From contig JBNJDT010000007.1 of the NCBI GenBank assembly GCA_051745145.1, positions 1-61,711 of the forward strand: a stretch of 61,711 bases of DNA. Reading direction: 5' to 3'. The first letter of the stretch is position 1, and each line of letters opens with the position of its first letter. Origin of the DNA: Elusimicrobiota bacterium (GTDB lineage Bacteria; CG03; SLGR01; JAGXOG01). Under the pieces are notes generated by a model. It did no database searches. It was not told the origin of the DNA and saw only the letters and a program-made list of their open reading frames with translations. Below, in pieces: positions 1 to 61,711 of the stretch. The translations under genes were made by a program, and so were the position numbers.

Positions 1-804
1 GCTGCCGGCAACGAGCGATTAAAAGAAGACTTTACCGAAAAGTTAAACGAAAAAGAAGAGTATATAGATAAATTAGAGAATACTAAAGAAGAGTTAGAGA
101 AAGAAAATGAAGAGATTCAAACTGCCCGGCAAAAGGAGATAGAAAGAGAGCAAGATAAACTCACCGGTTTACAAGAAAAGTATGAGAATTTAGCCAAAGA
201 GAAGAAAAGCCTGGCAGAAAAGTATTCCGAAAAAGAGGAAGTAATAGAAGAATTAAAGAAGGATAGAGAAGAGTTAAACGCTGAGAAAAAAGATATTACG
301 GAAAAATTTGATAAAAAAATTGCTCAGTTAAAAGATAGATTAGATAAAAAATCTGAGAAGAAAAATCAAGTAGAAGGAAAATATTCCAAAAGGCTGGCGG
401 ACAAAGAAGAGAAAATAGAGAATCTCCGGCATGCCGAAGCAAAGATAAGAGCGGAAAAACAGAATATTAAAGCAGTTCTTGCTAAAGAAAAAGAAGATAA
501 AGAAAACCGGATAGGGGAACTGGAAGATAAATTAGAGAATATATCTGAAGAAAAAATTAATTTAAAAGAAAAGTATAGAACAGATTTAAATAATAAAAAT
601 AAGAGAATCAAAAAACTGGAAAAAACTATTGAAAATTTAAAAAACAAAAAAGATACCGAAGAAAAAGAAAATAGACCTGAAGTGCAAAAGAAAAAAGAAA
701 TACCTGAAAAACCCGACTTAAATTTTGACGACAGTTTTAAAAATAAAAAAAGTGAGACTATAGATAACTTTTTATCTACTTTGGAAAATAGGGACAAAGG
801 GTAA
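1..804 (+). CDS. 5'-truncated long coiled-coil protein, probable paralogue of the 12470..16225 protein
   Basis: Frame 1 is open from base 1 (AAGNERLKEDFTEKLNEKEE...) to TAA at 802-804. It is E/K-rich with heptad character and ends ...SETIDNFLSTLENRDKG*. It is missing from the ORF track because the start lies upstream of the window. Confidence 0.85.
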   Translation, partial: AAGNERLKEDFTEKLNEKEEYIDKLENTKEELEKENEEIQTARQKEIEREQDKLTGLQEKYENLAKEKKSLAEKYSEKEEVIEELKKDREELNAEKKDITEKFDKKIAQLKDRLDKKSEKKNQVEGKYSKRLADKEEKIENLRHAEAKIRAEKQNIKAVLAKEKEDKENRIGELEDKLENISEEKINLKEKYRTDLNNKNKRIKKLEKTIENLKNKKDTEEKENRPEVQKKKEIPEKPDLNFDDSFKNKKSETIDNFLSTLENRDKG

Positions 805-928
805 ACCTAATATTCATTCCTTTAACAGTAATTCCTTTTATAAAATTCTAAATTTAATTGGTATTATAGAATTTAAAACATTTTGTGGAAATAAATTATA
901 AAATTTTTAGATTAATACGTGCAGGAAT

Positions 929-957
929 TTGCTTTTAATTATACTTTCGATTATAAT
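929..957 (+). promoter_or_regulatory. putative sigma70 promoter of the motor operon
   Basis: TTGCTT (929-934), 17 bp spacer, TATAAT (952-957), upstream of CDS 1025. The AT-rich context lowers specificity. Confidence 0.55.
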
Positions 958-1024
958 TAATAAATGAATTTTTAAAATATTATTTAGATTTAGAGAAAAA
1001 AATTTGAGCGTAATAATTTTATAG

Positions 1025-1501
1025 GTGAATAATAAGATGAAAAAAATCCTTTTAGTAGATGATAATCCTTCTATACGTAGAATAGGGAAGTTTATGCTGG
1101 AAAAAAATTATGAGGTAATAAGTAGCTCTGATGGTCAAGACGGGGTAGATACCGCTAAAAAAGAACTTCCCGACCTCATACTCATGGATGTGCAGATGCC
1201 TGAAATGAACGGTATAGAAGCTACAAAAGCGATTAAGGCCCATCCGGAAACAAAAAATATACCTGTTATCATTGTCTCTGGTCAGGGAAAAGAAACCGAG
1301 GTAATGGAGGGCATGCAGGCCGGTGTCGAAGATTATGTAGTAAAACCTTTTGATGCGGAAGATCTTAATCGTAAGATAAAAAAGTATATAGGTTCCGAAA
1401 CGCCCCCGAAAGAGCCCCAAAAAGGAAAAGGGATTAAGTTAGTTATATCTTTTATAGTTTTAGTTTTATTAGGGTTTTTTATTTTTAAATTCTTAATGTA
1501 G
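1025..1501 (+). CDS. CheY-like single receiver-domain response regulator with C-terminal transmembrane anchor
   Basis: Intact receiver motifs LLVDDN, LILMDVQMP (phospho-Asp), IIVSG, VKPF. C-terminal hydrophobic LVISFIVLVLLGFFIFKFLM. The start could be GTG 1025 or ATG 1037. Confidence 0.9.
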   Translation: MNNKMKKILLVDDNPSIRRIGKFMLEKNYEVISSSDGQDGVDTAKKELPDLILMDVQMPEMNGIEATKAIKAHPETKNIPVIIVSGQGKETEVMEGMQAGVEDYVVKPFDAEDLNRKIKKYIGSETPPKEPQKGKGIKLVISFIVLVLLGFFIFKFLM

Positions 1502-1550
1502 CTAAGTAAATATTTTAAAAGGTAAAAAAAATTAAAATCGGAGACAATAA

Positions 1551-2960
1551 ATGTTATTGACAAAAACGAGGCTTAAATCGGTATTTAAAAAAGCCGGTTG
1601 TATTTTTATGTTTTTCCCGATATTAATATTAGGGATAGCAGGAAATCTGTCTGCTCAAGATTTTATGGAGATAGAACTTGAGAGTAAATTAGAGGATAAA
1701 CTTAAAAGTAAAATTGTTACTTATTTAGGAACAGAGAATGTTATAACTAATATAAATTTTACAATAGAGCAGAAGGAATTAGAAGATATATCCGAAGAAG
1801 AAGAGAGAACTTTACTTCCCGGCATTCCGACAGAAAAAACAATTGATAGCGGTGCCAAAGCGTATCAAAGATTTATAGAAGATATGACGGTAAGTATATT
1901 TATAGGAAAAGAATTATCCCCATCAGAAGAAAATGGGCTGGTAAGTCTTATAGAGGAACTTTTCCCATTCGAAATGGAATTGGGGGAAAACCTTACCATA
2001 AATCAATATTCTCCATCCAGGGGGCTTACAGAGATAAATTTTGTAGCTATAGCAATCGGGGTTTTAAGCCTGGCGCTTATAATAATTTTTTTCGGTCCGG
2101 TTCAGTCTGTATTTTCCAGTATAGATGAAACTATTGCCAGTTTAAGTTCCTCCGAAAGTTCTTCTTCTGCTTCAACAGGCAAAGAGGGAAAAGGTATATC
2201 TACAGCTGCGGGCGGGGATAATGTCAGTGCATCTTCAGCTCCCATGCCGGCTGCCGGAGGTGAAGGAAAAGAAACTTCAGAATCCGGAGCGCGGCCGTTT
2301 AGTTTTATCGAGAAAAAAGATCTTCCGGCGCTGAAGCACATTTTAGAAAAGAAATCCACCGAGGCCACAGCTACTGTATTGTATTCGTTACCCGGTGAAT
2401 TGTCCGGTGACTTATTTTCTTCACTTTCTTCTATGAAACGAAAAAAAGTATTATCTATTTCCCGGAAAATAAGAGAGCCCAAAGATGATATAACTGATTT
2501 GGAAGAGGAAATTAAGTTTAAAGTAAATTACAGTTATGGCGGGGCGGAAAAATTATCGGAAATAGTTCAAAATACCAAACTTTCTACCAGAGAGGAAATT
2601 TTTAAATTTCTGAAAAGCAAGGATAAAAGTTTATTGGAGAAAGTTAAATCCAAAATTTTTCAATTTGAAGATCTGGTTCATTACAGTGAGAAGGATTTTA
2701 ATAATATAGCCCGCAAAGTAGGGGTTAAGAGGATAGCTACTATAATAAATAATATTCCCGGTAAAACAGGAAAACAACTTATGGATAAATTAACCCCTCA
2801 ATTGAAAGCGCTTGCTGTTGAACATTCAAAAGCTTCGCCCGATTTAAATCCAAAACAGCTGGAAAGGGAAAGGGTTCAGCTACAGGATATGTTGTTTCAG
2901 ATGGGGGAACAGGGAATAATTACAACTTTAGAAAATATTAAAGAGGGGAGCGTAGATTAA
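1551..2960 (+). CDS. fliG: FliF ring-domain (RBM3-like)-TM-FliG middle/C-terminal fusion protein
   Basis: Signal peptide (..GNLSA/QD). ELESKLEDKLKSKIVTYLGTENVITNI...LPGIP...IEDMTVSIFI...LSPSEENGLVSLIEELFPFEMELGENLTI resembles the FliF C-terminal ring motif. One TM (FVAIAIGVLSLALIIIFF). FliG motifs RPFSFI, GGAEKLSEI, IFQFEDL (MFxFEDL) and terminal MGEQGII. Confidence 0.75.
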   Translation: MLLTKTRLKSVFKKAGCIFMFFPILILGIAGNLSAQDFMEIELESKLEDKLKSKIVTYLGTENVITNINFTIEQKELEDISEEEERTLLPGIPTEKTIDSGAKAYQRFIEDMTVSIFIGKELSPSEENGLVSLIEELFPFEMELGENLTINQYSPSRGLTEINFVAIAIGVLSLALIIIFFGPVQSVFSSIDETIASLSSSESSSSASTGKEGKGISTAAGGDNVSASSAPMPAAGGEGKETSESGARPFSFIEKKDLPALKHILEKKSTEATATVLYSLPGELSGDLFSSLSSMKRKKVLSISRKIREPKDDITDLEEEIKFKVNYSYGGAEKLSEIVQNTKLSTREEIFKFLKSKDKSLLEKVKSKIFQFEDLVHYSEKDFNNIARKVGVKRIATIINNIPGKTGKQLMDKLTPQLKALAVEHSKASPDLNPKQLERERVQLQDMLFQMGEQGIITTLENIKEGSVD

Positions 2961-3722
2961 ATGGATTATATGAGTATAGCCGGTATGCTGCTGGGGCTGG
3001 GAGCTGTTTATTACACAGCCGTAACCGGAAATATATTATCTATAATATTTAATAAGGTGGCTTTTATACTTGTCTTCGGGGGAACGGTGGGAGCAACTCT
3101 TCTTACTTATCCGTGGAAAATAATAAAAAATTTACCGGGAAGTCTTATGATGATGATAAAACCCCCTGAATTCGATGAGTATTCGGAAATGATCGAGAAA
3201 ATCACTGATTTAGCTAATATAGCTATTTCCAGCGGGGTAGATGAGTTAAATACTCAGCTTGATTCTATAGATGATCCTTTTTTAAAATCTGCAGTAATAA
3301 TGCTTTTAGAGGGGATGGATGAAGAAGATATAGAAGATAACCTGGATACGGAAATAGCAGCGACTTACCAGAGGCATCAGCAGACAATAGTGGCCTGGAA
3401 GTCTATGGGATCGTATGCCCCGGTTTTTGGTCTTCTGGGAACTCTTATAGGTATTGTCCAAATTTTAAGAGATATTTCGGATCCCAGTACTATGGGAGCC
3501 AATATGGCAGTGGCAATAACAACAACTTTTTACGGAATATTTGCCGCCAATTTTATATTTTTACCGGCCGCGGGAAAACTCGAAATTTACAGCCAGGAAG
3601 AATTAACTCTGCGGGAATTACAGAAAATAGGGGTGATTTCAATAAGCAAGGGAATGCTCCCGGTGGTGATACGTAAGAAGTTGGAGAGATTTCTGGCAAA
3701 AAGCCGTAGAGAAGAAAAATGA
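2961..3722 (+). CDS. motA: MotA/PomA-family stator A subunit
   Basis: AFILVFGGTVGATL, IDDPFLKSAVIMLLEG, YAPVFGLLGTLIGIV, AVAITTTFYGIFAANFIFLPAAGKL are characteristic MotA/PomA TM motifs. Confidence 0.95.
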   Translation: MDYMSIAGMLLGLGAVYYTAVTGNILSIIFNKVAFILVFGGTVGATLLTYPWKIIKNLPGSLMMMIKPPEFDEYSEMIEKITDLANIAISSGVDELNTQLDSIDDPFLKSAVIMLLEGMDEEDIEDNLDTEIAATYQRHQQTIVAWKSMGSYAPVFGLLGTLIGIVQILRDISDPSTMGANMAVAITTTFYGIFAANFIFLPAAGKLEIYSQEELTLRELQKIGVISISKGMLPVVIRKKLERFLAKSRREEK

Positions 3723-4348
3723 AACAGAAAAAACCGGAACAGATAAAACCGGTTTGGTTAACTGTATTCAGCGATATTGTAACAAATCTAACTCTTTTTT
3801 TTCTGTGCATGTTCATTCTTCAGATAGTTTCCTCCGGACAAAAAGTCAAAGCTATGGAGGGAGTGGAAGAAAATTTTGGCGAATCGAAAGAAAAGAAAAC
3901 TGGTGAGGAAAAAGAGGAAGCTGAAGATACAGAAAGTGAATGGGTATCGCTGGATACTGAATATCAAAGCGTGAAGATGAAAGATATAATTAGAATTAGA
4001 CTTCCCAGCGATATTATTTTTGACGTGGGCCGGGCTAATTTAAGTTCTCAGGCAAAAAATTTGCTTGATGACTATGCCAGTATTTTAACTACCACAGATG
4101 CGGATATAGTTGTAGAAGGGCATACGGATAATATACCTATTTCTGGGGGAAGCCGTTATGAATCAAACTGGGAATTATCTATGATGAGAGCCTATAATGT
4201 AGCCAATTTATTGACAAAAAGATATAATATTAACCCTGCCCGGGTTATCTCTGTCGGATATAGTCATTATCAACCCCTGGCTCCTAATGATACGCCAGAA
4301 AACAGGGCAAAAAATCGCCGGGTTGATATAAAAGCCATAAGAGGATAA
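3719..4348 (+). CDS. motB: MotB-family stator B subunit, copy 1 (conserved TM Asp present)
   Basis: WLTVFSDIVTNLTLFF TM motif with the conserved Asp. OmpA-like domain VEGHTDN...SNWELSMMRA...NRAKNRRVDI. Overlaps the motA stop (ATGA). Confidence 0.93.
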   Translation: MKQKKPEQIKPVWLTVFSDIVTNLTLFFLCMFILQIVSSGQKVKAMEGVEENFGESKEKKTGEEKEEAEDTESEWVSLDTEYQSVKMKDIIRIRLPSDIIFDVGRANLSSQAKNLLDDYASILTTTDADIVVEGHTDNIPISGGSRYESNWELSMMRAYNVANLLTKRYNINPARVISVGYSHYQPLAPNDTPENRAKNRRVDIKAIRG

Positions 4349-4954
4349 ATGTCTAAATTAAAAACGAAAAAGACTCAGGCAACCGAGGAAGATTCGTGGC
4401 AGCTTATATATATAGCTCTTATGATGGTGATGATGATATTCTTTCTCATAATGTTTATGTTTTATTACATTGAGGGAGAACAGACTATGGCTAAAAATAT
4501 AAATGTAAGTGAATTGTCGGTAGAACAGGTAGAACAGATGAGACAGATAGTAGATAGAGTACAGGATTTGGATATGGGGGAACAGATCAGGCTTATTTTT
4601 GATACCCCTTTAATGTTTGAATCGGGGCGTGCTGAACTTAAAGATGAAACCCCGGGGTTGAAGAATCTGGCAGAGTTTTTAGCAAATATGGAGGGTATAT
4701 ATATTTTAATTGAAGGTCATACCGATAATGTTCCCATGGGAGCCGGAGGGAAATTTGAGAATAATAAAATGCTTTCTCAATACAGAGCTCTGAATATATT
4801 GAGATATTTTGAAGATATTGGGGTGAATTCTTCAAGATTGGTTGCTGTGGGTAAAGGCGAGTATGATCCTGTAGTTCCTAATGATACGCCTAAAAACAGG
4901 GCAAAAAACCGCCGGGTTGAAATAAAACTTTCCCGGAAGAGATTTTTTCAATGA
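4349..4954 (+). CDS. motB: MotB-like protein, copy 2 (TM Asp replaced by Ala)
   Basis: TM segment WQLIYIALMMVMMIFF. OmpA-like domain IEGHTDN...LSQYRA...NRAKNRRVEI. Confidence 0.85.
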   Translation: MSKLKTKKTQATEEDSWQLIYIALMMVMMIFFLIMFMFYYIEGEQTMAKNINVSELSVEQVEQMRQIVDRVQDLDMGEQIRLIFDTPLMFESGRAELKDETPGLKNLAEFLANMEGIYILIEGHTDNVPMGAGGKFENNKMLSQYRALNILRYFEDIGVNSSRLVAVGKGEYDPVVPNDTPKNRAKNRRVEIKLSRKRFFQ

Positions 4955-5778
4955 AATACTTTAAATATATAGTAATTATTATAAGTTTTTTAGCAGCGGG
5001 TGCTGTAGATAAAGGATTTACGTCCGATGAAGTTTTGGATTATAAATTGGAAATTGAAGTTTATCACAAAGGGGGGAACGGGGCATTAATAAATTTTCCC
5101 GTTGGCGGTAATATGCTGATAGATACCGGAAGTTCCCCGGAAATTATAGATAATATAACCCAAAATATATATAAAAAGGATAAATATTATAAATTTATGG
5201 GGACGCTGGGATGGACTCCTAGAATAGACTGGTTGATAATTAGTAATTTATCTTCGAATAGAATAGCTAACATAAGAGACGTATTGAGAAGCTTTGATAT
5301 AAAAAAAATTTATTCTTCGACTAATATACGTAAATTATACGAAGATGATACAATTGTAACACAATCAGTGGTAAGCGATTTGCTTTATGAACTGGGTTTG
5401 AAGGGACAAAGTATACGTCTGTTATCCGATGGAGATAATATAAAATTTCACCAGGGTATGGAGAATTTAGCTTGTAAAATTTTATATCCCCCTGAACCTG
5501 CTGAATCGCACAGGGACAGTAATATATGTATGAAGATTAAATATAATAGAGTTGAAATTATGTATATATCCGAGTTAACTGAAATGCAACAAAATCAACT
5601 TATAAATTCTAAAGGAGAACAGTTAACAGCCGATATACTTATTCATCCTATAGGTATAAGTTCCGAATTTTTGGGAAAAGTAGGCGCCGAAAATTATATA
5701 ACTACCGGTGAGAATAAAAAAATTATAACAGACGGGCATAGAATAACAATAACAACTTTAAGGAGCAATAATGAATAA
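4951..5778 (+). CDS. exported ComEC/Rec2-type metallo-beta-lactamase-fold protein, metal-binding motif degenerate
   Basis: N-terminal signal/anchor. GNGALINFP..NMLIDTG, IDWLIISNLSSNRI (the usual HxHxDH position), SNICMKIKY, LTADILIHP and IITDG match the ComEC MBL fold, but the His ligands are absent. Confidence 0.65.
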   Translation: MKYFKYIVIIISFLAAGAVDKGFTSDEVLDYKLEIEVYHKGGNGALINFPVGGNMLIDTGSSPEIIDNITQNIYKKDKYYKFMGTLGWTPRIDWLIISNLSSNRIANIRDVLRSFDIKKIYSSTNIRKLYEDDTIVTQSVVSDLLYELGLKGQSIRLLSDGDNIKFHQGMENLACKILYPPEPAESHRDSNICMKIKYNRVEIMYISELTEMQQNQLINSKGEQLTADILIHPIGISSEFLGKVGAENYITTGENKKIITDGHRITITTLRSNNE

Positions 5779-6469
5779 AACAATATTAATTATAACTAAT
5801 GAAGAGAATACCGATTCCACAAAAGATTTGCAGAAAAAGCTTGAAGGATATAATTTTAATATTCAAAAATCTACGAATCAAAAAGAATCTCTGAAAATTC
5901 TTGAAAATGAGAAAATTAATCTTGTTATTATAAATAAAGTACTTGAAAAAAATAAATCCTGGAAATTAGCCCAGAAGATAAAGGATATAGACAGATATTT
6001 ACCGGTTGTATATGTGACTGTATCGGAAGAAGAAAAAAATATTGATGTACCTGAAGAAGAGGCTGAACTTTTAGATAAATATACTGACGGAGTGATAAAT
6101 AAACCTTTTATACATAAGATAATATATAAAAAATTATCCAAATTACTTAGAGTGGCAAACCGTTTGAGAGATCTTAAAAAGGTTAAGGATTTCAGCATTG
6201 TAAAAATAGGAACTGCGGCCGGGTTGATGATTATAGTGTTAACTGCAATATTTTATATTTCAATTACCAAATTAAGTCAGGCTCCGGTGACTGAATATGC
6301 TAAAGTTACATTAACCGAAGTATTTCCGTCAATTCATATAATTATATTTTTACAGTGTTTACTGTTTATTATAGCTTTAGTTGCCGGGTGCGTGCTTTTT
6401 TACCGGTCTATAGATACCCGGGTAAATAGTATAGAGAATCTCGTAGTTGATATTTTACAATCCCGATGA
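5771..6469 (+). CDS. pseudo-receiver domain protein with two C-terminal TM helices
   Basis: Receiver-like fold TILIITNEE / NLVIINKVL / PVVYVT / INKPF with Asn at the phospho-Asp position. Two hydrophobic segments at about aa 145-166 and 189-211. Confidence 0.65.
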   Translation: MNKTILIITNEENTDSTKDLQKKLEGYNFNIQKSTNQKESLKILENEKINLVIINKVLEKNKSWKLAQKIKDIDRYLPVVYVTVSEEEKNIDVPEEEAELLDKYTDGVINKPFIHKIIYKKLSKLLRVANRLRDLKKVKDFSIVKIGTAAGLMIIVLTAIFYISITKLSQAPVTEYAKVTLTEVFPSIHIIIFLQCLLFIIALVAGCVLFYRSIDTRVNSIENLVVDILQSR

Positions 6470-6759
6470 GTAAAAAAAATAAATTTAAGAGTGACTTTTG
6501 CGATAAGAAAAGTTATTTTTTAATTATTAGAACTTTAGTTATTCTGGCGATTGTATTTTACGTTTTTAATTTTTTCTATATAAAAACCCTCCAGTTAGGA
6601 TTGCATTCAGAATCTCTTTTATTAAAAGGTAATGTCATTTTTATTGTCTCGATCACAATTGTAACTTTAATAACCCTTATTTTTATTGCAGTGGTTAACT
6701 ATATTATAGCTAAAAAAATAGGGACAATAATTGAAGCCGGTTTAGAAGAGTACTTATAA
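6466..6759 (+). CDS. small membrane protein (2 TM)
   Basis: ATGA overlap with the previous gene; two long hydrophobic stretches. Confidence 0.65.
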   Translation: MSKKNKFKSDFCDKKSYFLIIRTLVILAIVFYVFNFFYIKTLQLGLHSESLLLKGNVIFIVSITIVTLITLIFIAVVNYIIAKKIGTIIEAGLEEYL

Positions 6760-6885
6760 AACTGTTAGCCAGCTAAAAAATAATTTTATCAGACCGGAAT
6801 ATTTAGAATATTTAAAGAAAAATAGTATGCAAAAAGAATACATCTGTAAATTAAACCGCGTAAAAATATTACAGGAGGGAGTAAA

Positions 6886-8004
6886 ATGAAAGACATAGAT
6901 TTCAGGCTGTATACCGCGGCCAGCAACGGAGACACAGAATCGGTAAAGTCGCTGTTGGAGATCCGTGCGGACGTAAATACAACGATAGAGGGAAAGACAG
7001 CGCTTATGAGAGCGGCTATGGAAGGGCACGCCGGTACGGTAAAAACTTTAATAGATGCCGGAGCAAATCTTGAAAAAAGGGATGAGAAGGGCCGGACAGT
7101 TTTAATGAGAGAGGCAAAGAGGGGGAATGCGGATATAAGCCGGCTGTTAATAGAAGGAGGAGCAAACGTCAATGTAAAAGAAAACGGGACAACTGCCCTG
7201 ATGGAAGCCGCCGGTCGGGGACATCGCTATACATTAAAAACCCTTATAAAAGCAGAAGCAAAATTAGAAGAAAAAGATGAAAACGGGTGGACGGCTCTTC
7301 AAAGAGAAGCCAGGAGGGGAAATACCCGGATAGTGGATATGCTTATAGAGGCCGGGGCCAAGGTAAATGTATCGGATTCTAAGGGGGTGACCCCGCTTAT
7401 AAGTGCCTCGCACGAAGGGCACATAGAGACGGTAAAAAGCCTGCTGGACGGGGGAGCGAAGATAGATAAAAAGATAAGTAAAGGGGGAACGGCCTTGATG
7501 GCCGCGGCGTTTAGAGGGCATACGGATATAGTGAGACTGCTTTTAGCCCGGGGGGCGGATGTAAGTATAGAGAACGAAAAAGGGTGGACGGCGCTGAAGA
7601 TGGCTAAAAATCAGGGGCATACGGTAATAGAGTATATATTAAAAGAGGCCGGCGGGTCAGATAATGATTTTAACAGACCGCCGCTGATATGGGCAGTAAT
7701 AAGAGAGAATAGCGAGAAAGTAAAAGAGCTGTTAGAATCGGGAGCCAGGGTGGAAGAAGAAGATGACCGGGGATGGGATGCATTGATGTACGCCATGGAG
7801 GCGGGAAATACCAAGATAGTATCGCTTTTAAAAGAGGCGGGAGCCTCCCTGGATGAAGAAAAGATAAACGAGGTAAAATTAAAAAAGAGCTTATCTGAAT
7901 TGCGCACGGCAGTAACTATGTACTATGAAGTAGAAGGGAATCCGCCAGAGAACCTGGAAGATCTGGTGCCCGAGTATATAGGAAAGTTGCCCGAAGGGGA
8001 CTGG
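6886..8004 (+). repeat. 1,119-bp direct repeat, copy 1 (matches 16266..17384)
   Basis: Sequence appears identical from ATG 6886 to ...GGGGACTGG 8004, offset 9,380 bp. Translations and the antisense shadow ORFs of both copies are identical over this span. Confidence 0.95.
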
Positions 8005-8058
8005 GAGTATGATCCGGAAAATCTGGAAGTTATTACTAAGGATGCCCCTGATTTGTAA
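6886..8058 (+). CDS. ankyrin-repeat protein with C-terminal pseudopilin (GspG-like) domain, copy 1
   Basis: RBS AGGAGG. About 9 ankyrin repeats (GKTALMRAA, GTTALMEAA, GVTPLISAS, GWTALKMA...). C-terminal LSELRTAVTMYYEVEGNPPENLEDLVPEYIGKLP. Confidence 0.9.
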   Translation: MKDIDFRLYTAASNGDTESVKSLLEIRADVNTTIEGKTALMRAAMEGHAGTVKTLIDAGANLEKRDEKGRTVLMREAKRGNADISRLLIEGGANVNVKENGTTALMEAAGRGHRYTLKTLIKAEAKLEEKDENGWTALQREARRGNTRIVDMLIEAGAKVNVSDSKGVTPLISASHEGHIETVKSLLDGGAKIDKKISKGGTALMAAAFRGHTDIVRLLLARGADVSIENEKGWTALKMAKNQGHTVIEYILKEAGGSDNDFNRPPLIWAVIRENSEKVKELLESGARVEEEDDRGWDALMYAMEAGNTKIVSLLKEAGASLDEEKINEVKLKKSLSELRTAVTMYYEVEGNPPENLEDLVPEYIGKLPEGDWEYDPENLEVITKDAPDL

Positions 8059-8183
8059 AATAGTTTCTATATAAACGTACCCCCTAATTTTTTTCAGTAC
8101 TTTATTTTATTGAATAATAGATAGATAAAAATAGAAGTAAATTTTATATATATTAAAAAAAAATTTGGAAAAAGTGGGGGTTA

Positions 8184-8212
8184 TTGATAGTATTACATTG
8201 AATGTATATAAT
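8184..8212 (+). promoter_or_regulatory. putative sigma70 promoter of the first cargo/barrel pair
   Basis: TTGATA (8184-8189), 17 bp spacer, TATAAT (8207-8212). Confidence 0.6.
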
Positions 8213-8261
8213 CTTTTAATAAAGTTATTTGAGTTTAATAATATTTATCAGGAAAAAAATA

Positions 8262-10361
8262 ATGAAACAATACTTTGTTTTTGTAAGAAAAATAATAAAT
8301 AATAAATTTATTGCAATTACCGGTTTAATTTTTTTACTCTCCTCGAAATTTTTACTGGCCTCCTCGGGTTTAGTTCTTAAATCCACCGTTGTCTATACAG
8401 GCGGAGAAAAAATTATATCTGCGGCTTCAACTTTAGATAGCCGGAATGATTTAATAGTGGTCGGGACAAGCGGAAGTAGCGATACGGATATTAGAATATT
8501 AAAATACGGTAGTGACCTGGTATTAAAATCCAGTAATACTTTCGACAGTGGTGGAGATGACGAAGCTACTTCTGTAGCCGTGGACAGTAATGACAATATA
8601 GTTGTCGGTGGTTCTGCCGACAGTAAATTTTTGGCGGTAAAATTCAGTACGGGTTTAAATGTAATTTCATATTCTACGACTTCAGCAAGCAGTAAATTAT
8701 CCGGGATTGCTATTAATAATAATACCGATAATATTTATGCCGGGTCTGATTGGCGCTGGATAGTAGATTACGGTACTTCAGTTGCAGATGGCATTAAAAA
8801 TATTAGCAGTGATGACGGGGAATCTGAATCAATTCTGCTGAACAGCAGCGGATATATATATGCCGGGGGATCTGTGGGGGGAGATGAGGATGCAATAGTA
8901 AAAAAATATGACAGTTCTTTAACTTCGATTTCCAGCGTAACATATGACAGCGGAGGACTTTATGATAGTGTCATAGATATTTGCCGGGACAGTGAAGACA
9001 ATATTTTTGCTGCCGGTCATCAAGATCAGACCGGTTCATCGAATTCTTACTTTATAAAAAAATATGATTCTAATTTGAGTGCGATTAGTGATACTATACG
9101 GTACAGTGATAACAGTAATAAGTATATAGTTAATTCTTATGAAGACGATATTGGGCTAATTGTTGTTTCGGATTTGAATGAATCGGGCACCAGTGAAGAT
9201 ATTCATATAAGAAACTACAATTCCAATCTGCGTTTAAAGGACAGTTATGATTTGGATACCGGAAGTAGCGACGAGCTGCCGGCCGATGTAACTGTTGATT
9301 CGGAAGGGGGGATATATGTAGTAGGAACAGTGGACAGCACAAATACTGTAGTAGCTAAATTTAATTATGAATATTCCCCTCTAATAATAGATTCTATTAC
9401 CGAAGGAAAGGTGGGGGAGAATAACGAATTGACTATATCGGCAAGTAATATTCCCGTATCCGCAAAAGAAGATATCGCGGTCACCTTCACCGGGGAAGAT
9501 ACTGAAAATTTTCAGGTGACTGTAAGTTCAATTAATTCCTCTACAATAGATCTTCAGGTGGATATACCCGGGGATGCCAAGCTGGGAAATAAAGTGGCAG
9601 TTGTAGAGGATCTTTTGCATTATGATACGGATTCAACAGATTTTTCCGTTGTTCAGGAAGAATATGTTGATATAACCGAGGATACGACTATTACGGCGAA
9701 TACCGAGCAGGGAGCTCTGGAACTGGGGTTCTTAAAGAATTCTCTGATAGAAAATTCTCACATAACTATCTCTCTTATAGATAAAAGCGATGCGCCGGAG
9801 GCACCTGATGATATAAAACTTTCCGACATGATTTTTAAAGTCCAAGCCGATCCTTTAGGTCGCCCGGAAAAGTATCCCGTTCTTAAGATGAATTATACAG
9901 AAAATAATTTTGATGATCTGGATAAAGATAAATTATCTGTTGTATATTATGATGACGCCGGCAATGGCTGGGTCCGTCCGGCTGATACTTATAAGGATGC
10001 GGATTCCGGAAATATTATTACTTATATTACAAATTTCGGCATATTTGCCGCCGCCGAGAGTAAAGAAGAGTCAACCGAAGATATTGTTGTATATCCCAAT
10101 CCCTACAAGCCTGCCTCGGGAGGAAAATACGACAATACAGATTTTGGGGAAGGTATTGTTTTTTCCGGTGTGCCCGATGGAGCATCCTTAAAAATATTTA
10201 ATGTGGTGGGGGAAATTGTCCATGATGCCTCCCCTGCTGACAGTACGTATATCTGGAATACCGAGCTGGATAATGGCAAGCTGGCTCCCAGCGGGTTGTA
10301 TGTCTATTTGCTGACCGGGGGATCGGAAGATATAAGGGGGGAGGTATCGATAGTAAGATAA
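8262..10361 (+). CDS. secreted beta-propeller (SBBP-like) surface protein with T9SS-like/FlgD-Ig C-terminal domain
   Basis: Signal peptide. Repeated 'D.A..V.VDS.dNI.v.G ... KY(d)S.L' blades. C-terminus VVYPNPYKP...LKIFNVVGEIV...IWN...GKLAPSGLYVYLL...GEVSIVR. ATG 8262 is preferred over TTG 8229. Confidence 0.8.
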   Translation: MKQYFVFVRKIINNKFIAITGLIFLLSSKFLLASSGLVLKSTVVYTGGEKIISAASTLDSRNDLIVVGTSGSSDTDIRILKYGSDLVLKSSNTFDSGGDDEATSVAVDSNDNIVVGGSADSKFLAVKFSTGLNVISYSTTSASSKLSGIAINNNTDNIYAGSDWRWIVDYGTSVADGIKNISSDDGESESILLNSSGYIYAGGSVGGDEDAIVKKYDSSLTSISSVTYDSGGLYDSVIDICRDSEDNIFAAGHQDQTGSSNSYFIKKYDSNLSAISDTIRYSDNSNKYIVNSYEDDIGLIVVSDLNESGTSEDIHIRNYNSNLRLKDSYDLDTGSSDELPADVTVDSEGGIYVVGTVDSTNTVVAKFNYEYSPLIIDSITEGKVGENNELTISASNIPVSAKEDIAVTFTGEDTENFQVTVSSINSSTIDLQVDIPGDAKLGNKVAVVEDLLHYDTDSTDFSVVQEEYVDITEDTTITANTEQGALELGFLKNSLIENSHITISLIDKSDAPEAPDDIKLSDMIFKVQADPLGRPEKYPVLKMNYTENNFDDLDKDKLSVVYYDDAGNGWVRPADTYKDADSGNIITYITNFGIFAAAESKEESTEDIVVYPNPYKPASGGKYDNTDFGEGIVFSGVPDGASLKIFNVVGEIVHDASPADSTYIWNTELDNGKLAPSGLYVYLLTGGSEDIRGEVSIVR

Positions 10362-12100
10362 TGAAAAAGATATTATATTTTATTTTTGTAGGAATATTCT
10401 TTATCAGTGGTCAAACTTTTGGGGCAGAAATTTCGGCCGGGTCCCAGTTTCTACGTCTCGGTCAGGGGGGACGTACGGTGGCGATGGGGGAAGCTTACGG
10501 GGGAGTTGCTGACGATGTTAACTCTATATTTTATAATCCGGCGGGGTTAGTTCAGATGACTAATCCGGAGATCCTGTTTGAACATTCGGTGCTGTTTGAA
10601 AATATAAATATGGAAAGTCTGGCGGTCGCAGATAGAATTACCGAAAATTCTGCCGCCGGGGCGGCCTTTTTTTATCTATATTCGGGAGATATAGAAAAGT
10701 ACGACCGGTACGGTCAGAAAATCGGAAACAGTTACAATACTGATAATTCCGTAATTACCGGCTCTTATGCCCGGAAAATTTTTAATAATACAAATGCGGG
10801 AATAAATTTTAAAAGAATTTCTACTAATATTGAAGAGGAAAAATCGGCGACAGTAGCAGTGGATGTGGGGATTTTAAGAAGATTTAATAAATTAAAAGCG
10901 GGATTAAGTATATTTAATATCGGGGGTAAGATGCAGTTTGTAAATGCAGAAGAATCCCTGCCTTTAAATATAAAGTTAGGCGGAAGTTATGAGGTAACAG
11001 ATAATATTTTGCTTGCAGCAGATGTAAATTTACCTCAGGATAAGAACATGGGTATAAATGTCGGGGGGGAATATTCTAAAACTTTTTTTGATAAACTTAA
11101 ACTCTCATTAAGAGGAGGTTTTAAAACATTTTCAGCCGGTAAAATTTCTATGGGTGGGGGAATAAACTGGGGAGACTGGGATTTAAATTTAGCTATGGTT
11201 CCGTATACGGAGCTGGGCTCAACTTTTAGGGTAGATCTTATAAAGAAATTTGGAGCCGGGATAGGCTCATATAAGGGACAGTCCAGCGCTGAATTGATGG
11301 AAGAACTTGAAAAATTGCGGTCTGAAGTCGGAAAAGTGGATGAACTGAAAAAAGAACTTGAGGATAAGAACAAAGAGTTAGAGCAGATACAGAAAGAAGC
11401 CAGCCGCCGCGAAGAAGAATTACAGGAGAAACTGGAGGGTGCTGTTTCCGAAGAAGAGAGAAACAGGCTCCAGAATGAACTTAAAAATGTAAGGCGGGAA
11501 AAAGAAGAGGCAATAAGCCAGACAAGCACCAAGGAAGAAGAGTTGCGCAGTCAACTTAACCAGAGAGAAGAGGAACTTGAGAGTTTGAGAACAAAGTTAG
11601 AAGAAAGAGTGGAATCCGGAACAACCGAAAAACAGGAAATAGAAGAAGAAGTAGAGGAAAAAGAAGAGTCTTTAGAAGAATATAAACAGCAGGCCCAACA
11701 GCGTCAGCAAGAGTTACAGGAGAAAATAGAATCCGCTCCTTCGCCGGAAGAAGCTCAGCGGTTGCGGCAGCAGTTGGATGAACTTCGCAAAGAGCAGCAG
11801 AAAGAATTATCCGAAAAAGAGAAAGAACTTGAAAAACTTAGGCAGGAAAGTTCAGAAAAAGAGGCCGAGATAAACCGTTTAAGAGGAGAAATAGAAGAAC
11901 TTAAAAAACAGAAGAGTAAACCGCCTACCCGAAAAAGAGGTACCTATAAAGAAGCTCTGCAGTGGTACAGGGAAAGAATAAAGACGGGTCCCCTCCCTGA
12001 TAAACAGAAGATTAAAATACTTGAAAGTATGATTGAAACCTACCTGGAAATTGAGGATGAAGTGCCTGAAATGCAGCAGGAATTAGAGCAGTTACAATAA
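10361..12100 (+). CDS. PorV/PorQ-like outer-membrane beta-barrel with long C-terminal coiled coil
   Basis: FLRLGQGGRTVAMGEAYGGVADDVNSIFYNPAGL is the PorV/FadL-type N-terminus. Alternating beta-strands to about aa 297, then about 220 aa of E/K/Q coiled coil. TAATG overlap with the upstream gene. Confidence 0.85.
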   Translation: MKKILYFIFVGIFFISGQTFGAEISAGSQFLRLGQGGRTVAMGEAYGGVADDVNSIFYNPAGLVQMTNPEILFEHSVLFENINMESLAVADRITENSAAGAAFFYLYSGDIEKYDRYGQKIGNSYNTDNSVITGSYARKIFNNTNAGINFKRISTNIEEEKSATVAVDVGILRRFNKLKAGLSIFNIGGKMQFVNAEESLPLNIKLGGSYEVTDNILLAADVNLPQDKNMGINVGGEYSKTFFDKLKLSLRGGFKTFSAGKISMGGGINWGDWDLNLAMVPYTELGSTFRVDLIKKFGAGIGSYKGQSSAELMEELEKLRSEVGKVDELKKELEDKNKELEQIQKEASRREEELQEKLEGAVSEEERNRLQNELKNVRREKEEAISQTSTKEEELRSQLNQREEELESLRTKLEERVESGTTEKQEIEEEVEEKEESLEEYKQQAQQRQQELQEKIESAPSPEEAQRLRQQLDELRKEQQKELSEKEKELEKLRQESSEKEAEINRLRGEIEELKKQKSKPPTRKRGTYKEALQWYRERIKTGPLPDKQKIKILESMIETYLEIEDEVPEMQQELEQLQ

Positions 12101-12223
12101 TATTTACAGAAAAAAAATAAATAGAAAAATTAAAGGTAAAAGTAAAAAAATATGGAGTTCCCCTTGAAAATTTATAAATTTCGTGTTATTAGTGTAATGT
12201 AAAAGAAAAAAATAATATTGAAA

Positions 12224-12309
12224 ATCTACTGATAAAGGCAACCGGCAGGTAACTGTCGCAGCGCAAAATTACAGTTCCTAATTACAGGAAGGCTGAATTC
12301 CCAGTAGAT
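12224..12309 (+). ncRNA. c-di-GMP-I (GEMM) riboswitch aptamer
   Basis: P1 ATCTACTG (12224-31) / CAGTAGAT (12302-09). AAAGGCAA junction. P2 GGCAG-GTAA (GNRA)-CTGTC. GCGCAAAA junction. P3 AATT-A-CAG-TTCCT...AGGAA-GG-CTG-AATT. Located in the 5' leader of CDS 12470. Confidence 0.85.
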
Positions 12310-12375
12310 CGGAAAATGCTTGCTATACACAAATAAGGAATTTTGGTATTTTGTTGTATTGTGAGGTTTAAAATT

Positions 12376-12420
12376 ACCGATTTGCCTTTATCAGAGTTAT
12401 AAAGGTGAGTCGGTTTTTTT
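12376..12420 (+). terminator. intrinsic terminator, riboswitch expression platform
   Basis: 16-bp hairpin ACCGATTTGCCTTTAT / ATAAAGGTGAGTCGGT (with G-U pairs) followed by a T-run. Its left arm is complementary to the aptamer 5' strand. Confidence 0.85.
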
Positions 12421-12469
12421 ATTTATACAATAAAAAAGAGATAGTTGAAGCATATACGCAGGTAAAATT

Positions 12470-15400
12470 ATGACCAATATAAAAATAAAAATCAGAAAAA
12501 TAGAGGTAGTTGTATGGCTTTTAATAGTTTTTTTAACTTCTACTGCCCTGGCTGAATTCGGACAAAATTTTGAATCGGGAAAACAAAATTTTCTCAAGGG
12601 AAATTTTGAACAAGCCGCCGAAAACTGGCGAAAAAGTTATTCGGCAAATCCGGACAGCGTAAAAATTAAGAAAATATTGTCTCATACGTTACTGTATCTG
12701 GGTAAAGTCTCTTATGAAAATGGATATTATGATATGGCAATGAATTACTTTCAGGAAGCTAATAAAGTTTCTCCCGGCGAAGATAAGTATGAACTTGTTG
12801 CTTACGCTGAAATGAGCGGAAGATTTGCCGACGATGTTGAAGTGGAAGAAGAAAAATTAAATTATAAGAACGATATGGATGCGGTAATGAGCGTCCTGTT
12901 TTTGCCGGAAGAAGAAGTAGAAGAATTAGTTCAAAAAGAAAAAGATAAAGAATCGGGAAAATCAGAAGGAGGACCGGATAAAAATAAATCGGATAATAAA
13001 GTTGACCGGCTAACTGAGGATTACCGGGACCGTCTAACTAAAAAAGATGAAACTTCTGTAAATATTAGAAATTATACGGTAGAGGAAGGCTCAACGTTTA
13101 CGGTTGAGGCCTGGTTGATAAATGAAGAGAATAAAGAGGGGATTCCCGGGAAAACAGTTAAATTTGAATTCCCCGATGTGGAAAAATCCACTCAGACTGA
13201 GCAGGAAATGGCCGGTCATGCAAGCGTAGAATATACTGCCCCTGCTTCGACGGGGACTTTTAAATATATAGTTAGTTTTAAGGGGGATAGCAGATTTAAA
13301 CCGGCGAAGAGTGAAAAGAGGGATATCACCGTAATTCCAAAACCTCCCGGGTTATTTGCCGGGCTGTGGATGTGGCTGCTGGGTATATGTGGAATTGGAG
13401 GCGCAGTCTTATGGAGAGTAAAATATAAACAGCCGGCAGACGAAGAAGAAAAGCAGGAATCCGAAGATGCAGTTAAATATTCCCCCGCAGAGGTAAATAA
13501 GAAAATAAAAAAGATTGATGCTCTTGAAGATCTGGCCCTTATAGATAAAGATGATGTCGAGGAAGCATCGGCTGCTTTTGAAACGTTAGATGAAGAGCAA
13601 AAAGAAGAAGTTGAACTGGCGGAAAAACTCAGAAAAGCTCAAAATATAATAAATAAAATGGAAGAAGTCTATCAAGTTGAAAAGATGATCTATAGACTTC
13701 CCTCCCCGGATGATATTGAAGCAGATAGTTATGAAGAAGTAAAATCAGCCCGCCGGGCTTATGACAATCTAGATGAGGATCAACAGGATGAGGTGGAGGA
13801 AATAGATAAATTAAAGGCCCTGGAAAAAGAAGTTGCAGAGCCGGAAACTGAGGAACAACCGGCTAAAGCGTCCAAAGAAGTAACAGAACTTATAGAGAGA
13901 ATCGATAAACTACCGGCCATCGATAAGTTAAGCCTGGATGATAAAGACCTGGTTGAAAAAATCAGAACCAGTTACGATAGTCTGCCGGGCAGTGAAAAAG
14001 AAGAGGTTGAGAATACCGAGTTATTGGAACAGGCGGAAAACCGGATAATAGATTTAGAGATAGAAGCTGAAGAAGAACAGATAACTTCGACTGAAGTGAC
14101 AGAAATTATAGAGGGTATAGATAAATTGCCGCCCATCGAGCAGTTAAGCCTGGATGATAAAGAGGAGGTTGAAAAAATCAGCGCCCTGTACGATAACCTG
14201 CCGGGTAGTGAAAAAGAAAAGATTGAGAATGCCGGGCTGTTAGAAGAAGCAGAGAGCCGGATAATAGATTTAGAAATAGAAGCCGAAGAAAAAGCCGGGG
14301 AAGACGAATCCGTTTCCGAAGAAGTAAATCAGGTTGAAGATTTAATAGCGGCTCTGCCGTCGGTAGACCAATTAGATATGAAAGACCGGGAAGAAGTATT
14401 TGCTATCAGAGATGCTCATGAGAATTTAGAGGAAGAAGAGAAGGGAATAATAGATAATATTGATAAACTAAAAGAAGCAGAATCGAAGATAATTGAACAG
14501 GAGTCCAAAATACAAAAAGTAGAGGAGATAATAAATAATCTTCCGGATATTAAAAAGCTAAAAATAGAAGATAGGGATGATGTTAACTTTGCCAGGGAAG
14601 CGTTTGAATCTCTTCGAGATACCCAGAAAAAAGAGATCAAAAACTCAGATTATCTGGAACAGGTTGAGAATAGATTACTGGAGTTGGAAACTGAAAAAGA
14701 AGAGTATATAGAAATAGATGAAGATCCGTCTAGAATTGAAAAAGTCAGACATGAAGCAAGAGAACGCGCGGCAAGGCAGCTGGCGGATTTAAAAAATGAA
14801 CTGGCAAATAGAGACAGGAAGATAGCAGAATTAAAGTCATTAATTACCGGAAAAGATAAAAAAAGAAAAGAGTTAAAGACTGAATTTGAGCAGTTTAAAC
14901 AGGAACATAAGAAGCATATTTCAACTATAAAAGATGAGATTGAAGAGGTAAAGGGAAAGGACGAGGACCCGTCTCCCAGCATAGTTAAAGAACTGAAAAA
15001 AAGTATGCAGTCTATTGAAACTGAGAATGAAAAATTGAAGGAAAATTTAGAACGGATAAGTCAAAGTAAAGACCAAAAAATAGAAGATTTAAAGGGTGAA
15101 ATTAACGAGTTAAAGTCTGAAAAAGGTGAGAAACAGGCGGAAAAGACAGAAAAAATAAAGCAGTTTAAAGAAGAGCTGAAAAATGATAAAGAAAATATCC
15201 AGTCGGTTTTGGAAGAGGAAAGGAATAAGACGCAAAAAATAATAGAAGATTTTGAGGAAGGTGTCAGAAAGGTAAAAGCAGAAAATAAAGAGTTGAGAGA
15301 AAAGCTAAAGAATTTAAAGGATGAAGAAAAGAAGCAGATAGAATCCCTTAAAGAAGAGGTAGCCTCAACTGAGGAAAAGGGATATAAACAGATTGAAGAT

Positions 15401-16225
15401 TTAGAAAGTAAAATTAATGAAATAAAAATTCAAAAACAGGAAAAAGAAGAGGTCGAATTTAAAAAGATAAATCAGCTTAGTGAAAATTTTAAAAGAGAAA
15501 AAGAAAATTTTCAATCAGCATTGGAAGAAGAAAAACAAAAAAGACAAAAAGTGGTGGACAGATTAGAAAAAAGTATACGGGAAGCTAAAGATGTGAATAA
15601 AAACTTAAAGAAAAATATTGAACAAATGGAGCAAAACAAAGAACGGGAAAAAGAAAAATTAGAGAGCAAATTCAGTAAACTAAAGAAGAAACAGCGGGAA
15701 ACTAAAAAGCAGCTGGAAAATATAAAGAAGATTAATAAAGAATTAGCGGAAGAAAAAGAAGGTTTTAGAATAGCTCTTAAGCAGGAAAAAGAAAAAAGAG
15801 AGCAAAAAGTGGAAGAGTTAAAAAAACGGTTAAATGAGATAAAGGAAAAAGAACTGGTTAAAAAAGAGAAGTTTATTAAGAATTTTCAGCAGACTAATGA
15901 GACTATAAATTCTAATAAGAGTAAAATTCAGAAAGCTCTTGAAAAGGAAAGGAAAATCCGGGAAAAGAAAGTTGAGGATTTAGAAAGAAAATTAGAGGAA
16001 ATGATTACCGAAACTTCTAAAACAGAGAAACCAGTTAAAGAATTGCCCCCTGAACCGAAAAAAGAAGAAACGCCCCAAAAAAGCGAAAAAAGCAAAGAAA
16101 CCACAGAAGATAAAGAAATTTTGGATGAGAAAAAAGAAGCGAAAAAAGAAGAAGGTTTTGAAAGTGATGAGACAGATATTATGGGAGACTTTATGTCTAC
16201 ACTGAGTCAAGATGAAAAAGATTAA
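12470..16225 (+). CDS. large bitopic membrane protein: signal peptide, TPR, one Ig-like domain, TM, acidic helical repeats, long coiled coil
   Basis: Signal (..STALA/EF). TPR-like aa ~30-105. Ig repeat TSVNIRN...FKGDSRFKPAKSEKRDITV. TM GLWMWLLGICGIGGAVLW. About 6 'V..II..LP....L.L.D...V...R.aYd.L' repeats. E/K coiled coil from about aa 760. Confidence 0.85.
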   Translation: MTNIKIKIRKIEVVVWLLIVFLTSTALAEFGQNFESGKQNFLKGNFEQAAENWRKSYSANPDSVKIKKILSHTLLYLGKVSYENGYYDMAMNYFQEANKVSPGEDKYELVAYAEMSGRFADDVEVEEEKLNYKNDMDAVMSVLFLPEEEVEELVQKEKDKESGKSEGGPDKNKSDNKVDRLTEDYRDRLTKKDETSVNIRNYTVEEGSTFTVEAWLINEENKEGIPGKTVKFEFPDVEKSTQTEQEMAGHASVEYTAPASTGTFKYIVSFKGDSRFKPAKSEKRDITVIPKPPGLFAGLWMWLLGICGIGGAVLWRVKYKQPADEEEKQESEDAVKYSPAEVNKKIKKIDALEDLALIDKDDVEEASAAFETLDEEQKEEVELAEKLRKAQNIINKMEEVYQVEKMIYRLPSPDDIEADSYEEVKSARRAYDNLDEDQQDEVEEIDKLKALEKEVAEPETEEQPAKASKEVTELIERIDKLPAIDKLSLDDKDLVEKIRTSYDSLPGSEKEEVENTELLEQAENRIIDLEIEAEEEQITSTEVTEIIEGIDKLPPIEQLSLDDKEEVEKISALYDNLPGSEKEKIENAGLLEEAESRIIDLEIEAEEKAGEDESVSEEVNQVEDLIAALPSVDQLDMKDREEVFAIRDAHENLEEEEKGIIDNIDKLKEAESKIIEQESKIQKVEEIINNLPDIKKLKIEDRDDVNFAREAFESLRDTQKKEIKNSDYLEQVENRLLELETEKEEYIEIDEDPSRIEKVRHEARERAARQLADLKNELANRDRKIAELKSLITGKDKKRKELKTEFEQFKQEHKKHISTIKDEIEEVKGKDEDPSPSIVKELKKSMQSIETENEKLKENLERISQSKDQKIEDLKGEINELKSEKGEKQAEKTEKIKQFKEELKNDKENIQSVLEEERNKTQKIIEDFEEGVRKVKAENKELREKLKNLKDEEKKQIESLKEEVASTEEKGYKQIEDLESKINEIKIQKQEKEEVEFKKINQLSENFKREKENFQSALEEEKQKRQKVVDRLEKSIREAKDVNKNLKKNIEQMEQNKEREKEKLESKFSKLKKKQRETKKQLENIKKINKELAEEKEGFRIALKQEKEKREQKVEELKKRLNEIKEKELVKKEKFIKNFQQTNETINSNKSKIQKALEKERKIREKKVEDLERKLEEMITETSKTEKPVKELPPEPKKEETPQKSEKSKETTEDKEILDEKKEAKKEEGFESDETDIMGDFMSTLSQDEKD
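13877..14290 (+). repeat. intragenic tandem repeat, 216-bp (72-aa) period
   Basis: EVTELIERIDKLPAIDKLSLDDK...RIIDLEIEAEE versus EVTEIIEGIDKLPPIEQLSLDDK...RIIDLEIEAEE, starting at 13877 and 14093. Confidence 0.85.
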
Positions 16226-16265
16226 GGAAAAGAAGAGTATAGAGGGTAAAGAAGAGGCAAAAAAT

Positions 16266-17384
16266 ATGAAAGACATAGATTTCAGGCTGTATACCGCGGC
16301 CAGCAACGGAGACACAGAATCGGTAAAGTCGCTGTTGGAGATCCGTGCGGACGTAAATACAACGATAGAGGGAAAGACAGCGCTTATGAGAGCGGCTATG
16401 GAAGGGCACGCCGGTACGGTAAAAACTTTAATAGATGCCGGAGCAAATCTTGAAAAAAGGGATGAGAAGGGCCGGACAGTTTTAATGAGAGAGGCAAAGA
16501 GGGGGAATGCGGATATAAGCCGGCTGTTAATAGAAGGAGGAGCAAACGTCAATGTAAAAGAAAACGGGACAACTGCCCTGATGGAAGCCGCCGGTCGGGG
16601 ACATCGCTATACATTAAAAACCCTTATAAAAGCAGAAGCAAAATTAGAAGAAAAAGATGAAAACGGGTGGACGGCTCTTCAAAGAGAAGCCAGGAGGGGA
16701 AATACCCGGATAGTGGATATGCTTATAGAGGCCGGGGCCAAGGTAAATGTATCGGATTCTAAGGGGGTGACCCCGCTTATAAGTGCCTCGCACGAAGGGC
16801 ACATAGAGACGGTAAAAAGCCTGCTGGACGGGGGAGCGAAGATAGATAAAAAGATAAGTAAAGGGGGAACGGCCTTGATGGCCGCGGCGTTTAGAGGGCA
16901 TACGGATATAGTGAGACTGCTTTTAGCCCGGGGGGCGGATGTAAGTATAGAGAACGAAAAAGGGTGGACGGCGCTGAAGATGGCTAAAAATCAGGGGCAT
17001 ACGGTAATAGAGTATATATTAAAAGAGGCCGGCGGGTCAGATAATGATTTTAACAGACCGCCGCTGATATGGGCAGTAATAAGAGAGAATAGCGAGAAAG
17101 TAAAAGAGCTGTTAGAATCGGGAGCCAGGGTGGAAGAAGAAGATGACCGGGGATGGGATGCATTGATGTACGCCATGGAGGCGGGAAATACCAAGATAGT
17201 ATCGCTTTTAAAAGAGGCGGGAGCCTCCCTGGATGAAGAAAAGATAAACGAGGTAAAATTAAAAAAGAGCTTATCTGAATTGCGCACGGCAGTAACTATG
17301 TACTATGAAGTAGAAGGGAATCCGCCAGAGAACCTGGAAGATCTGGTGCCCGAGTATATAGGAAAGTTGCCCGAAGGGGACTGG
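16266..17384 (+). repeat. 1,119-bp direct repeat, copy 2
   Basis: Matches 6886..8004. Confidence 0.95.
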
Positions 17385-17441
17385 CAGTATGAACCGCAAA
17401 ATTTAGAGATTACAGAAGAAAGAGCGGTAAAATTCAGTTAG
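16266..17441 (+). CDS. ankyrin-repeat protein with C-terminal pseudopilin-like domain, copy 2
   Basis: Identical to 6886..8058 except for the last ~18 aa. ATG 16266 matches the copy-1 start; the ORF track gives an alternative upstream ATG at 16212. Confidence 0.9.
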   Translation: MKDIDFRLYTAASNGDTESVKSLLEIRADVNTTIEGKTALMRAAMEGHAGTVKTLIDAGANLEKRDEKGRTVLMREAKRGNADISRLLIEGGANVNVKENGTTALMEAAGRGHRYTLKTLIKAEAKLEEKDENGWTALQREARRGNTRIVDMLIEAGAKVNVSDSKGVTPLISASHEGHIETVKSLLDGGAKIDKKISKGGTALMAAAFRGHTDIVRLLLARGADVSIENEKGWTALKMAKNQGHTVIEYILKEAGGSDNDFNRPPLIWAVIRENSEKVKELLESGARVEEEDDRGWDALMYAMEAGNTKIVSLLKEAGASLDEEKINEVKLKKSLSELRTAVTMYYEVEGNPPENLEDLVPEYIGKLPEGDWQYEPQNLEITEERAVKFS

Positions 17442-17650
17442 TGTTTGTAAAATAGTATAAATTTATTTTTTAGGGTGTAGCTGTAAGTATAATAACTATT
17501 TTAGTTCTGTTGCCGGTTTTTAGCGGATACGGTTCATTATATTTTTTTTACAATAGCCAATCCTGCCCTTTTATTATTAAATTCAAATAACTTGTTCAGT
17601 ATATTTATAAGTATTCAATTCATGTATAAAATAAATTTTAAACCCTGCAT

Positions 17651-17679
17651 TTGACAGGTATATTTTTTGATGTTATATT
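17651..17679 (+). promoter_or_regulatory. strong sigma70-type promoter of the giant-protein operon
   Basis: TTGACA (17651-56), 17 bp spacer, TGn extended -10, TATATT (17674-79). Confidence 0.7.
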
Positions 17680-17892
17680 TATTAACAAGAGTCTTCGTAC
17701 GCTGTCGCACGCAATCACAATAATGCAGACTTACTTTAAACTTCTGAGATTTGCTTATTTTGATACCACATTTTATAATAAAAGTTATTAAGAATGATAT
17801 ATTTGTTTTAATATTAGAAAATTTAAATTAATTATAAAAGTATACTTAAAATAGTTGGGGGTTAGAGTTAAGTATGCGGGCAAAAAATAAAG

Positions 17893-20800
17893 GTGAATAA
17901 ACTAAAAAAAATATTTTATATTAGCAAGGTTACATTACAGCTTAGCTGGATTTTATTCATTAGCTTTTCTATAAATTTATCTATTGTATCAGCTGAAGAT
18001 GTCTGGACCGATGAAACTGATACGGATTTTGATACCGGTACGTCTACGGGAATATATATCAACGGCGTTGATGAGAGCGCAACGTTAGATTTAGAATGGT
18101 ACGGGAAAGAAACCGGGGCGTCGCTTCCTGAAAATTTAGAATGGGCAGATCAGGATTTTAAATACCGGAAAAGAGTGCGATTACAGTCTCCCGCCAATTA
18201 TACTATCCGGGATTATCAGATAAGATTATCTTTAGATACCCAATCGCTCATAGATGAAGGTAAACTGGAAGCCGACGGCAGTGATCTGAGGTTTTTTAAC
18301 AGTGAGGGCTCAAGTATTCCCTTTTGGATTGAAAAAGGGTTAAATACTGCCGAAACATATATCTGGCTTAAGATTGATCATTTTAGCGATTTTGAAACAA
18401 AAGATGTATATATGTATTACGGAAATCCTTCGGCAGTAAGTCAATCGGATTTTGATTCCACATTTATATTCGGAGACCACTATACCGCTCCCTATGGCTC
18501 TTCCCCGGACAGTGATAAATGGGATAATATACAGTATCCGAGCCCCCCTCAAGATGCTAAAAGGGAAATTGTTGAGAATAGATTGCGGTATAAATTTAAA
18601 ACTACTACCTCCACCAGTAAAGGATGGTATGGACTAAGGAGTACGGAGACATATAATTTTTCTGGCGGTCGCCGGATTGCAATAGATATGGAGGCGTTTA
18701 CCTACGGGCCGGGCCGGGAATCTTATTTTTCTCTCTGTCCTACCGTATCCGAGCGTTCGGAAAGAGAAGATGATTTTATCCAGTTTAAAATTTTTCACGA
18801 TACTCCCTCATATGTGATCCGGCAACGCCATAGAGGGGGGTTTAATACTATTGTCAGTGAAACGGATTTAAGTACCGGTACCCACAAAATAGATTTTTTT
18901 ATTGATTCCTCAAATTTAGAAGTGGATTTAGACGGTCAGACTGTATATTCGGGTTCTGTGGACCTGGATTTTACTTCGGCTTATCTATACCAGGAAGCAG
19001 TGTCTGAATCTGATATTTTTGAATATTACAACTTTGACAATTTAAAGATATCCAATTGGGAAACTGATTCTCCGTATGTAAGAGATATATACGAAGAGCA
19101 GGGAAGATACAAACCCTCGGGTATTTACACTTCCAGAGTAAAAGACACCGGTGACCAGGGGACTTATTTTAGTGAAGTTGACTGGACGTCAACTATTCCC
19201 GACCTTACAGATATAAGTGCCCAGGTAAGAGCCCATGATGACCAGGTTGATTCGGGTACCTGGACAGCAGTTTCTAAAGGTGAAAATCCCGGCGTAGAAG
19301 GAAGGTATGCCCAGTACAGGTTGAATTTAAATACCCAAAAACCCATCGATACCCCCCAGATAGATAAAGTGGATGTATTTTATATTTATGCTCCCGGAGC
19401 TCCGGTAAAACTCAGCGGCACCGGTGAGGGGGCTACAAGAATCCGTTGGAAATGGGAGTCAAGTTCTACTGAAAAAAATAAGGAAGACGGTTTCAGAATT
19501 TTAGATACAACCGGCAATATTAAAGGTAGCGTAGGAGCAGATAGTAAATCGTGGGACGAACTGGAATTAGAAGCTAACACTCCTTATACCCGTAAAATTG
19601 AAGCGTATAATGTGGCCGGGGCAAATAAATCCACGTATTCAGTTACAGCTTATACTCTGCCTACAGCTCCCCAGGTAGGCTGCGATAAAGGGGCGGATTC
19701 CTGGTATGGATCGGGATCGACTTTTACGTTCACCAATTATGCCGGATTCGGCCGGGGTAGTCTGGAATATTACGGTTATAAATGGTCCACTTCCACAGCA
19801 TATAACTGGACGGGCAATGAGTCCCACTGGAATAGCGACAAGTTAAAAATACAGCCCCAGCAGACGGGCAGTTATTACTTACACGTTTTAGCTTACAATG
19901 CCGATGATGTGGCAGGATACGATACCTACTACGGTCCTTATAAGTACGATGAAAGTCCGCCGGCTGTTTCAAAAATAGAACCTTCTTCAAGTGCCTGGAC
20001 AAGTGCTTCTCCGGAGGTGGAGATTGACTTTGAAAAACCCACTGAGGGAGCAGAACTTTTTGCCTGGCGGTATAATATCAATGAATATCCCGAAAAGCCG
20101 GCTTTTGGATGGACGAATTGGAATGATGAAATTATGGATTCCACAGCTGCTACAGTGGGAGTGGAAATTGGAAAGGAGGGAAATAATTACCTTCATATTG
20201 AGGTGAAAGATACAGCGGATAACGGCGATTATGACCTGGGAGGAGTTTATGAGCTGGACTTTAGTTCCCCAACCGGTTCAATAGTAATTAATGACGGGGA
20301 TACTTATGTCTCAACTACCAGCGTAATCTTATCTTTAACATACGAGGATGAATTATCGGGAGTGGAAAAAGTGAGATTTCAGAATGGGGATTCAGGATGG
20401 GATGACTGGTTGGCTCCCGCTTCGGAAATGAACTGGTCGCTTTTAAAAGGCACGGGAACTAAAACGGTTAAGTATCAAATCAGGGACGGGGTGGGTAATA
20501 TGTCTCCGGTTTACAGCGATACAATAATTTTAGATAATTTATTTCCGGAAGTTGTAGGTTTTCGTCCTTCCTCACATACCTGGACGAATAGTATTGTGGA
20601 TGTGGCTATGGATTTTAGACATGAAGGTCCGGCAAAGTTAAGTAAATGGCAGTATGTCGTATCACCCAGCGAAACAGAACCGGATTCGGGCTGGTCGCTG
20701 TGGAAGACGGATATTGATGGCCAATCCACCGCTACCGTTACAGTAGGCGGGGAAGTTGGGGTGAATTATCTCCATGTAAAGCTCGAAGACGGCAGCGGAA

Positions 20801-23800
20801 AACAGATATACGATTCCAGCGGACCCTACAAAGTTGACCAGGGAAATCCGTCGGGAGATATATTAATAGAAGCCGGAAATGTATATACCCCCACAACAAC
20901 CGTTACCCTTAACCTTTCTTATGAAGATTCAAAGTCCGGAGTGGAAAATGTAAGGTACCGCAACCAGGGAAAAAGCTGGTCCGGCTGGGAGTCGCCGGTT
21001 TCAACAAAGACCTGGTTTTTAGATGAGACAGTAGGAACTAAGGTAGTAGAATATCAGGTAGAGGATAAAGCCGGCAATGAGTCTGATGTTTATGCGGACG
21101 ATATTATTTACGATCCCGTGGAACCGGAAATATATGATTTTAATCCCTCTTCCTCCGGCTGGGTAAATAATTTTATTGATGTCGATATCTTTATTAGCGA
21201 TGAAGGCGATTCTGATCTTGAAGAATGGCGGTATATGGTTACCGAAAGTACCAGCAAGCCTCAGGCGGGCTGGCAAAACTGGGACAGTTCAATCTCCGGA
21301 AGCAGCGATACAATGGTAGAAGTTCTGCTTACCGACACTTTAAATTATCTTCATGTTGAAGCTGCGGACAAGGCCAATAATAAAAGCTATGGATATTCCG
21401 GCCCCTATAGAATTGATACGGAAAACCCTACGGGTTCAGTATCGATAAATGACGGTGACGAATATACCGATTCGAAAGATGTAAAGTTATCTTTAAATTA
21501 TGAGGATGGTGTTTCGGGAATTGAAGAAGTCAGATACAGAAACGGCGGAGAAAACTGGACGGAGTGGCAAAACCCCGTATCCACCAGATCCTGGACGCTG
21601 TCATCGGGAACGGGTACAAAAGTCGTTCATTACAATATAGAGGACAGAGCGGGCAACTCAAAAAGTTATTCAGATTCTATAGTTTTAAGTTATTTTTCTG
21701 AAATGAATGCGGAAGATAAATCTACAATATCCTCCGGAGAATCTCAGAGTGAAACCGAAAATTTTACAGCGGAAGCTAAGTTAACCTGGAAATCAACCGG
21801 CGATGAACTTAAGGATAAAGAAGTTGTATTTAAATTTGAAGGGTCCTCCCATACTTCCACTACAAATAATAGTGGAATAGCTTCTGCAGATTTTGAGGTT
21901 CCTCAATCCTCGGGAATTTATTATTATACCGCTGAATTTGAAGGGGACAGTAAGTACGTAGCGTCAAGCGATACCGGAGTCCTTACCGTGGACCGGAGAA
22001 AAATAACTATAAGAACTTCGGACCGGCAGGTCACAGCTGGTACTGATTTTCAGGCTAAAGCCACAGTGGAAGATTATGAGACAGAAGAGCCTTTAAAGGG
22101 AAAATTAATTACTTTTACTTACAAGCCGTCCACTTATACTCCCACCTATACTTCTACGGCAACTACAAATGAGATGGGGGTAGCCACCACAACTTTTAAT
22201 TCCGGAACTACAGATGGCGCTTTTGATTTAGTAGGAAATTACGAGGGGAATTCTATATACCGGGAAGAATCCGGCGCCGGAGAGGTGGCCGTTGGACTGA
22301 GATTTACTATCACTACTCCATTTCCATCTACTACCTTAGCATTGGATACGTTCACGGTTTCCGGGCAAGTCAAGGACGCTGAAAATGGATACGGTATCGA
22401 GGGGGGGACAGTAAAATTCACCCTTAACGGAGCTACTAAAACAGCGGTTACGGGTACGGGGGACAGCGCCGGAGAAGCAGAAACCGGCTGGGGGGATTCG
22501 ATAACCGACGCCGGGGAATACAAATTGAATATGGAATTTTTAGGGCAGGGATCCTATATGGCCAGTTCCGGGACTTCAACCATTACAGTTAATCAAAGAC
22601 CCCTGGTTCATAATTTTAAGGGGGAAATGTGGGATTATACGGTAACTACAACTACAATGGTATCTGAAATTGTAGATGGAAATACTTCGGAAGGTGTCGA
22701 AGGGCTGGAAGTTATATACAAATTCAGAAATATAAATAATACGGCCTATACGGACAGCGCCGGTTCCAGTACATCCAGCTTTTATACCGGAAATAAAGCG
22801 GCTAAATATATTACTACAGCAACTTTCCGGGGCAATTCAACTTACAAAAAAGTTCAGTCAACCGAGACATACCGGATTTACCGCCGGCCGACAGTAACTA
22901 CGGCTTTTGATGTGGAGTCTTTAACCCTGTCTTCTTTTACGGCCACCGCCCGTTTAAGGACCAGCGGGGGAGTAAATATTGAAGATAGGAAAATTAAATT
23001 TACGTTTCCGGACGGGGTACAAAAAAGTTCTTTTACAAATTCTTCCGGTAAAGCCCAGGTTATTCACAATGCCCCTCCGGAAAAAGGAACCTATACTTAT
23101 GAAGCGGACTTTACCGGCGACGATACTTACGCCCCTTCCGGCGGGGATGCGGATTTAGCAGTTTCACCGCGTCCGGCTATAATTATTATTAACTCCAGTG
23201 ATTGGGGATGGGCCAGAGATCCCATTCACCTTAATGCCAAGCTGACGGACGGCATTTCAAATGAATTAATATCCGGGGCTACGCTACATTTTAGTTTATA
23301 CGAAAATTCAGAGACTATATCAGAAATAACTCAAGAAGGGGAGGAGTGGGCCAGTGCCGGAGAATTCAGTCCCATAAATGTTTCCGGGTATTATGATTAC
23401 GGCGTAACTTTTGACGGCAGCCTAACTTATGAGGCGGATTCGGATTCAGAAGTTTATCACAACAGTTCCAGAGATATAAATGTTAATGCTCCCGATTACG
23501 ATGAGGTATTTGCTTTAAGCACATTTACGCTCCGGGGCACTGTTAAAGATAACACCTACCATTATGATTCGGGGGTTAATCTGGAAGGTCAGGAAGCTGA
23601 CTATTATCTGGAAGGGGCCACTCATACAGCTACATTAACCGGTCAGCCTGGTTCTACCAGGGCTTTCGACGCCCCTGCGGAAATCCAGGCTCCGGGTGTT
23701 CCGGATAATTACAGTTATACTCTGAATTATTCAGGAGATGCAGCGTATGATGCAGGTTCGGATGGCGGTAATTTGGAGGTAATAAGAAGGCCTACAAATA

Positions 23801-26800
23801 TTAATTCTGCAAGCAAAGATCCGTATGCCGGCGATGAATTTTTAGCCAGTGCAGAGCTCGGGGATTCCAATTCCGGGGACCCGATCGAAGAAAAAGAGAT
23901 AACCTTTTATTTTGAAGGGAGTACAATTACTGCCGATACCGATAGTTCGGGGGTGGCAAAAGCTACCTTTACTGCTCCGGGAGTCCCGGGTATTTATGAA
24001 TATAGAGCTGCTTTCGGGGGTAATTATCTTTACGAACCCAGCTCGGGAACGGCAAGTGTTGATGTTCAAGAACGTCCCACCAGTTTAAGCCCCGCAGACC
24101 GCGAGCCGTACGCCGGAGAAGTATTTAATCCTAGAGCAACTTTATCGGATTCTGTTTCCGGAGATGAGATAGAGGGCGAAGAGGTGACTTTTTATTTTGA
24201 AGGAAACACCAGGACAGCTGTTACAGATGAAAACGGAGTAGCTAAATCTACGTTTACCGCCCCCATGGTATCTACTGAAACCTATAATTATACAGCAGGA
24301 TTCGAAGGTACTTATCTTTACGAATCAAGCAGCGGATCGGCGAGCGTAGATGTTCAAAAACGGCCCACCGGACTGGCCGCCGAAAGCAGGGATCCTTACG
24401 CCAATGATGAGTTTTATCCCCGGGCTACCTTAACCGACAATGTTTCCGGGGGAAGCGTAGAAGGAGAAGAAATCAAATTTTATTTTGAAGGAGAAACTAA
24501 AACAGCCCGGACAAATTCAAGCGGGGTGGCGGTGACCACCTTTACCGCACCTTCTGTTTCTACAGGGTCCTACAATTACACGGCAAGTTTTGAGCAGACG
24601 TATTTATACGAATCGAGTACCGGAAATGCTAATGTGGCTGTCCAAAAACGGCCCACCGGCCTGGCCGCAGAAAGCAGGGAGGTTTATGCCAATAACGAAT
24701 TTTATCCCCATGCGACTCTGTCGGATTCTGTATCCGGTGATAATGTTGAGGGAGAGCCGGTGAATTTTTATTTTGAAGGAGAAACTAAAACAGCCCAGAC
24801 AGATTCAAACGGTGTGGCCGTAACTACCTTTACCGCTCCCTCTGTTTCCACTAAATCCTATACTTATACGGCCGGGTTTGACGGTACGTATCTTTATGAA
24901 TCAAGTACGGGGACAGCTAACGTAAATGTCCAAAAACGGCCCTCCGCGCTGGCCGCAGAAAGCAGGGAAGTTAAGGCCAATAACCAGTTTAATCCCCAGG
25001 CTACGCTTACAGATACGGATTCGGGGGAAAAGATAGAAAACAAAGAAATATTATTCTATTTTGAAGGAGAAACTAAAACTGCCCTGACCGATTCAAGCGG
25101 AATGGCCATAACAACTTTTACCGCTCCCTCTGTTTCCACTGAAAGTTATTCCTATACAGCCAGTTTTGAAGGTACATACCTTTATGAATCAAGTACGGAT
25201 TCGGCCGGAGTTAATGTCCAAAAACGGCCTACGAATTTAACTGCTAACTTCAGAGAACCCTATGCCAACAACGAATTTCAAACTAAGGCTACACTTTCAG
25301 ATACGGATTCTTCGGAAAATATAGAAAATAAAGAAATAACCTTTAATTTTGAAGGAGAAACTAAAACAGCCCGGACAGATGCGCAAGGTATTGCCATAAC
25401 CACATTTACGGCACCTTCAGTTTCCACAGAAAGTTATTCCTATACGGCCAGTTTTGAGGGGACGTATCTATATGAATCCAGCTCTGGTACAGAAAACGTA
25501 AATGTCCAAAAACGGCCCACAAATTTATCGGCGGATACCCGGGAAGTGTATGCCAACAATGAATTTTATCCCCGGGCCACTTTAGGAGATACTGCTCCGG
25601 GGGACGAGAATATGGAAGGCGAGGAAATATATTTTTATTTTGATGGAAGTACAAAAACGGCTGTAACAGATAAAGACGGCGTGGCTATATCCACATTTAC
25701 CGCTCCCTCTGTTTCTACTGAAAGCTATAGTTATACGGCCAGTTTTAAGGGAACATATCTGCACGTGAAAAGTACGGGTACGGCGGAAGTTACCGTTAAA
25801 AAACGTCCCACAAGTTTAGCGGCAAACTCCAGGGAACCCTATGCCAACAACGAATTTTATCCCCGGGCCACGTTAACCGATACTGCCGAGGGCGGGGGAA
25901 GCGTGGAAAATGAGGAGATAGAGTTTTATTTCCGGGGCAGTACAAAGACAGCCCTAACCAACGGGGAAGGGGTGGCTGTAACTACATTTACAGCTCCTTC
26001 AGTATCCACTGAATCATATACTTATACGGCCGGTTTTAAGGGGACGTATCTTTATGTTTCCAGTACGGATACAGCCGGGGTTAATGTCCAAAAACGGCCC
26101 ACTTCCGTCTCGGCCGACAGCCGGGAGCCTCTGGCGGCCAGTACTTTTACAGCCCGGGCGGAACTTAAAGATATCGACGATAACAGTTTTATATCCGGCA
26201 AAGAGGTTAAGTTTATTTTTGAAGGAGCAACCAAGACCGCTACTACAGACGGGGTCGGGGTAGCTACGGTCAGTTTTACCGCTCCTTTAGATCCCCGGGG
26301 GGATTACTCTTATACATCCATATTTACGGGAGATTATCTTTATGAATCGAGCACGGGTTCGGCCAACGTAAACGTCCTTAAAAGACCTTCAAATATAAAT
26401 GTTCCCAATCAATGGGAATACGCTCTTGAAGATTTTACGGCCACGGCAGTTTTGACGGACAATGAAAACGGCGATGTTATTGACGATGAAGTTACATTTA
26501 CCAACAGCTGGTCTACTTCATCAGAAGTAGCTTTTTTAAATGAAGAAAATGATGACTACCGGGTTACTTTTACAGCTCCTTCTCCCCCGACCGGGACATA
26601 TACTTTTACTGCCTCTTTTTCGGGTAATAACTTGTATTCTGCAAGTACGGGTACGGCAAATTTAAGTGTTGTTAAAAGACCGACTGTAATAAATGCCTCA
26701 GAGCGTGAGCCCAGAGCCGATGATGAATTCCAGCTCAAGGCTAACCTTAAAGACGACTGGGGAGATATTCTTACCGATAAAAAAGTAAGTTTTAATCTGG

Positions 26801-29800
26801 ACTGGACTACCTATACTCAAACTGCCGATACCGAACAAGACGGCAACGCCTATCTTACAGTCACCGCCCCGGAAATTCCGGGTACATATTCTTACGAAGC
26901 CGGTTACGAAGGAAATTATCTTTATGAATCAAGTACTGATACAGCCCAGGTAGATGTAAAAAAGAGACTTTCCCAGCTTACCGCCTCGAGCAAAGATGTT
27001 CCAGTAGAAAATACCTTTACCGCGGGAACTACTCTCACCGATGCCGAAGACGGCTATGCCTTAGAGGGCGCTACGGTGACATTTACATTTGAGGAGGTAC
27101 AAAAAGCCACCGTTACGGATTCGGCCGGTAATGCGTGGGCTGATTTTGAAACTTCAACCCCCACGAGAAATACTTCTTATAAAGTGAATTTTAACGGCAG
27201 CCAGAAGCATCTAAGCAGTACTAAAACGGCCAGCGTAAATATACATTTAAGAGAGACCTCTGTTACCGGAGACGCCGTGGAGGTGGAAGTGGAAGATAAC
27301 TTTTTTGCCCGGGCCAGGGTTAAAGATGATGATTCGGGCAGTTACCTGGCAGACAGAAATCTGTATTTTGAATTTTTAGGTTCTACAGATACAGCTGCTA
27401 CCGGTCCCGCCGGGGAAAGGGCCGAGGTGAGTTATACGGCCCCGGTATCCACGGGAATATATTACTTTTCCGTGGACCATTCCAGCAGTCCGGTATATGC
27501 CGCCTCATCCGACCAGTCTCAGGTGAAGGTTATCCCCGCCGAGATGCAGCTTACTGCATATAGTAAAAATGTTTTAGCTCTTTCATCTCCCACCCTCAGA
27601 GCACATCTTAAAAATATGGTAGATGAAAGTAATTTTTCCAGTGCCACGGTAAAGTTTTTTATGTTAGGATCCACAGAAACTGAAAAGACCGGGGATGCCG
27701 GTAATGCATACGCAACTTTTGACTGGGATTTAATAGGCTCTACGGGCACCTATCAATATCAGGCCAGCTACGAGGGGGACGCCACTCACGATCCGGATTC
27801 GGATACAGCTAATCTTACCGTTGAGCGAAGGCCCACAAATATAGTGGCTTACAATAAAGAGACAAATGCCGGCGCTGATTTTAAAGCGGAAGCTGAATTA
27901 AAAGACCAGACCACAAATGATTTTATTAAGGATAAAACTGTATATTTTTACTTTGAGGGAAGTACAAAGACGGCCCTAACCAGCAGCGTGGGAATAGCCA
28001 CGGCCACTTTTACTACTCCCTCGTCTACCCAGACCCTCTCATATACCGCCGAATTTAAAGACGACGATCCCATATATATCGGCAATTGGGATACCGGGGA
28101 TGTAGAAATAGCCCAGAGCGAAACAAATATGGAAGTAACCCGGGTGGATGTATATCCGGGAGATGTTTTTGTGGCCACGGCCACCCTGACCAATGCCGTA
28201 AGCGGCAACCCGTTATCCGAAAAAGAAGTTACAATTACTTTTACTACCCATTCGGTCACGGATAATACTACCGGTGAGGGAATAGTAACCGGTGAGTTTA
28301 CCGCTCCCGTTTCCACGGGCAATTATAACATACATGCCAAATATGACGGCTCGGACAGTTATCTTGAAAGTTCCGATGATGATTATGCCGTGGTCCGAAA
28401 ATGTGAAACGACTATTGAAGCCCATAATAGATATTTTTATCTTAAAGAGACGGGAAATTTAGTTGCCGACCTTACAAGAGTGGACAACAGCACCGGTATT
28501 CCAAATAAAACTATAGAATTTGAAATAGAGGGCACCACCTATACTAAAACCACTGACAGTAACGGCCGGGCTGTAAAATATATCGGGGAATTAAGTACGG
28601 AGACTTTTCCGGTCTCCGGGAATTATACAGATTATGACTATGATTCCCGGTTTAACCAGGACGATTCAGATTACTATTACGGAAAAAGTAAAGACAACAG
28701 CCAGTTATTCAGAGTTCGCAAGAGACTTACTTCCCTTACAACCTACGACAGGGAAACCTATATTAACGGCCAGTTTACCGCCCGGGCGGATCTTAATGAT
28801 ACTACCGGGGACAGTGATGTGGCCTTAGAGGACAGAACTATTTTGTTTGACTTTGAGGGAAGCACAAAATCTGCGTCTACGGACTCGACCGGAAAAGCCG
28901 AGGTAACCTATGATGTGCCTGCAACTTCGGGAACTTATTCTTATACCGCCTCATTTAGCTCCTCCCCGGTGTACCGGGCGGCAGATTCAGACAGTAATGT
29001 CACGGTTTCCCGGATTCCCACCAGCATAACTCCCGATGATAAAAAGGTTAAAACCAACACCTCTTTTGATTTAAGGGGAAATTTACAAGATAATGATAGT
29101 AATTCTTTGGAAGATAAAGCAATAAAATTTGAGTTTCAGGAATCTACCGATTCTGCGGTAACTGATGCGAGCGGCTGGGCTCAAACCGGATACACTTCCC
29201 CCTCTACACCGGCAGTATATTACGGTTATCTTAACTTTGAAGGGAACAGCGAATACCAGCCTTCTAACGCTACAGCCACAATTACGGTAACTAAAAGTTC
29301 TACCACAGTGGATGCGGAGGACCTTTATGATCTTCCTCCTTCGTCGGTCTTTACGGCCACCTCCACAGTCACCGATGATGATACCGGAATTAGAGTGACA
29401 AATGTAGATGTTATGTATGTCATGTGGGACGGAAGTTCCCATACGGTTAATACCACAGGAAGCGGTATGGCGGAGTTTGAGTACAGTTCGCCGGATACTT
29501 TAGGAGAGTATGAATATACGGTAAAGTTTTTTGAAAATGATCAGTACTTTGCCAGTCAGTCAACCGGGATAGTGACCGTAACCCAGGGTACAAGTAAGAT
29601 ATCTTTGAGTTCTCCGACAGTTTATGTAGATAATGTGTTTTATGCCACGGCCACTTTAAAGAACGCCGTAAACGATGAACCCATAGAAGAAGCGGATATA
29701 CATTTTAATTTTGAGGGCATCGAAAAGATTACCCAGACTGATGAAATGGGAGTGGCTACGGTTACTTATACGGCAAACGTCCCCGAGGGGGATTCGGAAT

Positions 29801-32800
29801 ATGATCTTAACGCCTACTATCCGGAGACCGACTCTTTTACAGGGAGCAGTTCAACAACTACTGTCAATGTACTTAAAAGAGATACGGAGCTTACTTCGGA
29901 AGATATTTCAGCATACGTGGGCGATATAATCCAGTCCACGGCAACTTTAACGGATCTTCAGGCGTCCGCCGGAGTAGATCAGGAAACAGTAGAATTTAAC
30001 TATTACGAAAATTCGTCCGATCACCTACAAAACCGCCAGACCGATTCAGAGGGTGTTGCCGTAGCTACCTTTACCCCAACAGCCGCGGGAATGTGGGATA
30101 TGTATATAAATTTTTATGAAACCGCCAAGTACCGTGCTTCGTCCTCAACCCGGACGGTGGAAGTATCAAAAATCCCCACGACTTTAGAAGCTGAAGCTTC
30201 GACCGGGGTATATGTCACCGAGGAATTTTATCCCCGGGCCACATTGACAAATGATCTTGATAACGGGGGCATTGAAAATGAGACCGTAATTTTTGATATA
30301 AATTACGATACTTTTACGGCTTCCGGTACGGCCCAGACAAATTCAGATGGCCTGGCCATTGCTACATTTACAGCCAGTCAGGCCGGAAATATAACCTATA
30401 CTTCCACTTTCGAAGAAAATGATATGTATCTTGCAAGTACGGATACAGTAAATCTTGAGATAGACAGATACCCGGTTGATATTAAAGTGGACGACGTATT
30501 AACTACCGCCAATGAATACTTTAATTCTACGGCCACTTTAACCAATCCGGTACTTGCAGATGAGCCAATCGAAGATAAAGTTGCAGAATTTTCTTTCTAT
30601 AAGACCGACCCGCCGGAAGTAAAATACAGTACTACCGATGCCAGCGGGGAGGCCATAACGGAATTTTTATCTCCGTCTGAGGGCGGAGAATTTGAGATGG
30701 TAGTGCAGGTTGAACAAGATAGGATATATGAATCAACCTCTACCACAGCTAATGTAGTAGTAGAAAGAAGAGAAACCACCATCCAGAATGTGAATGATTT
30801 TACCGTGAAGGTCCAGGAATCTTTTACATCTACCGCTACCCTAAAAGATGCAGTTGACGATACCCCCATCGATACTGAAGATTTGAATTTTGTCTTTTTC
30901 GGGTCCACGCATACGGATACTACAAATGCCAGCGGCGAAGCCAGCGTCAGTGCCAATGCCGCTTCGCAGGTGGGCATTTACAGTTATAAAGTCTATTTTA
31001 ATGAGTCCGGTCTCTATAAATCCACTGAAGCTATAGCTGAAGTTACGGTTGAGCCGGCCCCCACAACATTAGACGCTGAATCCCATATTGAAGTGCTGGC
31101 CAACAGCGTTTTTCAGGCTACGGCCACTTTAAAAAATGAGCTCACCGAAGATCCGGCCCAGTCGGAGACAATAGAATTCACCTTTGAAGGTTCTACGGCT
31201 ACCGGGGAGACGTCCAGCTCGGGACTGGCCACAAGTTCCAATCTGGAAGTTGACGTGGGAGCCGGGGATTACATCTACTATGCTGATTTTAACGGATCTT
31301 CTAATTATACGAGCAGTTCGGATACGGGGACGGTGACGGTAAGTAAGAATCCCACAGAGACCCATACCGAAGATATTACCACGATGGCTTCCGGTTCTCA
31401 TCCCGGGGGTAAATTTCCGCCCGGCGGGAACAGGGATGTGTATTTTACTTCTACGGGTACGCTGCTTGATAGTAACGACAATCCGGTGGAAGGGAAAACT
31501 CTTGATTTTTATTTTGCCCAGGGCACCGATTTTTTTCAGGATGCTTCGGCCACAACTGATTCTGAAGGTAAGGCGGTAGTTACTGATTTTGTAAGTCCTA
31601 CTTCGGTGGGAACTTATGAGGTGGAAATAGACTTTTCTGGAGACGAAAGATACAAGGCCAGTTCGGGAACCGGCACGGTAGAAGTTACCGAAAGATACGC
31701 CACACTGAGTCTGGATGATTCTTACGCTACGGCTATGGAGGTTTTTACTTCCACGGTTTATGTGGAAGATTTTAACAGCGGGGAGCCGGTGGGAGGAAGT
31801 ACGATGACTTTTCGCTATGAAGAGGACTACAACAATAGTACAACTTATGAAGCAGTAACCGATACAATGGGGTATGCCTATGCCGAATTTACAGCGGCCG
31901 CCGATGCCAGCATTGACTATGATATGAAAGTAGACTTTTATGATGTCAACTACCAAACCAACTCCGCAGTTTCCACGGTATTTATGTCTAAGAGGGATAC
32001 GGCTTTAAATTTTAAAGATATAACCGGCGTAGTTTATGAGAATTTGACGGCTACGGCAACACTTGTAGATACTGTATCTGATCCTGATAGTTCTTTAAGT
32101 GATAAACAGATTTCGTTTACATTTCCGGAGGGTTTTTCGCCCACGTCCGCTTCAGATGATACAGATCTAACCGGGGAGGCGAATGCAGAGGTTACGGCCC
32201 CGGATACATACAATACCTATTATCCTACGGCTGAATTTCCGGGAGATAATACATATGCTTCTTCAAATTCGGATGCTCAGGCCGATATTTTAAGAAGAGA
32301 CAGCAGTCTTACCGTTCAGGATATGGCAGATCAGAAGGTCTATGATGTCTTTACAGTAACGGCTGCTTTTATCGACGAATACGGACCAGACGGGGATGTA
32401 AGCGGTCGGGACATAGAATTAAGATTTTATAACGGGACATCCACCCAGACTCAGACTTCCGTAACCGACAGCAGCGGGGAGGCCACGGCCGAATTTACTG
32501 CCCCGGCCCAGGCGGGAACCTATAGTTACAGCGCCCAATTTTCTACTGATTCTGCTTATAACGGCAGCGTAAGCGCAAGTAAAGACGTGGCAGTTTTAAA
32601 ACGCGATCCTGAGGTAGATGCAGTTGAGGTAAATACTGAAACCTACGATGAATTTGAAACTGTGGCTACCTTTACGGACCCGGATAGCGGGGGAGATGTG
32701 GAAAACAGGGAAATAAAATTTGTGTATTCGGGTACAACAACTATAGAAAAGACAAAATATACGGATGAAACCGGCCAGGCAACTGCCGGTTTTACGGCTC

Positions 32801-35800
32801 CGGATACGGCAGGCACCTATTCTTACGAAGCAGTATTTGTCGGAGATTCTTCATATAATTCCAGTACAAGTACGGCCAAAAATATAAATGTTTCCCGCAG
32901 AACTATAGATATTGCTGCGACGCCGGCGGATACGGAGACATTTGATTTATTTACAGCTACCGCTACCATAACCGATTCTCATACTCCCGCGGGGGATGTT
33001 GAAGGAAGGACTGTCCAGTTTGTTTATGAAGATGACGGGGGGGCAGTAATAGATCAAAAGACATCTGTTACGGATTCAAACGGGGTGGCTAATGTGGATT
33101 TTAATGCCGGAGATGCTTCCGGGATTTATCAGTATAAAGCAATATTAGAAGAAGATTACTCCTACAATTCTTCAACCAGCGCTTATGTGGATGTAAATAT
33201 CGCAAAATCCGATATAAATATTGCCGGTGAGGAAGTAGCTTCACTGCCCATGGAGACCTTCAAAGCCACGGCTACACTTACCAGTCCGAAAAACGGGCCG
33301 GTGAGCGACGAAAATATTGAATTTACTTTTGAAGGAGATATCCAAACTGATGTTACAGATTCTAACGGGGAAGCTTTTGTCCAGTTTACCGCTCCGGCAT
33401 CGTCGGGCAATTATTATTACCAGGCGGAATTTAGCGGTAATGCCTCCTATTATTCAAGTTCAACGGATACTCTTGTAAAAGTGGGAAAAAGAGAGGCAAA
33501 TATTACTGCTGAAAATGTAAATACCGAAACTATGGATATATTCACGGCAACCGCTACGGTTACTGATTCTATAGGGGGCGGTGATGTTAGTGATAGAGAC
33601 GTGGAATTTACTTTTTCGGGAGACGGGAATACGGTTATAAAAACCGCTCAAACGGATTCAAACGGTGTAGCCGTATCCACTTTTACAGCTCCGGATACTG
33701 ACGGTGCGTATTCTTACACCGCCGAGCTTTTAGAAGACGGAACTTATAAGTCGGCATTGTCCGCTCCGGCGGATGTAATAGTGGACAAAAGAACTTTAAG
33801 CGTCACCGGCAGCGATATTACTGTCCTGGTCATGGAAAATTTTACCACGGAAGCCACTCTTACTGATTCAAAACCCAATTCTCAGCTTGGCGGGTTACCC
33901 GTAAAATTTGTATATTCGGGAACCGATACTATAACTAAAACCGGGACTGCGGATAATTCCGGTTATGCCGAGGTGACGTATAACGGAGTTGATTTTGCAG
34001 CCACGGGCCATTCATATAAAGCTATTTTTGAGGGTAATTCGTCCTATTATTCCAGTACCGGTCCGGTCTACAATGTAACATTTGAAAAAAGAGATGCCCT
34101 GATCTCGGCAGATTCCGTAAATACCGAGACTATGGATATATTTTCGGCTACGGCCACGGTAACCGACGATCATGCAAGTTCCGGTGATGTAAGCAACAGG
34201 GCTGTGGAATTTAATTTCTATGGGGACGGAAATACGGTTACAAAAACTTTTCAAACCGATGAATTTGGCGTAGCGGTGGCTACTTTTACCGCCCCTGCCG
34301 ACGCCGGTAATTATTCTTACGATGCCCAGCTTTTAGAGGATGAAGCCTATAATGCTTCGTCCGCAGAATCTGCTGGGGTAGCAGTGGAAAAAAGAGAGAC
34401 CACTTTAGTTAATGAAGATATTACTACCTATGCGCTGGATGTATTTACGGCCACGGCGACGGTTACAGATAAAGACGGGGGAGTTTCCGGGATTACGGTA
34501 AACTTTTCAGGGTCGGTAAACGGGATAAATATTTCAGAATCGGCGGTAACCGACGGCAGCGGCGTGGCTACAACTGTAATAGATTCAACGGAAGCTACCT
34601 CGGCGGCGGGGAATTTTATTTTATCCGCTGAATTTCCCGGCAACTCGACTTACAAAAGTTCTTCAAATGACAGCCAGCTGACTATTGAAAAGATTCCCAC
34701 TTCTTTGAATATAGATGGTATTGTAGCTCATAGAGTTTACGATAAGATTGATCAGCTGTTTGCCGCCGAGTTAAAAGACAGCCGGGACGGGAGCGGAGCG
34801 GGAAATAAAGATTGCCGGTTTGTATTCTTTACAGATCCTAAAAAAGAAAATACTGAAACTACGGGAAGCTCGGGCTGGGCGTATTCTACATTTTATGCCC
34901 CGGCCTCTTCGGGTACCTATGATTACAAGGCGGTTTTTGACGGAAATGACGCCTACCTTTCAAGTACTTCAACAGTAAAATCGGTAACTATAAACAGGAG
35001 AAATCTTAACATGTCCGTCGGAAATCTGGAGACTAAAACTTTTGCCACTTTTACAGCCACGGCTACTCTCTCCGATCCCAATAACAGCGACGGACAGGGA
35101 GACGTGGAAGACCGATTAGTTAATATGGTATTTAAAGATGAGACGGATACGGAAATTGATTCAGCCCAGGTTTACACGGATGCCTCCGGCCGGGCTTTTG
35201 CCGATTTTACAGCTCCGGATGTCGGGGGAACTTACTACTACCACGCTGAATTTGACGGAGACAGTTCCTATATTTCCACCACTTCCGTAGATGCTACCGT
35301 AACGGTCCAAAAAAGAGAGACCCAGATTACCGCGGAACCGGTTAATACAAAGACCCTGGAAGTTTTTAATGCCACCGCTACTTTAATGAACTCCTCGGGA
35401 GCGCCGGTAGAGGGTAAAAGTTTGGATTTTGTGTATACCGGGACTGATACTATTACCAAAACAGATACTACCCGCTCAGACGGAAAAGCGTATTCCCTGT
35501 TTAATGCTCCGGCTTCCTCGGGCACATACTCTTACAAAGCAGTATTTTCAGGGGATGATTCCTATAAATCCAGTACTTCCCCGGCAGTTGATGTTAACGT
35601 TGCCCGGAGGGATTCGAATGTCGCGGCCGAACCTGTTACTACAAAAACCCTGGAAGTATATAAGGCCACCGCCACAATGTCCGACAAAGACGGCCCGGTG
35701 GATAATAAAGAACTTACCTTTACTGTACAGTACAGTACTTACAGCCGGGAAAGTACGGATGTAACCAACAGCCAGGGCCAGGCGTATGTGGATTTTAGAG

Positions 35801-38800
35801 CTCCGGAATCTTCGGGAACGTATAATCTTACTGTAGAATTTACGGGCGATTCCACCTATAAACCGGATTCCGATACAAAGACTGTATTTGTGGATACCCG
35901 GGATACTGCAGTCCAGGTATACGGGGTGGAAAGTAAGACTTATGATGTATTTAAAGCAACGTCCGTATTAAAGGATGGGGAGTCGGGAAATCCGATATCC
36001 GATATTCAGCTGGAATTTACATTTAACGGCACCCAAAGGTACGATACTACGGACCAGCAGGGAAAAGCGTCAGTTTCTTACACCGCGCCTTCCGCGGCCG
36101 GGGATTACGAACTTTCTTCTTCTTTTGAAGGAAATTCTACTTATTCGCCGGCATCCGGGACCAATACGGTTGTAGTTACAAAAAGAGATACCGATATCAC
36201 CGCCAGGGATGTGGATACGGTGGCTATGACTGTCTTTAAAGCGACAGCTACACTTGAAGATAAGGACGGGGGAGTTGAAAATAAAAATATAGATTTTAGT
36301 TTTGAAGGACAGGATAAATCCGCAAATACCGACAGCCAGGGGATGGCCGTTGTGGAATTTGATGCCCCTGTTTCTTCCGGAACTTATACCTATTTTGCGG
36401 AATTTCCCGAGGACCCGGGACATCTTGGAAGCTCTACTCAGGCTCAGGTAACAGTTACCCGTAGAAAGACGGATATGTACACTTTTGAACTTACTACCAA
36501 TACCCTGGGCGATTTTACAGTTGAGGCCCAAATAGAAGACCAAAAGACCGGCGAGGGAATGGCAGTACCCGTTGATATTGTATTTGAAGGAACTTCTACA
36601 ATCACTAAAAGTGATAATTCCGGAAGCTCCGGCTGGGTATCTACAAATTTTAATACTCCAGCTCAGTCGGGAGATTACAGATATTTTGCCCAGTTTGACG
36701 GTAACCAGACCTACGAACCCAGCTCCAGTTCTTCTCCGGTAACTGTTACTAAAAGAGAAACGTTTCTCTCTGCCGCCGCCGCCCAGGCCCTGGCCAGCGA
36801 CAGTTCCATCGGGCAGACCGAAACTTTTGAAACTGTAGGCACTATTAGGGATGAAGAGAATAAACTGGTAAACGGCGTAGATCTGGTCTTTACATTTGAA
36901 ACTGTATATTCGACCGAAACTACTGATAGTCAGGGAGAGGCGGCAGCCCAGTTTAATTCTCCGGAAGATGCCACTTTAGAATATTCTTATGCTGTCAATT
37001 TTAACGGGAACGAAACCTATCAGGCTTCATCCACATCAGCGGTGGTCACCGTAAATAAGAGAGAGAGCCAGATGAGCGGACTTCAGGATTTAACTACCAC
37101 AACAGAAGAATATTTTTACTCCACGGCCACTTTAAGGGATCCGGGATCGGTTTCGCCTCTTGAGGGAAAAGTCGTGGATTTTAAAGTGGATACTATAAAA
37201 GAAGGGGAAGATACTACCGATTCTGCCGGAGAGGCCCATTTTAAACACAATATACAGGTAACCGGTCAAAAGCAGCTGGTGGCCAATTTTGCCGGGGATG
37301 AGACGTATAAAGCAACCGCGGATACCTGCACGATAACTGTAGGTATTCCCACCAATCTTACGGTATACGACGCTAATTCCATAGTTGAATCCACGTTTAC
37401 GGTAAAAGCCGATCTCTGGGATTCTTTAAATGATGTCAGGCTTTCTACAAAAACCGTAAAACTCAATTTCGACGGTCAGGAGAAATCCCAGGAAACTGAC
37501 GCTGTGGGAGAAATTTATATAGATTATTATTCCGGGGTGGAAAGGGGTACGGGAACATTTCCGGTGTACGGAGAATTTGAAGGGGATGACACTTACGGTC
37601 CGTCCTCCGGTGAGGGTAGCGTAACGATTGAACTTAGGCCCACCCATATCAATGCCTATCCTCTTACTCAGTATATAAATGAAGATATAGAACCGGGAGG
37701 TAAGTTAATCGATACGGATACGGGAGCGGGAATCAAAGATAAGAACCTGGAATTCAGCTTTAACTATTCTACAAAAGTAATTCAAAGTGATAAGACGGAT
37801 GATACCGGAGAAGTTATAGAGACTTATAAATCCCCCCAGTCCACGGGCAGCTATAAATACTTTATGGATTTTGGCGGGGATAACGTATATAACCATTCTG
37901 CAGCTACCGGACCTGTTGATATTGAGCTCAGACCTTCTATGGTTATTACAGAAGACAGAAATATTATAGCCGGCAGTGAATTTAACGTCGAAGCTGAACT
38001 TATCGATACTGTAGATTATACTAAGATAAATAATGAAAATATAAAATTTGAATTTAACGGAGATACGGCTACCGTCCTTACCGGCAGCCGGGGGATAGCG
38101 GTGGCCACATTTACCGCTCCCGGAGATACCGGGCAGGATTATACTTATACCGCTACATTTGACGGGACAAATATATATTCTTCTCACCAGAGTAGTTCTA
38201 ACATAAATGTGGGTATGGAATCGTCGGTTATCTGCGAGGAAGTAGATACCGTAATAGAACAGGTATTTACCGCTACCGCCACTTTAACAGACAGTGAGGG
38301 AACGCCCCTGTCCACCCGGCCGGTAACCTTTATATACAGCCATAACGGTTCCAGCGATACTGTAATTACCGGCGAGAGTGGTGTGGCTACTGCGACTTTT
38401 ACCGCTCCCGGTTCAACGGGCAGTTGGAATTACCAGGTAAAATTTGAAGGCGATGAAACATACGGGGCCAGCAGCGATAAAGCGGATATTACGGTTGAAG
38501 GGTTTAATACCAGCTTGACGGCGGCGGAGGCTCCCAATCTGAATTCTGAAGAGGTTTTTGTAGCTACTGCCACTTTGTATGATGAATTTAATTCCGAATA
38601 TGTATCCGGAAAAGAAATCCAGTTTAGTTTTGAATACGACAGTGATGGGAAAACAACGGCTACGGCTGTAACAAACGCTATGGGAGTGGCCACAACGACT
38701 TTCAGGACTCCTTATGAACCAGGGTCATATAATTATACGGCTTTATTTACCGATGATCCGGCATATAGCGCTTCGGGAGATACCGCTACGGTTTCTGTGG

Positions 38801-41800
38801 ATAAGAGACCGGCGAAATTGCTCGGAGATGATGTATGGGTAAGGCCAGACAGAGTATTTACCGCTACTACAACGCTGGAGGATGAATACTCGGGCGATGC
38901 CGTATCTTCGGCAACGGTTAATTTTAGCTATTATGACGGTGAATCCACCCAGACTTACTCAACTTTAACGGATCCAGAGGGGGTGGCTACAGCTACATTT
39001 ACTGCTTCAGCGGCTATGGGAATATACGAATACCGGGTTAGTTTTGAGGGCAATGATATTTACGGAGCCACTTCTGATACTCTGGAAGTAGAAGTTGATA
39101 AATATGAAACATCCCTGGCCATGGAACCGGTTACCGTACCTTTGGGCGAAATATTTAATTCTTCCGCTACTTTGACGGATACTGAAAACAATGAAACCCT
39201 GGCCGGAAAAGAAGTGGAGTTTATCTTTTATTCATCCCAGACGGTAACCCGGAATACTTTCACCGACGCTTACGGAGTGGCAGAATCGACTTTTGCAGCT
39301 CTGCCTTCTACCGGCAATTATATTGCGGAGGCAAATTTTTATGAAGATGACAGTTATCACTATTCCGGTACCACACAAACGGTAACTGTTATAAGGCGCC
39401 AGACGGAACTTACCGGAGAATCGGTAAATGTCAAACCGGAGAAAATATTTACTGCCACGGCCACTTTAAAAGATGCAGTTGGAAGTAAGACGGCCCTGGG
39501 GTCTAAAACAGTAACTTTCTCTTATTATGACGGTTCATCCACTGCCACAGTTACAAAGGTAACGGATTCATACGGGAATGTTTATTCTACATTTACTGCT
39601 CCTGCGGCAACCGGGACATATTCAGTTGCTGTGGAGTTTGCCGGTGACAGCGAATATAAAGAAAGCTCTGATATTATAAATGTCTATACTACCCAAGAAG
39701 GAGCGGGGGGAGGGTTAAAGCTCAGGGCGTATGATACCGGCGTTATTTTAGAAGAGAATTTCACTGCTTCGGCAAAACTTACCGATGAAGATGAGCCTCT
39801 GGTAAACAGTACAGTAACTTTTACCTTTGATGGGACCACAAGAACTGTTACTACAGACAGCCTGGGCATTGCTTCAACTACTTACAGTGCTCCTCCATCT
39901 ACCGGAGAGTATATGTATACCGCCGACCACGAAAGATCTTATATAACTATTACCGACGGCGGTTTTGTGGAGGTATCCAGAAGGCCCACGGTTTTATCTA
40001 AAGAGAGGGATGTAAATACAAATGTGGAAGCGATATTCTCATCCACGGTTACCCTCACGGATTTTACGACCGGCGATACTTTATCCGGTAAAGAAATTAA
40101 GACCAGTTTTTATAAAACCGGCTCGACCGTTACATTTGAGGGTTCAACCGGTGAATACGGGATGTCCGGGTCCACTTTTACCGCTCCCACATCGAGCGGG
40201 ATATATACTATGGAATCTGTATTTTCCGGGGATAGTATTTATGGAATCAGCAGCGAACTGATAACTGTAAATGTTTCCAGAAGACCTCTGATTTTAGAGA
40301 CTAACAGGGTAACCACAAAACCCGATCAGATATTTACCGCGACCGCCACTCTTACCGGCGGTGTAACAAAGCTGCCGGTGGAACAGAAAGAGTTAGAGTT
40401 TAACTATTATAACGGAGTTTCTACGGAGACTGTCTACAGAGAAACGGACAGCTCCGGGGTGGCTGAAGCGACTTTTACAGCTCCTGAAAATACGGGAGAT
40501 TACAGTTATTCTGTCTCCTATCCCGGAGACAGTAAATATCAGTCGGTTTCGGAGACAGAAATAGTGGAAGTTAAAAACAGATTAACCGAAATAACTGCTG
40601 AGAACGTTTTTGTGCCCTCGGAAGGAGTTTTTAAAGCTACTGCTACTCTGGTTGATATTGAAGACAGCAGTAAAATGTCCCAAAAGGAAGTAACTTTTGA
40701 ATTTTATAAAACCGGCTCCACCCGGACAGCTACAGTTTTTACAGACTCTTCGGGTATATCAACAGCGACTTTCAGCGCTCCATTTGATGCGGGAACCTAT
40801 GAATACAGCGCCGAATTTTCCGGAGACAGCACTTATGCATCTTCTGAGGATACCGCAGAAGTTTATGTAGGCAAAAGATCTGCTGAACTTGTTACTCCTT
40901 CGGGCCTGAATTTGTATGTTGAACAGGTATTTACAGCTTCAGCTACCGTAAAAGACGGTTTTGACGGAACAGAGCTGTCCTCCGTTCCGGTTACATTTAA
41001 CTATTTTAAGGGAAATTCTACTCAGACGGTAACTCATTTTACGGATGATTATGGGGTAGCCAATACTACCTTTGAAGCTCCGGTTTCCTCGGGTGTTTAC
41101 AGTTACAGCGCTGAATTTTCCGGTAATGACAATTACGAACCGGCGACCGGGGAAGCGCTAATTAATGTTGATAACTATGCAACTGATTTAGTATTACAGG
41201 TGCCCAACAGTATATTTATCGGGCAAACCCTGCAGTCAACCGGTACCCTTACTCGAAATGAAGGCGGAATACCGGTTGAAGGTCAGGAAATAGCGTTTGA
41301 ATTTAACGGTTCTGTTAAAAAGAGAGATACCGGATCCGGGGGTATAGGAAATGCTGATTTTTCGTCCCCGGCTTCTTCGGGAACGTATACCATGGATCTT
41401 ATTTATGAGGGCACGGCTACCTATAAACCTTCTTCTGATAATAATGAAATCAGCGTATTGAGAAGACCCACCGAAATAGACGGTCAATCGGTTTCGGTAC
41501 CCCAGGATACTGTCTTTACGGCTACAGCTACTTTAGTGGATTATTTATCGGAGGATAAAATTGAGGGTTCCAGACCCGTACAATTTACTTTTACTGCCGG
41601 GACTACCACTTATTACTCCGAAGATGAGACCAGCAACGGCATAGCCGTTTCTACCTTTATGGCTCCCTCTTCTACCGGAATTTACAGCTGCAGCGCGGTA
41701 TTTGAAGGAGACAATACATTTATGAATTCCAGCGATATATTTTCAGTTCACGTAACCTATGACGAGGGAGAAGGAGAGGGGACTTCCGAAACTGAAATAA

Positions 41801-44800
41801 TAACCGAAAAAGTTTCTACTCACCTGCAGGAAGTATTTGTGGCCACAGCAACTTTGCTAAGCGAAGAGACCCCCCTTGAAGATAAAAATTTAACATTTAA
41901 TTTTGAGGGAGCTTCCCTCACGGCAAAAACCGATCAATACGGAGTGGCCACGGCTACTTTTAGCGTCCCCGGCTCCACAGCCACTTATTATTATGATGTT
42001 GAATATGCCGGTGATGATGTTTTTCTCCCGGCCACAGGCATGAATAAAGTAATAGTTTCCAGACGTCCTGTTGAACTATACACTCAGTACAGCGAGATAG
42101 CGGTAAAGCCCGAACAGAAATTCACTTCTACGGTGACCCTAAGAGACGCCTTAAATACTGACGGTCTGGATTTAAGGGAAGTAACATTTAGTTTTGAAGA
42201 CGGCAGTTCTACGCCGACTGAAACAGAAGTTACTGACGGTTACGGCGTTTCCTATCCTACATTTACTGCGCCGCTGACAGCGGATACTTATTATCTGGAT
42301 ATGTATTACGGCGGCGATGAACTTTACAGCGAAATTTCCCGGCGCCTGGCAGTACTGGTCACTCCCGAGGGAGTGGGGAATGAAGACGTTGAAATTACGG
42401 TTGAAGATGTCACCGCCTATGTAGATGAAGTGTTTACCACTACCGCCACTTTAAGAGAATTAGATGAAAATACGGGGGTGGCCAACAGCACTATCACATT
42501 CGATTTTTCTGATACCCAAAAAGATGCTGTTACTGATCAGGAGGGGGTAGCTACAGCTACTTTCACGGCCGGCCAGGGCGCGGGTGAGTATAAATATTAT
42601 GCAAATTTTATGGGAGATTCCACGTACTCTTCGGCTTCAGGCGAGGGAAATGTATTAATTCAACTGTGGCCTACGGAAATGACTTCAAAGAATTTGGCCA
42701 TGGAACCCTCAACGGGAACGGAGACATTTACGGCAGAAACTACTCTTCTTGATGTGGAAAAATCGACCGGTCTGGCGTCAAAACCGGTGACTGTGAGTTT
42801 TTACGATGGAGTTTCCACCTACACTTATTCCGGGGATACAGACAGCTACGGATTATTTACAGCTACTTTTCCGGTTCCCTCGACTGAAGGGGAATACAAA
42901 TATATATCCGAATTTACGGGGGACGGGACCTACGATTCAAGCAGTGCGGAGGGGATTGTCACCGTATCCGAAGAAGGGACCGGAACTAATGAATGCGAAC
43001 TGGCGCTTCAAAATTCATTTGTCTACGTGAATAAAGAATTTACCTCCACGGCAACTTTAAAAGAGCTGTCTACCGGTGATCCTCTGGCAAATAAGACTGT
43101 AATATTTGCGTTTGACGGGGAGGAAAAAATTGCCACAACCGACCAAAACGGCGTGGCCGGCGCCAGTTTTGTAGCCGATACTGCAACCGGAACCCAAAAT
43201 ATAACGGCAGAATTTGAAGGGGACGCCGATTATGCAGCGGCAAACGATGATGCTATTGTCTATGTTGAGCTTAATCCTACTGACCTTATCGCAAAAGATG
43301 TAAATACCAATCTCCAGGCAGAAAATTTTAAAGCGACCGCTACTCTTAAAAATATGTTAAATGATGAACCGCTTCTAAATAAAACTTTAGAATTTATCTT
43401 TTACGATGGTACTTCAACTCAGACTGCAACAACCCAGACCGACGGCTACGGAAAAGCAAATGTCTATTTTTCCACTCCCGAATCTACGGGCTCATTTAAC
43501 TATTTAGTGAATTTTAACGGAGACAGCGAGTATGAATCCAGCGATGCCGAAGCGGCAGTAATAGTAGAATCCGGCGGCGAAGATGACGGGGATAATTCCG
43601 GCAAAGGAACGGAAGTTACCATGATTCTGGAGGAGATAAATACTTCGGTTAACAGTGTTTTTACGGCCACGGCCACGCTTGTAGAAGCAGATAATCCGTC
43701 AGAATATATTTCAGACAGGGAAGTGGTATTTGGTTTTGAAGGTTCTTCTAAAACTGCTCTAACCGGTAGCAAAGGACGGGCCCGGGTCTCATTTGACAGT
43801 CCGGCAAGTACGGGAGTATATGTTTTAGCGGCCGAATTTAAAGGGGATGATACTTACAGTGAAGTTTTGTCTACCAATTCTGTAAATGTCGGATTTTTGC
43901 CCCGGGATCCGGAATATGTTAGGGTTTTTGAAAGCACTGAAAAGAATGTAACTTTTAAATGGCCCTCCGTAAAACAGTCCGTAACCGGAGAAAATATGGG
44001 AACCTGTTTTAAAGGTTATACTGTTGAAAAAGCAATAGGAAGACCGGGGAGCTGGGAAAAAGTGGCGGAACTAAGTACTGCAACTTTTGAATATCAGGTA
44101 CCAAAACCTGAAAGTGAAAGTGTATTCTACAGGGTCCGGGGCCGCACGGCCAAACATTTAAGCGCCGGCCAGAACGGGGTTGAAGTAGACGGGGGGAATG
44201 TAATTAACCGGATTGTAATATCCGCTGATAAACAGGTCTGGGCTCAGGTCGATGAAAGAGAAATGGAAGAGAATGAGAAAATTGTTGTGGAGCCCGACGA
44301 AGAACAGGAAGAAGGTTTTCAGAAGATGTATAGCGTTAAAGTTCTCCACAACGGCCGGGAAGTAGATAAACAGTTTAAGTACAGAGGGGTGAAGCTGACT
44401 TTCTCCTATGAAAGTTTGAAAAGGGACGGTTTAATAACCGGATTATCCGCTGAAGATAAAAAACTGGTCCTATTCTGGCACAATGGCGTTGAATGGATCC
44501 GCATAGGCGGTAAAGACAACAGATGGGAGGATGAAATTTATGTATATACCAAGAATACCGGACGGTTTGCTATAAAGGCTGTTGAAGAATCCAACGAATT
44601 TAACTTAATAAAGGTTACCCCCAGGATATTTACCCCGGAGGCGACGTCGAAAAATATAAACCGGGCCAGGTTTGAACTTGAAAATCCGAATTACAGAAAT
44701 ATAGCCATAAGAATTTATGATATGTCGGGACAAATTATCCGAAGGAATCTCGATTCCGAATCGGGAGATCTCTATTACTGGGATGGTAAAGATGAAACCG

Positions 44801-44886
44801 GCGATTATGTAAGCGGCGGTGTTTATGTATACCAGATAGAAGCAGACGGAAAAATAATAAACGGTACTGTAGTAGTGGCAAAATAA
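17893..44886 (+). CDS. giant 8,997-aa secreted surface protein/adhesin: DUF2341, FN3-like, roughly 75 Ig-like repeats, T9SS-like (FlgD-Ig) CTD
   Basis: Single uninterrupted ORF with signal peptide (..SIVSA/ED). DUF2341-like motif (DYQIRLSLDT...DGSDLRF...IPFWIE...VYMYYGNP). ~96-97 aa repeats 'R.T.L......F.ATATL.D.....I....V.F.F.G...TA.TD..GvA...FTAP...G.Y.Y.A.F.G...Y..S'. C-terminus VTPRIFTP...IRIYDMSGQ...WDGKDETGDYVSGGVYVYQIEA...NGTVVVAK. The repeat count is an estimate from length. Confidence 0.92.
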   Translation: MNKLKKIFYISKVTLQLSWILFISFSINLSIVSAEDVWTDETDTDFDTGTSTGIYINGVDESATLDLEWYGKETGASLPENLEWADQDFKYRKRVRLQSPANYTIRDYQIRLSLDTQSLIDEGKLEADGSDLRFFNSEGSSIPFWIEKGLNTAETYIWLKIDHFSDFETKDVYMYYGNPSAVSQSDFDSTFIFGDHYTAPYGSSPDSDKWDNIQYPSPPQDAKREIVENRLRYKFKTTTSTSKGWYGLRSTETYNFSGGRRIAIDMEAFTYGPGRESYFSLCPTVSERSEREDDFIQFKIFHDTPSYVIRQRHRGGFNTIVSETDLSTGTHKIDFFIDSSNLEVDLDGQTVYSGSVDLDFTSAYLYQEAVSESDIFEYYNFDNLKISNWETDSPYVRDIYEEQGRYKPSGIYTSRVKDTGDQGTYFSEVDWTSTIPDLTDISAQVRAHDDQVDSGTWTAVSKGENPGVEGRYAQYRLNLNTQKPIDTPQIDKVDVFYIYAPGAPVKLSGTGEGATRIRWKWESSSTEKNKEDGFRILDTTGNIKGSVGADSKSWDELELEANTPYTRKIEAYNVAGANKSTYSVTAYTLPTAPQVGCDKGADSWYGSGSTFTFTNYAGFGRGSLEYYGYKWSTSTAYNWTGNESHWNSDKLKIQPQQTGSYYLHVLAYNADDVAGYDTYYGPYKYDESPPAVSKIEPSSSAWTSASPEVEIDFEKPTEGAELFAWRYNINEYPEKPAFGWTNWNDEIMDSTAATVGVEIGKEGNNYLHIEVKDTADNGDYDLGGVYELDFSSPTGSIVINDGDTYVSTTSVILSLTYEDELSGVEKVRFQNGDSGWDDWLAPASEMNWSLLKGTGTKTVKYQIRDGVGNMSPVYSDTIILDNLFPEVVGFRPSSHTWTNSIVDVAMDFRHEGPAKLSKWQYVVSPSETEPDSGWSLWKTDIDGQSTATVTVGGEVGVNYLHVKLEDGSGKQIYDSSGPYKVDQGNPSGDILIEAGNVYTPTTTVTLNLSYEDSKSGVENVRYRNQGKSWSGWESPVSTKTWFLDETVGTKVVEYQVEDKAGNESDVYADDIIYDPVEPEIYDFNPSSSGWVNNFIDVDIFISDEGDSDLEEWRYMVTESTSKPQAGWQNWDSSISGSSDTMVEVLLTDTLNYLHVEAADKANNKSYGYSGPYRIDTENPTGSVSINDGDEYTDSKDVKLSLNYEDGVSGIEEVRYRNGGENWTEWQNPVSTRSWTLSSGTGTKVVHYNIEDRAGNSKSYSDSIVLSYFSEMNAEDKSTISSGESQSETENFTAEAKLTWKSTGDELKDKEVVFKFEGSSHTSTTNNSGIASADFEVPQSSGIYYYTAEFEGDSKYVASSDTGVLTVDRRKITIRTSDRQVTAGTDFQAKATVEDYETEEPLKGKLITFTYKPSTYTPTYTSTATTNEMGVATTTFNSGTTDGAFDLVGNYEGNSIYREESGAGEVAVGLRFTITTPFPSTTLALDTFTVSGQVKDAENGYGIEGGTVKFTLNGATKTAVTGTGDSAGEAETGWGDSITDAGEYKLNMEFLGQGSYMASSGTSTITVNQRPLVHNFKGEMWDYTVTTTTMVSEIVDGNTSEGVEGLEVIYKFRNINNTAYTDSAGSSTSSFYTGNKAAKYITTATFRGNSTYKKVQSTETYRIYRRPTVTTAFDVESLTLSSFTATARLRTSGGVNIEDRKIKFTFPDGVQKSSFTNSSGKAQVIHNAPPEKGTYTYEADFTGDDTYAPSGGDADLAVSPRPAIIIINSSDWGWARDPIHLNAKLTDGISNELISGATLHFSLYENSETISEITQEGEEWASAGEFSPINVSGYYDYGVTFDGSLTYEADSDSEVYHNSSRDINVNAPDYDEVFALSTFTLRGTVKDNTYHYDSGVNLEGQEADYYLEGATHTATLTGQPGSTRAFDAPAEIQAPGVPDNYSYTLNYSGDAAYDAGSDGGNLEVIRRPTNINSASKDPYAGDEFLASAELGDSNSGDPIEEKEITFYFEGSTITADTDSSGVAKATFTAPGVPGIYEYRAAFGGNYLYEPSSGTASVDVQERPTSLSPADREPYAGEVFNPRATLSDSVSGDEIEGEEVTFYFEGNTRTAVTDENGVAKSTFTAPMVSTETYNYTAGFEGTYLYESSSGSASVDVQKRPTGLAAESRDPYANDEFYPRATLTDNVSGGSVEGEEIKFYFEGETKTARTNSSGVAVTTFTAPSVSTGSYNYTASFEQTYLYESSTGNANVAVQKRPTGLAAESREVYANNEFYPHATLSDSVSGDNVEGEPVNFYFEGETKTAQTDSNGVAVTTFTAPSVSTKSYTYTAGFDGTYLYESSTGTANVNVQKRPSALAAESREVKANNQFNPQATLTDTDSGEKIENKEILFYFEGETKTALTDSSGMAITTFTAPSVSTESYSYTASFEGTYLYESSTDSAGVNVQKRPTNLTANFREPYANNEFQTKATLSDTDSSENIENKEITFNFEGETKTARTDAQGIAITTFTAPSVSTESYSYTASFEGTYLYESSSGTENVNVQKRPTNLSADTREVYANNEFYPRATLGDTAPGDENMEGEEIYFYFDGSTKTAVTDKDGVAISTFTAPSVSTESYSYTASFKGTYLHVKSTGTAEVTVKKRPTSLAANSREPYANNEFYPRATLTDTAEGGGSVENEEIEFYFRGSTKTALTNGEGVAVTTFTAPSVSTESYTYTAGFKGTYLYVSSTDTAGVNVQKRPTSVSADSREPLAASTFTARAELKDIDDNSFISGKEVKFIFEGATKTATTDGVGVATVSFTAPLDPRGDYSYTSIFTGDYLYESSTGSANVNVLKRPSNINVPNQWEYALEDFTATAVLTDNENGDVIDDEVTFTNSWSTSSEVAFLNEENDDYRVTFTAPSPPTGTYTFTASFSGNNLYSASTGTANLSVVKRPTVINASEREPRADDEFQLKANLKDDWGDILTDKKVSFNLDWTTYTQTADTEQDGNAYLTVTAPEIPGTYSYEAGYEGNYLYESSTDTAQVDVKKRLSQLTASSKDVPVENTFTAGTTLTDAEDGYALEGATVTFTFEEVQKATVTDSAGNAWADFETSTPTRNTSYKVNFNGSQKHLSSTKTASVNIHLRETSVTGDAVEVEVEDNFFARARVKDDDSGSYLADRNLYFEFLGSTDTAATGPAGERAEVSYTAPVSTGIYYFSVDHSSSPVYAASSDQSQVKVIPAEMQLTAYSKNVLALSSPTLRAHLKNMVDESNFSSATVKFFMLGSTETEKTGDAGNAYATFDWDLIGSTGTYQYQASYEGDATHDPDSDTANLTVERRPTNIVAYNKETNAGADFKAEAELKDQTTNDFIKDKTVYFYFEGSTKTALTSSVGIATATFTTPSSTQTLSYTAEFKDDDPIYIGNWDTGDVEIAQSETNMEVTRVDVYPGDVFVATATLTNAVSGNPLSEKEVTITFTTHSVTDNTTGEGIVTGEFTAPVSTGNYNIHAKYDGSDSYLESSDDDYAVVRKCETTIEAHNRYFYLKETGNLVADLTRVDNSTGIPNKTIEFEIEGTTYTKTTDSNGRAVKYIGELSTETFPVSGNYTDYDYDSRFNQDDSDYYYGKSKDNSQLFRVRKRLTSLTTYDRETYINGQFTARADLNDTTGDSDVALEDRTILFDFEGSTKSASTDSTGKAEVTYDVPATSGTYSYTASFSSSPVYRAADSDSNVTVSRIPTSITPDDKKVKTNTSFDLRGNLQDNDSNSLEDKAIKFEFQESTDSAVTDASGWAQTGYTSPSTPAVYYGYLNFEGNSEYQPSNATATITVTKSSTTVDAEDLYDLPPSSVFTATSTVTDDDTGIRVTNVDVMYVMWDGSSHTVNTTGSGMAEFEYSSPDTLGEYEYTVKFFENDQYFASQSTGIVTVTQGTSKISLSSPTVYVDNVFYATATLKNAVNDEPIEEADIHFNFEGIEKITQTDEMGVATVTYTANVPEGDSEYDLNAYYPETDSFTGSSSTTTVNVLKRDTELTSEDISAYVGDIIQSTATLTDLQASAGVDQETVEFNYYENSSDHLQNRQTDSEGVAVATFTPTAAGMWDMYINFYETAKYRASSSTRTVEVSKIPTTLEAEASTGVYVTEEFYPRATLTNDLDNGGIENETVIFDINYDTFTASGTAQTNSDGLAIATFTASQAGNITYTSTFEENDMYLASTDTVNLEIDRYPVDIKVDDVLTTANEYFNSTATLTNPVLADEPIEDKVAEFSFYKTDPPEVKYSTTDASGEAITEFLSPSEGGEFEMVVQVEQDRIYESTSTTANVVVERRETTIQNVNDFTVKVQESFTSTATLKDAVDDTPIDTEDLNFVFFGSTHTDTTNASGEASVSANAASQVGIYSYKVYFNESGLYKSTEAIAEVTVEPAPTTLDAESHIEVLANSVFQATATLKNELTEDPAQSETIEFTFEGSTATGETSSSGLATSSNLEVDVGAGDYIYYADFNGSSNYTSSSDTGTVTVSKNPTETHTEDITTMASGSHPGGKFPPGGNRDVYFTSTGTLLDSNDNPVEGKTLDFYFAQGTDFFQDASATTDSEGKAVVTDFVSPTSVGTYEVEIDFSGDERYKASSGTGTVEVTERYATLSLDDSYATAMEVFTSTVYVEDFNSGEPVGGSTMTFRYEEDYNNSTTYEAVTDTMGYAYAEFTAAADASIDYDMKVDFYDVNYQTNSAVSTVFMSKRDTALNFKDITGVVYENLTATATLVDTVSDPDSSLSDKQISFTFPEGFSPTSASDDTDLTGEANAEVTAPDTYNTYYPTAEFPGDNTYASSNSDAQADILRRDSSLTVQDMADQKVYDVFTVTAAFIDEYGPDGDVSGRDIELRFYNGTSTQTQTSVTDSSGEATAEFTAPAQAGTYSYSAQFSTDSAYNGSVSASKDVAVLKRDPEVDAVEVNTETYDEFETVATFTDPDSGGDVENREIKFVYSGTTTIEKTKYTDETGQATAGFTAPDTAGTYSYEAVFVGDSSYNSSTSTAKNINVSRRTIDIAATPADTETFDLFTATATITDSHTPAGDVEGRTVQFVYEDDGGAVIDQKTSVTDSNGVANVDFNAGDASGIYQYKAILEEDYSYNSSTSAYVDVNIAKSDINIAGEEVASLPMETFKATATLTSPKNGPVSDENIEFTFEGDIQTDVTDSNGEAFVQFTAPASSGNYYYQAEFSGNASYYSSSTDTLVKVGKREANITAENVNTETMDIFTATATVTDSIGGGDVSDRDVEFTFSGDGNTVIKTAQTDSNGVAVSTFTAPDTDGAYSYTAELLEDGTYKSALSAPADVIVDKRTLSVTGSDITVLVMENFTTEATLTDSKPNSQLGGLPVKFVYSGTDTITKTGTADNSGYAEVTYNGVDFAATGHSYKAIFEGNSSYYSSTGPVYNVTFEKRDALISADSVNTETMDIFSATATVTDDHASSGDVSNRAVEFNFYGDGNTVTKTFQTDEFGVAVATFTAPADAGNYSYDAQLLEDEAYNASSAESAGVAVEKRETTLVNEDITTYALDVFTATATVTDKDGGVSGITVNFSGSVNGINISESAVTDGSGVATTVIDSTEATSAAGNFILSAEFPGNSTYKSSSNDSQLTIEKIPTSLNIDGIVAHRVYDKIDQLFAAELKDSRDGSGAGNKDCRFVFFTDPKKENTETTGSSGWAYSTFYAPASSGTYDYKAVFDGNDAYLSSTSTVKSVTINRRNLNMSVGNLETKTFATFTATATLSDPNNSDGQGDVEDRLVNMVFKDETDTEIDSAQVYTDASGRAFADFTAPDVGGTYYYHAEFDGDSSYISTTSVDATVTVQKRETQITAEPVNTKTLEVFNATATLMNSSGAPVEGKSLDFVYTGTDTITKTDTTRSDGKAYSLFNAPASSGTYSYKAVFSGDDSYKSSTSPAVDVNVARRDSNVAAEPVTTKTLEVYKATATMSDKDGPVDNKELTFTVQYSTYSRESTDVTNSQGQAYVDFRAPESSGTYNLTVEFTGDSTYKPDSDTKTVFVDTRDTAVQVYGVESKTYDVFKATSVLKDGESGNPISDIQLEFTFNGTQRYDTTDQQGKASVSYTAPSAAGDYELSSSFEGNSTYSPASGTNTVVVTKRDTDITARDVDTVAMTVFKATATLEDKDGGVENKNIDFSFEGQDKSANTDSQGMAVVEFDAPVSSGTYTYFAEFPEDPGHLGSSTQAQVTVTRRKTDMYTFELTTNTLGDFTVEAQIEDQKTGEGMAVPVDIVFEGTSTITKSDNSGSSGWVSTNFNTPAQSGDYRYFAQFDGNQTYEPSSSSSPVTVTKRETFLSAAAAQALASDSSIGQTETFETVGTIRDEENKLVNGVDLVFTFETVYSTETTDSQGEAAAQFNSPEDATLEYSYAVNFNGNETYQASSTSAVVTVNKRESQMSGLQDLTTTTEEYFYSTATLRDPGSVSPLEGKVVDFKVDTIKEGEDTTDSAGEAHFKHNIQVTGQKQLVANFAGDETYKATADTCTITVGIPTNLTVYDANSIVESTFTVKADLWDSLNDVRLSTKTVKLNFDGQEKSQETDAVGEIYIDYYSGVERGTGTFPVYGEFEGDDTYGPSSGEGSVTIELRPTHINAYPLTQYINEDIEPGGKLIDTDTGAGIKDKNLEFSFNYSTKVIQSDKTDDTGEVIETYKSPQSTGSYKYFMDFGGDNVYNHSAATGPVDIELRPSMVITEDRNIIAGSEFNVEAELIDTVDYTKINNENIKFEFNGDTATVLTGSRGIAVATFTAPGDTGQDYTYTATFDGTNIYSSHQSSSNINVGMESSVICEEVDTVIEQVFTATATLTDSEGTPLSTRPVTFIYSHNGSSDTVITGESGVATATFTAPGSTGSWNYQVKFEGDETYGASSDKADITVEGFNTSLTAAEAPNLNSEEVFVATATLYDEFNSEYVSGKEIQFSFEYDSDGKTTATAVTNAMGVATTTFRTPYEPGSYNYTALFTDDPAYSASGDTATVSVDKRPAKLLGDDVWVRPDRVFTATTTLEDEYSGDAVSSATVNFSYYDGESTQTYSTLTDPEGVATATFTASAAMGIYEYRVSFEGNDIYGATSDTLEVEVDKYETSLAMEPVTVPLGEIFNSSATLTDTENNETLAGKEVEFIFYSSQTVTRNTFTDAYGVAESTFAALPSTGNYIAEANFYEDDSYHYSGTTQTVTVIRRQTELTGESVNVKPEKIFTATATLKDAVGSKTALGSKTVTFSYYDGSSTATVTKVTDSYGNVYSTFTAPAATGTYSVAVEFAGDSEYKESSDIINVYTTQEGAGGGLKLRAYDTGVILEENFTASAKLTDEDEPLVNSTVTFTFDGTTRTVTTDSLGIASTTYSAPPSTGEYMYTADHERSYITITDGGFVEVSRRPTVLSKERDVNTNVEAIFSSTVTLTDFTTGDTLSGKEIKTSFYKTGSTVTFEGSTGEYGMSGSTFTAPTSSGIYTMESVFSGDSIYGISSELITVNVSRRPLILETNRVTTKPDQIFTATATLTGGVTKLPVEQKELEFNYYNGVSTETVYRETDSSGVAEATFTAPENTGDYSYSVSYPGDSKYQSVSETEIVEVKNRLTEITAENVFVPSEGVFKATATLVDIEDSSKMSQKEVTFEFYKTGSTRTATVFTDSSGISTATFSAPFDAGTYEYSAEFSGDSTYASSEDTAEVYVGKRSAELVTPSGLNLYVEQVFTASATVKDGFDGTELSSVPVTFNYFKGNSTQTVTHFTDDYGVANTTFEAPVSSGVYSYSAEFSGNDNYEPATGEALINVDNYATDLVLQVPNSIFIGQTLQSTGTLTRNEGGIPVEGQEIAFEFNGSVKKRDTGSGGIGNADFSSPASSGTYTMDLIYEGTATYKPSSDNNEISVLRRPTEIDGQSVSVPQDTVFTATATLVDYLSEDKIEGSRPVQFTFTAGTTTYYSEDETSNGIAVSTFMAPSSTGIYSCSAVFEGDNTFMNSSDIFSVHVTYDEGEGEGTSETEIITEKVSTHLQEVFVATATLLSEETPLEDKNLTFNFEGASLTAKTDQYGVATATFSVPGSTATYYYDVEYAGDDVFLPATGMNKVIVSRRPVELYTQYSEIAVKPEQKFTSTVTLRDALNTDGLDLREVTFSFEDGSSTPTETEVTDGYGVSYPTFTAPLTADTYYLDMYYGGDELYSEISRRLAVLVTPEGVGNEDVEITVEDVTAYVDEVFTTTATLRELDENTGVANSTITFDFSDTQKDAVTDQEGVATATFTAGQGAGEYKYYANFMGDSTYSSASGEGNVLIQLWPTEMTSKNLAMEPSTGTETFTAETTLLDVEKSTGLASKPVTVSFYDGVSTYTYSGDTDSYGLFTATFPVPSTEGEYKYISEFTGDGTYDSSSAEGIVTVSEEGTGTNECELALQNSFVYVNKEFTSTATLKELSTGDPLANKTVIFAFDGEEKIATTDQNGVAGASFVADTATGTQNITAEFEGDADYAAANDDAIVYVELNPTDLIAKDVNTNLQAENFKATATLKNMLNDEPLLNKTLEFIFYDGTSTQTATTQTDGYGKANVYFSTPESTGSFNYLVNFNGDSEYESSDAEAAVIVESGGEDDGDNSGKGTEVTMILEEINTSVNSVFTATATLVEADNPSEYISDREVVFGFEGSSKTALTGSKGRARVSFDSPASTGVYVLAAEFKGDDTYSEVLSTNSVNVGFLPRDPEYVRVFESTEKNVTFKWPSVKQSVTGENMGTCFKGYTVEKAIGRPGSWEKVAELSTATFEYQVPKPESESVFYRVRGRTAKHLSAGQNGVEVDGGNVINRIVISADKQVWAQVDEREMEENEKIVVEPDEEQEEGFQKMYSVKVLHNGREVDKQFKYRGVKLTFSYESLKRDGLITGLSAEDKKLVLFWHNGVEWIRIGGKDNRWEDEIYVYTKNTGRFAIKAVEESNEFNLIKVTPRIFTPEATSKNINRARFELENPNYRNIAIRIYDMSGQIIRRNLDSESGDLYYWDGKDETGDYVSGGVYVYQIEADGKIINGTVVVAK
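23790..26400 (+). repeat. block of closely similar intragenic tandem repeats (288-291 bp period)
   Basis: CAAAAACGGCC recurs at 24355, 24643, 24931, 25219, 25507 and 26089 (variant at 25798), encoding QKRP...FTAPSVST.SY.YTA.F.GTYLYESS. Confidence 0.9.
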
Positions 44887-46640
44887 TGAATTTAAATAAA
44901 AAAATCAGACAGTGCATCGGCATAGTTTTAACGGCGGCGATAATCGCCGCAGCCGGCGTCGTTAAAGTCCAGGGAGCTTTTTACGAAGACCAGGATACCG
45001 GTGCCCGGGCCCGGGCAATGGGCGGAGCTTATGCGGCCGAAGTAAATAAAGTGGACGGGGCATTTTATAATCCCGCAGCCATGGCCGGATTGACAAATAT
45101 TGAGCTGGATACTTCCTACGAACAGAAATTTATGGGGCTTTCTGACGAGTCGGAATTAAGTAAATATGTTCTGGGCATGGGGATACCGCTTAACTTCGGT
45201 GATTTGGATCTTGGGGCCGCGGGATTTAGTCTTAACAGGTTCGGATTGGACAATCTGTACTCCGAAACGGCTCTGGGGGTATTTTACGGATATCCTGTTC
45301 TGGATAATTTTCTTTTAGGGACCCATGTAAAGTTACTCAGCGTAAATTACAAAGAGACAGAATATACCCTGATTAATCCCATATTTGATAAAGGTTATAC
45401 CAGTTCTGTTTTCAGTACGGATGTGGGAGTAATCTACCGGCTGAGCGGCCGGTATAACTTGGGGGTTTCCATTCTCAATGCAAATTCGCCGGATATAGGA
45501 TTAGAATATGAGAACAGGGTAAAAAGAAATATACGTCTGGGCGGTTCTATGAGAACGCAAAATTTAAATTTAAATTTTTCTTTAACCCATTTACCCGGAA
45601 GTATAAGGGCAAGAACGGGTATGGAAACCTGGCTGCTCAATAGATCACTTTTTTTCAGAGGAGGGTTTAATATAGGAAGCGCTAACTATAGAAATTTAAC
45701 TTTGGGATTTGGCTATAATTACGATAAAATAAGTGTGGATTATTCCTGGAGCTATCCTCTTTCGGGGATAAATGATATGTTAGGCAATCACCAGATTAGC
45801 TGCAGTTATTATTTCGGAGAAGAAAAACCCGAAGAAGAGTTTGAAGGAGGCCGGGCTCCGTCTTTTGGAGGTCGGAGAGTTGCCGGCCCCGGTACCAGCG
45901 GCAGTATACTTGATCCCGACAGCCCTGTACCCGCCCATGTGGTTGAAAAGAATCTGCCGGAATCTCAAAAAGAAGAGGCGGCAAAAGCAGTTGAGGAAGG
46001 GCAGGAAGCTCTTGAACAGCAGAATTACCGGTTAGTTCTGGAAAAATACCGGGAGGCCAATGACCTTTTAGAAGGGGATCCGGAAATACAGGACCAGTTA
46101 TCTAAATTAGATAAGGTTGTAGAGTATGTTCCTTCAAATGAATTTGACAGAGAAGAGATAGAAGAACTTCCGCCTGCCGAGCGGGAAGAAGCCCAAAAGA
46201 GGTACCGGCTCTTGTCCAATGGCATAGAGGGGATTTTGAAAGACAATTCCGATAAGGCGATAAGAAATATAGCATATGCTGCCCAGTTGTGGCCGGATGA
46301 TAAAAATATCAAAGGTTTACTGACAGATGTGGTTCAGGAAAGATTTCCCACTGAATATGCCAATAAGAAATTTTACATAGAGACAAATTGGGTAAATCAG
46401 CTTCTGGCTGAGTCTCTGGAATACTTTTATGACGGCCGGTACAGTATGGCTATAAGAAAATGTCGTCAGGTGCTGGAGTTAGAACCTACGAATACGGTTG
46501 CTCTTACCCGCTTGGGCTCAATTCACTGGGCCAGAGGAGACGAGGAGGTCGCCTATTCCCTGTGGCAGAGAGTTCTTGAGATCGATCCCGACAACAGGGA
46601 AGTTTTACCCATGATTGAAAGATACGAAGAGAAACAGTAA
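44886..46640 (+). CDS. PorV/PorP(SprF)-like outer-membrane beta-barrel with C-terminal TPRs
   Basis: GARARAMGGAYAA...AFYNPAAMAG N-terminus. The barrel ends DYSWSYPLSGINDMLGNHQISCSYYFG. C-terminal TPRs (AIRKCRQVLELEPTN, LWQRVLEIDPDN). TAATG overlap with the giant gene stop. Confidence 0.85.
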   Translation: MNLNKKIRQCIGIVLTAAIIAAAGVVKVQGAFYEDQDTGARARAMGGAYAAEVNKVDGAFYNPAAMAGLTNIELDTSYEQKFMGLSDESELSKYVLGMGIPLNFGDLDLGAAGFSLNRFGLDNLYSETALGVFYGYPVLDNFLLGTHVKLLSVNYKETEYTLINPIFDKGYTSSVFSTDVGVIYRLSGRYNLGVSILNANSPDIGLEYENRVKRNIRLGGSMRTQNLNLNFSLTHLPGSIRARTGMETWLLNRSLFFRGGFNIGSANYRNLTLGFGYNYDKISVDYSWSYPLSGINDMLGNHQISCSYYFGEEKPEEEFEGGRAPSFGGRRVAGPGTSGSILDPDSPVPAHVVEKNLPESQKEEAAKAVEEGQEALEQQNYRLVLEKYREANDLLEGDPEIQDQLSKLDKVVEYVPSNEFDREEIEELPPAEREEAQKRYRLLSNGIEGILKDNSDKAIRNIAYAAQLWPDDKNIKGLLTDVVQERFPTEYANKKFYIETNWVNQLLAESLEYFYDGRYSMAIRKCRQVLELEPTNTVALTRLGSIHWARGDEEVAYSLWQRVLEIDPDNREVLPMIERYEEKQ

Positions 46641-46667
46641 GTAGCAATAAGTATCAGTTATATGTAA

Positions 46668-46695
46668 TTGATTTTTAAGGTAAATTTAGTATAAT
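46668..46695 (+). promoter_or_regulatory. putative sigma70 promoter, possibly giving a near-leaderless transcript
   Basis: TTGATT (46668-73), 16 bp spacer, TATAAT (46690-95). ATG at 46705 has no SD sequence. Confidence 0.45.
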
Positions 46696-46704
46696 AATTT
46701 GCAA

Positions 46705-47892
46705 ATGTCTGAAGAAAATTCACAAATAGAGAAAAAAAATACCGATAACAATCCGGAAGGTAAAAGCAATTGCCCCGTATGCGGTTATTATGTAGGCAGC
46801 GGTTCTACCTGCGTTAGATGCGGGGCGAGAGTCGGAAAACGCATTTCTATAAGAATCATCAAAAAAATGGCCATTATATGTTCTGTGGTGGGGTTGATAC
46901 TTCTTTGGATTGCCGCTTATAATAAAAAACCACCCCGGATTAATATAGGCGACATAACAGAAACCATGAATAATGCCCTTGTCGAGGTAGAAGGGGAAGT
47001 CAAAGAAGTAGAATACCAGGAAGAAAAGAACAGTTTTAACATGACCATTGATGACGGGACGGGTAAACTCAGCGCCAGGGCAATTAATGATTTGAAAAAT
47101 TTTAGATCGTTTCACAAAGGTAATATGCCCGGCTTAAAAGATAAAGTAAATCTTGTGGGAACTTTGAATATTTCCCAGACCTGGGGCGTATCGATGTTCT
47201 TATCTATCCCCGACCGCATGGAGTTAGTGGAAGATTATGAAATAAAAGAAGAAGAAATAAGAAATATCAGTTCAGCGGATAAAGGAGAAATCTACTGGAT
47301 TGAAGCCGACATCAAGAAATATGTTAAAGATACTCCCCGCGAGGGCCTGGTACTTCATAAAATCACCTTAAGTGACGGTACCGGAGATATAGAGATGGTA
47401 TTTTATGAGAGTACTTTTGAAGGTTTGCCGGAAAAGATTAAAAGAGGACTTACCAAAGAAGGTACGCCGTTTAAAATGAAAGTCCGGGCTGATGAATACA
47501 GGGGAACGCCCCAGCTTGAGCTGGTTAATCCCCGAGGGCGATCAGAAAATATTCAGTTACTTGACGATTCGGCGGTAGAGGTACCTGAGAAAGTTGACCT
47601 TTCTTCATTGGAAGAGGTAAAAGCTTCGGAGATATCTTCTTTGGATAAGGGGAAGAAGTATCTGATTACAGCTAAAGTCGATCAGGTGAGTTTAGGGGTT
47701 GTAGGCGCGTATTTAGAACTTTCAAATTCCGAGATGCCTGTATTTATTTCGTATGACCAGAGAGAAAAAATAGAAAATTTTTCCGATTTAGAATCGGGAA
47801 AGGCGTCTGTAACAGCGCCCGTAAAGGTATCAGAGGTTGACGGAGAAATTCAGCTTGAATTACTGGATACCTCTGAATTTAATATAAAATAA
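46705..47892 (+). CDS. zinc-ribbon + TM + multiple OB-fold nucleic-acid-binding protein
   Basis: CPVCG...CVRCG, then a TM, then OB-fold motifs (VEVEGEV...MTIDDGTGKL, ITLSDGTGDIEMVFY...EYRGTPQLEL, and a third copy ...EVDGEIQLEL). Confidence 0.8.
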   Translation: MSEENSQIEKKNTDNNPEGKSNCPVCGYYVGSGSTCVRCGARVGKRISIRIIKKMAIICSVVGLILLWIAAYNKKPPRINIGDITETMNNALVEVEGEVKEVEYQEEKNSFNMTIDDGTGKLSARAINDLKNFRSFHKGNMPGLKDKVNLVGTLNISQTWGVSMFLSIPDRMELVEDYEIKEEEIRNISSADKGEIYWIEADIKKYVKDTPREGLVLHKITLSDGTGDIEMVFYESTFEGLPEKIKRGLTKEGTPFKMKVRADEYRGTPQLELVNPRGRSENIQLLDDSAVEVPEKVDLSSLEEVKASEISSLDKGKKYLITAKVDQVSLGVVGAYLELSNSEMPVFISYDQREKIENFSDLESGKASVTAPVKVSEVDGEIQLELLDTSEFNIK

Positions 47893-49307
47893 TGGAAATA
47901 GGTCCGGTAATTGTTGCATATGTAATTTTAGGAACTTTCCTGGGGGCCTTTATCTGTTCTATTCCAGCTTTGCATATATACAATGTAGCAGGGATAGCTA
48001 TGATTGCTTTTTTGAGTATCCGGGGTATTATACCGTATTATGCTCTGGGACCGTTTTTTATGTCCCTGGTGGTGGCGTTTGCTTTTATAAATACCGTACC
48101 CATGACTTTCTTTAATACGGCAGACGAATCGGCCGGGGCTTCTATGCTGCCCTCTACGGATATGGTTACCAGGGGGCGGGGAAAAGACGCCAGCCTTATG
48201 ACCGGTTTAGGGACGTTGACCGGAGTAGTATTTCTCGCTGTGTTGTATCCCTATTTTATGTATATATGGCCCTATATAGCTAGCGTTACCGGCCCCCATC
48301 TTCACTGGATTTTAGGGCTGGTGATAGTCCATTATTTAATGAGCGAGTGGCCTAAGGGCGCGGGCCGGGGGGATACTCCCTGGCAGAAGTTTAAAGAGGC
48401 CTGGCGGAACTTATTTGCGGGACTGGCCACTTTTACGCTGGCCGCTCTTTTCGGACTTATTTTTCTTACCAAACCTATACTTCCGATTGAATCCAGTTTC
48501 CAGAATGTAATGCCCATTTTTATAGGTTTTTTTGCCATACCCTCTATAATTCAGGCCCTTATATCTGATTACCAGCCTCCCGAGCAGTACGACAGTGATT
48601 ATGTAAACGCCGGCTGGGAAGATTTTTCGTATGGTTTACTGCCGGGTTTTGTAGGGGGAATGATGGCCGCTTATCTTCCGGCGGTAACTGCCGGGATAGG
48701 GGCTATGTGGTCCAGCCATGTTACAAATCACAGAAATTTAGAACGCACGGAATTCAGAGAACCCCAGGAAGAAGGAGAGTACAAACACCTCCATACTCCG
48801 GAAATGTTTTACAGACAGGAAAGAATTTTTCTTATTGCCGGGGGGATGATAAAACTTTTATACTACGTAGGGGCTTTTTTACTCTTATTTGTTCTTACCG
48901 AACTTACCCCTTACGGAACCGGCCGGGGAGGTTTAACTTTTATTCTAAAACCCATATTTACTCCCGAAAAAGGTGACTTTTTTGTTATGTTAAGTACTAT
49001 AATTTTCAGCGGATCTTTAGCTTTTTTGCTTTTAATATATATTGTGGACTGGATAATTAAAATTTTACCCAGGTTAAATTTAAAAATGATCTATGTTATG
49101 GCCCTGCTGGTTGTATTTTCAATAATATATTTTATAGGCGGCGGCTGGCTGGGGGTAGGTATATCCCTTATAACTACCAGCATAGGTCTAATCCCTGTCT
49201 TTTACAATTGCCGGCGCAGTCATTGCATGGCCGTGCTTTTAGTGCCTATAGCTGTTAATATGGCCGGCTACGGAGATGCTGTGGCCAGAATTTTCGGGTT
49301 AATTTAA
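47892..49307 (+). CDS. TctA/DUF112-family (tripartite tricarboxylate transporter-like) integral membrane protein
   Basis: About 11-12 TMs. GTFLGAFICSIPALHIYN, AFINTVPMTFF..DES..SMLPS.DMVTRGRG..A, IGFFAIP, C-terminal GLIPV...RRSHCMAVLLVP. Confidence 0.75.
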   Translation: MEIGPVIVAYVILGTFLGAFICSIPALHIYNVAGIAMIAFLSIRGIIPYYALGPFFMSLVVAFAFINTVPMTFFNTADESAGASMLPSTDMVTRGRGKDASLMTGLGTLTGVVFLAVLYPYFMYIWPYIASVTGPHLHWILGLVIVHYLMSEWPKGAGRGDTPWQKFKEAWRNLFAGLATFTLAALFGLIFLTKPILPIESSFQNVMPIFIGFFAIPSIIQALISDYQPPEQYDSDYVNAGWEDFSYGLLPGFVGGMMAAYLPAVTAGIGAMWSSHVTNHRNLERTEFREPQEEGEYKHLHTPEMFYRQERIFLIAGGMIKLLYYVGAFLLLFVLTELTPYGTGRGGLTFILKPIFTPEKGDFFVMLSTIIFSGSLAFLLLIYIVDWIIKILPRLNLKMIYVMALLVVFSIIYFIGGGWLGVGISLITTSIGLIPVFYNCRRSHCMAVLLVPIAVNMAGYGDAVARIFGLI

Positions 49308-49310
49308 GCT

Positions 49311-50453
49311 GTGAAAGGACTCACACATTTTGTATCGGGAGTGGCGGTTTCAACTTTCATACCCCAGGTAGTAAGGATGTCGGTTGCTTCAAGAATGGAT
49401 ATCCAGGGGGCATCTTCGAGTTTTATTATAGTCCTGGCCGGGCTGTACGGTATTATGCCCGATACTCTTGATTTTAAATTCGGTCAGTTTTTTCAGGACC
49501 CCGAGTATGAGATTGACCCCGATCCTGAAAACCCCGATCCCCAGAAGATGGCCCAGGCTTTTGCCAATGCCGTAGATCAGGCCGCAGAGACCGGGAAGGA
49601 AGTAAGAATTCAGTATTTTCCCATTCAGCTCGGGGGTAACAGATGGCGCCAGTACTGCATCTTTTTTGAAGGCAATGAAGTAATAGTTCAGATAAACGAG
49701 ATTGTCAGTACTTCCCAGATTCCCGTTGAAGGTACGGCCCCCAAGAAAAACAGGACCGGCAGAGCTACTTTCCATCATGACTTAAAACCGAAATCGGATG
49801 ATATAGACTGGCTAAATAGTATTGTCAGATTTGTAAGAAAAAAGATAAAGGGCAAGGAAAAGAAAAAAACTACTGTCAAGCCGTCCACCATAGATATACT
49901 CTCGAGCACCATGTTCGGACTGGAAAAGGAAGACGACGGTAAAATATATTTTAACTGGCTGCCCTGGCACAGGACCTGGAGCCATTCTTATGTTTTAGGA
50001 CTTCTCATATCTCTTCCGGTGGGGGTAATCACTTATATAATGGGGTTGGAGTTGTGGTGGTTGTATCCGGTGGTCGCTTTTATAGGATTTGCCACCCACT
50101 TAACCGAAGATATGACCGGACATATAGGGGGTTCGCTTTTGTGGCCCCTGTTAAAGCCCCGGACCGAAGGTCTTGAACTTGTCAAGGCAAGTGATCCGAG
50201 GACAAATTTTAGTCTCATATACACCTCTTTTATAATTATGATCTTTAATATAGACCGGTTTTCCACCCAGTTAATCACCGGCGGGCCGGAGGCGGCTATG
50301 CCCTGGTGGGTTTTTCTGGGCATATTCTGGGTATTGCCGCTGGTAATATATTTTATGGTTGTAAAAAAGGTAATCCAAAAAATACATCACCAGCCCGGGG
50401 CCGAGGAAGAGCACGACGAACCGGACGGTATTGGCGATGCGGTAGTAGATTAG
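49311..50453 (+). CDS. membrane-bound metal-dependent hydrolase (YdjM/DUF457-like) with large insertion
   Basis: MKGLTHF, GIMPDTLD, PWHRTWSHS, GFATHLTEDM, SLLWPL motifs. Confidence 0.8.
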   Translation: MKGLTHFVSGVAVSTFIPQVVRMSVASRMDIQGASSSFIIVLAGLYGIMPDTLDFKFGQFFQDPEYEIDPDPENPDPQKMAQAFANAVDQAAETGKEVRIQYFPIQLGGNRWRQYCIFFEGNEVIVQINEIVSTSQIPVEGTAPKKNRTGRATFHHDLKPKSDDIDWLNSIVRFVRKKIKGKEKKKTTVKPSTIDILSSTMFGLEKEDDGKIYFNWLPWHRTWSHSYVLGLLISLPVGVITYIMGLELWWLYPVVAFIGFATHLTEDMTGHIGGSLLWPLLKPRTEGLELVKASDPRTNFSLIYTSFIIMIFNIDRFSTQLITGGPEAAMPWWVFLGIFWVLPLVIYFMVVKKVIQKIHHQPGAEEEHDEPDGIGDAVVD

Positions 50454-50519
50454 TTATTAAACTAAATCCCACCTTTTTATCAGAAAGAATTAAATAAAAT
50501 CATTTTAGGGAGTTAATCA

Positions 50520-51503
50520 GTGGAATTAGAAAAAATTAAGGAAAAAATAGAAAAAGAGAGTAAATTTGTCCCGGAACTGGTTAACCAGATGGGGAAAGTC
50601 ATTGTCGGTCAGAAAAAGCTGATCAATAGACTTTTAATAGGAATTTTGTGCCGGCGGCACCTTCTTTTAGAAGGAGTACCGGGGCTGGCTAAGACCCTTT
50701 CTGTGAGCACGCTCTCTAAGGTACTTGATTTAAATTTTAAAAGAATACAGTTTACTCCCGATCTGCTTCCGGCCGATCTTATAGGAACGTTAATATATAA
50801 TCCCAAGGAGTCGGAATTTATCCCTAAACTGGGTCCCGTTTTTTCCCAGATTATACTGGCCGATGAGATAAACAGGGCCCCCGCAAAAGTGCAGAGCGCC
50901 CTTTTAGAGGCCATGCAGGAAAAACAGGTGACTATAGGTGAAACTACCCATAAATTGCCCGTACCGTTTTTGGTGTTGGCCACCCAGAATCCCATCGAAC
51001 AGGAGGGGACGTATCCTTTGCCCGAGGCCCAGGTGGATAGGTTTATGCTCAAGGTAAAAATCGGTTATACCGATAAAAAAGAAGAGAAAAAAATACTTGA
51101 CAGAGTTGCCCTCCGGGGACTTGAAGAACCGGAGAGCGTAATAAGTAACCGGGATTTAAAGAGGGCCCAGCAGGCAGTGGATATAATATATGTAGATGAG
51201 AGAATTAAAAACTATGTGGTTGACCTTGTTTTTGCATCCAGAAATCCCCGGAAAGAGGGACTTGAGGATTTAGACAGACTTATCGAATACGGGGCCAGCC
51301 CCAGGGCCAGCATATATATGATAGAGGCGGCCCGGGCCCAGGCTTTTATTAACGGCAGGGGGTATGTAATACCGGAAGATATAAAAGAGATAGGATACGA
51401 TGTTTTAAGACACCGGATTATTGTAAGTTATGAAGCGGAAGCGGAAGAAGTTACTTCCGAAGAGATAATAGATCAAATATTTGAAAACACAAAAATACCT
51501 TAA
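50520..51503 (+). CDS. moxR: MoxR-family AAA+ ATPase
   Basis: HLLLEGVPGLAKT (Walker A), RIQFTPDLLPADLIG, LADEINRAPAKVQSALLEAMQE, ATQNPIEQEGTYPLPEAQVDRF, GASPRA. Confidence 0.97.
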   Translation: MELEKIKEKIEKESKFVPELVNQMGKVIVGQKKLINRLLIGILCRRHLLLEGVPGLAKTLSVSTLSKVLDLNFKRIQFTPDLLPADLIGTLIYNPKESEFIPKLGPVFSQIILADEINRAPAKVQSALLEAMQEKQVTIGETTHKLPVPFLVLATQNPIEQEGTYPLPEAQVDRFMLKVKIGYTDKKEEKKILDRVALRGLEEPESVISNRDLKRAQQAVDIIYVDERIKNYVVDLVFASRNPRKEGLEDLDRLIEYGASPRASIYMIEAARAQAFINGRGYVIPEDIKEIGYDVLRHRIIVSYEAEAEEVTSEEIIDQIFENTKIP

Positions 51504-51566
51504 ATTAAAGCCGTTATTTCCGGCGGGTTGAAATAAATACTAATCTACAGGGACTTTTAAAATTTA

Positions 51567-52445
51567 ATGGAAAAAGAAGAGACAGCCTTATTTAAAAATA
51601 TACTTAAAATATTTTTTAAAGTTAAAAAGTCCGTGGAAAATGTGTTTGCCGGGGAGTACAGGAGTGTTTTTAAGGGGACCGGGCTTGAATTTGAAGAAGT
51701 AAGAGAATACGTACCCGGAGATGATATACGAAATATCGATTGGAAAGTAACCGCCCGTTACGGCAAGCCGTTTATCCAAAAATTTGTAGAAGAAAGAGAA
51801 CTCACCCTGTTAATTTTACTGGATTTAAGTCCGTCCCTTAATTTTGGCAGTCAAAAAACAAAAAAACAGATGGCTGCCGAGATTACCGCTCTTTTAGCTT
51901 GGTCGGCCATAGTGAATAACGACCGGGTGGGAATGCTTGTATTTTCGGATATAATAGAAGAGTATGTAAAGCCGAGGAAGGACAGGCATCAGATACTTAA
52001 GCTTATCCGGGAAGTGCTTACCTACGACGTTAAAGGTAAAAAAACCGACCTGGGTAAAGCCCTTGAATACGCCTACAATATGACAAATAAAAGAGCTATT
52101 ATATTTGTAGTCAGTGATTTTTTAGGGGATGGATTTATGAAGCCCCTTAAGATACTCTCTTTAAAACACGATGTCATTCCGGTTATAATATCGGATCCCT
52201 GGGAAACTCACGATAAATTTCCGAAAATTAAAAATGATATGGTTTTCGAAGACAGCGAGAGTGGAGAATTATTTTATCTTTCTAAAAATAAATACGGTAA
52301 AATAAAGACTGAGTTGAAAGAATTAAACCGGACCAGGAAAGAAAATTTTAAAGATATAAAGCTCGATTACGTGGAACTTTTTACCGACCGCCCTTATTTT
52401 AAAGATCTCTTCTCATATTTTAAAAGAAGATTTAAAAAGAGATGA
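51567..52445 (+). CDS. DUF58 domain protein (MoxR partner)
   Basis: GEYRSVFKGTGLEFEEVREYVPGDDIRNIDWKVTAR, FVEEREL, LDLSPSLNFGS. Confidence 0.95.
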   Translation: MEKEETALFKNILKIFFKVKKSVENVFAGEYRSVFKGTGLEFEEVREYVPGDDIRNIDWKVTARYGKPFIQKFVEERELTLLILLDLSPSLNFGSQKTKKQMAAEITALLAWSAIVNNDRVGMLVFSDIIEEYVKPRKDRHQILKLIREVLTYDVKGKKTDLGKALEYAYNMTNKRAIIFVVSDFLGDGFMKPLKILSLKHDVIPVIISDPWETHDKFPKIKNDMVFEDSESGELFYLSKNKYGKIKTELKELNRTRKENFKDIKLDYVELFTDRPYFKDLFSYFKRRFKKR

Positions 52446-53251
52446 AACGGCTTATCTTTTCGCTGCTGCTGGTGGCAAATTTCGGGGCAGGAATACTCTA
52501 TTCCCGGACGGCTGAAAAACTAAAGACCGGATTGGGAAGAAAGACTGCTCTGGAAATAGAATTGAATGATTATGAAAATGTTAAAGGCGTGGAATTAGAC
52601 TCTGAAGATATCCATATATTTGAAAAAGAGCTTAAAAATAACCGGATTAAAATTACGCTGGGAGTCTATAAGACGGGAGATATCAAGATACCGGTCAAAC
52701 TCTATTATTTAAAAGAAGATATGATTAAAGAAAAATTTCTTTCGCCGGTTAAAATAAGCGTAACTGAAAAAGAACCCGAAGATGAAAATATACGGCCTCT
52801 TAAAACTGTTGTGGGCAAATTGTCACTCTGGTGGATAGCCGGGGCAGTTATTCTTCTGGTAGTAATTGTCGCTGTATTTATGGGGAAAAGAAGACAGCCC
52901 CAAAAAAAGCCGGATAAAATTTTGTCATGGACTGAATTAGCCTTAAGGAATCTTAAAAAATTAAAGAAAAGAAATTTACCCGGTAAAGAAAAGTACAAAG
53001 ATTATTATGAGGGAATATCCTACTGTGTCAGGGAGTATCTGGAAAATAAGTACAGTGTTAAAGCTTTGCGGCTCACCCGCTGGGAATTAAAAGCAGAATT
53101 AGAAAATGTTCTGGAAGATAAAAATTTTAACCGGACTGTAGAACTTTTAAAAGAATGCGATTTGGTGAAATTCGCTCCGAAAGGCAGAAAACCAAGATAC
53201 GTAGAAAAAGTTTGGGACGAGGCATTTAATTTAATTAAATATGATATTTGA
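52442..53251 (+). CDS. Bat-operon associated membrane protein
   Basis: Signal peptide, one TM, YYEGISYCVREYLE...ALRLT..EL...CDLVKFA, typical of the gene between DUF58 and batA. Confidence 0.75.
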   Translation: MKRLIFSLLLVANFGAGILYSRTAEKLKTGLGRKTALEIELNDYENVKGVELDSEDIHIFEKELKNNRIKITLGVYKTGDIKIPVKLYYLKEDMIKEKFLSPVKISVTEKEPEDENIRPLKTVVGKLSLWWIAGAVILLVVIVAVFMGKRRQPQKKPDKILSWTELALRNLKKLKKRNLPGKEKYKDYYEGISYCVREYLENKYSVKALRLTRWELKAELENVLEDKNFNRTVELLKECDLVKFAPKGRKPRYVEKVWDEAFNLIKYDI

Positions 53252-54227
53252 AGCTCCATATTATTTATTGTTTTTAATTCCTCTGGGTTACATAGTATAT
53301 TTAAAATTAAATCAGAGTCCCGGGTCGGTAGAGTACTCCCTGACCGGTTATTTAAAAGAAGCGGTAAGAGAAAGTAACTACAGTAGATACATTCATATTT
53401 TTCTCAGGTCTTTGGTCCTTACATTGCTTATCATAGCCTTAGCCAGACCCCAGAGAAGTCTTAAAGATAAATCTCCGGTAACTCCGGCAGTGGATATTGT
53501 ACTTGCTTTAGATGTTTCAGCCAGTATGAGAGCTTTGGATTTTGGAGCTAAAAACAGGATGGAGGCAGCTTTAATCGGGGCCAGTGATTTTATAAAGGCC
53601 CGCCGTATGGACAGAATAGGAATAGTGGTTTTTTCCGGAGTTTCTCTTTTACACGCCCCCCTTACTACAGATACCCGGGCCTTACTCCGGCTAAATGACT
53701 ACATAGAAGCGGATATGCTGGATAATCCGGGAACGGCAATAGGGTCAGGCATTTCAATGGGACTGAAATATCTTAAAAAAGCGGATGCGCCTTCCCAGGT
53801 TATTGTGCTTTTATCCGACGGAGCCAATAATTCGGGAGATATAGCTCCCCGGACAGCGGCCCGGGCGGCTAAAGCTATGGACGTAAAAATTTATACTATC
53901 GGGTGCGGCCGTCCCGGTCCCGCAAAAGTTCCCGTAAAACATCCGGATAATCAGTTTAAAACCCGTATGGTTAAGGTAACTGACGAATTGGATGAAGAGA
54001 CATTAAAGGAAATAGCAGATAATACGGGGGGAAAGTATTTCAGGGCCACATCCCTGAGAAAACTTGAGGATATTTACGCGGAAATAGATAAAATGGAAAA
54101 AAGAGATGTTGCAAGAGCGGGTTATTACGGGGTCGCCGAAATATATCACTACTTTTTGTATGCCGGTCTGCTGGTGATAGGGCTGGAGTTAATATTGAGG
54201 TTTTTTAAACCCGGGCTGTTCTTATGA
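53241..54227 (+). CDS. batA: BatA vWA-domain protein
   Basis: N-terminal FEAPYYL, IIALARPQ, MIDAS DVSASM, GTAIGSGI, LLSDGANNSG, KIYTIG, LDEETLKEIA..TGGKYFRA. Confidence 0.92.
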   Translation: MIFEAPYYLLFLIPLGYIVYLKLNQSPGSVEYSLTGYLKEAVRESNYSRYIHIFLRSLVLTLLIIALARPQRSLKDKSPVTPAVDIVLALDVSASMRALDFGAKNRMEAALIGASDFIKARRMDRIGIVVFSGVSLLHAPLTTDTRALLRLNDYIEADMLDNPGTAIGSGISMGLKYLKKADAPSQVIVLLSDGANNSGDIAPRTAARAAKAMDVKIYTIGCGRPGPAKVPVKHPDNQFKTRMVKVTDELDEETLKEIADNTGGKYFRATSLRKLEDIYAEIDKMEKRDVARAGYYGVAEIYHYFLYAGLLVIGLELILRFFKPGLFL

Positions 54228-55216
54228 AGTGGGAAAATAGTATATTTCTCTATCTATTACTGTTAATACCTTTTATAGGTCTGGGACTGCTCTACCGGGA
54301 ACTTAAGAGACTCTCGAATTTTAAGGAAATGATTAATGTTGAAGGCATTGTTCAGTATTCATCCCGTAAAATTATAATAAAACTGTTCTTACTTATTGGG
54401 GGTATAGTCTTTTTGATTATAGCTGCCGCCGGACCCAGGTGGGGCATGAAAGAAGAGAAAGTAAAAAGACCGGTACAGGATGTAATAATTGTTACCGATA
54501 TCTCTTCGAGCATGGGCGCAGAAGATATTACCCCTTCCCGGATTAAGGCGGCCCGGAATAAAATTAATTTTATAATAGATGAATTATCCCGCTGCCGGCT
54601 GGGACTTATATTTTTCGGGGGTTCAGCTTTTATCCATTGCCCGGTTACTTTTGATACCGGCGCAGCAAAATCATTTATAAAGGATGCCTGGAAAGATGTG
54701 ACCCTCCTTCCGGGGACCAATATAGAAAAAGCAATATCTCTTGGGATAGAGGCGTTTCCTGCTTCAAAAAAAGACGCCCGCCGTTATATATTGCTGGTGA
54801 CAGACGGGGAAGAGCTCCAGGGTAATTATGAGAGAACTATAAATTCCCTGAAAAAAGAAGATGTAAAAGTAATTACCTACGGAATAGGAACAACTCAGGG
54901 CGCCCGGATACCTTTTTACGAAGACGGAAAGCTCACCGGATTTAAAAAAGATCAGACCGGGGGGACGGTAGTGTCCCGTCTGGGAGAAAATTTACTTGCA
55001 CATCTTGCAAAAGAGTCCGGGGGTAAATACGTCAGGTATACTAAAAATTTTGATGATATATCAGAAATTTCCGGCAGTGTGAAGGTGAGAACCGAAGAGG
55101 AAAACCGGATTGATACTTTAAGTAAATTTAAAATGAGATATCAGCTTCCACTCTTGCTGGGAATAGTTTTACTTGCGGCAGGTTTTATGATGGGAAACCG
55201 GGGGAAATTAAGATGA
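54224..55216 (+). CDS. batB: BatB vWA-domain protein
   Basis: IAAAGPRWG, DISSSMGAEDITPSRI, GTNIEKAI, LLVTDGEE, GIGTTQGARIP, VVSRLGE..L..LAKESGGKY. Confidence 0.9.
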   Translation: MKWENSIFLYLLLLIPFIGLGLLYRELKRLSNFKEMINVEGIVQYSSRKIIIKLFLLIGGIVFLIIAAAGPRWGMKEEKVKRPVQDVIIVTDISSSMGAEDITPSRIKAARNKINFIIDELSRCRLGLIFFGGSAFIHCPVTFDTGAAKSFIKDAWKDVTLLPGTNIEKAISLGIEAFPASKKDARRYILLVTDGEELQGNYERTINSLKKEDVKVITYGIGTTQGARIPFYEDGKLTGFKKDQTGGTVVSRLGENLLAHLAKESGGKYVRYTKNFDDISEISGSVKVRTEEENRIDTLSKFKMRYQLPLLLGIVLLAAGFMMGNRGKLR

Positions 55217-55824
55217 AGAAAGCAGTCTGGGTAATTACTTTGGTTTTAACGGGGACTTTAAAAATCGGGGCTACTTTACCGGGGCTTATAAATGAGGGCA
55301 ATAAATTATATGAAAACTCTGAATACCAAGAAGCTTCCAAACTTTATAAAAAAGCGCTGGAAAAGAAAGAAGATTCTGTAATATATTATAATCTGGGTAA
55401 TGCGGCCTTTAAACTTGAAAACTACAGCCGGGCCGCGGACTATTATGAAAAAAGTTTGAATGCGAAAGATGAAAACTTAAGACAAAAAGCTTCTTATAAC
55501 CTTGGAAATACAAAATACAGGGAAGAGGAAATTGAGAACGCCGTGGGGTACTGGAAAGAAGCCCTTATAATGGATCCCGACGATAATGCCGCGAGACATA
55601 ATTTATTAATTGGTTTAAAAAAGCTGGAAGAGGAAGAGAAAGAGAAGAAAAAAGAAGAAGAACAGGACGATGAGGACAAAAATAACGGCAAAGGCCAGGG
55701 GGATGAAGAAGAAGACCCTACGGTGGACCGGGTTTTAAAACTTATGGAGCACAATGAAAAAAAGATAAAGAGAGAACTGAAGTTTGATATTTCCGATTTT
55801 TACGGTATAGAGAAGTTATGGTAA
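55213..55824 (+). CDS. batC: BatC-like TPR protein
   Basis: EGNKLY...A..YKKAL, YYNLGNA, SYNLGNTKY, ARHNL, acidic linker, terminal EKLW; position after batB. Confidence 0.8.
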   Translation: MKKAVWVITLVLTGTLKIGATLPGLINEGNKLYENSEYQEASKLYKKALEKKEDSVIYYNLGNAAFKLENYSRAADYYEKSLNAKDENLRQKASYNLGNTKYREEEIENAVGYWKEALIMDPDDNAARHNLLIGLKKLEEEEKEKKKEEEQDDEDKNNGKGQGDEEEDPTVDRVLKLMEHNEKKIKRELKFDISDFYGIEKLW

Positions 55825-57896
55825 AATTAATTCTGTTAACCGGTCTCCTTCTGTTTCCCGGGTTAAATGTATACGGCCGGAAAGTTTACAGGGTGGAATC
55901 TTCTCCGGCTAAAGCCGCAGAAGAAAATTTTGTTGTTAAACATGAGGTAGATAAAGAAGAAGTTTATGTGGGGGAGCAGGTTATTTACACTTTTAAATTT
56001 TATCGCCGGGCGCCGGTTTTAGATTCGCCGGCCTTAGAATCCCCCCCTTTTCCAAGCTGCATTAAGGAAGATCTGGGGACTACTTCGGATATTATACGTT
56101 CTTCGGAGGGTAGAAATTATGTTTTGACAAAGGTGAAATACGCAATTTTTCCTTTGGAGACCGGAAGAATTAATCTGGGATCCGCTGAAATTACTGTAAC
56201 TGTAGAGGGAGTGGACGGAGTAGAGGGGGTATTTCAGTTTAAGACAGAAGAAGAAAAGAAATTCGCCACGGAAGATTTATTTCTTGAAGTAAAGCCGTTG
56301 CCCGATGAGGGAAAACCGGCCGATTTTTCCGGGGCCGTGGGCGATTTTACCATGAGAGTAAAACCCGAAAAAAATATCATTGACCAGGGCGAACCGGTTA
56401 TTCTGGCCATGGAGGTGAAAGGACGCGGGGATCTCAGGCTGGCGGATCAGCCGGTTTTACCCCGGTTGAAAAATTTTAAAGTCATAGATACAGAAACATC
56501 TTATAAAGTTGATAAGAAAAATAATAATATTTACGGCGAGAAATTTTTTCTTACAACTTTAGTTTCTTCAGTCGCCGGAAAATTTGAAATTTCTCCGGTA
56601 AAATTCAGTTATTTTAATCCTATTAATAAGGAGTACCTAACAGCAAAAACCCGGCCTATATCTATTGAAGTAAAATCCGCTTCCGGGACTTTGACAACCG
56701 AAGACAGGGAATTTAAAAAAATAGATTCTGATATAAAAGGTATAACCGGCCACTTGGGAAAAAGGGCCGGAGAACCGTTTTACCGTAAAACCGGTTTTAA
56801 ACTGATTGCCGGCCTTCCTCTTTATCTTTGGCTCTTTGCACTGGGGACTAATTTTTTAAAAAAATTCTCCGGTAATCCCAAAAAATCCGGAGAACTAAAA
56901 AAAGCAAAAATTAAAGAAAAACTTCAAAAGGCCCAAAAAAAGCTGGAGGCCGGAGAAACCGGGGAAGTCTATAAAATAATTGAAGACATTGCCGGATTTA
57001 CGGAAAATTTACCCGGGGATGGAAAAGATATTTTAAACCGGGCCCGGGAATTCGGGTATTCTCCCAAAAAACCGGAAAATCCCGAAAAGGTTCGAAAAGA
57101 TCTGGACAGGTTTATAGATATTATTAATAAAACTCTAAAAACAGTGGTAGTATTGAGTTTATTATGTCCGTTTTTAGCTTTTGGCAGGGGTCATGCGGCC
57201 GAGGGTATAAAACAGAAGCAGGATGTAGAAAAAACTTTTCAAAAAGCTAATAAATTTTACAGAAACGGGGAGTATAGTTTGGCTGTCCGGAATTATAAAA
57301 AAATCTTAAATTTCGACCGGGAAAACAGGAATTATGAGGGAGTTTTTTATAACCTGGGAAATACATACTGGAAACTTAAAAAGACGGGGCTGGCCCGGCT
57401 TTACTGGGAGCGGGCGTATAAGGTAAATCCAAAGAATAAAGACGCAGAAAATAATATAGATTTACTTAAAGAGCATATAAATGATAAAAACTTTTCCCCG
57501 CCGTTTTACGGAAAAATCCTGGAGACTGTTACTCCGGGAAATATTATTTTAATTGTGGTAGCCGGGGGCTGGATTTTTAGTTTAAGTTTTTTGGGATTTT
57601 ATCTGTGGGGGAAGAAAGAACTTATATGGCCGGGAATGGGGGGGGGGATTATCTTTTTGGGAATGCTTATAGTATTCCACATAGTCTATACCGGTAAATC
57701 CGTATCCGGGGAAGCTGTAATTGTGCGGGATTCTAACATATATTCAGATCCTGCGGATAAGACCGCACAGGTGGGTAAATTATCCGAAGGAGAAAAGGTT
57801 TTATTTAAAGTTAATGAGGGGGGCTGGGTCCAGGTATTATTGGCGGATGAGGATATAAGAGTGTGGCTGCCCGAAGATAAGATAAAAAAGATTTAG
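55818..57896 (+). CDS. batD: BatD-BatE fusion (BatD domains + TPR + TM + SH3)
   Basis: VYVGEQV.YTFKFY and LEVKPLP..GKPADFSGAVGDF (BatD). The C-terminal half FQKANKFYRNGEY...FYNLGNTY..L..TGLARLYWERA...TMs...GKLSEGEKV...WVQV..VWLP is BatE-like. Confidence 0.85.
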   Translation: MVKLILLTGLLLFPGLNVYGRKVYRVESSPAKAAEENFVVKHEVDKEEVYVGEQVIYTFKFYRRAPVLDSPALESPPFPSCIKEDLGTTSDIIRSSEGRNYVLTKVKYAIFPLETGRINLGSAEITVTVEGVDGVEGVFQFKTEEEKKFATEDLFLEVKPLPDEGKPADFSGAVGDFTMRVKPEKNIIDQGEPVILAMEVKGRGDLRLADQPVLPRLKNFKVIDTETSYKVDKKNNNIYGEKFFLTTLVSSVAGKFEISPVKFSYFNPINKEYLTAKTRPISIEVKSASGTLTTEDREFKKIDSDIKGITGHLGKRAGEPFYRKTGFKLIAGLPLYLWLFALGTNFLKKFSGNPKKSGELKKAKIKEKLQKAQKKLEAGETGEVYKIIEDIAGFTENLPGDGKDILNRAREFGYSPKKPENPEKVRKDLDRFIDIINKTLKTVVVLSLLCPFLAFGRGHAAEGIKQKQDVEKTFQKANKFYRNGEYSLAVRNYKKILNFDRENRNYEGVFYNLGNTYWKLKKTGLARLYWERAYKVNPKNKDAENNIDLLKEHINDKNFSPPFYGKILETVTPGNIILIVVAGGWIFSLSFLGFYLWGKKELIWPGMGGGIIFLGMLIVFHIVYTGKSVSGEAVIVRDSNIYSDPADKTAQVGKLSEGEKVLFKVNEGGWVQVLLADEDIRVWLPEDKIKKI

Positions 57897-57940
57897 ATTG
57901 ATTTTTTATTTTTTAATTAGTATATTTTATAGTTAATATT

Positions 57941-58597
57941 ATGGAATTAATAGATTTACATACACATACTTTTTTATCGGACGGTGAACTTTCTCCGGCA
58001 GAGTTAGTTTACAGGTATAAAGTTAGAGGCTGCCGGACGGTTGCCCTTACTGACCACGTGGATTATTCTAATATGGAGTTTATAATTAACTCTTTAACCG
58101 CTGCGGCCGGTAAATTGGAAAAGTATTATGACATTGAGGTGATACCCGGAGTGGAGCTGACATATATTCCGCCGGAAGATATGGAAAATATGATTGCCCG
58201 GGCCCGAAAATTGAAAGCTGAGCTGGTAGTAGTGCACGGGGAAACTTCAGTGGAACCGGTACCGGAAGGTACTAATATAGCAGCAGTTAAAGGGGGATGT
58301 GATATTCTGGCCCATCCCGGTAATTTTACTCCCGAGCAGGCCCGCCAGGCTGCCGAAAATGATGTATATATAGAGTTAACCACCCGCCGGGGGCACCGGA
58401 ACACAAATAAAAAAGTTTTCCGGATTGCCCGGGATTACAACTGCAAACTTATATTAAATACCGATTCTCACGGCCCTAAAGATCTGCTGGAGGAGAGTAA
58501 AATAAATAAGGTACTTAAAAACTGTGAAATGGAAAAGAATTATTATAAAAAGTTAAAGAAAAATTCATTTGAATTAAAAGACAGGATAAGGGGTTAA
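57941..58597 (+). CDS. PHP-domain protein (histidinol-phosphate phosphatase-like family)
   Basis: IDLHTHTFLSDG, ALTDH, PGVELT, VVHGET, ILAHPG, NTDSH. Confidence 0.9.
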   Translation: MELIDLHTHTFLSDGELSPAELVYRYKVRGCRTVALTDHVDYSNMEFIINSLTAAAGKLEKYYDIEVIPGVELTYIPPEDMENMIARARKLKAELVVVHGETSVEPVPEGTNIAAVKGGCDILAHPGNFTPEQARQAAENDVYIELTTRRGHRNTNKKVFRIARDYNCKLILNTDSHGPKDLLEESKINKVLKNCEMEKNYYKKLKKNSFELKDRIRG

Positions 58598-58600
58598 ATT

Positions 58601-59299
58601 ATGACTAGAAAATGGGTAAAAGACGAACTTAAAAAAAATCCGGCTCAGGATTTTTTAGTTAAATTAATAAAGTATATAAGAGAACACAAACAGAGTTTTA
58701 TTATTGGAGCTGTCACAGCTGTAGTTTTAGCGACGGGGACTTTTTTAATACTCAGAGCCCGTATGCTGGAAAACAGGCATGCCGCTCATGAATTTTCCAG
58801 GGCCCAGGAAGCTTACTCCCGGTTTAACTACGATAAGGCTATAGAAAAATGTGAAAAAGTAGAGGAAAATTACGGCAATGCAAAAATTATGGATCAGGTC
58901 CTGTACTTAAAGGGGATGGCCTATTATGAAAAAGAAGATTTTAACAGGTCGGCCGAAGTGCTCTCGTCCGCGGCGGCAGAGTATCCCGAGAGTAAAATAA
59001 TATCCGAGATTATAATTTCCCTGGCTTCGGCTTATGAACAGCTAGATAGCCCCAAAGAAGCTCTAAAACAGTTCACCAAAATTCCGGAAGACAGCTATTT
59101 AAAACCGGAGGGTTTAGCCGGGGAGGCTCGAATATATGAGCTGACCGAAGAGGAAAACAGTGCCGTAGAAATATATAACAGGCTGCAGAGAAATTATTCT
59201 AACACCTACTGGGGAGAATTTGCATCTAAAAGGTTGAAGGCATTAGGGGCGGCCCCCGAAGAATCCGAAGAGTTTCAACCTGATATACAGTTAAAATAA
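58601..59299 (+). CDS. membrane-anchored TPR protein (YfgM/CpoB-like)
   Basis: N-terminal K.ELK..P..DF, a single TM, then TPRs (YLKGMAYYEKEDF..S...YPES). Confidence 0.75.
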   Translation: MTRKWVKDELKKNPAQDFLVKLIKYIREHKQSFIIGAVTAVVLATGTFLILRARMLENRHAAHEFSRAQEAYSRFNYDKAIEKCEKVEENYGNAKIMDQVLYLKGMAYYEKEDFNRSAEVLSSAAAEYPESKIISEIIISLASAYEQLDSPKEALKQFTKIPEDSYLKPEGLAGEARIYELTEEENSAVEIYNRLQRNYSNTYWGEFASKRLKALGAAPEESEEFQPDIQLK

Positions 59300-59325
59300 T
59301 AAAGGATAGCTTAATACGGGAATAT

Positions 59326-59353
59326 TTGACAGTTATGAGAATTTGTATAAAAT
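59326..59353 (+). promoter_or_regulatory. putative sigma70 promoter of gap-pgk
   Basis: TTGACA (59326-31), 16 bp spacer, TAAAAT (59348-53). Confidence 0.55.
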
Positions 59354-59413
59354 ACTAATGATTAATATAGTGACAAATAAGAAGTGGAAGTAATGAATTT
59401 TAAGGAGGAGAAT

Positions 59414-60415
59414 ATGTCTCTAAATGTAGGAATTAACGGATTTGGAAGAATAGGACGGCAGGTTTTTAAAAGAATGCAGAGTGAAGGCGGTTTCAACGTC
59501 AAAGCAATTAATGATATAGCCGATGCTGAAACATTAGCGTATTTATTAAAATACGATTCTGTTCACGGGAAGTATCCGGGAACAGTTGAAGCTAAAGAAA
59601 ACAGTATAGTGGTAGATGGCAAAGAGATTAAGATTTTAAACGAAAAAGATCCCGCACAGCTTCCCTGGGATAAGATGGGAGTGGATTATGTTCTTGAGTC
59701 GACCGGAGTATTCAGAGAAAGAGAACAGATAGCCAAACATCTCGAAGCGGGCGCCAAAAAGGTGCTTTTATCCGTACCGGCTAAAGATAAAATAGATGCC
59801 ACGCTGGTACTGGGAGTAAATGACGATACTTTAAAACCGGAGGATAAAATAGTATCCAACGCTTCCTGTACTACTAACTGTTTTGCGCCTGTTGTAAAAG
59901 TGCTTAACGAAAAATTTGGGATAGAAAAAGGTTTAATGACTACCGTTCACGGTTATACAAACGGTCAGGCCATACTGGACAGTCCCCACAAAAAATTGAC
60001 CAGAGGACGTACTGCTGCCGCCAATATTCTGCCCACTACAACGGGAGCAGCTGTAGCGGTGGGTAAAGTAATCCCGGAGATGGACGGCAAACTTGACGGA
60101 ATGGCTATAAGAGTACCTGTTCCCGACGGTTCAGTGGTCGATTTTGTAGCAAATTTAGAGCAGGATGTAACTGAAGAAGATATAAATAATGCCATGAAAG
60201 AGGCCGCCGAAGGAGAACTTAAGGGAATTCTGGAATACACCGAGGATCCAATAGTCTCAAGCGATATAATAGATAATCCCGCATCTTCTATTTTCAGCGC
60301 TGAATCAACCAATGTTATGGACGGAGATCAGGTAAAAGTTCTCTCCTGGTACGACAATGAATGGGGTTATTCGTGCCGCTGCGTTGATCTTTTAAAAAAG
60401 ATGGCTTCAATGTAA
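59414..60415 (+). CDS. gap: type I glyceraldehyde-3-phosphate dehydrogenase
   Basis: GINGFGRIGR, SNASCTTNC, PTTTGAA, WYDNEWGYS. RBS AAGGAGGAG precedes ATG 59414. Confidence 0.99.
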   Translation: MSLNVGINGFGRIGRQVFKRMQSEGGFNVKAINDIADAETLAYLLKYDSVHGKYPGTVEAKENSIVVDGKEIKILNEKDPAQLPWDKMGVDYVLESTGVFREREQIAKHLEAGAKKVLLSVPAKDKIDATLVLGVNDDTLKPEDKIVSNASCTTNCFAPVVKVLNEKFGIEKGLMTTVHGYTNGQAILDSPHKKLTRGRTAAANILPTTTGAAVAVGKVIPEMDGKLDGMAIRVPVPDGSVVDFVANLEQDVTEEDINNAMKEAAEGELKGILEYTEDPIVSSDIIDNPASSIFSAESTNVMDGDQVKVLSWYDNEWGYSCRCVDLLKKMASM

Positions 60416-60424
60416 AAACCGGTT

Positions 60425-61609
60425 ATGTTAAAGACAGTAAAAGATGTAAATATTAAAGGGAAGAAGGTCTTAGTCAGGTGTGACTTTAACGTCCCTCTGG
60501 AAAAGGGCCGGATTACCGATGATAACAGGATAAAAAAAGCCCTCCCTGCAATAAAAAACCTGCTGGACGGGGGAGCCTCGGTAATCTTGATGAGCCACCT
60601 GGGAAGGCCGAAAGGCGAAAAAGTCGATGAGCTTTCTCTTAAGCCCGTAGCCGGCAGGCTCGGTGAGTTACTTAATGTGGATGTTAAATTCAACGGGTCC
60701 ACTACCGGATCTTCGGCCAAAAAAGTTGCCTCCGAGCTTAAACCGGGGGAAGTATATTTACTTGAGAATCTCAGGTTTAACTCCGGGGAGAAGGAAAATG
60801 ACCCCGGATTTGCCAGAGATTTAGCCGACCTGGCCGATTTATTTGTCCAAAACGCTTTCGGGACGGCTCACCGAAAACACGCCTCCATGGTCGGGGTACC
60901 TGATTATCTTGAGTCTGTAGCCGGAGAGCTTATCCAAAAAGAAGTTGACTATCTTTCCCGGGGGCTAACCCCCGACAACCCTTTTGTCGTATGCCTGGGA
61001 GGAGCAAAAATAGCTTCTAAAATCGGAGTAATTCAGAATATGCTTGACAAAGCCGACACTATTCTCATTGGCGGCGGGATGACTTATACCCTGTTAAAAG
61101 CAAAAGGGGTTCAGGTAGGGAATTCCCTGGTAGATGAAGATAATATTAAAACGGCCGAAGAAATTTTATCCAGGGCGAAAAATTCTCAGGCGGAACTTAT
61201 GCTGCCCGTAGATCAGGTTGCAAGTGATGATTTTGATAATCCTCAAAGAGTTGAAAATATAGAAGGGAACCGGATTCCCCGGGATATGATGGGAATGGAT
61301 ATAGGGCCCCAAACAGCTAAATTATATGAGGAAAAATTATCTGCAGCGCAGACTGTAGTATTTAACGGGCCCATGGGAGTTTTTGAAAAAGACCGGTTTA
61401 CCGGAGGAACTCAAGCTGTACTGAGGGGAGTAAAAAAGGCTACCCAATCCGGCGGCACTACTTTATTAGGCGGCGGCGATACTGTATCGGCAGTAAAGAA
61501 ATTTGGATTTTCAGAATCCGATTTTTCTCATGTTTCAACCGGAGGCGGAGCCAGTCTTACTTTCTTAGAAGGCAGTCCTCTTCCGGGTATTGAAGTTCTT
61601 AAAAATTAA
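60425..61609 (+). CDS. pgk: phosphoglycerate kinase
   Basis: VLVRCDFNVP, SHLGRPKG, LLENLRF, AFGTAHRKHAS, NGPMGVFE, HVSTGGGASL. Confidence 0.99.
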   Translation: MLKTVKDVNIKGKKVLVRCDFNVPLEKGRITDDNRIKKALPAIKNLLDGGASVILMSHLGRPKGEKVDELSLKPVAGRLGELLNVDVKFNGSTTGSSAKKVASELKPGEVYLLENLRFNSGEKENDPGFARDLADLADLFVQNAFGTAHRKHASMVGVPDYLESVAGELIQKEVDYLSRGLTPDNPFVVCLGGAKIASKIGVIQNMLDKADTILIGGGMTYTLLKAKGVQVGNSLVDEDNIKTAEEILSRAKNSQAELMLPVDQVASDDFDNPQRVENIEGNRIPRDMMGMDIGPQTAKLYEEKLSAAQTVVFNGPMGVFEKDRFTGGTQAVLRGVKKATQSGGTTLLGGGDTVSAVKKFGFSESDFSHVSTGGGASLTFLEGSPLPGIEVLKN

Positions 61610-61631
61610 GTTATAGTATAAATATATAAGA

Positions 61632-61706
61632 GCGGGCGTAGTTCAGTGGAAGAACATCACGTTGCCAACGTGGGGGTCGAGGGTTCGAATCCCTTCGCCC
61701 GCTCCA
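61632..61706 (+). tRNA. tRNA-Gly (GCC)
   Basis: Acceptor stem GCGGGCG/CGCCCGC, anticodon loop TTGCCAA, T-arm GAGGG-TTCGAAT-CCCTT, encoded CCA. Confidence 0.97.
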
Positions 61707-61711
61707 TTTTT

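Follow-up and report, generated by a model that had tools for sequence, protein, structure and literature searches.

A flagellar-type stator and a single-chain FliF-FliG protein encoded near outer-membrane barrels and a giant adhesin in an Elusimicrobiota bacterium that lacks a flagellum

Layout of the locus

We analyzed a stretch of 61,711 nucleotides (termed the window; contig JBNJDT010000007.1 of assembly GCA_051745145.1) from an Elusimicrobiota bacterium, the features of which are collected in Table 1. An earlier note, made from the DNA letters alone, had described a stator composed of MotA and two MotB proteins, a FliF/FliG protein in a single chain, and two membrane-tethered receivers; Pfam searches and prediction of transmembrane (TM) helices recovered all of them, on the + strand. 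Positions 1025 to 6469 form a single tight operon in which all frames are intact and neighboring genes abut or overlap. Judging by spacing and promoter-like sites (at 8184-8212, ahead of the 710-aa protein gene, and at 17651-17679, ahead of the giant adhesin gene), the motor operon, each of the two cargo-barrel pairs, and the riboswitch unit are transcribed separately.

Table 1. Features of the window, in order of position
Feature	Position	Strand	Evidence
Coiled-coil protein, cytoplasmic, 3' part, open at contig start	1..804	+	Translation
REC1, CheY-like receiver with C-terminal membrane anchor	1025..1501	+	Response_reg 103.5 bits, E 9e-30
FliF/FliG single-chain fusion: RBM3-like ring domain with 2 TM helices, FliG middle and C-terminal domains	1551..2960	+	FliG_C
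MotA, flagellar-type MotA/PomA stator A subunit	2961..3722	+	MotA_ExbB 94.3 bits
MotB1, stator B subunit: channel Asp, OmpA-like peptidoglycan-binding domain	3719..4348	+	OmpA 68 bits, MotB_plug 26.3 bits
MotB2, MotB paralogue, Ala replacing channel Asp	4349..4954	+	OmpA 59 bits, MotB_plug 19.8 bits (sub-threshold)
275-aa secreted protein, family unassigned	4951..5778	+	Translationally coupled to MotB2 and REC2
REC2, degenerate pseudo-receiver with two C-terminal TM helices	5771..6469	+	Response_reg 28.9 bits (cut-off 30.2)
Ankyrin-repeat protein, copy 1	6886..8058	+	Ank_2 211.8 bits
710-aa surface-protein candidate, T9SS-like C-terminal domain	8229..10361	+	CHU_C 21 bits (cut-off 27)
PorV/PorQ-family outer-membrane barrel with ~270-aa coiled-coil tail	10361..12100	+	NF033709 135.1 bits (cut-off 90), PorQ 94
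c-di-GMP-I riboswitch aptamer, RF01051	12227..12305	+	41.5 bits, E 3e-5 (gathering score 35)
Intrinsic terminator	12376..12414	+	16-bp stem followed by T run
Bitopic 1251-aa membrane protein	12470..16225	+	TM helices 4-22 and 295-313
Ankyrin-repeat protein, copy 2	16212..17441	+	Ank_2 211.4 bits
8,997-aa giant adhesin	17893..44886	+	Signal peptide, DUF2341 (65 bits), FN3, Ig-like repeats (Big_3_5), T9SS-like CTD
PorV/PorQ-like barrel with periplasmic linker and TPR tail	44886..46640	+	NF033709 65 bits (cut-off 90), TPR

The two receivers differ in their degree of preservation. REC1 carries a TM helix at aa 139 to 157, shows a dN/dS of ∼0.13, and has a 76% identical homologue at the same place in locus L038; single-domain receivers recur in type-1 loci of relatives (L039, L040, L041, L044, L045, L050, L051, and L056). 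REC2 has TM helices at aa 143 to 161 and 190 to 208, and its acid pocket and phospho-acceptor Asp are substituted, as read by eye from the translation. The 275-aa protein between MotB2 and REC2 matched nothing in Pfam or NCBIfam and had no homologue among 40 related loci; an impression by eye that it adopts a degenerate metallo-beta-lactamase fold was dropped, as neither database backed it. Long coiled-coil proteins, as the earlier note had reported, are encoded at both 1-804 and 12470-16225, and the barrel at 10361-12100 has a coiled-coil tail. The first of these gave no Pfam match over the cut-off, and its homologue in a genus-mate, located upstream of REC1-FliFG, has 911 aa and contains neither a TM helix nor a signal peptide. 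The second, of 1251 aa, is ordered as an outer part with TPR and an Ig-like domain (TPR_2 and Big_3_5, both sub-threshold), a TM helix, and a cytoplasmic coiled coil of ∼930 aa. Its similarity to the coiled-coil protein of type-2 loci is of low complexity only, and homology between the two was not detectable.

Both pairs of a cargo protein with a C-terminal domain (CTD) and an outer-membrane barrel, which the earlier note had listed, are present. Their CTDs score near the curated cut-offs but all below them (TIGR04183, 21.4 versus 23; CHU_C, 20.7 to 21 versus 27; FlgD_ig, 19.1 versus 27), and the second barrel is below the cut-off of NF033709. The 710-aa protein matched the C-terminal stretch of PorZ with an E value of 7e-9. 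The giant adhesin contains 76 Ig-like repeats over aa 1223 to 8708, with a median spacing of 98 aa. The barrel encoded directly after it aligns over its full length with the motor-adjacent barrel of L039, the closest outside relative (36% identity, E 6e-112), and is the only barrel of this genome that matches the latter with the tail included. Judged from sequence, it is the orthologue of the barrel that relatives encode immediately next to FliF-FliG.

A c-di-GMP riboswitch had also been noted. It exceeds the gathering threshold of RF01051, although only a sensitive Rfam scan revealed it and the default filters missed it. The terminator that follows, the best terminator-like site within 700-18000, is likely its expression platform. 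Its position rules out control of the motor operon: the riboswitch precedes the gene of the 1251-aa protein. In relatives, all three type-2 loci scanned have a c-di-GMP-I riboswitch at the start of the barrel-fusion-coiled-coil-MotA-MotB operon, and none was found in the four type-1a loci scanned.

A rotor-like fusion protein and its stator

We then looked into the FliF-FliG fusion. The protein of the window matches FliG_C with 41.9 bits (cut-off 23.3). An ordinary homology search returned only the query and one 71% identical protein, and an exhaustive HMMER search was needed to recover the family, which comprises 186 representatives of 50%-identity clusters at an E value of ≤1e-10. Among 47 members, FliG_C was matched in all, FliG_M in 40, and YscJ_FliF_C in 24. 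Against PDB sequences, the family profile matched the middle and C-terminal domains of Thermotoga maritima FliG (FliG-MC, E 4e-55), residues 405 to 520 of Salmonella FliF (E 8e-6), and SpoIIIAG (E 3e-3). In an AlphaFold2 model (pLDDT 81.3), the predicted order is a TM helix, a periplasmic helix-strand-strand-helix-strand unit, a second TM helix, a disordered linker, and FliG-MC; a Foldseek search with this model retrieved FliG (E 8e-8) and FliF RBM3 ring chains (E 1e-3 to 1e-2). The FliF part of the fusion consists only of the RBM3-like domain, with the two TM helices on its flanks. The gene is under purifying selection, with a dN/dS of ∼0.08 relative to the genus-mate.

The fusion shares with the flagellar motor homologous FliG middle and C-terminal domains and an RBM3-like FliF domain followed by a TM helix. 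It differs in that the FliF and FliG parts lie in one chain, without the FliF N-terminal region and without the FliG N-terminal domain. To our knowledge, FliG/FliF rotors have so far all been flagellar. In the accessible part of the literature, FliF-FliG as a single polypeptide is known from Salmonella and Vibrio, where the two proteins were fused by engineering (PMC11481574).

The stator is of the flagellar type. MotA aligns over its full length with flagellar MotA/PomA, both in NCBIfam NF006583 (181 bits, for an equivalog cut-off of 237) and against solved chains (E 5e-43 to 2e-20). MotB1 has the plug, the channel Asp, and the OmpA domain in common with flagellar MotB; its TM segment aligns with that of Clostridium sporogenes MotB, with the Asp retained. 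Both MotB proteins announced by the earlier note are thus present by their OmpA and MotB_plug matches, but MotB2 lacks the channel Asp, which sets the module apart from the flagellar motor. In an N-terminal comparison, the Asp was likewise absent from the second MotB in 14/14 type-1 loci of relatives.

The torque interface of the window copy has diverged. We take FliG R281, D288, and D289 and MotA R90 and E98 (E. coli numbering) to be the torque charges, a numbering with which the abstract of PMC7564593 agrees. Alignment to solved FliG placed Leu, His, and Ser at the three FliG positions. MotA retained the channel prolines, and alignment to solved MotA placed Ile/Ser and Asn at the equivalents of R90 and E98. 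This loss from both proteins makes canonical electrostatic torque generation doubtful for the window copy. It is not typical of relatives: the basic residue of MotA is kept in 31/32 of them and is missing only from the window and its sister L039, and the torque helix of FliG reads E-H instead of E-E only in the window, L038, and L039, with the acidic pair kept in most others. The MotA tree groups the window with L039 (support, 97/96) and identifies the window MotA as the most diverged copy, with an end branch of 0.92. The tree of type-2 MotA follows taxonomy, which fits long vertical inheritance.

Flagellar and T9SS genes in the phylum, and synteny of the motor

We searched this genome (92.6% complete) and a phylum sample of 26 genomes for flagellar and type 9 secretion system (T9SS) components. 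The genome has no flagellum: FlhA (FHIPEP, PF00771), flagellin (Flagellin_N, PF00669), FliM/FliN (FliMN_C, PF01052), YscJ_FliF, and rod/hook proteins (Flg_bb_rod, PF00460) gave no match, and the same searches were positive in four flagellated control genomes. This agrees with the supposition that no complete flagellar system elsewhere in the genome uses the motor genes. FHIPEP did not exceed its cut-off in any of the 26 genomes. The fusion was found in 21 of the 26, with up to four matches per genome, and in 14/14 of those at least 90% complete; MotA was found in 22.

The T9SS core genes, for which the earlier note had proposed a search, gave a split result. Contig C37 encodes a 1,693-aa protein resembling SprA, among housekeeping genes and unlinked to the motor; it scores 185.4 bits with TIGR04189 (cut-off 200, E 1e-54) and is ∼600 residues short of the family model. 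Homologues of 1,440 to 1,760 aa, or less when the reading frame is truncated, occur in 25/26 genomes. GldL and GldM did not exceed their cut-offs in any of the 26 genomes, in searches for which, as for GldN, the control genomes offered no positive control; GldK, GldN, and GldM_1st had no match in this genome, and the control genomes carry none either. The PorU-type C25 sortase (PF01364) was absent from this genome and from 17/26 of the sample, the nine genomes that contain it all belonging to one family (f9). PorV-family barrels exceed the NF033709 cut-off in 26/26 genomes, with 6 to 35 matches each. This genome has 22 barrel ORFs in 1.8 Mb, and CTD-like tails similar to those in the window end at least 12 ORFs located upstream of barrels. 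At this density, ∼0.75 barrel would be expected in a window of this size, and the presence of two within 45 kb is therefore weak evidence for a link with the motor.

In relatives, the motor-barrel synteny that had been put forward as a check holds. The fusion gene is immediately preceded by a barrel+TPR gene in 16/16 assessable type-2 loci and in 8/18 type-1 loci of relatives. This motor-adjacent barrel forms one specific class of TPR-tailed orthologues, conserved in nine families. A CTD-tailed cargo gene precedes the motor-class barrel in L039, L047, L049, L050, L056, and the window; in L039, cargo is followed by barrel, fusion, MotA, MotB, MotB, and REC. The other 10 type-1 loci have no directly adjoining barrel, and in 5 of them the fusion gene is followed by those of MotA, MotB1, and MotB2, in this order, and then by the gene of a protein consisting of a TPR tail only. 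Matches of 285 to 300 aa after MotB2 in type-1b loci, provisionally read as "PorV2-like" barrels, were dropped as TPR-only matches. Finally, all 10 FlbD matches lie directly upstream of a type-2 MotA gene, which we count toward a flagellar origin.

A candidate envelope machine and other readings

The location of motor genes beside genes for adhesin-holding barrels in relatives suggests an undescribed envelope machine. We propose, as a reading that falls slightly short of even chances, that the window encodes one instance of a non-flagellar envelope motor that is spread across the phylum and powers a T9SS-like surface-protein system. A flagellar-type MotA5-MotB stator would sit in the inner membrane, with its ion channel intact and its OmpA-like domains anchoring it to peptidoglycan, and would act on the FliG-like cytoplasmic domain of the fusion, a bitopic protein with a cut-down periplasmic version of the FliF ring-building motif. 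This stator-FliG step most likely works as in the flagellar motor. We infer that the fusion probably assembles into a membrane ring of which FliG is an integral part, that the ring rotates, and that it is coupled across the periplasm to those PorV/PorQ-like barrels that have a TPR tail in addition to a flexible linker. These barrels would hold surface proteins with T9SS-like CTDs, in the window the 8,997-residue adhesin. Regulation of the system would come from CheY-like receivers and, by way of riboswitches, from c-di-GMP. Known T9SS are powered by GldLM/PorLM, a 5:2 motor. Since a SprA-like translocon is present and GldKLMN/PorKLMN were undetected, the motor would stand in for GldLM and may supply proton-motive energy that drives either secretion and attachment or movement of the adhesin. 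The replacement of GldLM by a flagellum-derived motor, which the earlier note had ventured, therefore fits the synteny and the phyletic pattern, but draws little from the two barrels in the window and is at odds with the lost torque charges there. In its most explicit form, we consider the idea rather doubtful: a phylum-wide stand-alone rotary power unit (an RBM3 ring that incorporates FliG, with MotA5B2 as its drive) would replace GldLM and turn or pull barrels by their periplasmic TPR tails, thereby secreting giant adhesins, moving them, or putting them under tension, with a heterodimeric MotB1/MotB2 axle bearing a single proton-carrying Asp.

The module may instead sense rather than power. 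The ring and stator would receive the load on the adhesin via the barrel-TPR protein, much as flagellar stators sense load, and phosphorylation or c-di-GMP signaling would result and control adhesion. REC1 and REC2 in the operon, the receivers recurring in type-1 loci, the riboswitches heading the scanned type-2 operons, and the torque charges lost in the window copy are all consistent with such a mechanosensor. We nevertheless consider it unlikely: a sensor would have less need of the ion pathway, which is conserved under purifying selection (MotA prolines, MotB1 Asp), nearly all relatives keep the basic MotA residue and most the FliG acidic pair, and a Pfam scan found no kinase in the window. 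The expansion of PorV-family barrels, which makes a cargo gene beside a barrel gene the default everywhere, and the type-1 loci without an adjoining barrel raise another reading, in which the motor energizes a different envelope process (for example Tol-Pal-like outer-membrane tethering and lipid homeostasis, or Tad/type IV pili), the barrel-TPR protein is an outer-membrane anchor only, and the adhesins are bystanders. A preprint, in the part available, proposes a link to twitching or gliding (10.1101/2022.07.08.499144). Against this reading, which seems to us quite improbable, a TolQ/ExbB-type gene exists separately in this genome (C2:86294), the fusion-adjacent barrel belongs to a specific TPR-tailed class rather than to the barrels at large, and CTD-tailed cargo precedes this very class in five relatives and the window. 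That the genes are mere remnants, now functionless and decaying, of a flagellum since lost is already contradicted and has only a very slim chance of being correct: other flagellar genes were not found, the torque charges are lost, and the MotA branch is long, but the frames are intact within a compact operon, dN/dS values are 0.08 to 0.13, the fusion persists in every high-quality genome of the phylum, with as many as four matches in a genome, and the type-2 MotA tree mirrors taxonomy.

Unlike the flagellar motor, the envelope motor that we propose comes with no export apparatus, rod, hook, filament, or FliM/N, and its partners are outer-membrane barrels and coiled-coil proteins. In Bacteroidota, the T9SS comprises, besides the GldLM/PorLM motor, a PorKN ring, the SprA/Sov translocon, PorV, PorQ, and PorP as shuttles and anchors, and CTD cargo. 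With the T9SS and gliding machinery of Bacteroidota, the organism shares a SprA-like translocon, PorV/PorQ barrels, CTD-like tails, and cargo-barrel gene pairs. The proposed logic is also alike, an inner-membrane ion motor powering an outer-membrane process, as described for the T9SS in the text available from PMC8986121, and the CheY-like regulator beside the motor recalls PorX (PMC10951265, accessible portion). The differences are that the organism lies outside Bacteroidota, that GldK/L/M/N were not found and a PorU-type C25 protein is absent from its genome, that its SprA-like protein is shorter and below the cut-off, and that its motor is of the flagellar MotAB type with a FliG/FliF partner.

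SiiAB of Salmonella SPI-4 offers another parallel, in that a MotAB/ExbBD-like proton channel is co-encoded with a giant adhesin of tandem Ig domains, as in the window; in Salmonella, the channel assists this adhesin, SiiE. We know of no FliG/FliF partner or PorV-like barrel for SiiAB. SiiE exits through a type 1 secretion system. The stator in the window is a true flagellar-type MotA. SiiE has a mass of 595 kDa and 53 BIg domains, according to the available parts of PMC5466336 and bioRxiv 10.1101/641415. Non-flagellated free-living Elusimicrobiota carry motAB, flbD, and fliG, the role of which is called unclear in the accessible text of bioRxiv 10.1101/2022.07.08.499144; beyond this remark, we found no description of the module in the literature searched, which lay outside subscription journals and supplements.

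If correct, the proposal would bring the uses of the MotAB-type stator family to three, the new one involving a true rotor, and would mean that torque can be generated without type III export; a pre- or post-flagellar stage in motor evolution would have a living model. How a widespread, uncultured lineage manages its very large adhesins would be explained as well. A minimal torque-generating unit, an Asp-less MotB partner in a 5:2 motor, and the joining of the flagellar motor with its export apparatus would become testable. Leads from the ESM Atlas, inside and outside the phylum, come from Elusimicrobiota, Cloacimonadota, Bdellovibrionota, and Bacteroidota. In the window itself, the two ankyrin-repeat genes share 300 identical nucleotides, the start of copy 1 corresponding to positions 16263-16562 in copy 2.

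The FliF-ring/FliG fusion and the stator

Every gene between positions 1 and 61609 of the window lies on the + strand (see the table). Because the seven genes at 1025-6469 abut or overlap by 4 to 8 nt, we consider them to be one operon; a 417-nt gap separates REC2, the second of its two receiver proteins, from the first ankyrin gene. The 275-aa secreted protein matched no family and appears to be lineage-specific, as no homologue turned up in 40 related loci. All the elements listed in the earlier note are present, although one of the two MotB paralogues, MotB2, lacks the channel Asp. The c-di-GMP riboswitch that it had reported is also there, but the motor operon is not located downstream of it.

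Features of the window and riboswitches of type-2 loci in relatives
Feature	Position	Strand	Remarks
REC1	in 1025-6469, gene 1	+	canonical receiver with C-terminal membrane anchor
FliF-ring/FliG fusion, 469 aa	in 1025-6469, gene 2	+	FliG C-terminal domain
MotA	in 1025-6469, gene 3	+	
MotB1	in 1025-6469, gene 4	+	
MotB2	in 1025-6469, gene 5	+	no channel Asp
Secreted protein, 275 aa	4951-5778	+	translationally coupled within the motor operon
REC2	in 1025-6469, gene 7	+	sub-threshold receiver, two TM helices; acid pocket looks replaced (by eye)
Ankyrin protein, copy 1	6886-8058	+	
710-aa protein		+	weak T9SS-like tail; 1-nt overlap with PorV/PorQ-family barrel gene
PorV/PorQ-family barrel		+	coiled-coil tail; NF033709, 135 bits
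c-di-GMP-I riboswitch	12227-12305	+	41.5 bits (gathering score 35)
Strong terminator	12376-12414	+	3' of riboswitch
1251-aa membrane protein		+	~930-aa cytoplasmic coiled coil
Ankyrin protein, copy 2	16212-17441	+	
8,997-aa protein		+	DUF2341, FN3, 76 Ig-like repeats, near-threshold T9SS tail
Barrel with linker and TPR tail	44886-46640	+	1-nt overlap with 8,997-aa protein gene
Type-2 riboswitches	L057 15542-15624; L058 14492-14566; L060 3744-3823		one is a GGC variant (73 bits)

A word-indexed search with the fusion recovered only itself and one protein at 71% identity. With an exhaustive HMMER search, the family grew to 523 cluster representatives at a threshold of E<=1e-3 and to 186 at E<=1e-10, and full-length alignments at 440 to 500 aa were common. 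Among 47 aligned members, FliG_C was matched in 47, FliG_M in 40, YscJ_FliF_C in 24, and FliG_N in 15. The profile of the family matched the middle and C-terminal domains of Thermotoga maritima FliG (E 4e-55), residues 405 to 520 of Salmonella FliF (E 8e-6; 4e-4 for a second FliF chain), and SpoIIIAG (E 3e-3). The AlphaFold2 model of the fusion (mean pLDDT 81.3) shows a TM helix (8-31), a periplasmic helix-strand-strand-helix-strand domain (35-152), a second TM helix (164-181) extended helically to residue 201, a disordered linker (203-243), and a FliG-like helical domain (255-464). LPGVP, the sole invariant motif of the family, sits on an inter-strand loop of the periplasmic domain. Foldseek placed FliG at the top (E 8e-8), followed by FliF MS-ring/RBM3 chains (E 1e-3 to 1e-2). 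The profile, the model, and Foldseek thus bear out the earlier note's reading as a single-chain FliF-ring/FliG protein, with an RBM3-like domain and a TM segment joined to FliG-MC. The FliF N-terminal region and the FliG N-terminal domain, the latter being the usual joint between FliF and FliG, are both missing.

Over its whole length, the window MotA can be aligned with flagellar MotA and PomA of known structure (E 5e-43 to 2e-20), and neither channel proline has been lost. In MotB1, the channel Asp is conserved and an OmpA-like domain is present; MotB2 has an Ala at the Asp position. An Asp-less second MotB (with N, T, S, or A) stands beside MotB1 in 14/14 two-MotB type-1 loci of relatives, and every one of the 15 MotBs that stand alone in type-2 loci has the Asp; such a conserved Asp-less paralogue is unusual.

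Recurrent adjacency to PorV-like barrels in a T9SS-like setting

We compared the window proteins with the ORFs of 40 loci around fusion and MotA matches, which fell into two paralogous systems, types 1 and 2, corresponding to two MotA clades (support 100/100 each). The type-2 order is CTD-tailed cargo and short barrel (both often present), riboswitch, barrel+TPR (530 to 560 aa), long fusion (630 to 740 aa, with a cytoplasmic TPR tail), cytoplasmic coiled-coil protein (1,150 to 1,650 aa), MotA, and MotB. A c-di-GMP-I riboswitch lies directly 5' of the barrel gene heading the type-2 motor operon in the three loci scanned, and FlbD was found immediately 5' of type-2 MotA in 10 genomes (10/10 FlbD matches). 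Type 1, to which the window belongs, runs fusion, MotA, MotB1, MotB2, with a TPR-tail-only protein 3' of MotB2 in five loci. Synteny of motor and barrel genes, a check suggested in the earlier note, was complete for type 2, where the barrel gene adjoins the fusion gene in 16/16 loci with upstream DNA (in one, L065, the fusion gene is known solely from the phylum-wide fusion search), but only partial for type 1: a barrel+TPR gene (526 to 790 aa) is immediately upstream in 8 of 18 relatives' loci, often after CTD-tailed cargo, and no adjacent barrel was found in the others. The genes for the fusion, MotA, and MotB, which make up the module, thus recur next to PorV-like barrels of a single class, those with TPR tails in the periplasm.

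In the window itself, co-location is weak evidence, because the genome encodes 22 barrels and ~0.75 would be expected in such a stretch. The closest outside relative, L039, whose MotA has the highest identity to that of the window (49%; sister at 97/96 support), has the order cargo, barrel+TPR, fusion, MotA, MotB, MotB, REC. At 36% identity over the entire length (E 6e-112), the L039 barrel matches the one at 44886-46640, the only one of the 22 for which the match covers the TPR tail as well. We therefore consider that the source genome has the same components as its relatives, spread over 45 kb and separate transcription units. The type-2 system is absent from this genome. In the genus-mate, a type-2 locus is bounded at its end by the OB-fold/TctA/YdjM genes found after 44886-46640 in the window, which indicates that the type-2 motor genes were lost or replaced at this site rather than just left unassembled.

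The genome-wide search for flagellar genes suggested in the earlier note came back empty for the five families sought: FHIPEP, Flagellin_N, FliMN_C, YscJ_FliF, and Flg_bb_rod had no match in the source genome (1.80 Mb in 94 contigs, 92.57% complete), and each was found in four flagellated control genomes. The genome has one FliG_C gene and two MotA_ExbB genes, the second being of the TolQ/ExbB type (204 aa). For T9SS core genes the outcome was mixed: GldM_1st, GldK, and GldN were unmatched, a result limited by the lack of a positive control for the GldL, GldM, and GldN searches, but a 1,693-aa SprA/Sov-like protein scoring 185 bits (cut-off, 200) is encoded on contig C37 amid housekeeping genes.

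Among 26 genomes of the phylum, 21 contain the fusion (14/14 of those at least 90% complete), 22 a MotA homologue, and 25 an SprA-like protein; FHIPEP was over the cut-off in none, nor were GldL and GldM, searched without a positive control. PorV_fam was over the cut-off in 26/26, and PorV/PorQ-family barrels are hugely expanded, with 6 to 35 matches per genome of 0.7 to 2.8 Mb. The module is a conserved, selected, non-flagellar gene set, and its setting is T9SS-like, with GldKLMN not detected. A C25 (PorU-like) peptidase occurs in nine genomes, all of one family (f9), so most of the phylum would need to attach CTD proteins without a PorU-type sortase.

Possible role of the module

That the module exists is, in our view, very probable. 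Of known systems, the closest are the flagellar motor core, with which it shares its parts, though not a flagellum; the Bacteroidota T9SS, whose outer-membrane parts and logic resemble those proposed here but whose motor differs; and SiiAB-SiiE of Salmonella, in which a giant Ig adhesin is likewise paired with a channel resembling MotAB, SiiE leaving via a type 1 system. We propose that the fusion would assemble into a ring, that the stator would turn or pull it, and that the ring would contact the TPR tail of the barrel, a coupling that would power the secretion of giant CTD-tailed adhesins, their attachment, or their movement. As a whole, this mechanism is tentative, its prospects being slightly less than even.

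According to alignments with solved structures, Ile/Ser and Asn replace in the window MotA the flagellar Arg and Glu that contact FliG, and Leu, His, and Ser replace the matching Arg and Asp pair in the FliG part. A basic residue is present at the MotA interface position in 31 of 32 related MotAs, the exception being L039, and Glu-His in place of Glu-Glu is found, among related fusion proteins, only in the window, its genus-mate (L038), and L039. That both partners have lost charges within one clade is what would be expected of a real contact; it counts as one evolutionary event, and generation of torque in the canonical way is doubtful for the window copy. A mechanosensing role for the module is unlikely, and another envelope role a little more so. 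Judging from a dN/dS of ~0.08 against the genus-mate, at saturated dS, the fusion gene is under purifying selection; that the module represents decay is highly improbable.

In the literature searched, we found no published description of the module. A preprint records motAB, flbD, and fliG in non-flagellated free-living Elusimicrobiota, with a role called unclear (10.1101/2022.07.08.499144), and a MotAB phylogeny counts flagellar-type stators as flagellar (PMC12505986). The present analysis adds phylum-wide counts, an SprA-like translocon without GldKLMN matches, two paralogous systems, a conserved Asp-less MotB2, and the paired loss of interface charges.

Other features of the genome

The starts of both ankyrin genes share 300 nt at 100% identity (6883-7182 and 16263-16562, 9.4 kb apart), suggesting that they were duplicated or underwent gene conversion recently. 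The block between these repeats, which comprises the riboswitch, the 1251-aa protein gene, and the first of the cargo-barrel pairs, could be deleted or inverted through them. Within the gene for the 1251-aa protein, two ~201-nt repeats in tandem (13877-14293; spaced at 216 nt and 82% identical) code for a recurring acidic helical unit of ~72 aa. A paralogous cargo-barrel pair is located at 974-4848 of contig C48: the last 25 residues of its 704-aa cargo are near-identical to the tail of the giant protein, and its 587-aa barrel is 33% identical to that at 44886-46640 in the barrel part only. Just downstream of the island, 50520-57896 carries a complete Bat/MoxR-type operon, ordinary but intact, which encodes a MoxR AAA+ ATPase, DUF58, a DUF4381-like protein, a BatA-like VWA protein, a second VWA protein, a TPR protein, and BatD with TPR.

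Follow-up and report, generated by a model that had tools for sequence, protein, structure and literature searches.

A conserved second MotB paralogue, often lacking the ion-binding Asp, in an apparently non-flagellar FliG-MotA-MotB cassette

Models of the 5:2 ion motors (MotAB, PomAB, ExbBD, TolQR, GldLM and ZorAB) assume two identical B chains, the Asp residues of which alternate. The window analysed here, a stretch of 61,711 nucleotides of DNA from an Elusimicrobiota bacterium, raises the question of what a B subunit without this Asp could do, as a single motA gene is followed in it by two motB genes, motB1 and motB2, and only the first encodes the Asp. A first-pass annotation of the same DNA had read the pair as a possible asymmetric MotA5-B1-B2 stator. 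The genes lie in a packed run with the following features:

1025..1501, plus strand: response-regulator receiver protein with a hydrophobic C-terminal tail, first gene in the packed run (Pfam Response_reg, 9.1e-30)
1551..2960, plus strand: FliF(RBM3-like)-TM-FliG(middle + C-terminal) fusion, named FliGL here (Pfam FliG_C, 1.3e-10)
2961..3722, plus strand: motA, MotA/PomA-type stator A subunit, 253 aa (Pfam MotA_ExbB, 6e-27)
3719..4348, plus strand: motB1, Asp-bearing (D19) stator B subunit, OmpA-like domain for peptidoglycan binding, 209 aa (ORF, Pfam)
4283..4326, plus strand: tract at the 3' end of motB1, matching the motB2 tract at 41/44 nt
4349..4954, plus strand: motB2, B subunit paralogous to MotB1, Ala23 in the position of the Asp, OmpA-like domain, 201 aa (ORF, Pfam, BLASTP)
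4877..4920, plus strand: partner tract in motB2, matching the motB1 tract at 41/44 nt
4951..5778, plus strand: exported 275-aa protein of a genus-specific family without assignment (homologue after motB2 in the same-genus genome G001)
5771..6469, plus strand: receiver-like protein with membrane helices (Response_reg 1.4e-6, below cut-off)
6466..6759, plus strand: 97-aa membrane protein, where the packed run ends (overlapping starts and stops from 5771 to 6759)

The stop codon of the fusion gene abuts the start of motA, there is a 4-nt overlap between motA and motB1 and another between motB2 and the gene that follows it, and motB1 and motB2 abut. No plus-strand terminator-like site was found between 1025 and 6759 in a terminator scan; the promoter and terminator scans were close to chance, with 39 promoter-like sites where 28.7 were expected and 8 terminator-like sites where 5.9 were expected. 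A 76%-identical copy of the receiver protein is encoded upstream of the FliF/FliG fusion in G001, and several related cassettes adjoin receiver-domain or histidine-kinase genes. The 275-aa protein gave no Pfam or NCBIfam match; its ESM Atlas features pointed to an MBL fold (score 0.94, a lead only). In many relatives the place after motB2 is taken by a TPR protein or a histidine kinase.

The replacement of the Asp was borne out by the ORF translations and by a BLASTP alignment of the two proteins (30% identity, E 2e-32), in which W13/W17 and D19/A23 align. The motif W-L-T-V-F-S-D19 of MotB1 (helix ...PVWLTVFSD19IVTNL...) corresponds to W-Q-L-I-Y-I-A23 of MotB2 (helix ...DSWQLIYIA23LMMVMM...), so that the ion-binding Asp of the N-terminal helix, a feature of MotB stators, is present in MotB1 and is Ala23 in MotB2, the membrane helix of which contains no carboxylate. 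Both copies have the OmpA-like domain ascribed to them in the first pass (Pfam PF00691, 8.6e-19 for MotB1 and 6e-16 for MotB2), and the peptidoglycan-binding motif T-D...R is invariant (T136, D137 and R157 in alignment A3; T125, D126 and R146 in alignment A4, for MotB2). With MotB_plug (PF13677, cut-off 24 bits), MotB1 passes at 26.3 bits and MotB2 fails at 19.8 bits (23 in the scan of its own genome, also below). By its genetic position MotB2 is of the MotB type, being encoded beside the motA gene in the abutting or overlapping series motA-motB1-motB2. Its helix is MotB-like, and its score with the NCBIfam MotY model is 43 bits (3.3e-11), below the cut-off of 400; lipoprotein or OmpA-type anchors are among its top NCBIfam matches. 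Asp occupies the aligned column in 115 of the 120 best database matches to MotB2, so the Asp-less state is unusual among MotB-like proteins. The helix register in the database MotB rows was set by a loose pattern anchored on the F-F motif, and two rows scored as F and one scored as Q are misregistered and contain Asp. Two proteins considered as fused double MotB, P0122 and P0138, were rejected, as they are OmpA-TM-OmpA strings with an Asp-bearing helix that is not of the B2 type; they are probably gene-calling artefacts.

The genome contains two genes of the MotA_ExbB family, and the second sits in an ExbB-ExbD-TonB operon, in agreement with the earlier statement that there is only one motA. 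The NCBIfam matches of MotA were to flagellar motor protein (1.7e-53), MotA (1.9e-51), MotP (8e-49) and PomA (1.6e-45), all under the equivalog cut-offs, and both of its TM prolines are invariant in alignment A2. FliGL is the sole FliG_C match in the genome. The middle and C-terminal domains of FliG are present in it, as positions 243-453 of its alignment profile (A1) matched T. maritima FliG-MC in the PDB (1lkv, E 4.4e-42) and FliG came first among the Foldseek matches (E 2e-7); the FliG equivalog model TIGR00207 was not reached (30.5 bits, cut-off 226.7). In the N-terminal half, an RBM-like domain lies between a signal/TM helix and another TM helix, and the N-terminal FliF-binding domain of FliG is absent. 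In an AF2 model (mean pLDDT 65.6, and 50-82 in this region) a helix-strand-strand-helix-strand unit lies between the two membrane helices. After FliG, Foldseek returned FliF RBM3/S-ring chains (E 5e-3 to 1.5e-2, with low TM-scores of 0.14-0.17 on the query) and SpoIIIAG. The profile match to the FliF structure 6scn was weak (E 0.004), and the FliF Pfam model PF01514 had no match in FliGL. FliGL is presumed to be a mini-rotor. No match to FlhA (PF00771), FliF (PF01514) or flagellin (PF00669) was obtained in the genome, which is 92.6% complete, and the control genomes matched. This argues that the rotor-stator cassette, an operon opening with a FliF-like/FliG fusion, is not flagellar, as judged from gene content, a context that had been overlooked in the first pass.

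The missing Asp is not a local accident, since MotB2 of the same-genus genome G001 (P0002, 76% identical) keeps Ala at the Asp column and, in a first set of relatives, Asp was found in 0/10 second-MotB rows, compared with 13/13 first-MotB rows. A larger set of 80 related loci was gathered with the MotA profile (alignment A2). FliGL lies upstream in 74 of the 80 loci, and the order FliGL-MotA-MotB1-MotB2 is kept in 71, the cassettes counted below, as well as in 8 relatives. The MAGs bearing the cassette are labelled as Elusimicrobia, Nitrospirota, Clostridia and Ignavibacteria. In most cassettes motB2 directly abuts motB1; in one subgroup of loci the second MotB is about 2.5 kb away, and in locus L036 it has a long C-terminal extension. 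Asp is encoded by 34 of the 71 second MotB genes and another residue by 37 (N 24, T 7, G 3, S 2, A 1), while the first MotB has Asp in 70/71, with T-N at D+3/+4 invariant in 72/72 rows. One cassette, L111, is reversed, with Cys in B1, Asp in B2 and both ORFs intact. None of the 71 cassettes is without Asp in both MotB genes. The same phylum also has a paralogous cassette in which FliGL is long; in 4/4 loci examined it contains only one MotB, and this one bears the Asp.

The helix of the Asp-less MotB2 proteins (n = 38) is strongly conserved, with W in 34 rows, P at W+3 in 34, Y at W+4 in 32, M in 37 and the two residues of FF in 33 and 38; the Asp column contains N in 24, T in 7, G in 3, S in 2 and A in 2. 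Column entropies in the MotB2 helix are as low as in MotB1. The two helices share an M-T...L-M-(I/L)-F-F-L core, yet carry paralogue-specific signatures. Phylogenetic analysis groups 71 of the 72 second-MotB rows in one clade with moderate support (SH-aLRT 81) and places a 31-row clade of Asp-bearing B2 proteins inside the Asp-less ones, which needs either a regain of Asp or several losses. The dN values with respect to the congener are 0.151 for MotB2 and 0.148 for MotB1; only dN was compared because synonymous sites between the window and the congener are saturated (pS 0.76-0.79). The motA gene of the congener is missing from the assembly, as the contig ends 68 nt past the fusion gene. On the evidence of these alignments, MotB2 is an old conserved paralogue under a constraint equal to that on MotB1, and the division into 37 cassettes without and 34 with Asp marks the loss of Asp as a clade-wise derived state and not as a defining trait of MotB2. 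The first-pass interpretation is supported in part. Of two outcomes that had been named as speaking against the proposal, relatives with Asp in MotB2 were indeed found, and a sporadic or decaying gene was not.

The 3' ends of the two motB genes share 41/44 nt, exactly as had been claimed for 4283-4326 and 4877-4920. The corresponding B1 and B2 tracts of the same-genus genome differ at many synonymous sites and match at 47/78 nt, against 55/78 in the window. The 41/44 nt match is likely a short gene-conversion tract.

The loss of a residue that is essential in every studied MotB could be taken as a sign that motB2 is a decaying, functionless duplicate. This is hardly credible, as the ORF is intact, the congener has the same Ala, dN matches that of B1 at saturated dS, Asp-less orthologues occur in 37 cassettes from MAGs of several labelled phyla, and the peptidoglycan-binding motif of MotB2 is invariant; at the level of sequence analysis, decay is refuted by conservation and dN. 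Given the conservation of the Asp-less MotB2 over several phyla, motB2 is probably a functional part of a motor, so far undescribed. We are highly confident of the descriptive statement that motB2 encodes a functional second B subunit, conserved for a long time, in a rotor-stator cassette that is non-flagellar.

Several known systems share features with the cassette. The cassette resembles the MotA5MotB2/PomA5PomB2 stators of E. coli, Salmonella, C. jejuni and Vibrio in its flagellar-type MotA, in a MotB1 with TM Asp, plug and OmpA-like domain, and in having the FliG middle and C-terminal domains as partner. It differs from them in having two non-equivalent B genes per MotA, the second without Asp here, in a FliG that is fused to a FliF-like ring domain, and in a genome without matches to an export gate, MS-ring protein or flagellin. 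The Myxococcus gliding motor AglR-AglQ-AglS has one TolQ-like A subunit and two TolR-like B subunits. The Agl proteins belong to a Tol/Exb-like clade and are not known to have OmpA-like domains or a FliG partner, whereas the stator proteins of the cassette belong with flagellar MotAB. Common to both is a non-flagellar motor of the 5:2 family with two different B-type subunits per one A-type subunit. AglRS are listed as non-flagellar homologues (mBio 2025, PMC12505986). Engineered FliF-FliG fusions of Salmonella and Vibrio are single polypeptides with which rings reportedly still form, and the FliGL profile also matches such a fusion (PDB 8z4d, E 6.4e-26). Unlike these full-length fusions, which work within a flagellum, FliGL is natural and has one RBM3-like domain, two membrane helices and FliG-MC.

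The one motA-motB1-motB2 operon that has been studied, that of Aquifex aeolicus, likewise has a single motA with two motB genes behind it, the periplasmic parts of which have diverged. In that study (Takekawa et al. 2015, PMC4525482), the two Aquifex MotB proteins are 97% identical over their N-terminal and TM regions, and chimeras were tested singly with MotA in a flagellar motor. B1 and B2 of the window, in contrast, are 30% identical overall, their helices differ at most positions and are not near-identical as in an Aquifex-type duplicate, one has no Asp, and the context is non-flagellar. As for the residue itself, MotB D32N and PomB (PotB) D24N mutants also have a neutral residue for Asp, and Asn is the commonest residue in the Asp-less MotB2 proteins (24/37). 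Stators of this type still contact FliG, and E. coli MotB D32N is dominant-negative (bioRxiv 10.1101/2021.01.07.425829). Those are engineered dominant-negative loss-of-function alleles, whereas MotB2 is natural and selected beside an Asp-bearing partner. A literature search that covered few subscription journals found no account of an Asp-less MotB paralogue, and likewise none of a non-flagellar FliF/FliG-MotAB cassette.

The explanation that we favour, with a probability of roughly 0.45, is a heterodimeric stalk, MotA5-B1-B2. MotB1 and MotB2 would be co-translated in roughly equal amounts and would stand side by side within one MotA pentamer, both chains being tied to peptidoglycan. In the lineage of the window, the ion-binding Asp, with the invariant Thr-Asn turn, would be carried by MotB1 alone, and the small uncharged residue of MotB2 (Ala here; Asn, Thr, Ser or Gly elsewhere) would resemble a partner that is neutral at all times. 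Rotation of MotA around the stalk would be powered from a single ion site in place of an alternating pair, and MotA would push against the FliG-like domain of a ring that the fusion protein builds in the membrane. The heterodimer fits the tight coupling of the genes, the single MotA and the conserved MotB-type helix in the Asp-less copies; this helix is held tighter than a plain anchor and so probably still packs within MotA. An obligately asymmetric A5-B1-B2 stator, in which the B chains would have taken on separate tasks early and some half of the lineages would retain the ion-binding Asp in only one of them, is more doubtful. Several points weigh against the heterodimer. The presence of Asp in both B genes of 34/71 cassettes means that ion-site asymmetry does not define the pair, and the dominant-negative effect of D32N suggests that a neutral partner may poison a stator instead of working in one. 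The moderate support for the B2 clade, the nesting of its Asp-bearing members, the MotB_plug score of MotB2 and the slight motility of each Aquifex chimera when paired on its own with MotA also count against it. Two observations were set aside as evidence for the heterodimer: the reversed cassette L111 is not discriminating because separate homodimers predict it too, and the covariation of B1 helix residues with the Asp state of B2 was discounted, the B2 rows with Asp being essentially a single clade and so amounting to one event. That the two B genes are never both Asp-less, L111 included, is equally expected from separate homodimeric stators of which at least one conducts, which counts against the heterodimer.

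The two genes could instead provide two alternative stators on one MotA: A5(B1)2, which conducts and turns, and A5(B2)2, which cannot conduct and would brake or clamp the FliG-like ring, hold a place on it, or anchor it at another envelope site. Where B2 keeps its Asp, both forms would be active, as in Aquifex, where each chimera, paired separately with MotA, was slightly motile (PMC4525482). The finding of at least one Asp per cassette (0/71 lack it in both genes) fits such stators as well as the heterodimer, Asp-to-Asn forms continue to engage FliG, the crosslinks being stronger with PotB D24N (bioRxiv 10.1101/2021.01.07.425829), and the neighbouring receiver or kinase genes could set the balance of the two forms. 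However, with the translation of B1 and B2 coupled and only one MotA to share, mixed dimers would arise unless these are prevented, and with the shared helix core nothing obvious keeps the two helices apart. An inert competitor in equal amount would also be costly, and the 97% identity of the Aquifex helices (PMC4525482) contrasts with the diverged helices and paralogue-specific signatures here, so we consider separate stators rather unlikely. MotB2 may also act outside the MotA pore, as a peptidoglycan-bound scaffold comparable to MotY/T-ring or FlgT-like parts, holding the FliF-like ring or a downstream periplasmic partner in place. The helix without carboxylate, the MotB_plug score below cut-off, the lipoprotein and OmpA-type anchors among the top matches, the weak MotY match (3.3e-11), the subgroup with the second MotB some 2.5 kb off and the extension in L036 would all be in keeping with such a role. 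Set against them, MotB-specific residues (W, Y, M-T, F-F) are kept across phyla with entropies equal to those of B1, the Asp-bearing B2 orthologues resemble ordinary B subunits, and motB2 abuts motB1 in most cassettes, which makes a scaffold improbable.

With two unlike B chains, one often Asp-less, this conserved natural cassette makes it possible to test directly whether a single ion site is enough for rotation or an inert B subunit is a built-in brake. Both motB genes are likely named 'flagellar motor protein MotB' or 'OmpA family protein' in databases, as other matches in the protein search are, and the pattern is hidden by these names. If the stator is an obligate A5-B1-B2, its MotA ring would run on a single ion site and consume, per turn, roughly half as many ions as a flagellar stator does. 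The 5:2 motor family would then have its first natural 5:1:1 member, which nature offers as an experiment on whether rotation needs two alternating Asp residues. A minimal rotor-stator set of fused FliF/FliG, one MotA and two MotB in apparently flagellum-free bacteria also bears on the origin of the flagellar motor and on other uses of such motors.

A run of eight plus-strand genes with overlapping or adjoining ends occupies positions 1025-6759.

Genes of the operon, with the source of the assignment in brackets
1025-1501, plus strand, receiver-domain protein (Pfam/NCBIfam and ORFs)
1551-2960, plus strand, membrane protein of 469 aa carrying a FliG C-terminal domain (Pfam/NCBIfam)
2961-3722, plus strand, MotA (Pfam/NCBIfam)
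3719-4348, plus strand, MotB1 (Pfam/NCBIfam)
4349-4954, plus strand, MotB2 (Pfam/NCBIfam)
4951-5778, plus strand, exported 275-aa protein without a family match
5771-6469, plus strand, receiver-like membrane protein
6466-6759, plus strand, 97-aa membrane protein

The first-pass annotation had described a single motA followed by tandem MotB paralogues, the second with Ala for the ion-carrying Asp, both with an OmpA-like domain and with 3' ends sharing 41/44 nt. Every element of this observation was confirmed, and its interpretation was partly supported. The MotB1 stretch P-V-W-L-T-V-F-S-D19 has its MotB2 counterpart in D-S-W-Q-L-I-Y-I-A23; BLASTP aligned the proteins over nearly their full length (30% identity, E 2e-32) with A23 opposite D19. 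The OmpA-like domain was present in each, and MotB1 scored above the MotB_plug cut-off, MotB2 just below it. The 41/44 nt identity (4283-4326 in motB1, 4877-4920 in motB2) was exact. In the same-genus genome G001 (the congener) the corresponding tracts were identical at 47/78 nt, against 55/78 in the window, and lacked the unbroken run of identity; since they differ synonymously at many sites, the near-identity is specific to the window genome. It is best explained by a recent, short gene conversion between motB1 and motB2 within the conserved P-N-D-T-x-x-N-R-A-K-N-R-R-V motif.

Two MotA/ExbB-family genes are present in the assembly (1.80 Mb in 94 contigs, 92.6% complete), and the second belongs to an ExbB-ExbD-TonB operon, so that motA stands alone. 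MotB_plug matched motB1 and motB2 only, and the sole FliG_C match in the genome was the gene immediately upstream of motA. Models of FlhA, flagellin and FliF, each positive in four flagellated control genomes, found no match in this 92.6%-complete genome; absence from an incomplete genome is not proof, but three independent markers of a flagellum are missing, and the only FliG-like protein is membrane-anchored.

A profile built from 15 homologues of the upstream gene product (1551-2960) matched FliG of T. maritima (middle and C-terminal domains) at profile positions 243-453 (E 4.4e-42) and Salmonella FliF weakly at positions 126-181 (E 0.004). In the AF2 model, of moderate confidence (mean pLDDT 65.6), an N-terminal helix precedes a unit of strand-strand-helix-strand order; then come a long second helix, a disordered linker and the FliG helices. 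Foldseek returned FliG chains at the top (E about 2e-7), then FliF RBM3/S-ring (E 5e-3 to 1.5e-2), then SpoIIIAG. The product is described as a ring-building domain between two membrane helices, covalently linked to FliG-MC; the assignment is firm for the FliG half and, for the FliF-like half, probable but not secure. Matches to the profile were found in 21 of the 26 genomes of the phylum searched, including all 14 of high quality.

Contig 82 of the congener carries motB1, motB2 and the 275-aa gene in the window's order, with a MotB2 76% identical to the window's and the Ala retained. The two genomes differ by a Nei-Gojobori dN of 0.148 in MotB1 and 0.151 in MotB2, synonymous sites being saturated (pS 0.76 and 0.79, respectively); MotB2 is therefore as strongly constrained as MotB1, and decay of the gene is excluded within the limits of sequence analysis. 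The order of fusion gene, MotA and two MotBs was the same in eight relatives (20 regions fetched), where Asp occurred in 13/13 first-MotB rows and in 0/10 second-MotB rows, these having A, S, N or T.

Scanning one genome per species with a MotA profile gave 80 loci, mostly labelled Elusimicrobia/Endomicrobia; six carry the label Clostridia, one Ignavibacteria and five Nitrospirota or Thermodesulfovibrio. The fusion gene was upstream of MotA in 74, and in 71 MotA was followed by a pair of MotB genes whose helices could be aligned; the other nine comprised six with one MotB, one with a miscalled first-MotB start and two ending at MotA. The Asp-column residues of the first and second MotB were D,D in 33 cassettes, D,N in 24, D,T in 7, D,G in 3, D,S in 2, and D,A and C,D in one each. 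The Asp was thus missing from 37/71 second MotBs and present in 34/71, and no cassette lacked it from both proteins. The reciprocal case (L111:7768-9077) is the only one among the 71: its first MotB has Cys (…L-V-L-T-C-I-M-T-N-L…), two base changes from an Asp codon, its second has Asp, and the ORFs are intact. In a subgroup (L036 at 6010-6819, L055, L091 and L104) the second, Asp-less MotB does not abut the first but is found some 2.5 kb downstream, and that of L036 has a long C-terminal extension.

A second, paralogous cassette of the phylum (L125, L126, L127 and L128, that is G001:C1, G019:C10, G017:C74 and G004:C65) encodes a longer FliF-like/FliG fusion of 650-720 aa, with several genes between fusion and MotA; it had no match in the window's own genome, and its MotA in the congener is 33% identical to the window's. 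A single, Asp-bearing MotB was found in 4/4 of these loci, and the double-MotB layout is therefore a trait of one cassette type.

Of the 120 best database matches to MotB2, most of them MotB from flagellated Bacillota, 115 had the Asp; the remaining five were the window protein and the congener's copy, both with Ala, two Gly proteins and one truncated protein. A search of 1.84 billion representatives with a profile gave 148 new top matches, 121 of them of 190-300 aa, among which 94 had Asp and 21 did not (N 16, T 2, S 2, A 1). Two MotB-like proteins, P0013 (254 aa) and P0091 (247 aa), have Gly at the Asp column (…G-G-W-A-I-T-Y-T-G-F-I-L-I-L-L-C-F-F…) in a helix of a type unlike that of MotB2.

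In a maximum-likelihood tree of 144 MotB rows (IQ-TREE quick, LG+G4), 71/72 second MotBs formed one clade with moderate support (SH-aLRT 81), within which Asp and non-Asp states are separated by two changes only. A 31-row Asp-bearing clade (SH-aLRT 97) is nested among the Asp-less proteins; because many deep forks are unresolved, no order of loss or gain was drawn. MotB2, an old paralogue, has a signature of its own: the 38 Asp-less sequences have Trp in 34, Pro at W+3 in 34, Tyr at W+4 in 32, Met in 37 and a F-F pair in 33 and 38, with column entropies as low as those of MotB1 and small uncharged residues only at the Asp column. Thr-Asn at D+3/D+4 is invariant in MotB1 (72/72), and in MotB2 the Thr is mostly kept and the Asn swapped for Ile or Val. 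No other acidic residue was seen in the MotB2 helix or in the aligned MotA TM3/TM4 stretches. At MotA residues 86-92, presumably the site of the rotor-contacting Arg (E. coli R90 / PomA R88), 10/12 aligned sequences have Lys/Arg two or three residues before the invariant G92; the window MotA reads Ile-Ser-Ser there, and L021 also lacks a basic residue.

The motor genes are bracketed by two receiver-domain proteins (1025-1501 and 5771-6469), both with hydrophobic C-terminal segments, and receiver or histidine-kinase genes adjoin the cassette in relatives, which hints at control of the motor by phosphorylation. The exported protein at 4951-5778, whose start overlaps the motB2 stop, had no Pfam or NCBIfam match, and a homologue 3' of motB2 was found in the congener only; in this genus it takes the place of the genes downstream of the second MotB in ten relatives (Pfam: TPR-containing 6, histidine kinase 3, no match 1). 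As a lead only (score 0.94), its language-model features resemble those of MBL-fold/ComEC-type hydrolases. The H-x-H-x-D-H motif would presumably fall at a stretch reading S-N-L-S-S-N-R, and the protein, if MBL-type, may be catalytically dead.

The closest studied operon form is motA-motB1-motB2 of Aquifex, where, as reported (PMC4525482), the two MotB helices share 97% identity and the MotB chimeras were each paired separately with MotA, in a flagellar motor. The main text of a 2025 survey of MotAB and non-flagellar homologues (PMC12505986) mentions neither Elusimicrobia nor heterodimers or two MotBs. Literature searches turned up neither an Asp-less MotB paralogue nor such a cassette, which is apparently undescribed in the searched literature.

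A role of MotB2 outside MotA, as a scaffold, would fit its sub-threshold MotB_plug match, but it accommodates the observed conservation of the helix poorly and seems improbable. The helix is conserved as strictly as in MotB1, and the MotB core is common to both; MotB2 would therefore be expected to pack in the MotA pore. It could do so in two homodimeric stators, where the B2 form would be inert in this lineage and serve as a brake or placeholder. This would explain the lack of cassettes with both MotBs Asp-less, and L111, as well as a heterodimer does, and it fits the reported findings that MotB D32N is dominant-negative and that PotB D24N crosslinks FliG more strongly (bioRxiv 10.1101/2021.01.07.425829). 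Since there is a single MotA and translation is coupled, B1-B2 dimers would be expected to form unless actively excluded; a heterodimeric MotB stalk inside the MotA pentamer (A5-B1-B2) is therefore favoured, with separate homodimers as a serious but rather unlikely alternative. We hold this reading tentatively, at a probability of about 0.45; in this lineage the coupling ion would then be bound by MotB1 alone.

Follow-up and report, generated by a model that had tools for sequence, protein, structure and literature searches.

Architecture of the giant protein

The window analysed here is a stretch of 61,711 nucleotides from an Elusimicrobiota bacterium (contig JBNJDT010000007.1 of assembly GCA_051745145.1); this phylum is found widely, and hardly any of its members are in culture. 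Its central feature is a giant gene on the forward strand (17893..44886), an uninterrupted open reading frame, which starts with a GTG codon, runs for 27 kb without an internal stop and encodes 8,997 amino acids followed by the stop codon. It is the largest open reading frame of the 1.80-Mb genome, the next one encoding 1,966 amino acids, and a gene that occupies 1.5% of the assembly must be of importance to the cell. The encoded protein is rich in threonine (13.0%), serine (10.3%), aspartate (7.7%) and glutamate (7.7%), and contains only nine cysteines. An earlier note, made from the sequence alone, had described both the uninterrupted frame of 8,997 amino acids and the T/S/D/E-rich, nearly cysteine-free composition, and both were borne out.

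The protein starts with a putative signal peptide (amino acids 1-34, 17893..17994), recognized by eye by its basic N-terminal end, hydrophobic core and the residues VSA followed by ED; other family members start in the same way. It is followed by a DUF2341 β-sandwich (amino acids 128-211, 18274..18525; PF10102, 61.5-69.6 bits, gathering score 23.4) and by a predicted ConA-like lectin/glucanase jelly roll (amino acids ~189-390, 18457..19062; model pLDDT 81), and the head is closed by a small family-conserved β-sandwich, which is visible in the secondary structure of the model (amino acids ~395-500, 19075..19392). The subsequent FN3-like domain (amino acids ~503-595, 19399..19677) is matched in Pfam at an E-value of 0.017 only, yet many FN3 segments of relatives match. 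Then come one single and three paired modules (amino acids 596-1273, 19678..21711). The paired 'W.Y..YLHV / PTGSI.INDG' modules (amino acids 700-1273) align with one another, and their second halves match the OmpL47-type model NF047446 of NCBIfam in three stretches (57.7 bits, cut-off 40) and, in one case, DUF7743. Thus, the DUF2341/lectin-like head, the FN3-like segment and the three paired modules proposed earlier were all recovered by Pfam, by the fold search of the predicted head or by mutual alignment. The accompanying statement that DUF2341 is also fused to MotA/TolQ/ExbB-type proteins agrees with what is described in one report (PMC12505986).

The best fold matches of the predicted head model are GH16 glucanases and O-glycanases (VIA Z 18.6, rmsd 3.0-3.1 over 184-195 residues), and the Foldseek E-value of the jelly roll is 3e-7. 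This raises the question of whether the giant protein might be a contact weapon or enzyme carrier directed against prey or host cells, a role suggested for giant proteins of Omnitrophota, with a GH16-type glycanase as its head. However, the Z-scores of lectins and CBMs are only slightly lower (15-17), with 16-17.4 for the lectins ERGIC-53, Emp47p and VIP36, and the catalytic strand of GH16 enzymes, ExDxxE, is conserved neither in the giant protein (EVDLD) nor in the family consensus (VLLDG), alignment A1 having no invariant acidic pair. Furthermore, Pfam revealed no catalytic, toxin or peptidase domain across the 8,997 amino acids. The small genome of 1.8 Mb and the link that has been drawn between giant genes of Omnitrophota and Elusimicrobia and predation (West-Roberts preprint, bioRxiv 10.1101/2023.11.21.568195; PMC12057145) would fit such a weapon, which we nevertheless regard as improbable.

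The stalk consists of 75 tandem Ig-like domains (amino acids 1274-8668, 21712..43896), for which Pfam gives the names Big_3_5, Big_1 and Invasin_D3; no SprB repeat family is among the Pfam matches. Searched in thirds, the protein gives Big_3_5 (PF16640) scores of 199, 314 and 343 bits (gathering score 35.5). A profile HMM with 96 model positions built from the giant protein itself detects exactly 75 repeats, each with an E-value below 1e-14 and with a median length of 98 amino acids, and thereby sharpens the previous estimate of about 75 repeats of some 96 residues. The median identity among the repeats is 29%; repeats R8-R15 are the youngest and are 60-78% identical to their neighbours.

The C-terminal module comprises an FN3 domain and a β-sandwich with the conserved motif FWxNGVEWxKxGG (43897..44601; model pLDDT 78, alignments A2 and A4). 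Foldseek found only tandem FN3 arrays for the predicted C-terminal region, and a profile search of PDB sequences with alignment A4 returned titin FN3 domains and a weak FlgD Ig match. The protein ends with a T9SS-type C-terminal domain (CTD; 44602..44883), detected by profile matches and by invariant columns in A4, which terminates in ...GTVVVAK. A CTD had been expected at this place and was found; however, its score against TIGR04183 is 23.0 bits and lies exactly at the cut-off of 23 (24.9 bits in a second search), and it reaches 15.4 bits against Por_Secre_tail (PF18962) and 22.6 bits against CHU_C, both with a cut-off of 27. Only the type A (TIGR04183) and CHU_C models are matched. The position at the extreme C-terminus is as expected, and the ...VVVAK end resembles the remaining 13 CTDs in the genome, but a score only at the curated threshold counts against our best reading given below. 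Taken together, the domain features of the giant protein are all far beyond chance, and domain searches and predicted models mostly support an architecture with the head at the tip, a stalk of Ig domains and the CTD at the base.

Integrity and expression of the giant gene

A gene of this kind in a short-read MAG (92.6% complete) might result from faulty assembly, or it might be a pseudogene or a relic without expression. One contig of a DNA run omits positions 24492-25475, which lie within the most similar repeats of the gene, the exact protein sequence is absent from a collection of 15 billion proteins (exact look-up), and the relative G042 encodes its head in a frame that stays open for no more than 628 amino acids. 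On the other hand, no stop interrupts the 27 kb, the repeats have diverged, the longest exact DNA repeat inside the gene measures 32 nt and long stretches share at most ~76% DNA identity. Contigs from four runs of two studies (at least 95% identity) cover 28-29 of 30 bins of the gene without a joint. In addition, the 31 Ig repeats of the independently assembled ortholog L056 have their counterparts in R45-R75, with an exact register for 29 of them, and three other genomes contain intact orthologs of 5,969-6,824 amino acids. Repeat misassembly, which the earlier note had named as a possible refutation, is therefore very unlikely in view of the low median identity of the repeats, the short exact repeats and the in-step ortholog, and the artefact explanation as a whole is nearly refuted already. 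The GC3 of the gene is ordinary (0.40; neighbouring genes 0.30-0.48), and a foreign origin by composition was thus rejected; the higher overall GC content fits the content of threonine, alanine, glycine, aspartate and glutamate.

Metatranscriptomics had been proposed as a check for expression. Contigs along the giant gene are indeed present in three metatranscriptome runs of one study, which amounts to a hint of expression, as DNA carry-over is possible. A promoter-like site, TTGACA-17-TATATT with a TG (17651..17679, forward strand, 11 of 12 matches), is located ~214 nt 5' of the start codon; such sites are no more frequent in the region than in shuffled sequences, and it serves as a lead only. 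A structured leader or riboswitch was rejected: at gathering level, Rfam finds a single tRNA in the whole window, at E ≤1 the leader yields one chance-level match (PK-HAV, E 0.068), and its fold z-score is 0.17.

A probable PorV-like partner barrel and candidate T9SS-like machinery

The stop codon of the giant gene overlaps the start codon of the next gene (TAATG), an arrangement that suggests translational coupling. This gene (44886..46640, forward strand) encodes a putative outer-membrane barrel of the PorV/PorQ family (amino acids ~30-320) with a helical/TPR tail, as judged from profile matches; a search of PDB sequences with the alignment of the partner proteins (A3) matched TPR proteins. 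The barrel scores 65.2 bits against PorV_fam (E 7.6e-18), and the fact that it stays below the cut-off of 90 counts against the best reading.

Pairs of this kind are common in the genome. Among 22 PorV-family matches, 10 of which exceed the cut-off of 90, 12 adjoin a CTD gene, and 12 of the 14 CTD matches have a PorV-family match 75-153 nt downstream. Within the pairs of this genome, the identities of CTDs and barrels co-vary (r 0.39, a value reached by 12 of 5,000 permutations). Co-variation of paralogous pairs can also come from the duplication of pairs as units, without binding. A second cargo-barrel pair is located in the window at 8229..12100 (forward strand) and consists of a 710-amino acid CTD repeat protein, whose tail is PorZ-like, and a PorQ/PorV-like barrel that bears a coiled coil as its tail; for the 710-amino acid protein, the profile search of PDB sequences gave no match.

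A candidate part of a T9SS-like export route is encoded elsewhere in the genome. A SprA/Sov-like open reading frame (G000:C37) of 1,698 amino acids matches the SprA model of 2,319 positions in three co-linear stretches (185.4 bits, cut-off 200, E 1e-54) and is shorter than the model; look-alikes of 1,650-1,760 amino acids were detected in 24 of the 25 further Elusimicrobiota genomes, and scores in outgroups go up to 672 bits. A PorU sortase body was not found in this 92.6% complete genome, NF033707 matching only with its C-terminal CTD part, in ten open reading frames (best 44 bits versus 420), and this speaks against the best reading. Of the GldK, GldL and GldM models searched in 41 genomes, TIGR03517, TIGR03513 and PF12081 had no match and TIGR03525 gave generic sub-threshold matches only; since no genome reached a cut-off, the SprA-positive outgroups included, this absence carries little weight. 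T9SS has been called specific to Bacteroidetes in a review (PMC7463736).

A flagellar-type motor cassette in the window

The 5' part of the window contains a set of motor-related genes, all on the forward strand. A CheY-like receiver, which carries a membrane helix at its C-terminus (1025..1501, profile matches), is followed by a FliF-FliG-like fusion of 469 amino acids (1551..2960), which possesses an N-terminal membrane or signal segment, a periplasmic part of ~130 amino acids, a transmembrane helix (163-185) and FliG middle and C-terminal domains (248-457). Its FliG_C domain scores 41.9 against a cut-off of 23.3 and matches the structure 1lkv at an E-value of 2.4e-8. The adjacent gene encodes a flagellar-type, full-length MotA with four transmembrane segments and a cytoplasmic loop (2961..3722), which reaches 94.3 against 22.9 with PF01618, stays below the cut-offs of the NCBIfam equivalogs (181 versus 237) and aligns over residues 1-246 with the identical residue range of a solved MotA (E 4.7e-43 against solved MotA/PomA chains). 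Two MotB paralogs follow (3719..4954, profile matches). MotB1 combines a plug with an OmpA-like domain; judged by eye, it retains the channel Asp, and the second paralog carries Ala at this position. The E. coli charge pairs do not appear to be exactly kept in the torque helix of the FliG-like protein and in the MotA loop; judged by eye from the 1lkv alignment, the positions of R281, D288 and D289 read Q, E and H in the FliG-like protein, which counts against the best reading. A Zorya reading of the MotAB proteins was rejected, as MotA has no ZorA match, the MotBs match only generic ZorB/OmpA models and the other proteins match none.

The search for the flagellar export gate FlhA gave no match in this 92.6% complete genome, while it scored in five control genomes, among them E. 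coli, B. subtilis, Caulobacter and Thermotoga. We found no published description of this motor cassette. In the window, the motor genes are located upstream of the giant gene at a distance of ~13 kb, which contains an exact 1,119-nt direct repeat of an ankyrin gene (6886..8004 and, just 5' of the giant gene, 16266..17384) as well as the gene for a protein of 1,251 amino acids with TPR and Big_3_5 domains, whose Ig repeats are shared with the giant proteins (12470..16225; like both ankyrin copies on the forward strand). This gap with its exact repeat, which separates the giant gene from the motor genes, counts against the best reading.

Conservation of the locus within the phylum

Eight other proteins possess the full N-terminal head, a single paired module and between 17 and 70 Ig repeats; the same CTD terminates four of these proteins, and the remainder look cut by contig ends. 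The family spans 17-75 Ig repeats, and the giant protein is the longest member seen here. A search of 185,579 species genomes with the C-terminal module alignment A2 identified 33 loci, 30 of which are titled Elusimicrobia, -ota, -ales or -aceae and three only 'bacterium'; the family hence appears to be restricted to Elusimicrobiota.

Downstream genes were counted for all 33 loci and separately for the 20 whose downstream flank measures 6 kb or more. A PorV-TPR gene lies directly downstream at 29 of 33 loci (19/20 with sufficient flank), followed in frequency by FliG-like (16/33; 14/20), MotB (16/33; 15/20) and MotA genes (15/33; 14/20), and by CheY, CTD710 and second barrel genes, each found downstream at 13 of 33 and 13 of 20 loci. 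Loci with a FliF-FliG-like fusion and MotA usually also contain two MotB genes, CheY and a PorZ/PorQ-like pair. The order of the genes varies between L062, L072, L074 and this window, but the same genes stay together. Regions upstream of three orthologs have no cassette gene in common with this window except receiver domains.

These data bear on the most serious alternative, namely that the giant protein is a passive adhesin, biofilm or coat protein that uses the same export and anchoring, while the FliG-like and MotAB proteins serve another process and their adjacency reflects shared regulation or history only. Giant Ig-repeat surface proteins are common and mostly static adhesins. At six of the 20 well-flanked loci, motor genes are absent within 10 kb, small proteins of 744-1,278 amino acids bear the same C-terminal module at 11 of 33 loci, and the remaining CTD-barrel pairs are encoded at a distance from the only FliG-like gene that the query detected in this genome. 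A passive role would also be in line with the report that giant prokaryotic genes fall mainly into two classes, one of which encodes surface proteins (PMC11573180). However, membership in the cassette is kept through at least three gene orders and in several families of the phylum, and the PorV-TPR gene directly adjoins the FliG-like gene at more than 20 places in relatives. We consider a passive protein rather unlikely.

A proposed surface fibril with a motor cassette

Our best reading, to which we assign a probability of roughly 0.6, is that the giant gene encodes a secreted, adhesin-type cell-surface fibril of an uncultured Elusimicrobiota bacterium, which would be the cargo or the output of the flagellum-independent motor cassette described above. 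The protein would cross the inner membrane via Sec and the outer membrane via a divergent T9SS-like route, with the SprA/Sov-like protein as a candidate component. Its CTD would then bind the barrel-TPR protein encoded by the overlapping gene, and anchoring by such a private PorV-like partner is likely. With ~4 nm per Ig domain, the fibril would place the lectin-like head ~0.3 µm away from the cell.

The cargo and its barrel belong to a phylum-wide cassette, here in a genome without a detectable flagellar export gate; a functional coupling of the fibril to the cassette is about as likely as not. The ion-driven motor might power export or assembly of the fibril and thereby replace GldLM, or it might move or tension the anchored fibril as GldLM does with SprB; actual movement of the fibril is doubtful. 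It is tempting to speculate that the fibril is the output of a new envelope machine, in which a MotAB stator turns a fused FliF-FliG ring and the motion is relayed through the periplasm via the TPR and coiled-coil tails of the PorV-like barrels to the lectin-tipped adhesin. This idea is rather unlikely, but if true, flagellum-less Elusimicrobiota would gain a so far unknown way to glide, to reel in or to sweep over particles or partner cells, and the machine would be an evolutionary hybrid that unites the motor core of flagella with a T9SS-type handling of cargo in a phylum other than Bacteroidota.

An anonymous giant open reading frame has thus become a defined family, characterized by a lectin-fold tip, an Ig stalk whose repeats correspond one-to-one to those of a related species (29 of 31 in exact register) and a C-terminal module. 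Its partner gene is fixed, and flagellar motor parts recur beside it in flagellum-less cells. If this link is functional, T9SS-like cargo handling would exist outside Bacteroidota, one barrel per cargo would be an alternative to a common PorV shuttle, and the flagellar torque core would have been reused for, or would once have worked for, a non-swimming task.

Comparison with known systems

Thousands of residues of tandem Ig domains, an acidic and cysteine-poor composition and an uncultured small-genome lineage are shared with giant Ig-repeat adhesins and with the giant genes of Omnitrophota and Elusimicrobia, which are reported to be common in such lineages (bioRxiv 10.1101/2023.11.21.568195; PMC12057145; PMC11573180). 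In contrast, the defined head, the C-terminal module, the fixed partner gene and the motor cassette do not figure in the consulted passages of those accounts. With the core of the flagellar motor, made up of the FliF MS-ring, FliG and the MotA5B2 stator, the cassette shares a MotA that aligns end-to-end with MotA/PomA, the FliG middle and C-terminal domains and a MotB1 with plug, Asp and OmpA-like domain. It differs by the fusion of FliF-like and FliG-like parts in one protein, by the canonical charge pairs, which are not strictly kept, by the missing match for FlhA and by its location next to T9SS-type cargo and barrels.

In Porphyromonas gingivalis, PorV acts as a cargo shuttle, and PorZ-PorQ and PorU-PorV form an attachment complex. 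The Elusimicrobiota system likewise combines CTD proteins with FadL-like PorV/PorQ barrels, whose binding is suggested here by the genes, and the cassette contains a repeat protein with a PorZ-like tail beside a PorQ-like barrel, reminiscent of PorZ-PorQ. Unlike P. gingivalis with its one common shuttle, this genome encodes many private barrels, and these are fused to TPR or coiled-coil tails and occur without a detected PorU sortase body.

The earlier note had compared the giant protein with SprB, the gliding adhesin of Flavobacterium johnsoniae, which works with the cognate outer-membrane partner SprF and the GldLM motor (PMC9143113, PMC8986121, PMC7056307); the roles in adhesion, gliding or contact with host or prey that it put forward are putative. 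In both cases, a repetitive surface protein of giant size, with a C-terminal signal that is of T9SS type in SprB and borderline here, is encoded immediately upstream of a β-barrel partner that would keep it on the surface, and genes for an ion-driven motor from the MotAB superfamily are associated with it. However, the giant protein has no SprB repeats in Pfam and a CTD that is type A-like rather than type B, its partner belongs to the PorV/PorQ family and not to PorP/SprF, the motor genes encode flagellar-type MotA/MotB and a FliF-FliG-like fusion instead of GldL/GldM, and the host phylum is Elusimicrobiota. The comparison therefore does not extend to family membership; for the mode of working, it would hold and is strengthened by the overlapping gene for the outer-membrane partner and the proton-channel motor module that is conserved beside the family.

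Architecture of the giant surface protein

The window comprises one entire contig of 61.7 kb. The giant gene is a single open frame on its forward strand, which runs from a GTG at 17893, its earliest possible in-frame start codon, to 44886 and encodes 8,997 amino acids; the next-largest frame of the 1.80-Mb genome (92.6% complete) is 4.6-fold smaller. The predicted product is rich in threonine (13.0%), serine (10.3%), aspartate (7.7%) and glutamate (7.7%), contains only nine cysteines and has a net charge of approximately -784. The uninterrupted 27-kb frame and the T/S/D/E-rich, nearly cysteine-free composition described in the earlier note are thus borne out. By eye, residues 1-34 resemble a Sec signal peptide, and the same beginning is found in family members.

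A Pfam scan places DUF2341 at residues 128-211 and lines the body throughout with Big_3_5, Big_1 and Invasin_D3 Ig domains, and NCBIfam adds three OmpL47-type domains within the three paired modules. At the extreme C-terminus, NCBIfam detects a T9SS type A sorting domain (CTD) at 23.0 bits, which is exactly the cut-off; the scores of this CTD and of the partner barrel discussed below are marginal against curated cut-offs. With an HMM seeded on a single repeat, 75 Ig copies were counted head-to-tail at residues 1274-8668 (each E < 1e-14) with a consensus of 96 positions and a typical Big_3_5 pattern, which agrees with the roughly 75 repeats proposed before. The anticipated DUF2341/lectin-like head, three paired modules and CTD were recovered by the domain searches and by structure prediction, and the earlier observation is confirmed in all its details. 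An AlphaFold model of residues 35-505 with ten family sequences as input (pLDDT 81) starts with a disordered stretch that leads into the DUF2341 sandwich; a ConA-like jelly roll and another β-sandwich follow. The final 329 residues were modelled (pLDDT 78) as FN3, β-sandwich and CTD sandwich.

The jelly roll resembles GH16 glucanases and O-glycanases most closely (Z 18.6, rmsd ~3 Å, 184-195 residues), followed by the L-type lectins ERGIC-53, Emp47p and VIP36 (Z 16-17.4) and by carbohydrate-binding modules and phage receptor-binding domains (Z 15-16). The GH16 catalytic strand is not conserved in the head, where the giant reads EVDLD and the family consensus VLLDG. A binding module is thus the likelier role for the head, which is probably not an enzyme.

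Integrity and history of the repeat array

Pairwise identity among the Ig repeats has a median of 29% and a maximum of 78%, and only repeats R8-R15 reach 60-78% identity to their neighbours; the array is old and diverged. At the DNA level, long self-matches do not exceed ~76% identity, and no exact direct repeat within the gene is longer than 32 nt. Contigs from four public runs of two studies cover, at ≥95% identity, 28-29 of the 30 bins of 17500-37499, with no joint in the joint table. One DNA-run contig joins 24492 to 25475 with seven other letters between them, within the most similar and youngest repeats, and upstream of 17812 one RNA-run contig no longer follows the window; such differences may reflect strain-level variation in the number of repeats and at the upstream junction. 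The closest ortholog (L056), which was assembled independently, shares 65% identity over the C-terminal region, and its 31 Ig repeats align with R45-R75 at 39-75% identity, 29 of them in exact register. The individual repeats thus keep distinct, conserved identities, and the array is a stable structure rather than a fast-changing one. Orthologs are intact at 5,969, 6,070 and 6,824 amino acids in three other genomes. Misassembly, which the earlier note had named among the findings that would refute its reading, is very unlikely in view of the repeat divergence, the short exact repeats, the contig cover, the register with L056 and the intact orthologs. In a further genome (G042:C5:120008-121402), the frame that encodes the head is open for just 628 amino acids, with the C-terminal module ~17 kb downstream; this ortholog is either interrupted or affected by a sequencing error.

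A family confined to Elusimicrobiota

Searched exhaustively with HMMER, the head matched 8,134 proteins at E ≤ 1e-3, most of which share DUF2341-type domains only, often in multiple copies. Among the best 150 of these matches, ten contain the whole head: two are short fragments, and in the other eight the head is N-terminal and precedes one paired module and 17-70 Ig repeats. Four of these eight end with the same CTD. With 75 repeats and three paired modules, the giant is the longest family member in this analysis.

The best-conserved part is the C-terminal module, which consists of FN3, a sandwich with FWxNGVEWxKxGG and a CTD with KVxPRIFTPE ... GTVVVAK. In a search of 185,579 species with one genome each, it retrieved 33 loci, 30 of which bear the name Elusimicrobia, Elusimicrobiota, Elusimicrobiales or Elusimicrobiaceae in their titles, the other three being labelled simply 'bacterium'; judged by these sequence searches, the family appears to be specific for Elusimicrobiota. 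Eleven of the 33 loci encode complete small proteins of 744-1,278 amino acids with the same module, and what is conserved is therefore the C-terminal module together with its partner, on which passengers of widely varying length are carried. Giant genes are common in Elusimicrobia according to the accessible parts of PMC12057145, PMC11573180 and the West-Roberts preprint, in which the family is not described.

A partner barrel for the giant

The start codon of the partner gene (44886..46640, forward strand) overlaps the stop codon of the giant in the sequence TAATG. In its product, a signal peptide is followed by a barrel of the PorV/PorQ family (E 7.6e-18, which falls short of the curated cut-off) and by a helical/TPR tail of 250 residues. 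A partner homolog directly follows the family CTD in 29 of the 33 loci, and three of the other four have less than 1.5 kb of downstream sequence. In many relatives, among them L057, L058, L068 and L070, giant and barrel are separated by a small gene whose product is a signal peptide with a bare CTD (~115-135 amino acids; for example L057:11036-11434); it is missing from this position in the window.

Of the 14 CTD-bearing frames in the genome, 12 have a PorV-family frame within 75-153 nt downstream. CTD and barrel similarities co-vary within the genome (r 0.39, reached by 12 of 5,000 permutations), and the nearest paralogs of the giant's CTD and of its barrel are the same pair, on contig C48. 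The picture suggested by these genes is one private barrel per cargo.

A motor cassette without a flagellum

Twenty loci have at least 6 kb of sequence downstream of the giant-type gene and barrel, and motor genes recur there: a FliG-like gene and MotA in 14 each, MotB in 15, and CheY, a ~710-aa CTD protein and a second PorV/PorQ-like barrel in 13 each. The MotAB genes come last in three loci (L062, L072, L074). Unlike in the relatives, the cassette genes of the window sit upstream of the giant, with starts at 1025 (CheY), 1551 (FliG-like), 2961 (MotA), 3719 and 4349 (MotB), 8229 (CTD protein) and 10361 (barrel). Cassette membership outlasts these rearrangements of gene order. Elsewhere in the phylum, in another family, a FliG-like gene, MotA and two MotB genes (G015:C48) lie beside a 4,085-aa giant, which differs widely from that of the window in its domain make-up (β-helix, FG-GAP and FN3) and is followed by an ankyrin gene. 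HEPN/nucleotidyltransferase toxin-antitoxin-like genes are inserted between the motor genes and the giant on that contig.

An exact direct repeat of 1,119 nt (6886-8004 and 16266-17384, no mismatches) brackets the CTD-protein, barrel and TPR-Ig genes between the motor genes and the giant, and the two ankyrin-repeat genes in its copies are identical at 378 of 382 amino acids. This points to a recent duplication or gene conversion, which may explain the permuted cassette order. On the only path through such a repeat graph, the giant would stay linked to the motor genes whether the bracketed segment is included or left out. Within the bracketed 1,251-aa TPR/Ig gene lies a tandem duplicate of 201 nt (13877-14293, 82% identical, spacing 216 nt), and an ordinary-looking MoxR-DUF58-BatA/BatB/BatC/BatD-type operon is found at 50520-57896, after the cassette region.

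The FliG-like protein consists of an N-terminal membrane segment, a periplasmic part of ~130 amino acids, a second membrane helix, a linker and the FliG middle and C-terminal domains, and thus has a FliF-like topology fused to FliG. MotA aligns over its full length with solved flagellar MotA/PomA (E 4.7e-43). By eye, the channel aspartate is kept in the first MotB and replaced by alanine in the second (4349-4954), which may be a non-conducting, structural MotB. FlhA, the flagellar export gate, was not found in the 92.6%-complete genome; four flagellated controls scored above the cut-off. A Zorya system was also considered for the cassette and rejected, as PADLOC detected no ZorA. No description of a flagellum-free FliF-FliG/MotAB/PorV-like cassette was found in the literature searched, and the machine to which the giant belongs may be new in kind.

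The CheY-like receiver (1025-1501) terminates in a hydrophobic membrane helix and a second, degenerate receiver-like protein (5771-6469) in two; both appear to be membrane-tethered cassette regulators. The PorQ/PorV-like barrel (10361-12100) bears a charged coiled-coil tail of ~270 amino acids. The 5'-open frame at the contig start (1-804) is a long coiled coil too, and a 911-aa frame occupies the matching place in another genome (G001).

Proposed mechanism and comparison with known systems

A type IX secretion system (T9SS) appears to be present in part. A SprA/Sov-like frame of 1,698 amino acids (G000:C37:654-5747) reaches 185.4 bits on the SprA/Sov model (cut-off 200; E 1e-54; three co-linear stretches), and 24 of the 25 further genomes searched in the phylum contain SprA-like proteins of 1,650-1,760 amino acids. 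The same model scores outgroup genomes up to 672 bits, and the search is therefore able to detect true SprA; the C37 frame may represent a shortened T9SS-type translocon outside Bacteroidota. In the genome, the PorU model matched through its CTD part only. The GldL, GldM and GldK models gave no hit above cut-off in 41 genomes and were silent even in SprA-positive outgroups, hence they are uninformative.

Domain order, family, partner gene, cassette and absence of FlhA were observed directly. Most likely, the giant protein is exported by Sec and then passes through the SprA-like translocon, guided by its CTD. Retention of the CTD on the private PorV-like barrel would make the C-terminus the base and the lectin-fold head the tip. 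An Ig domain is ~4 nm long, and 75 of them plus about 12 other sandwiches would hold the head ~0.3 µm from the cell. The periplasmic TPR tail of the barrel and the periplasmic part of the rotor protein are candidates for the link to a MotAB-driven ring. The motor may either energise export or move the anchored fibril. The family would form the cargo end of a conserved motor cassette without a flagellum.

Both roles have a precedent in GldLM, which energises export in the T9SS and, according to the accessible parts of PMC8986121 and PMC7056307, moves SprB. Private barrels are likewise known: in SprB-SprF and PG1035-PorP, a type B CTD protein is retained by a dedicated PorP-like barrel, as described in the accessible part of PMC9143113. 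The present pairs differ in combining type-A-like CTDs with PorV-like barrels. The earlier proposal of a tip-stalk-base filament with a SprB-like role is partly supported and can be sharpened: the giant would work like SprB-SprF without belonging to that family.
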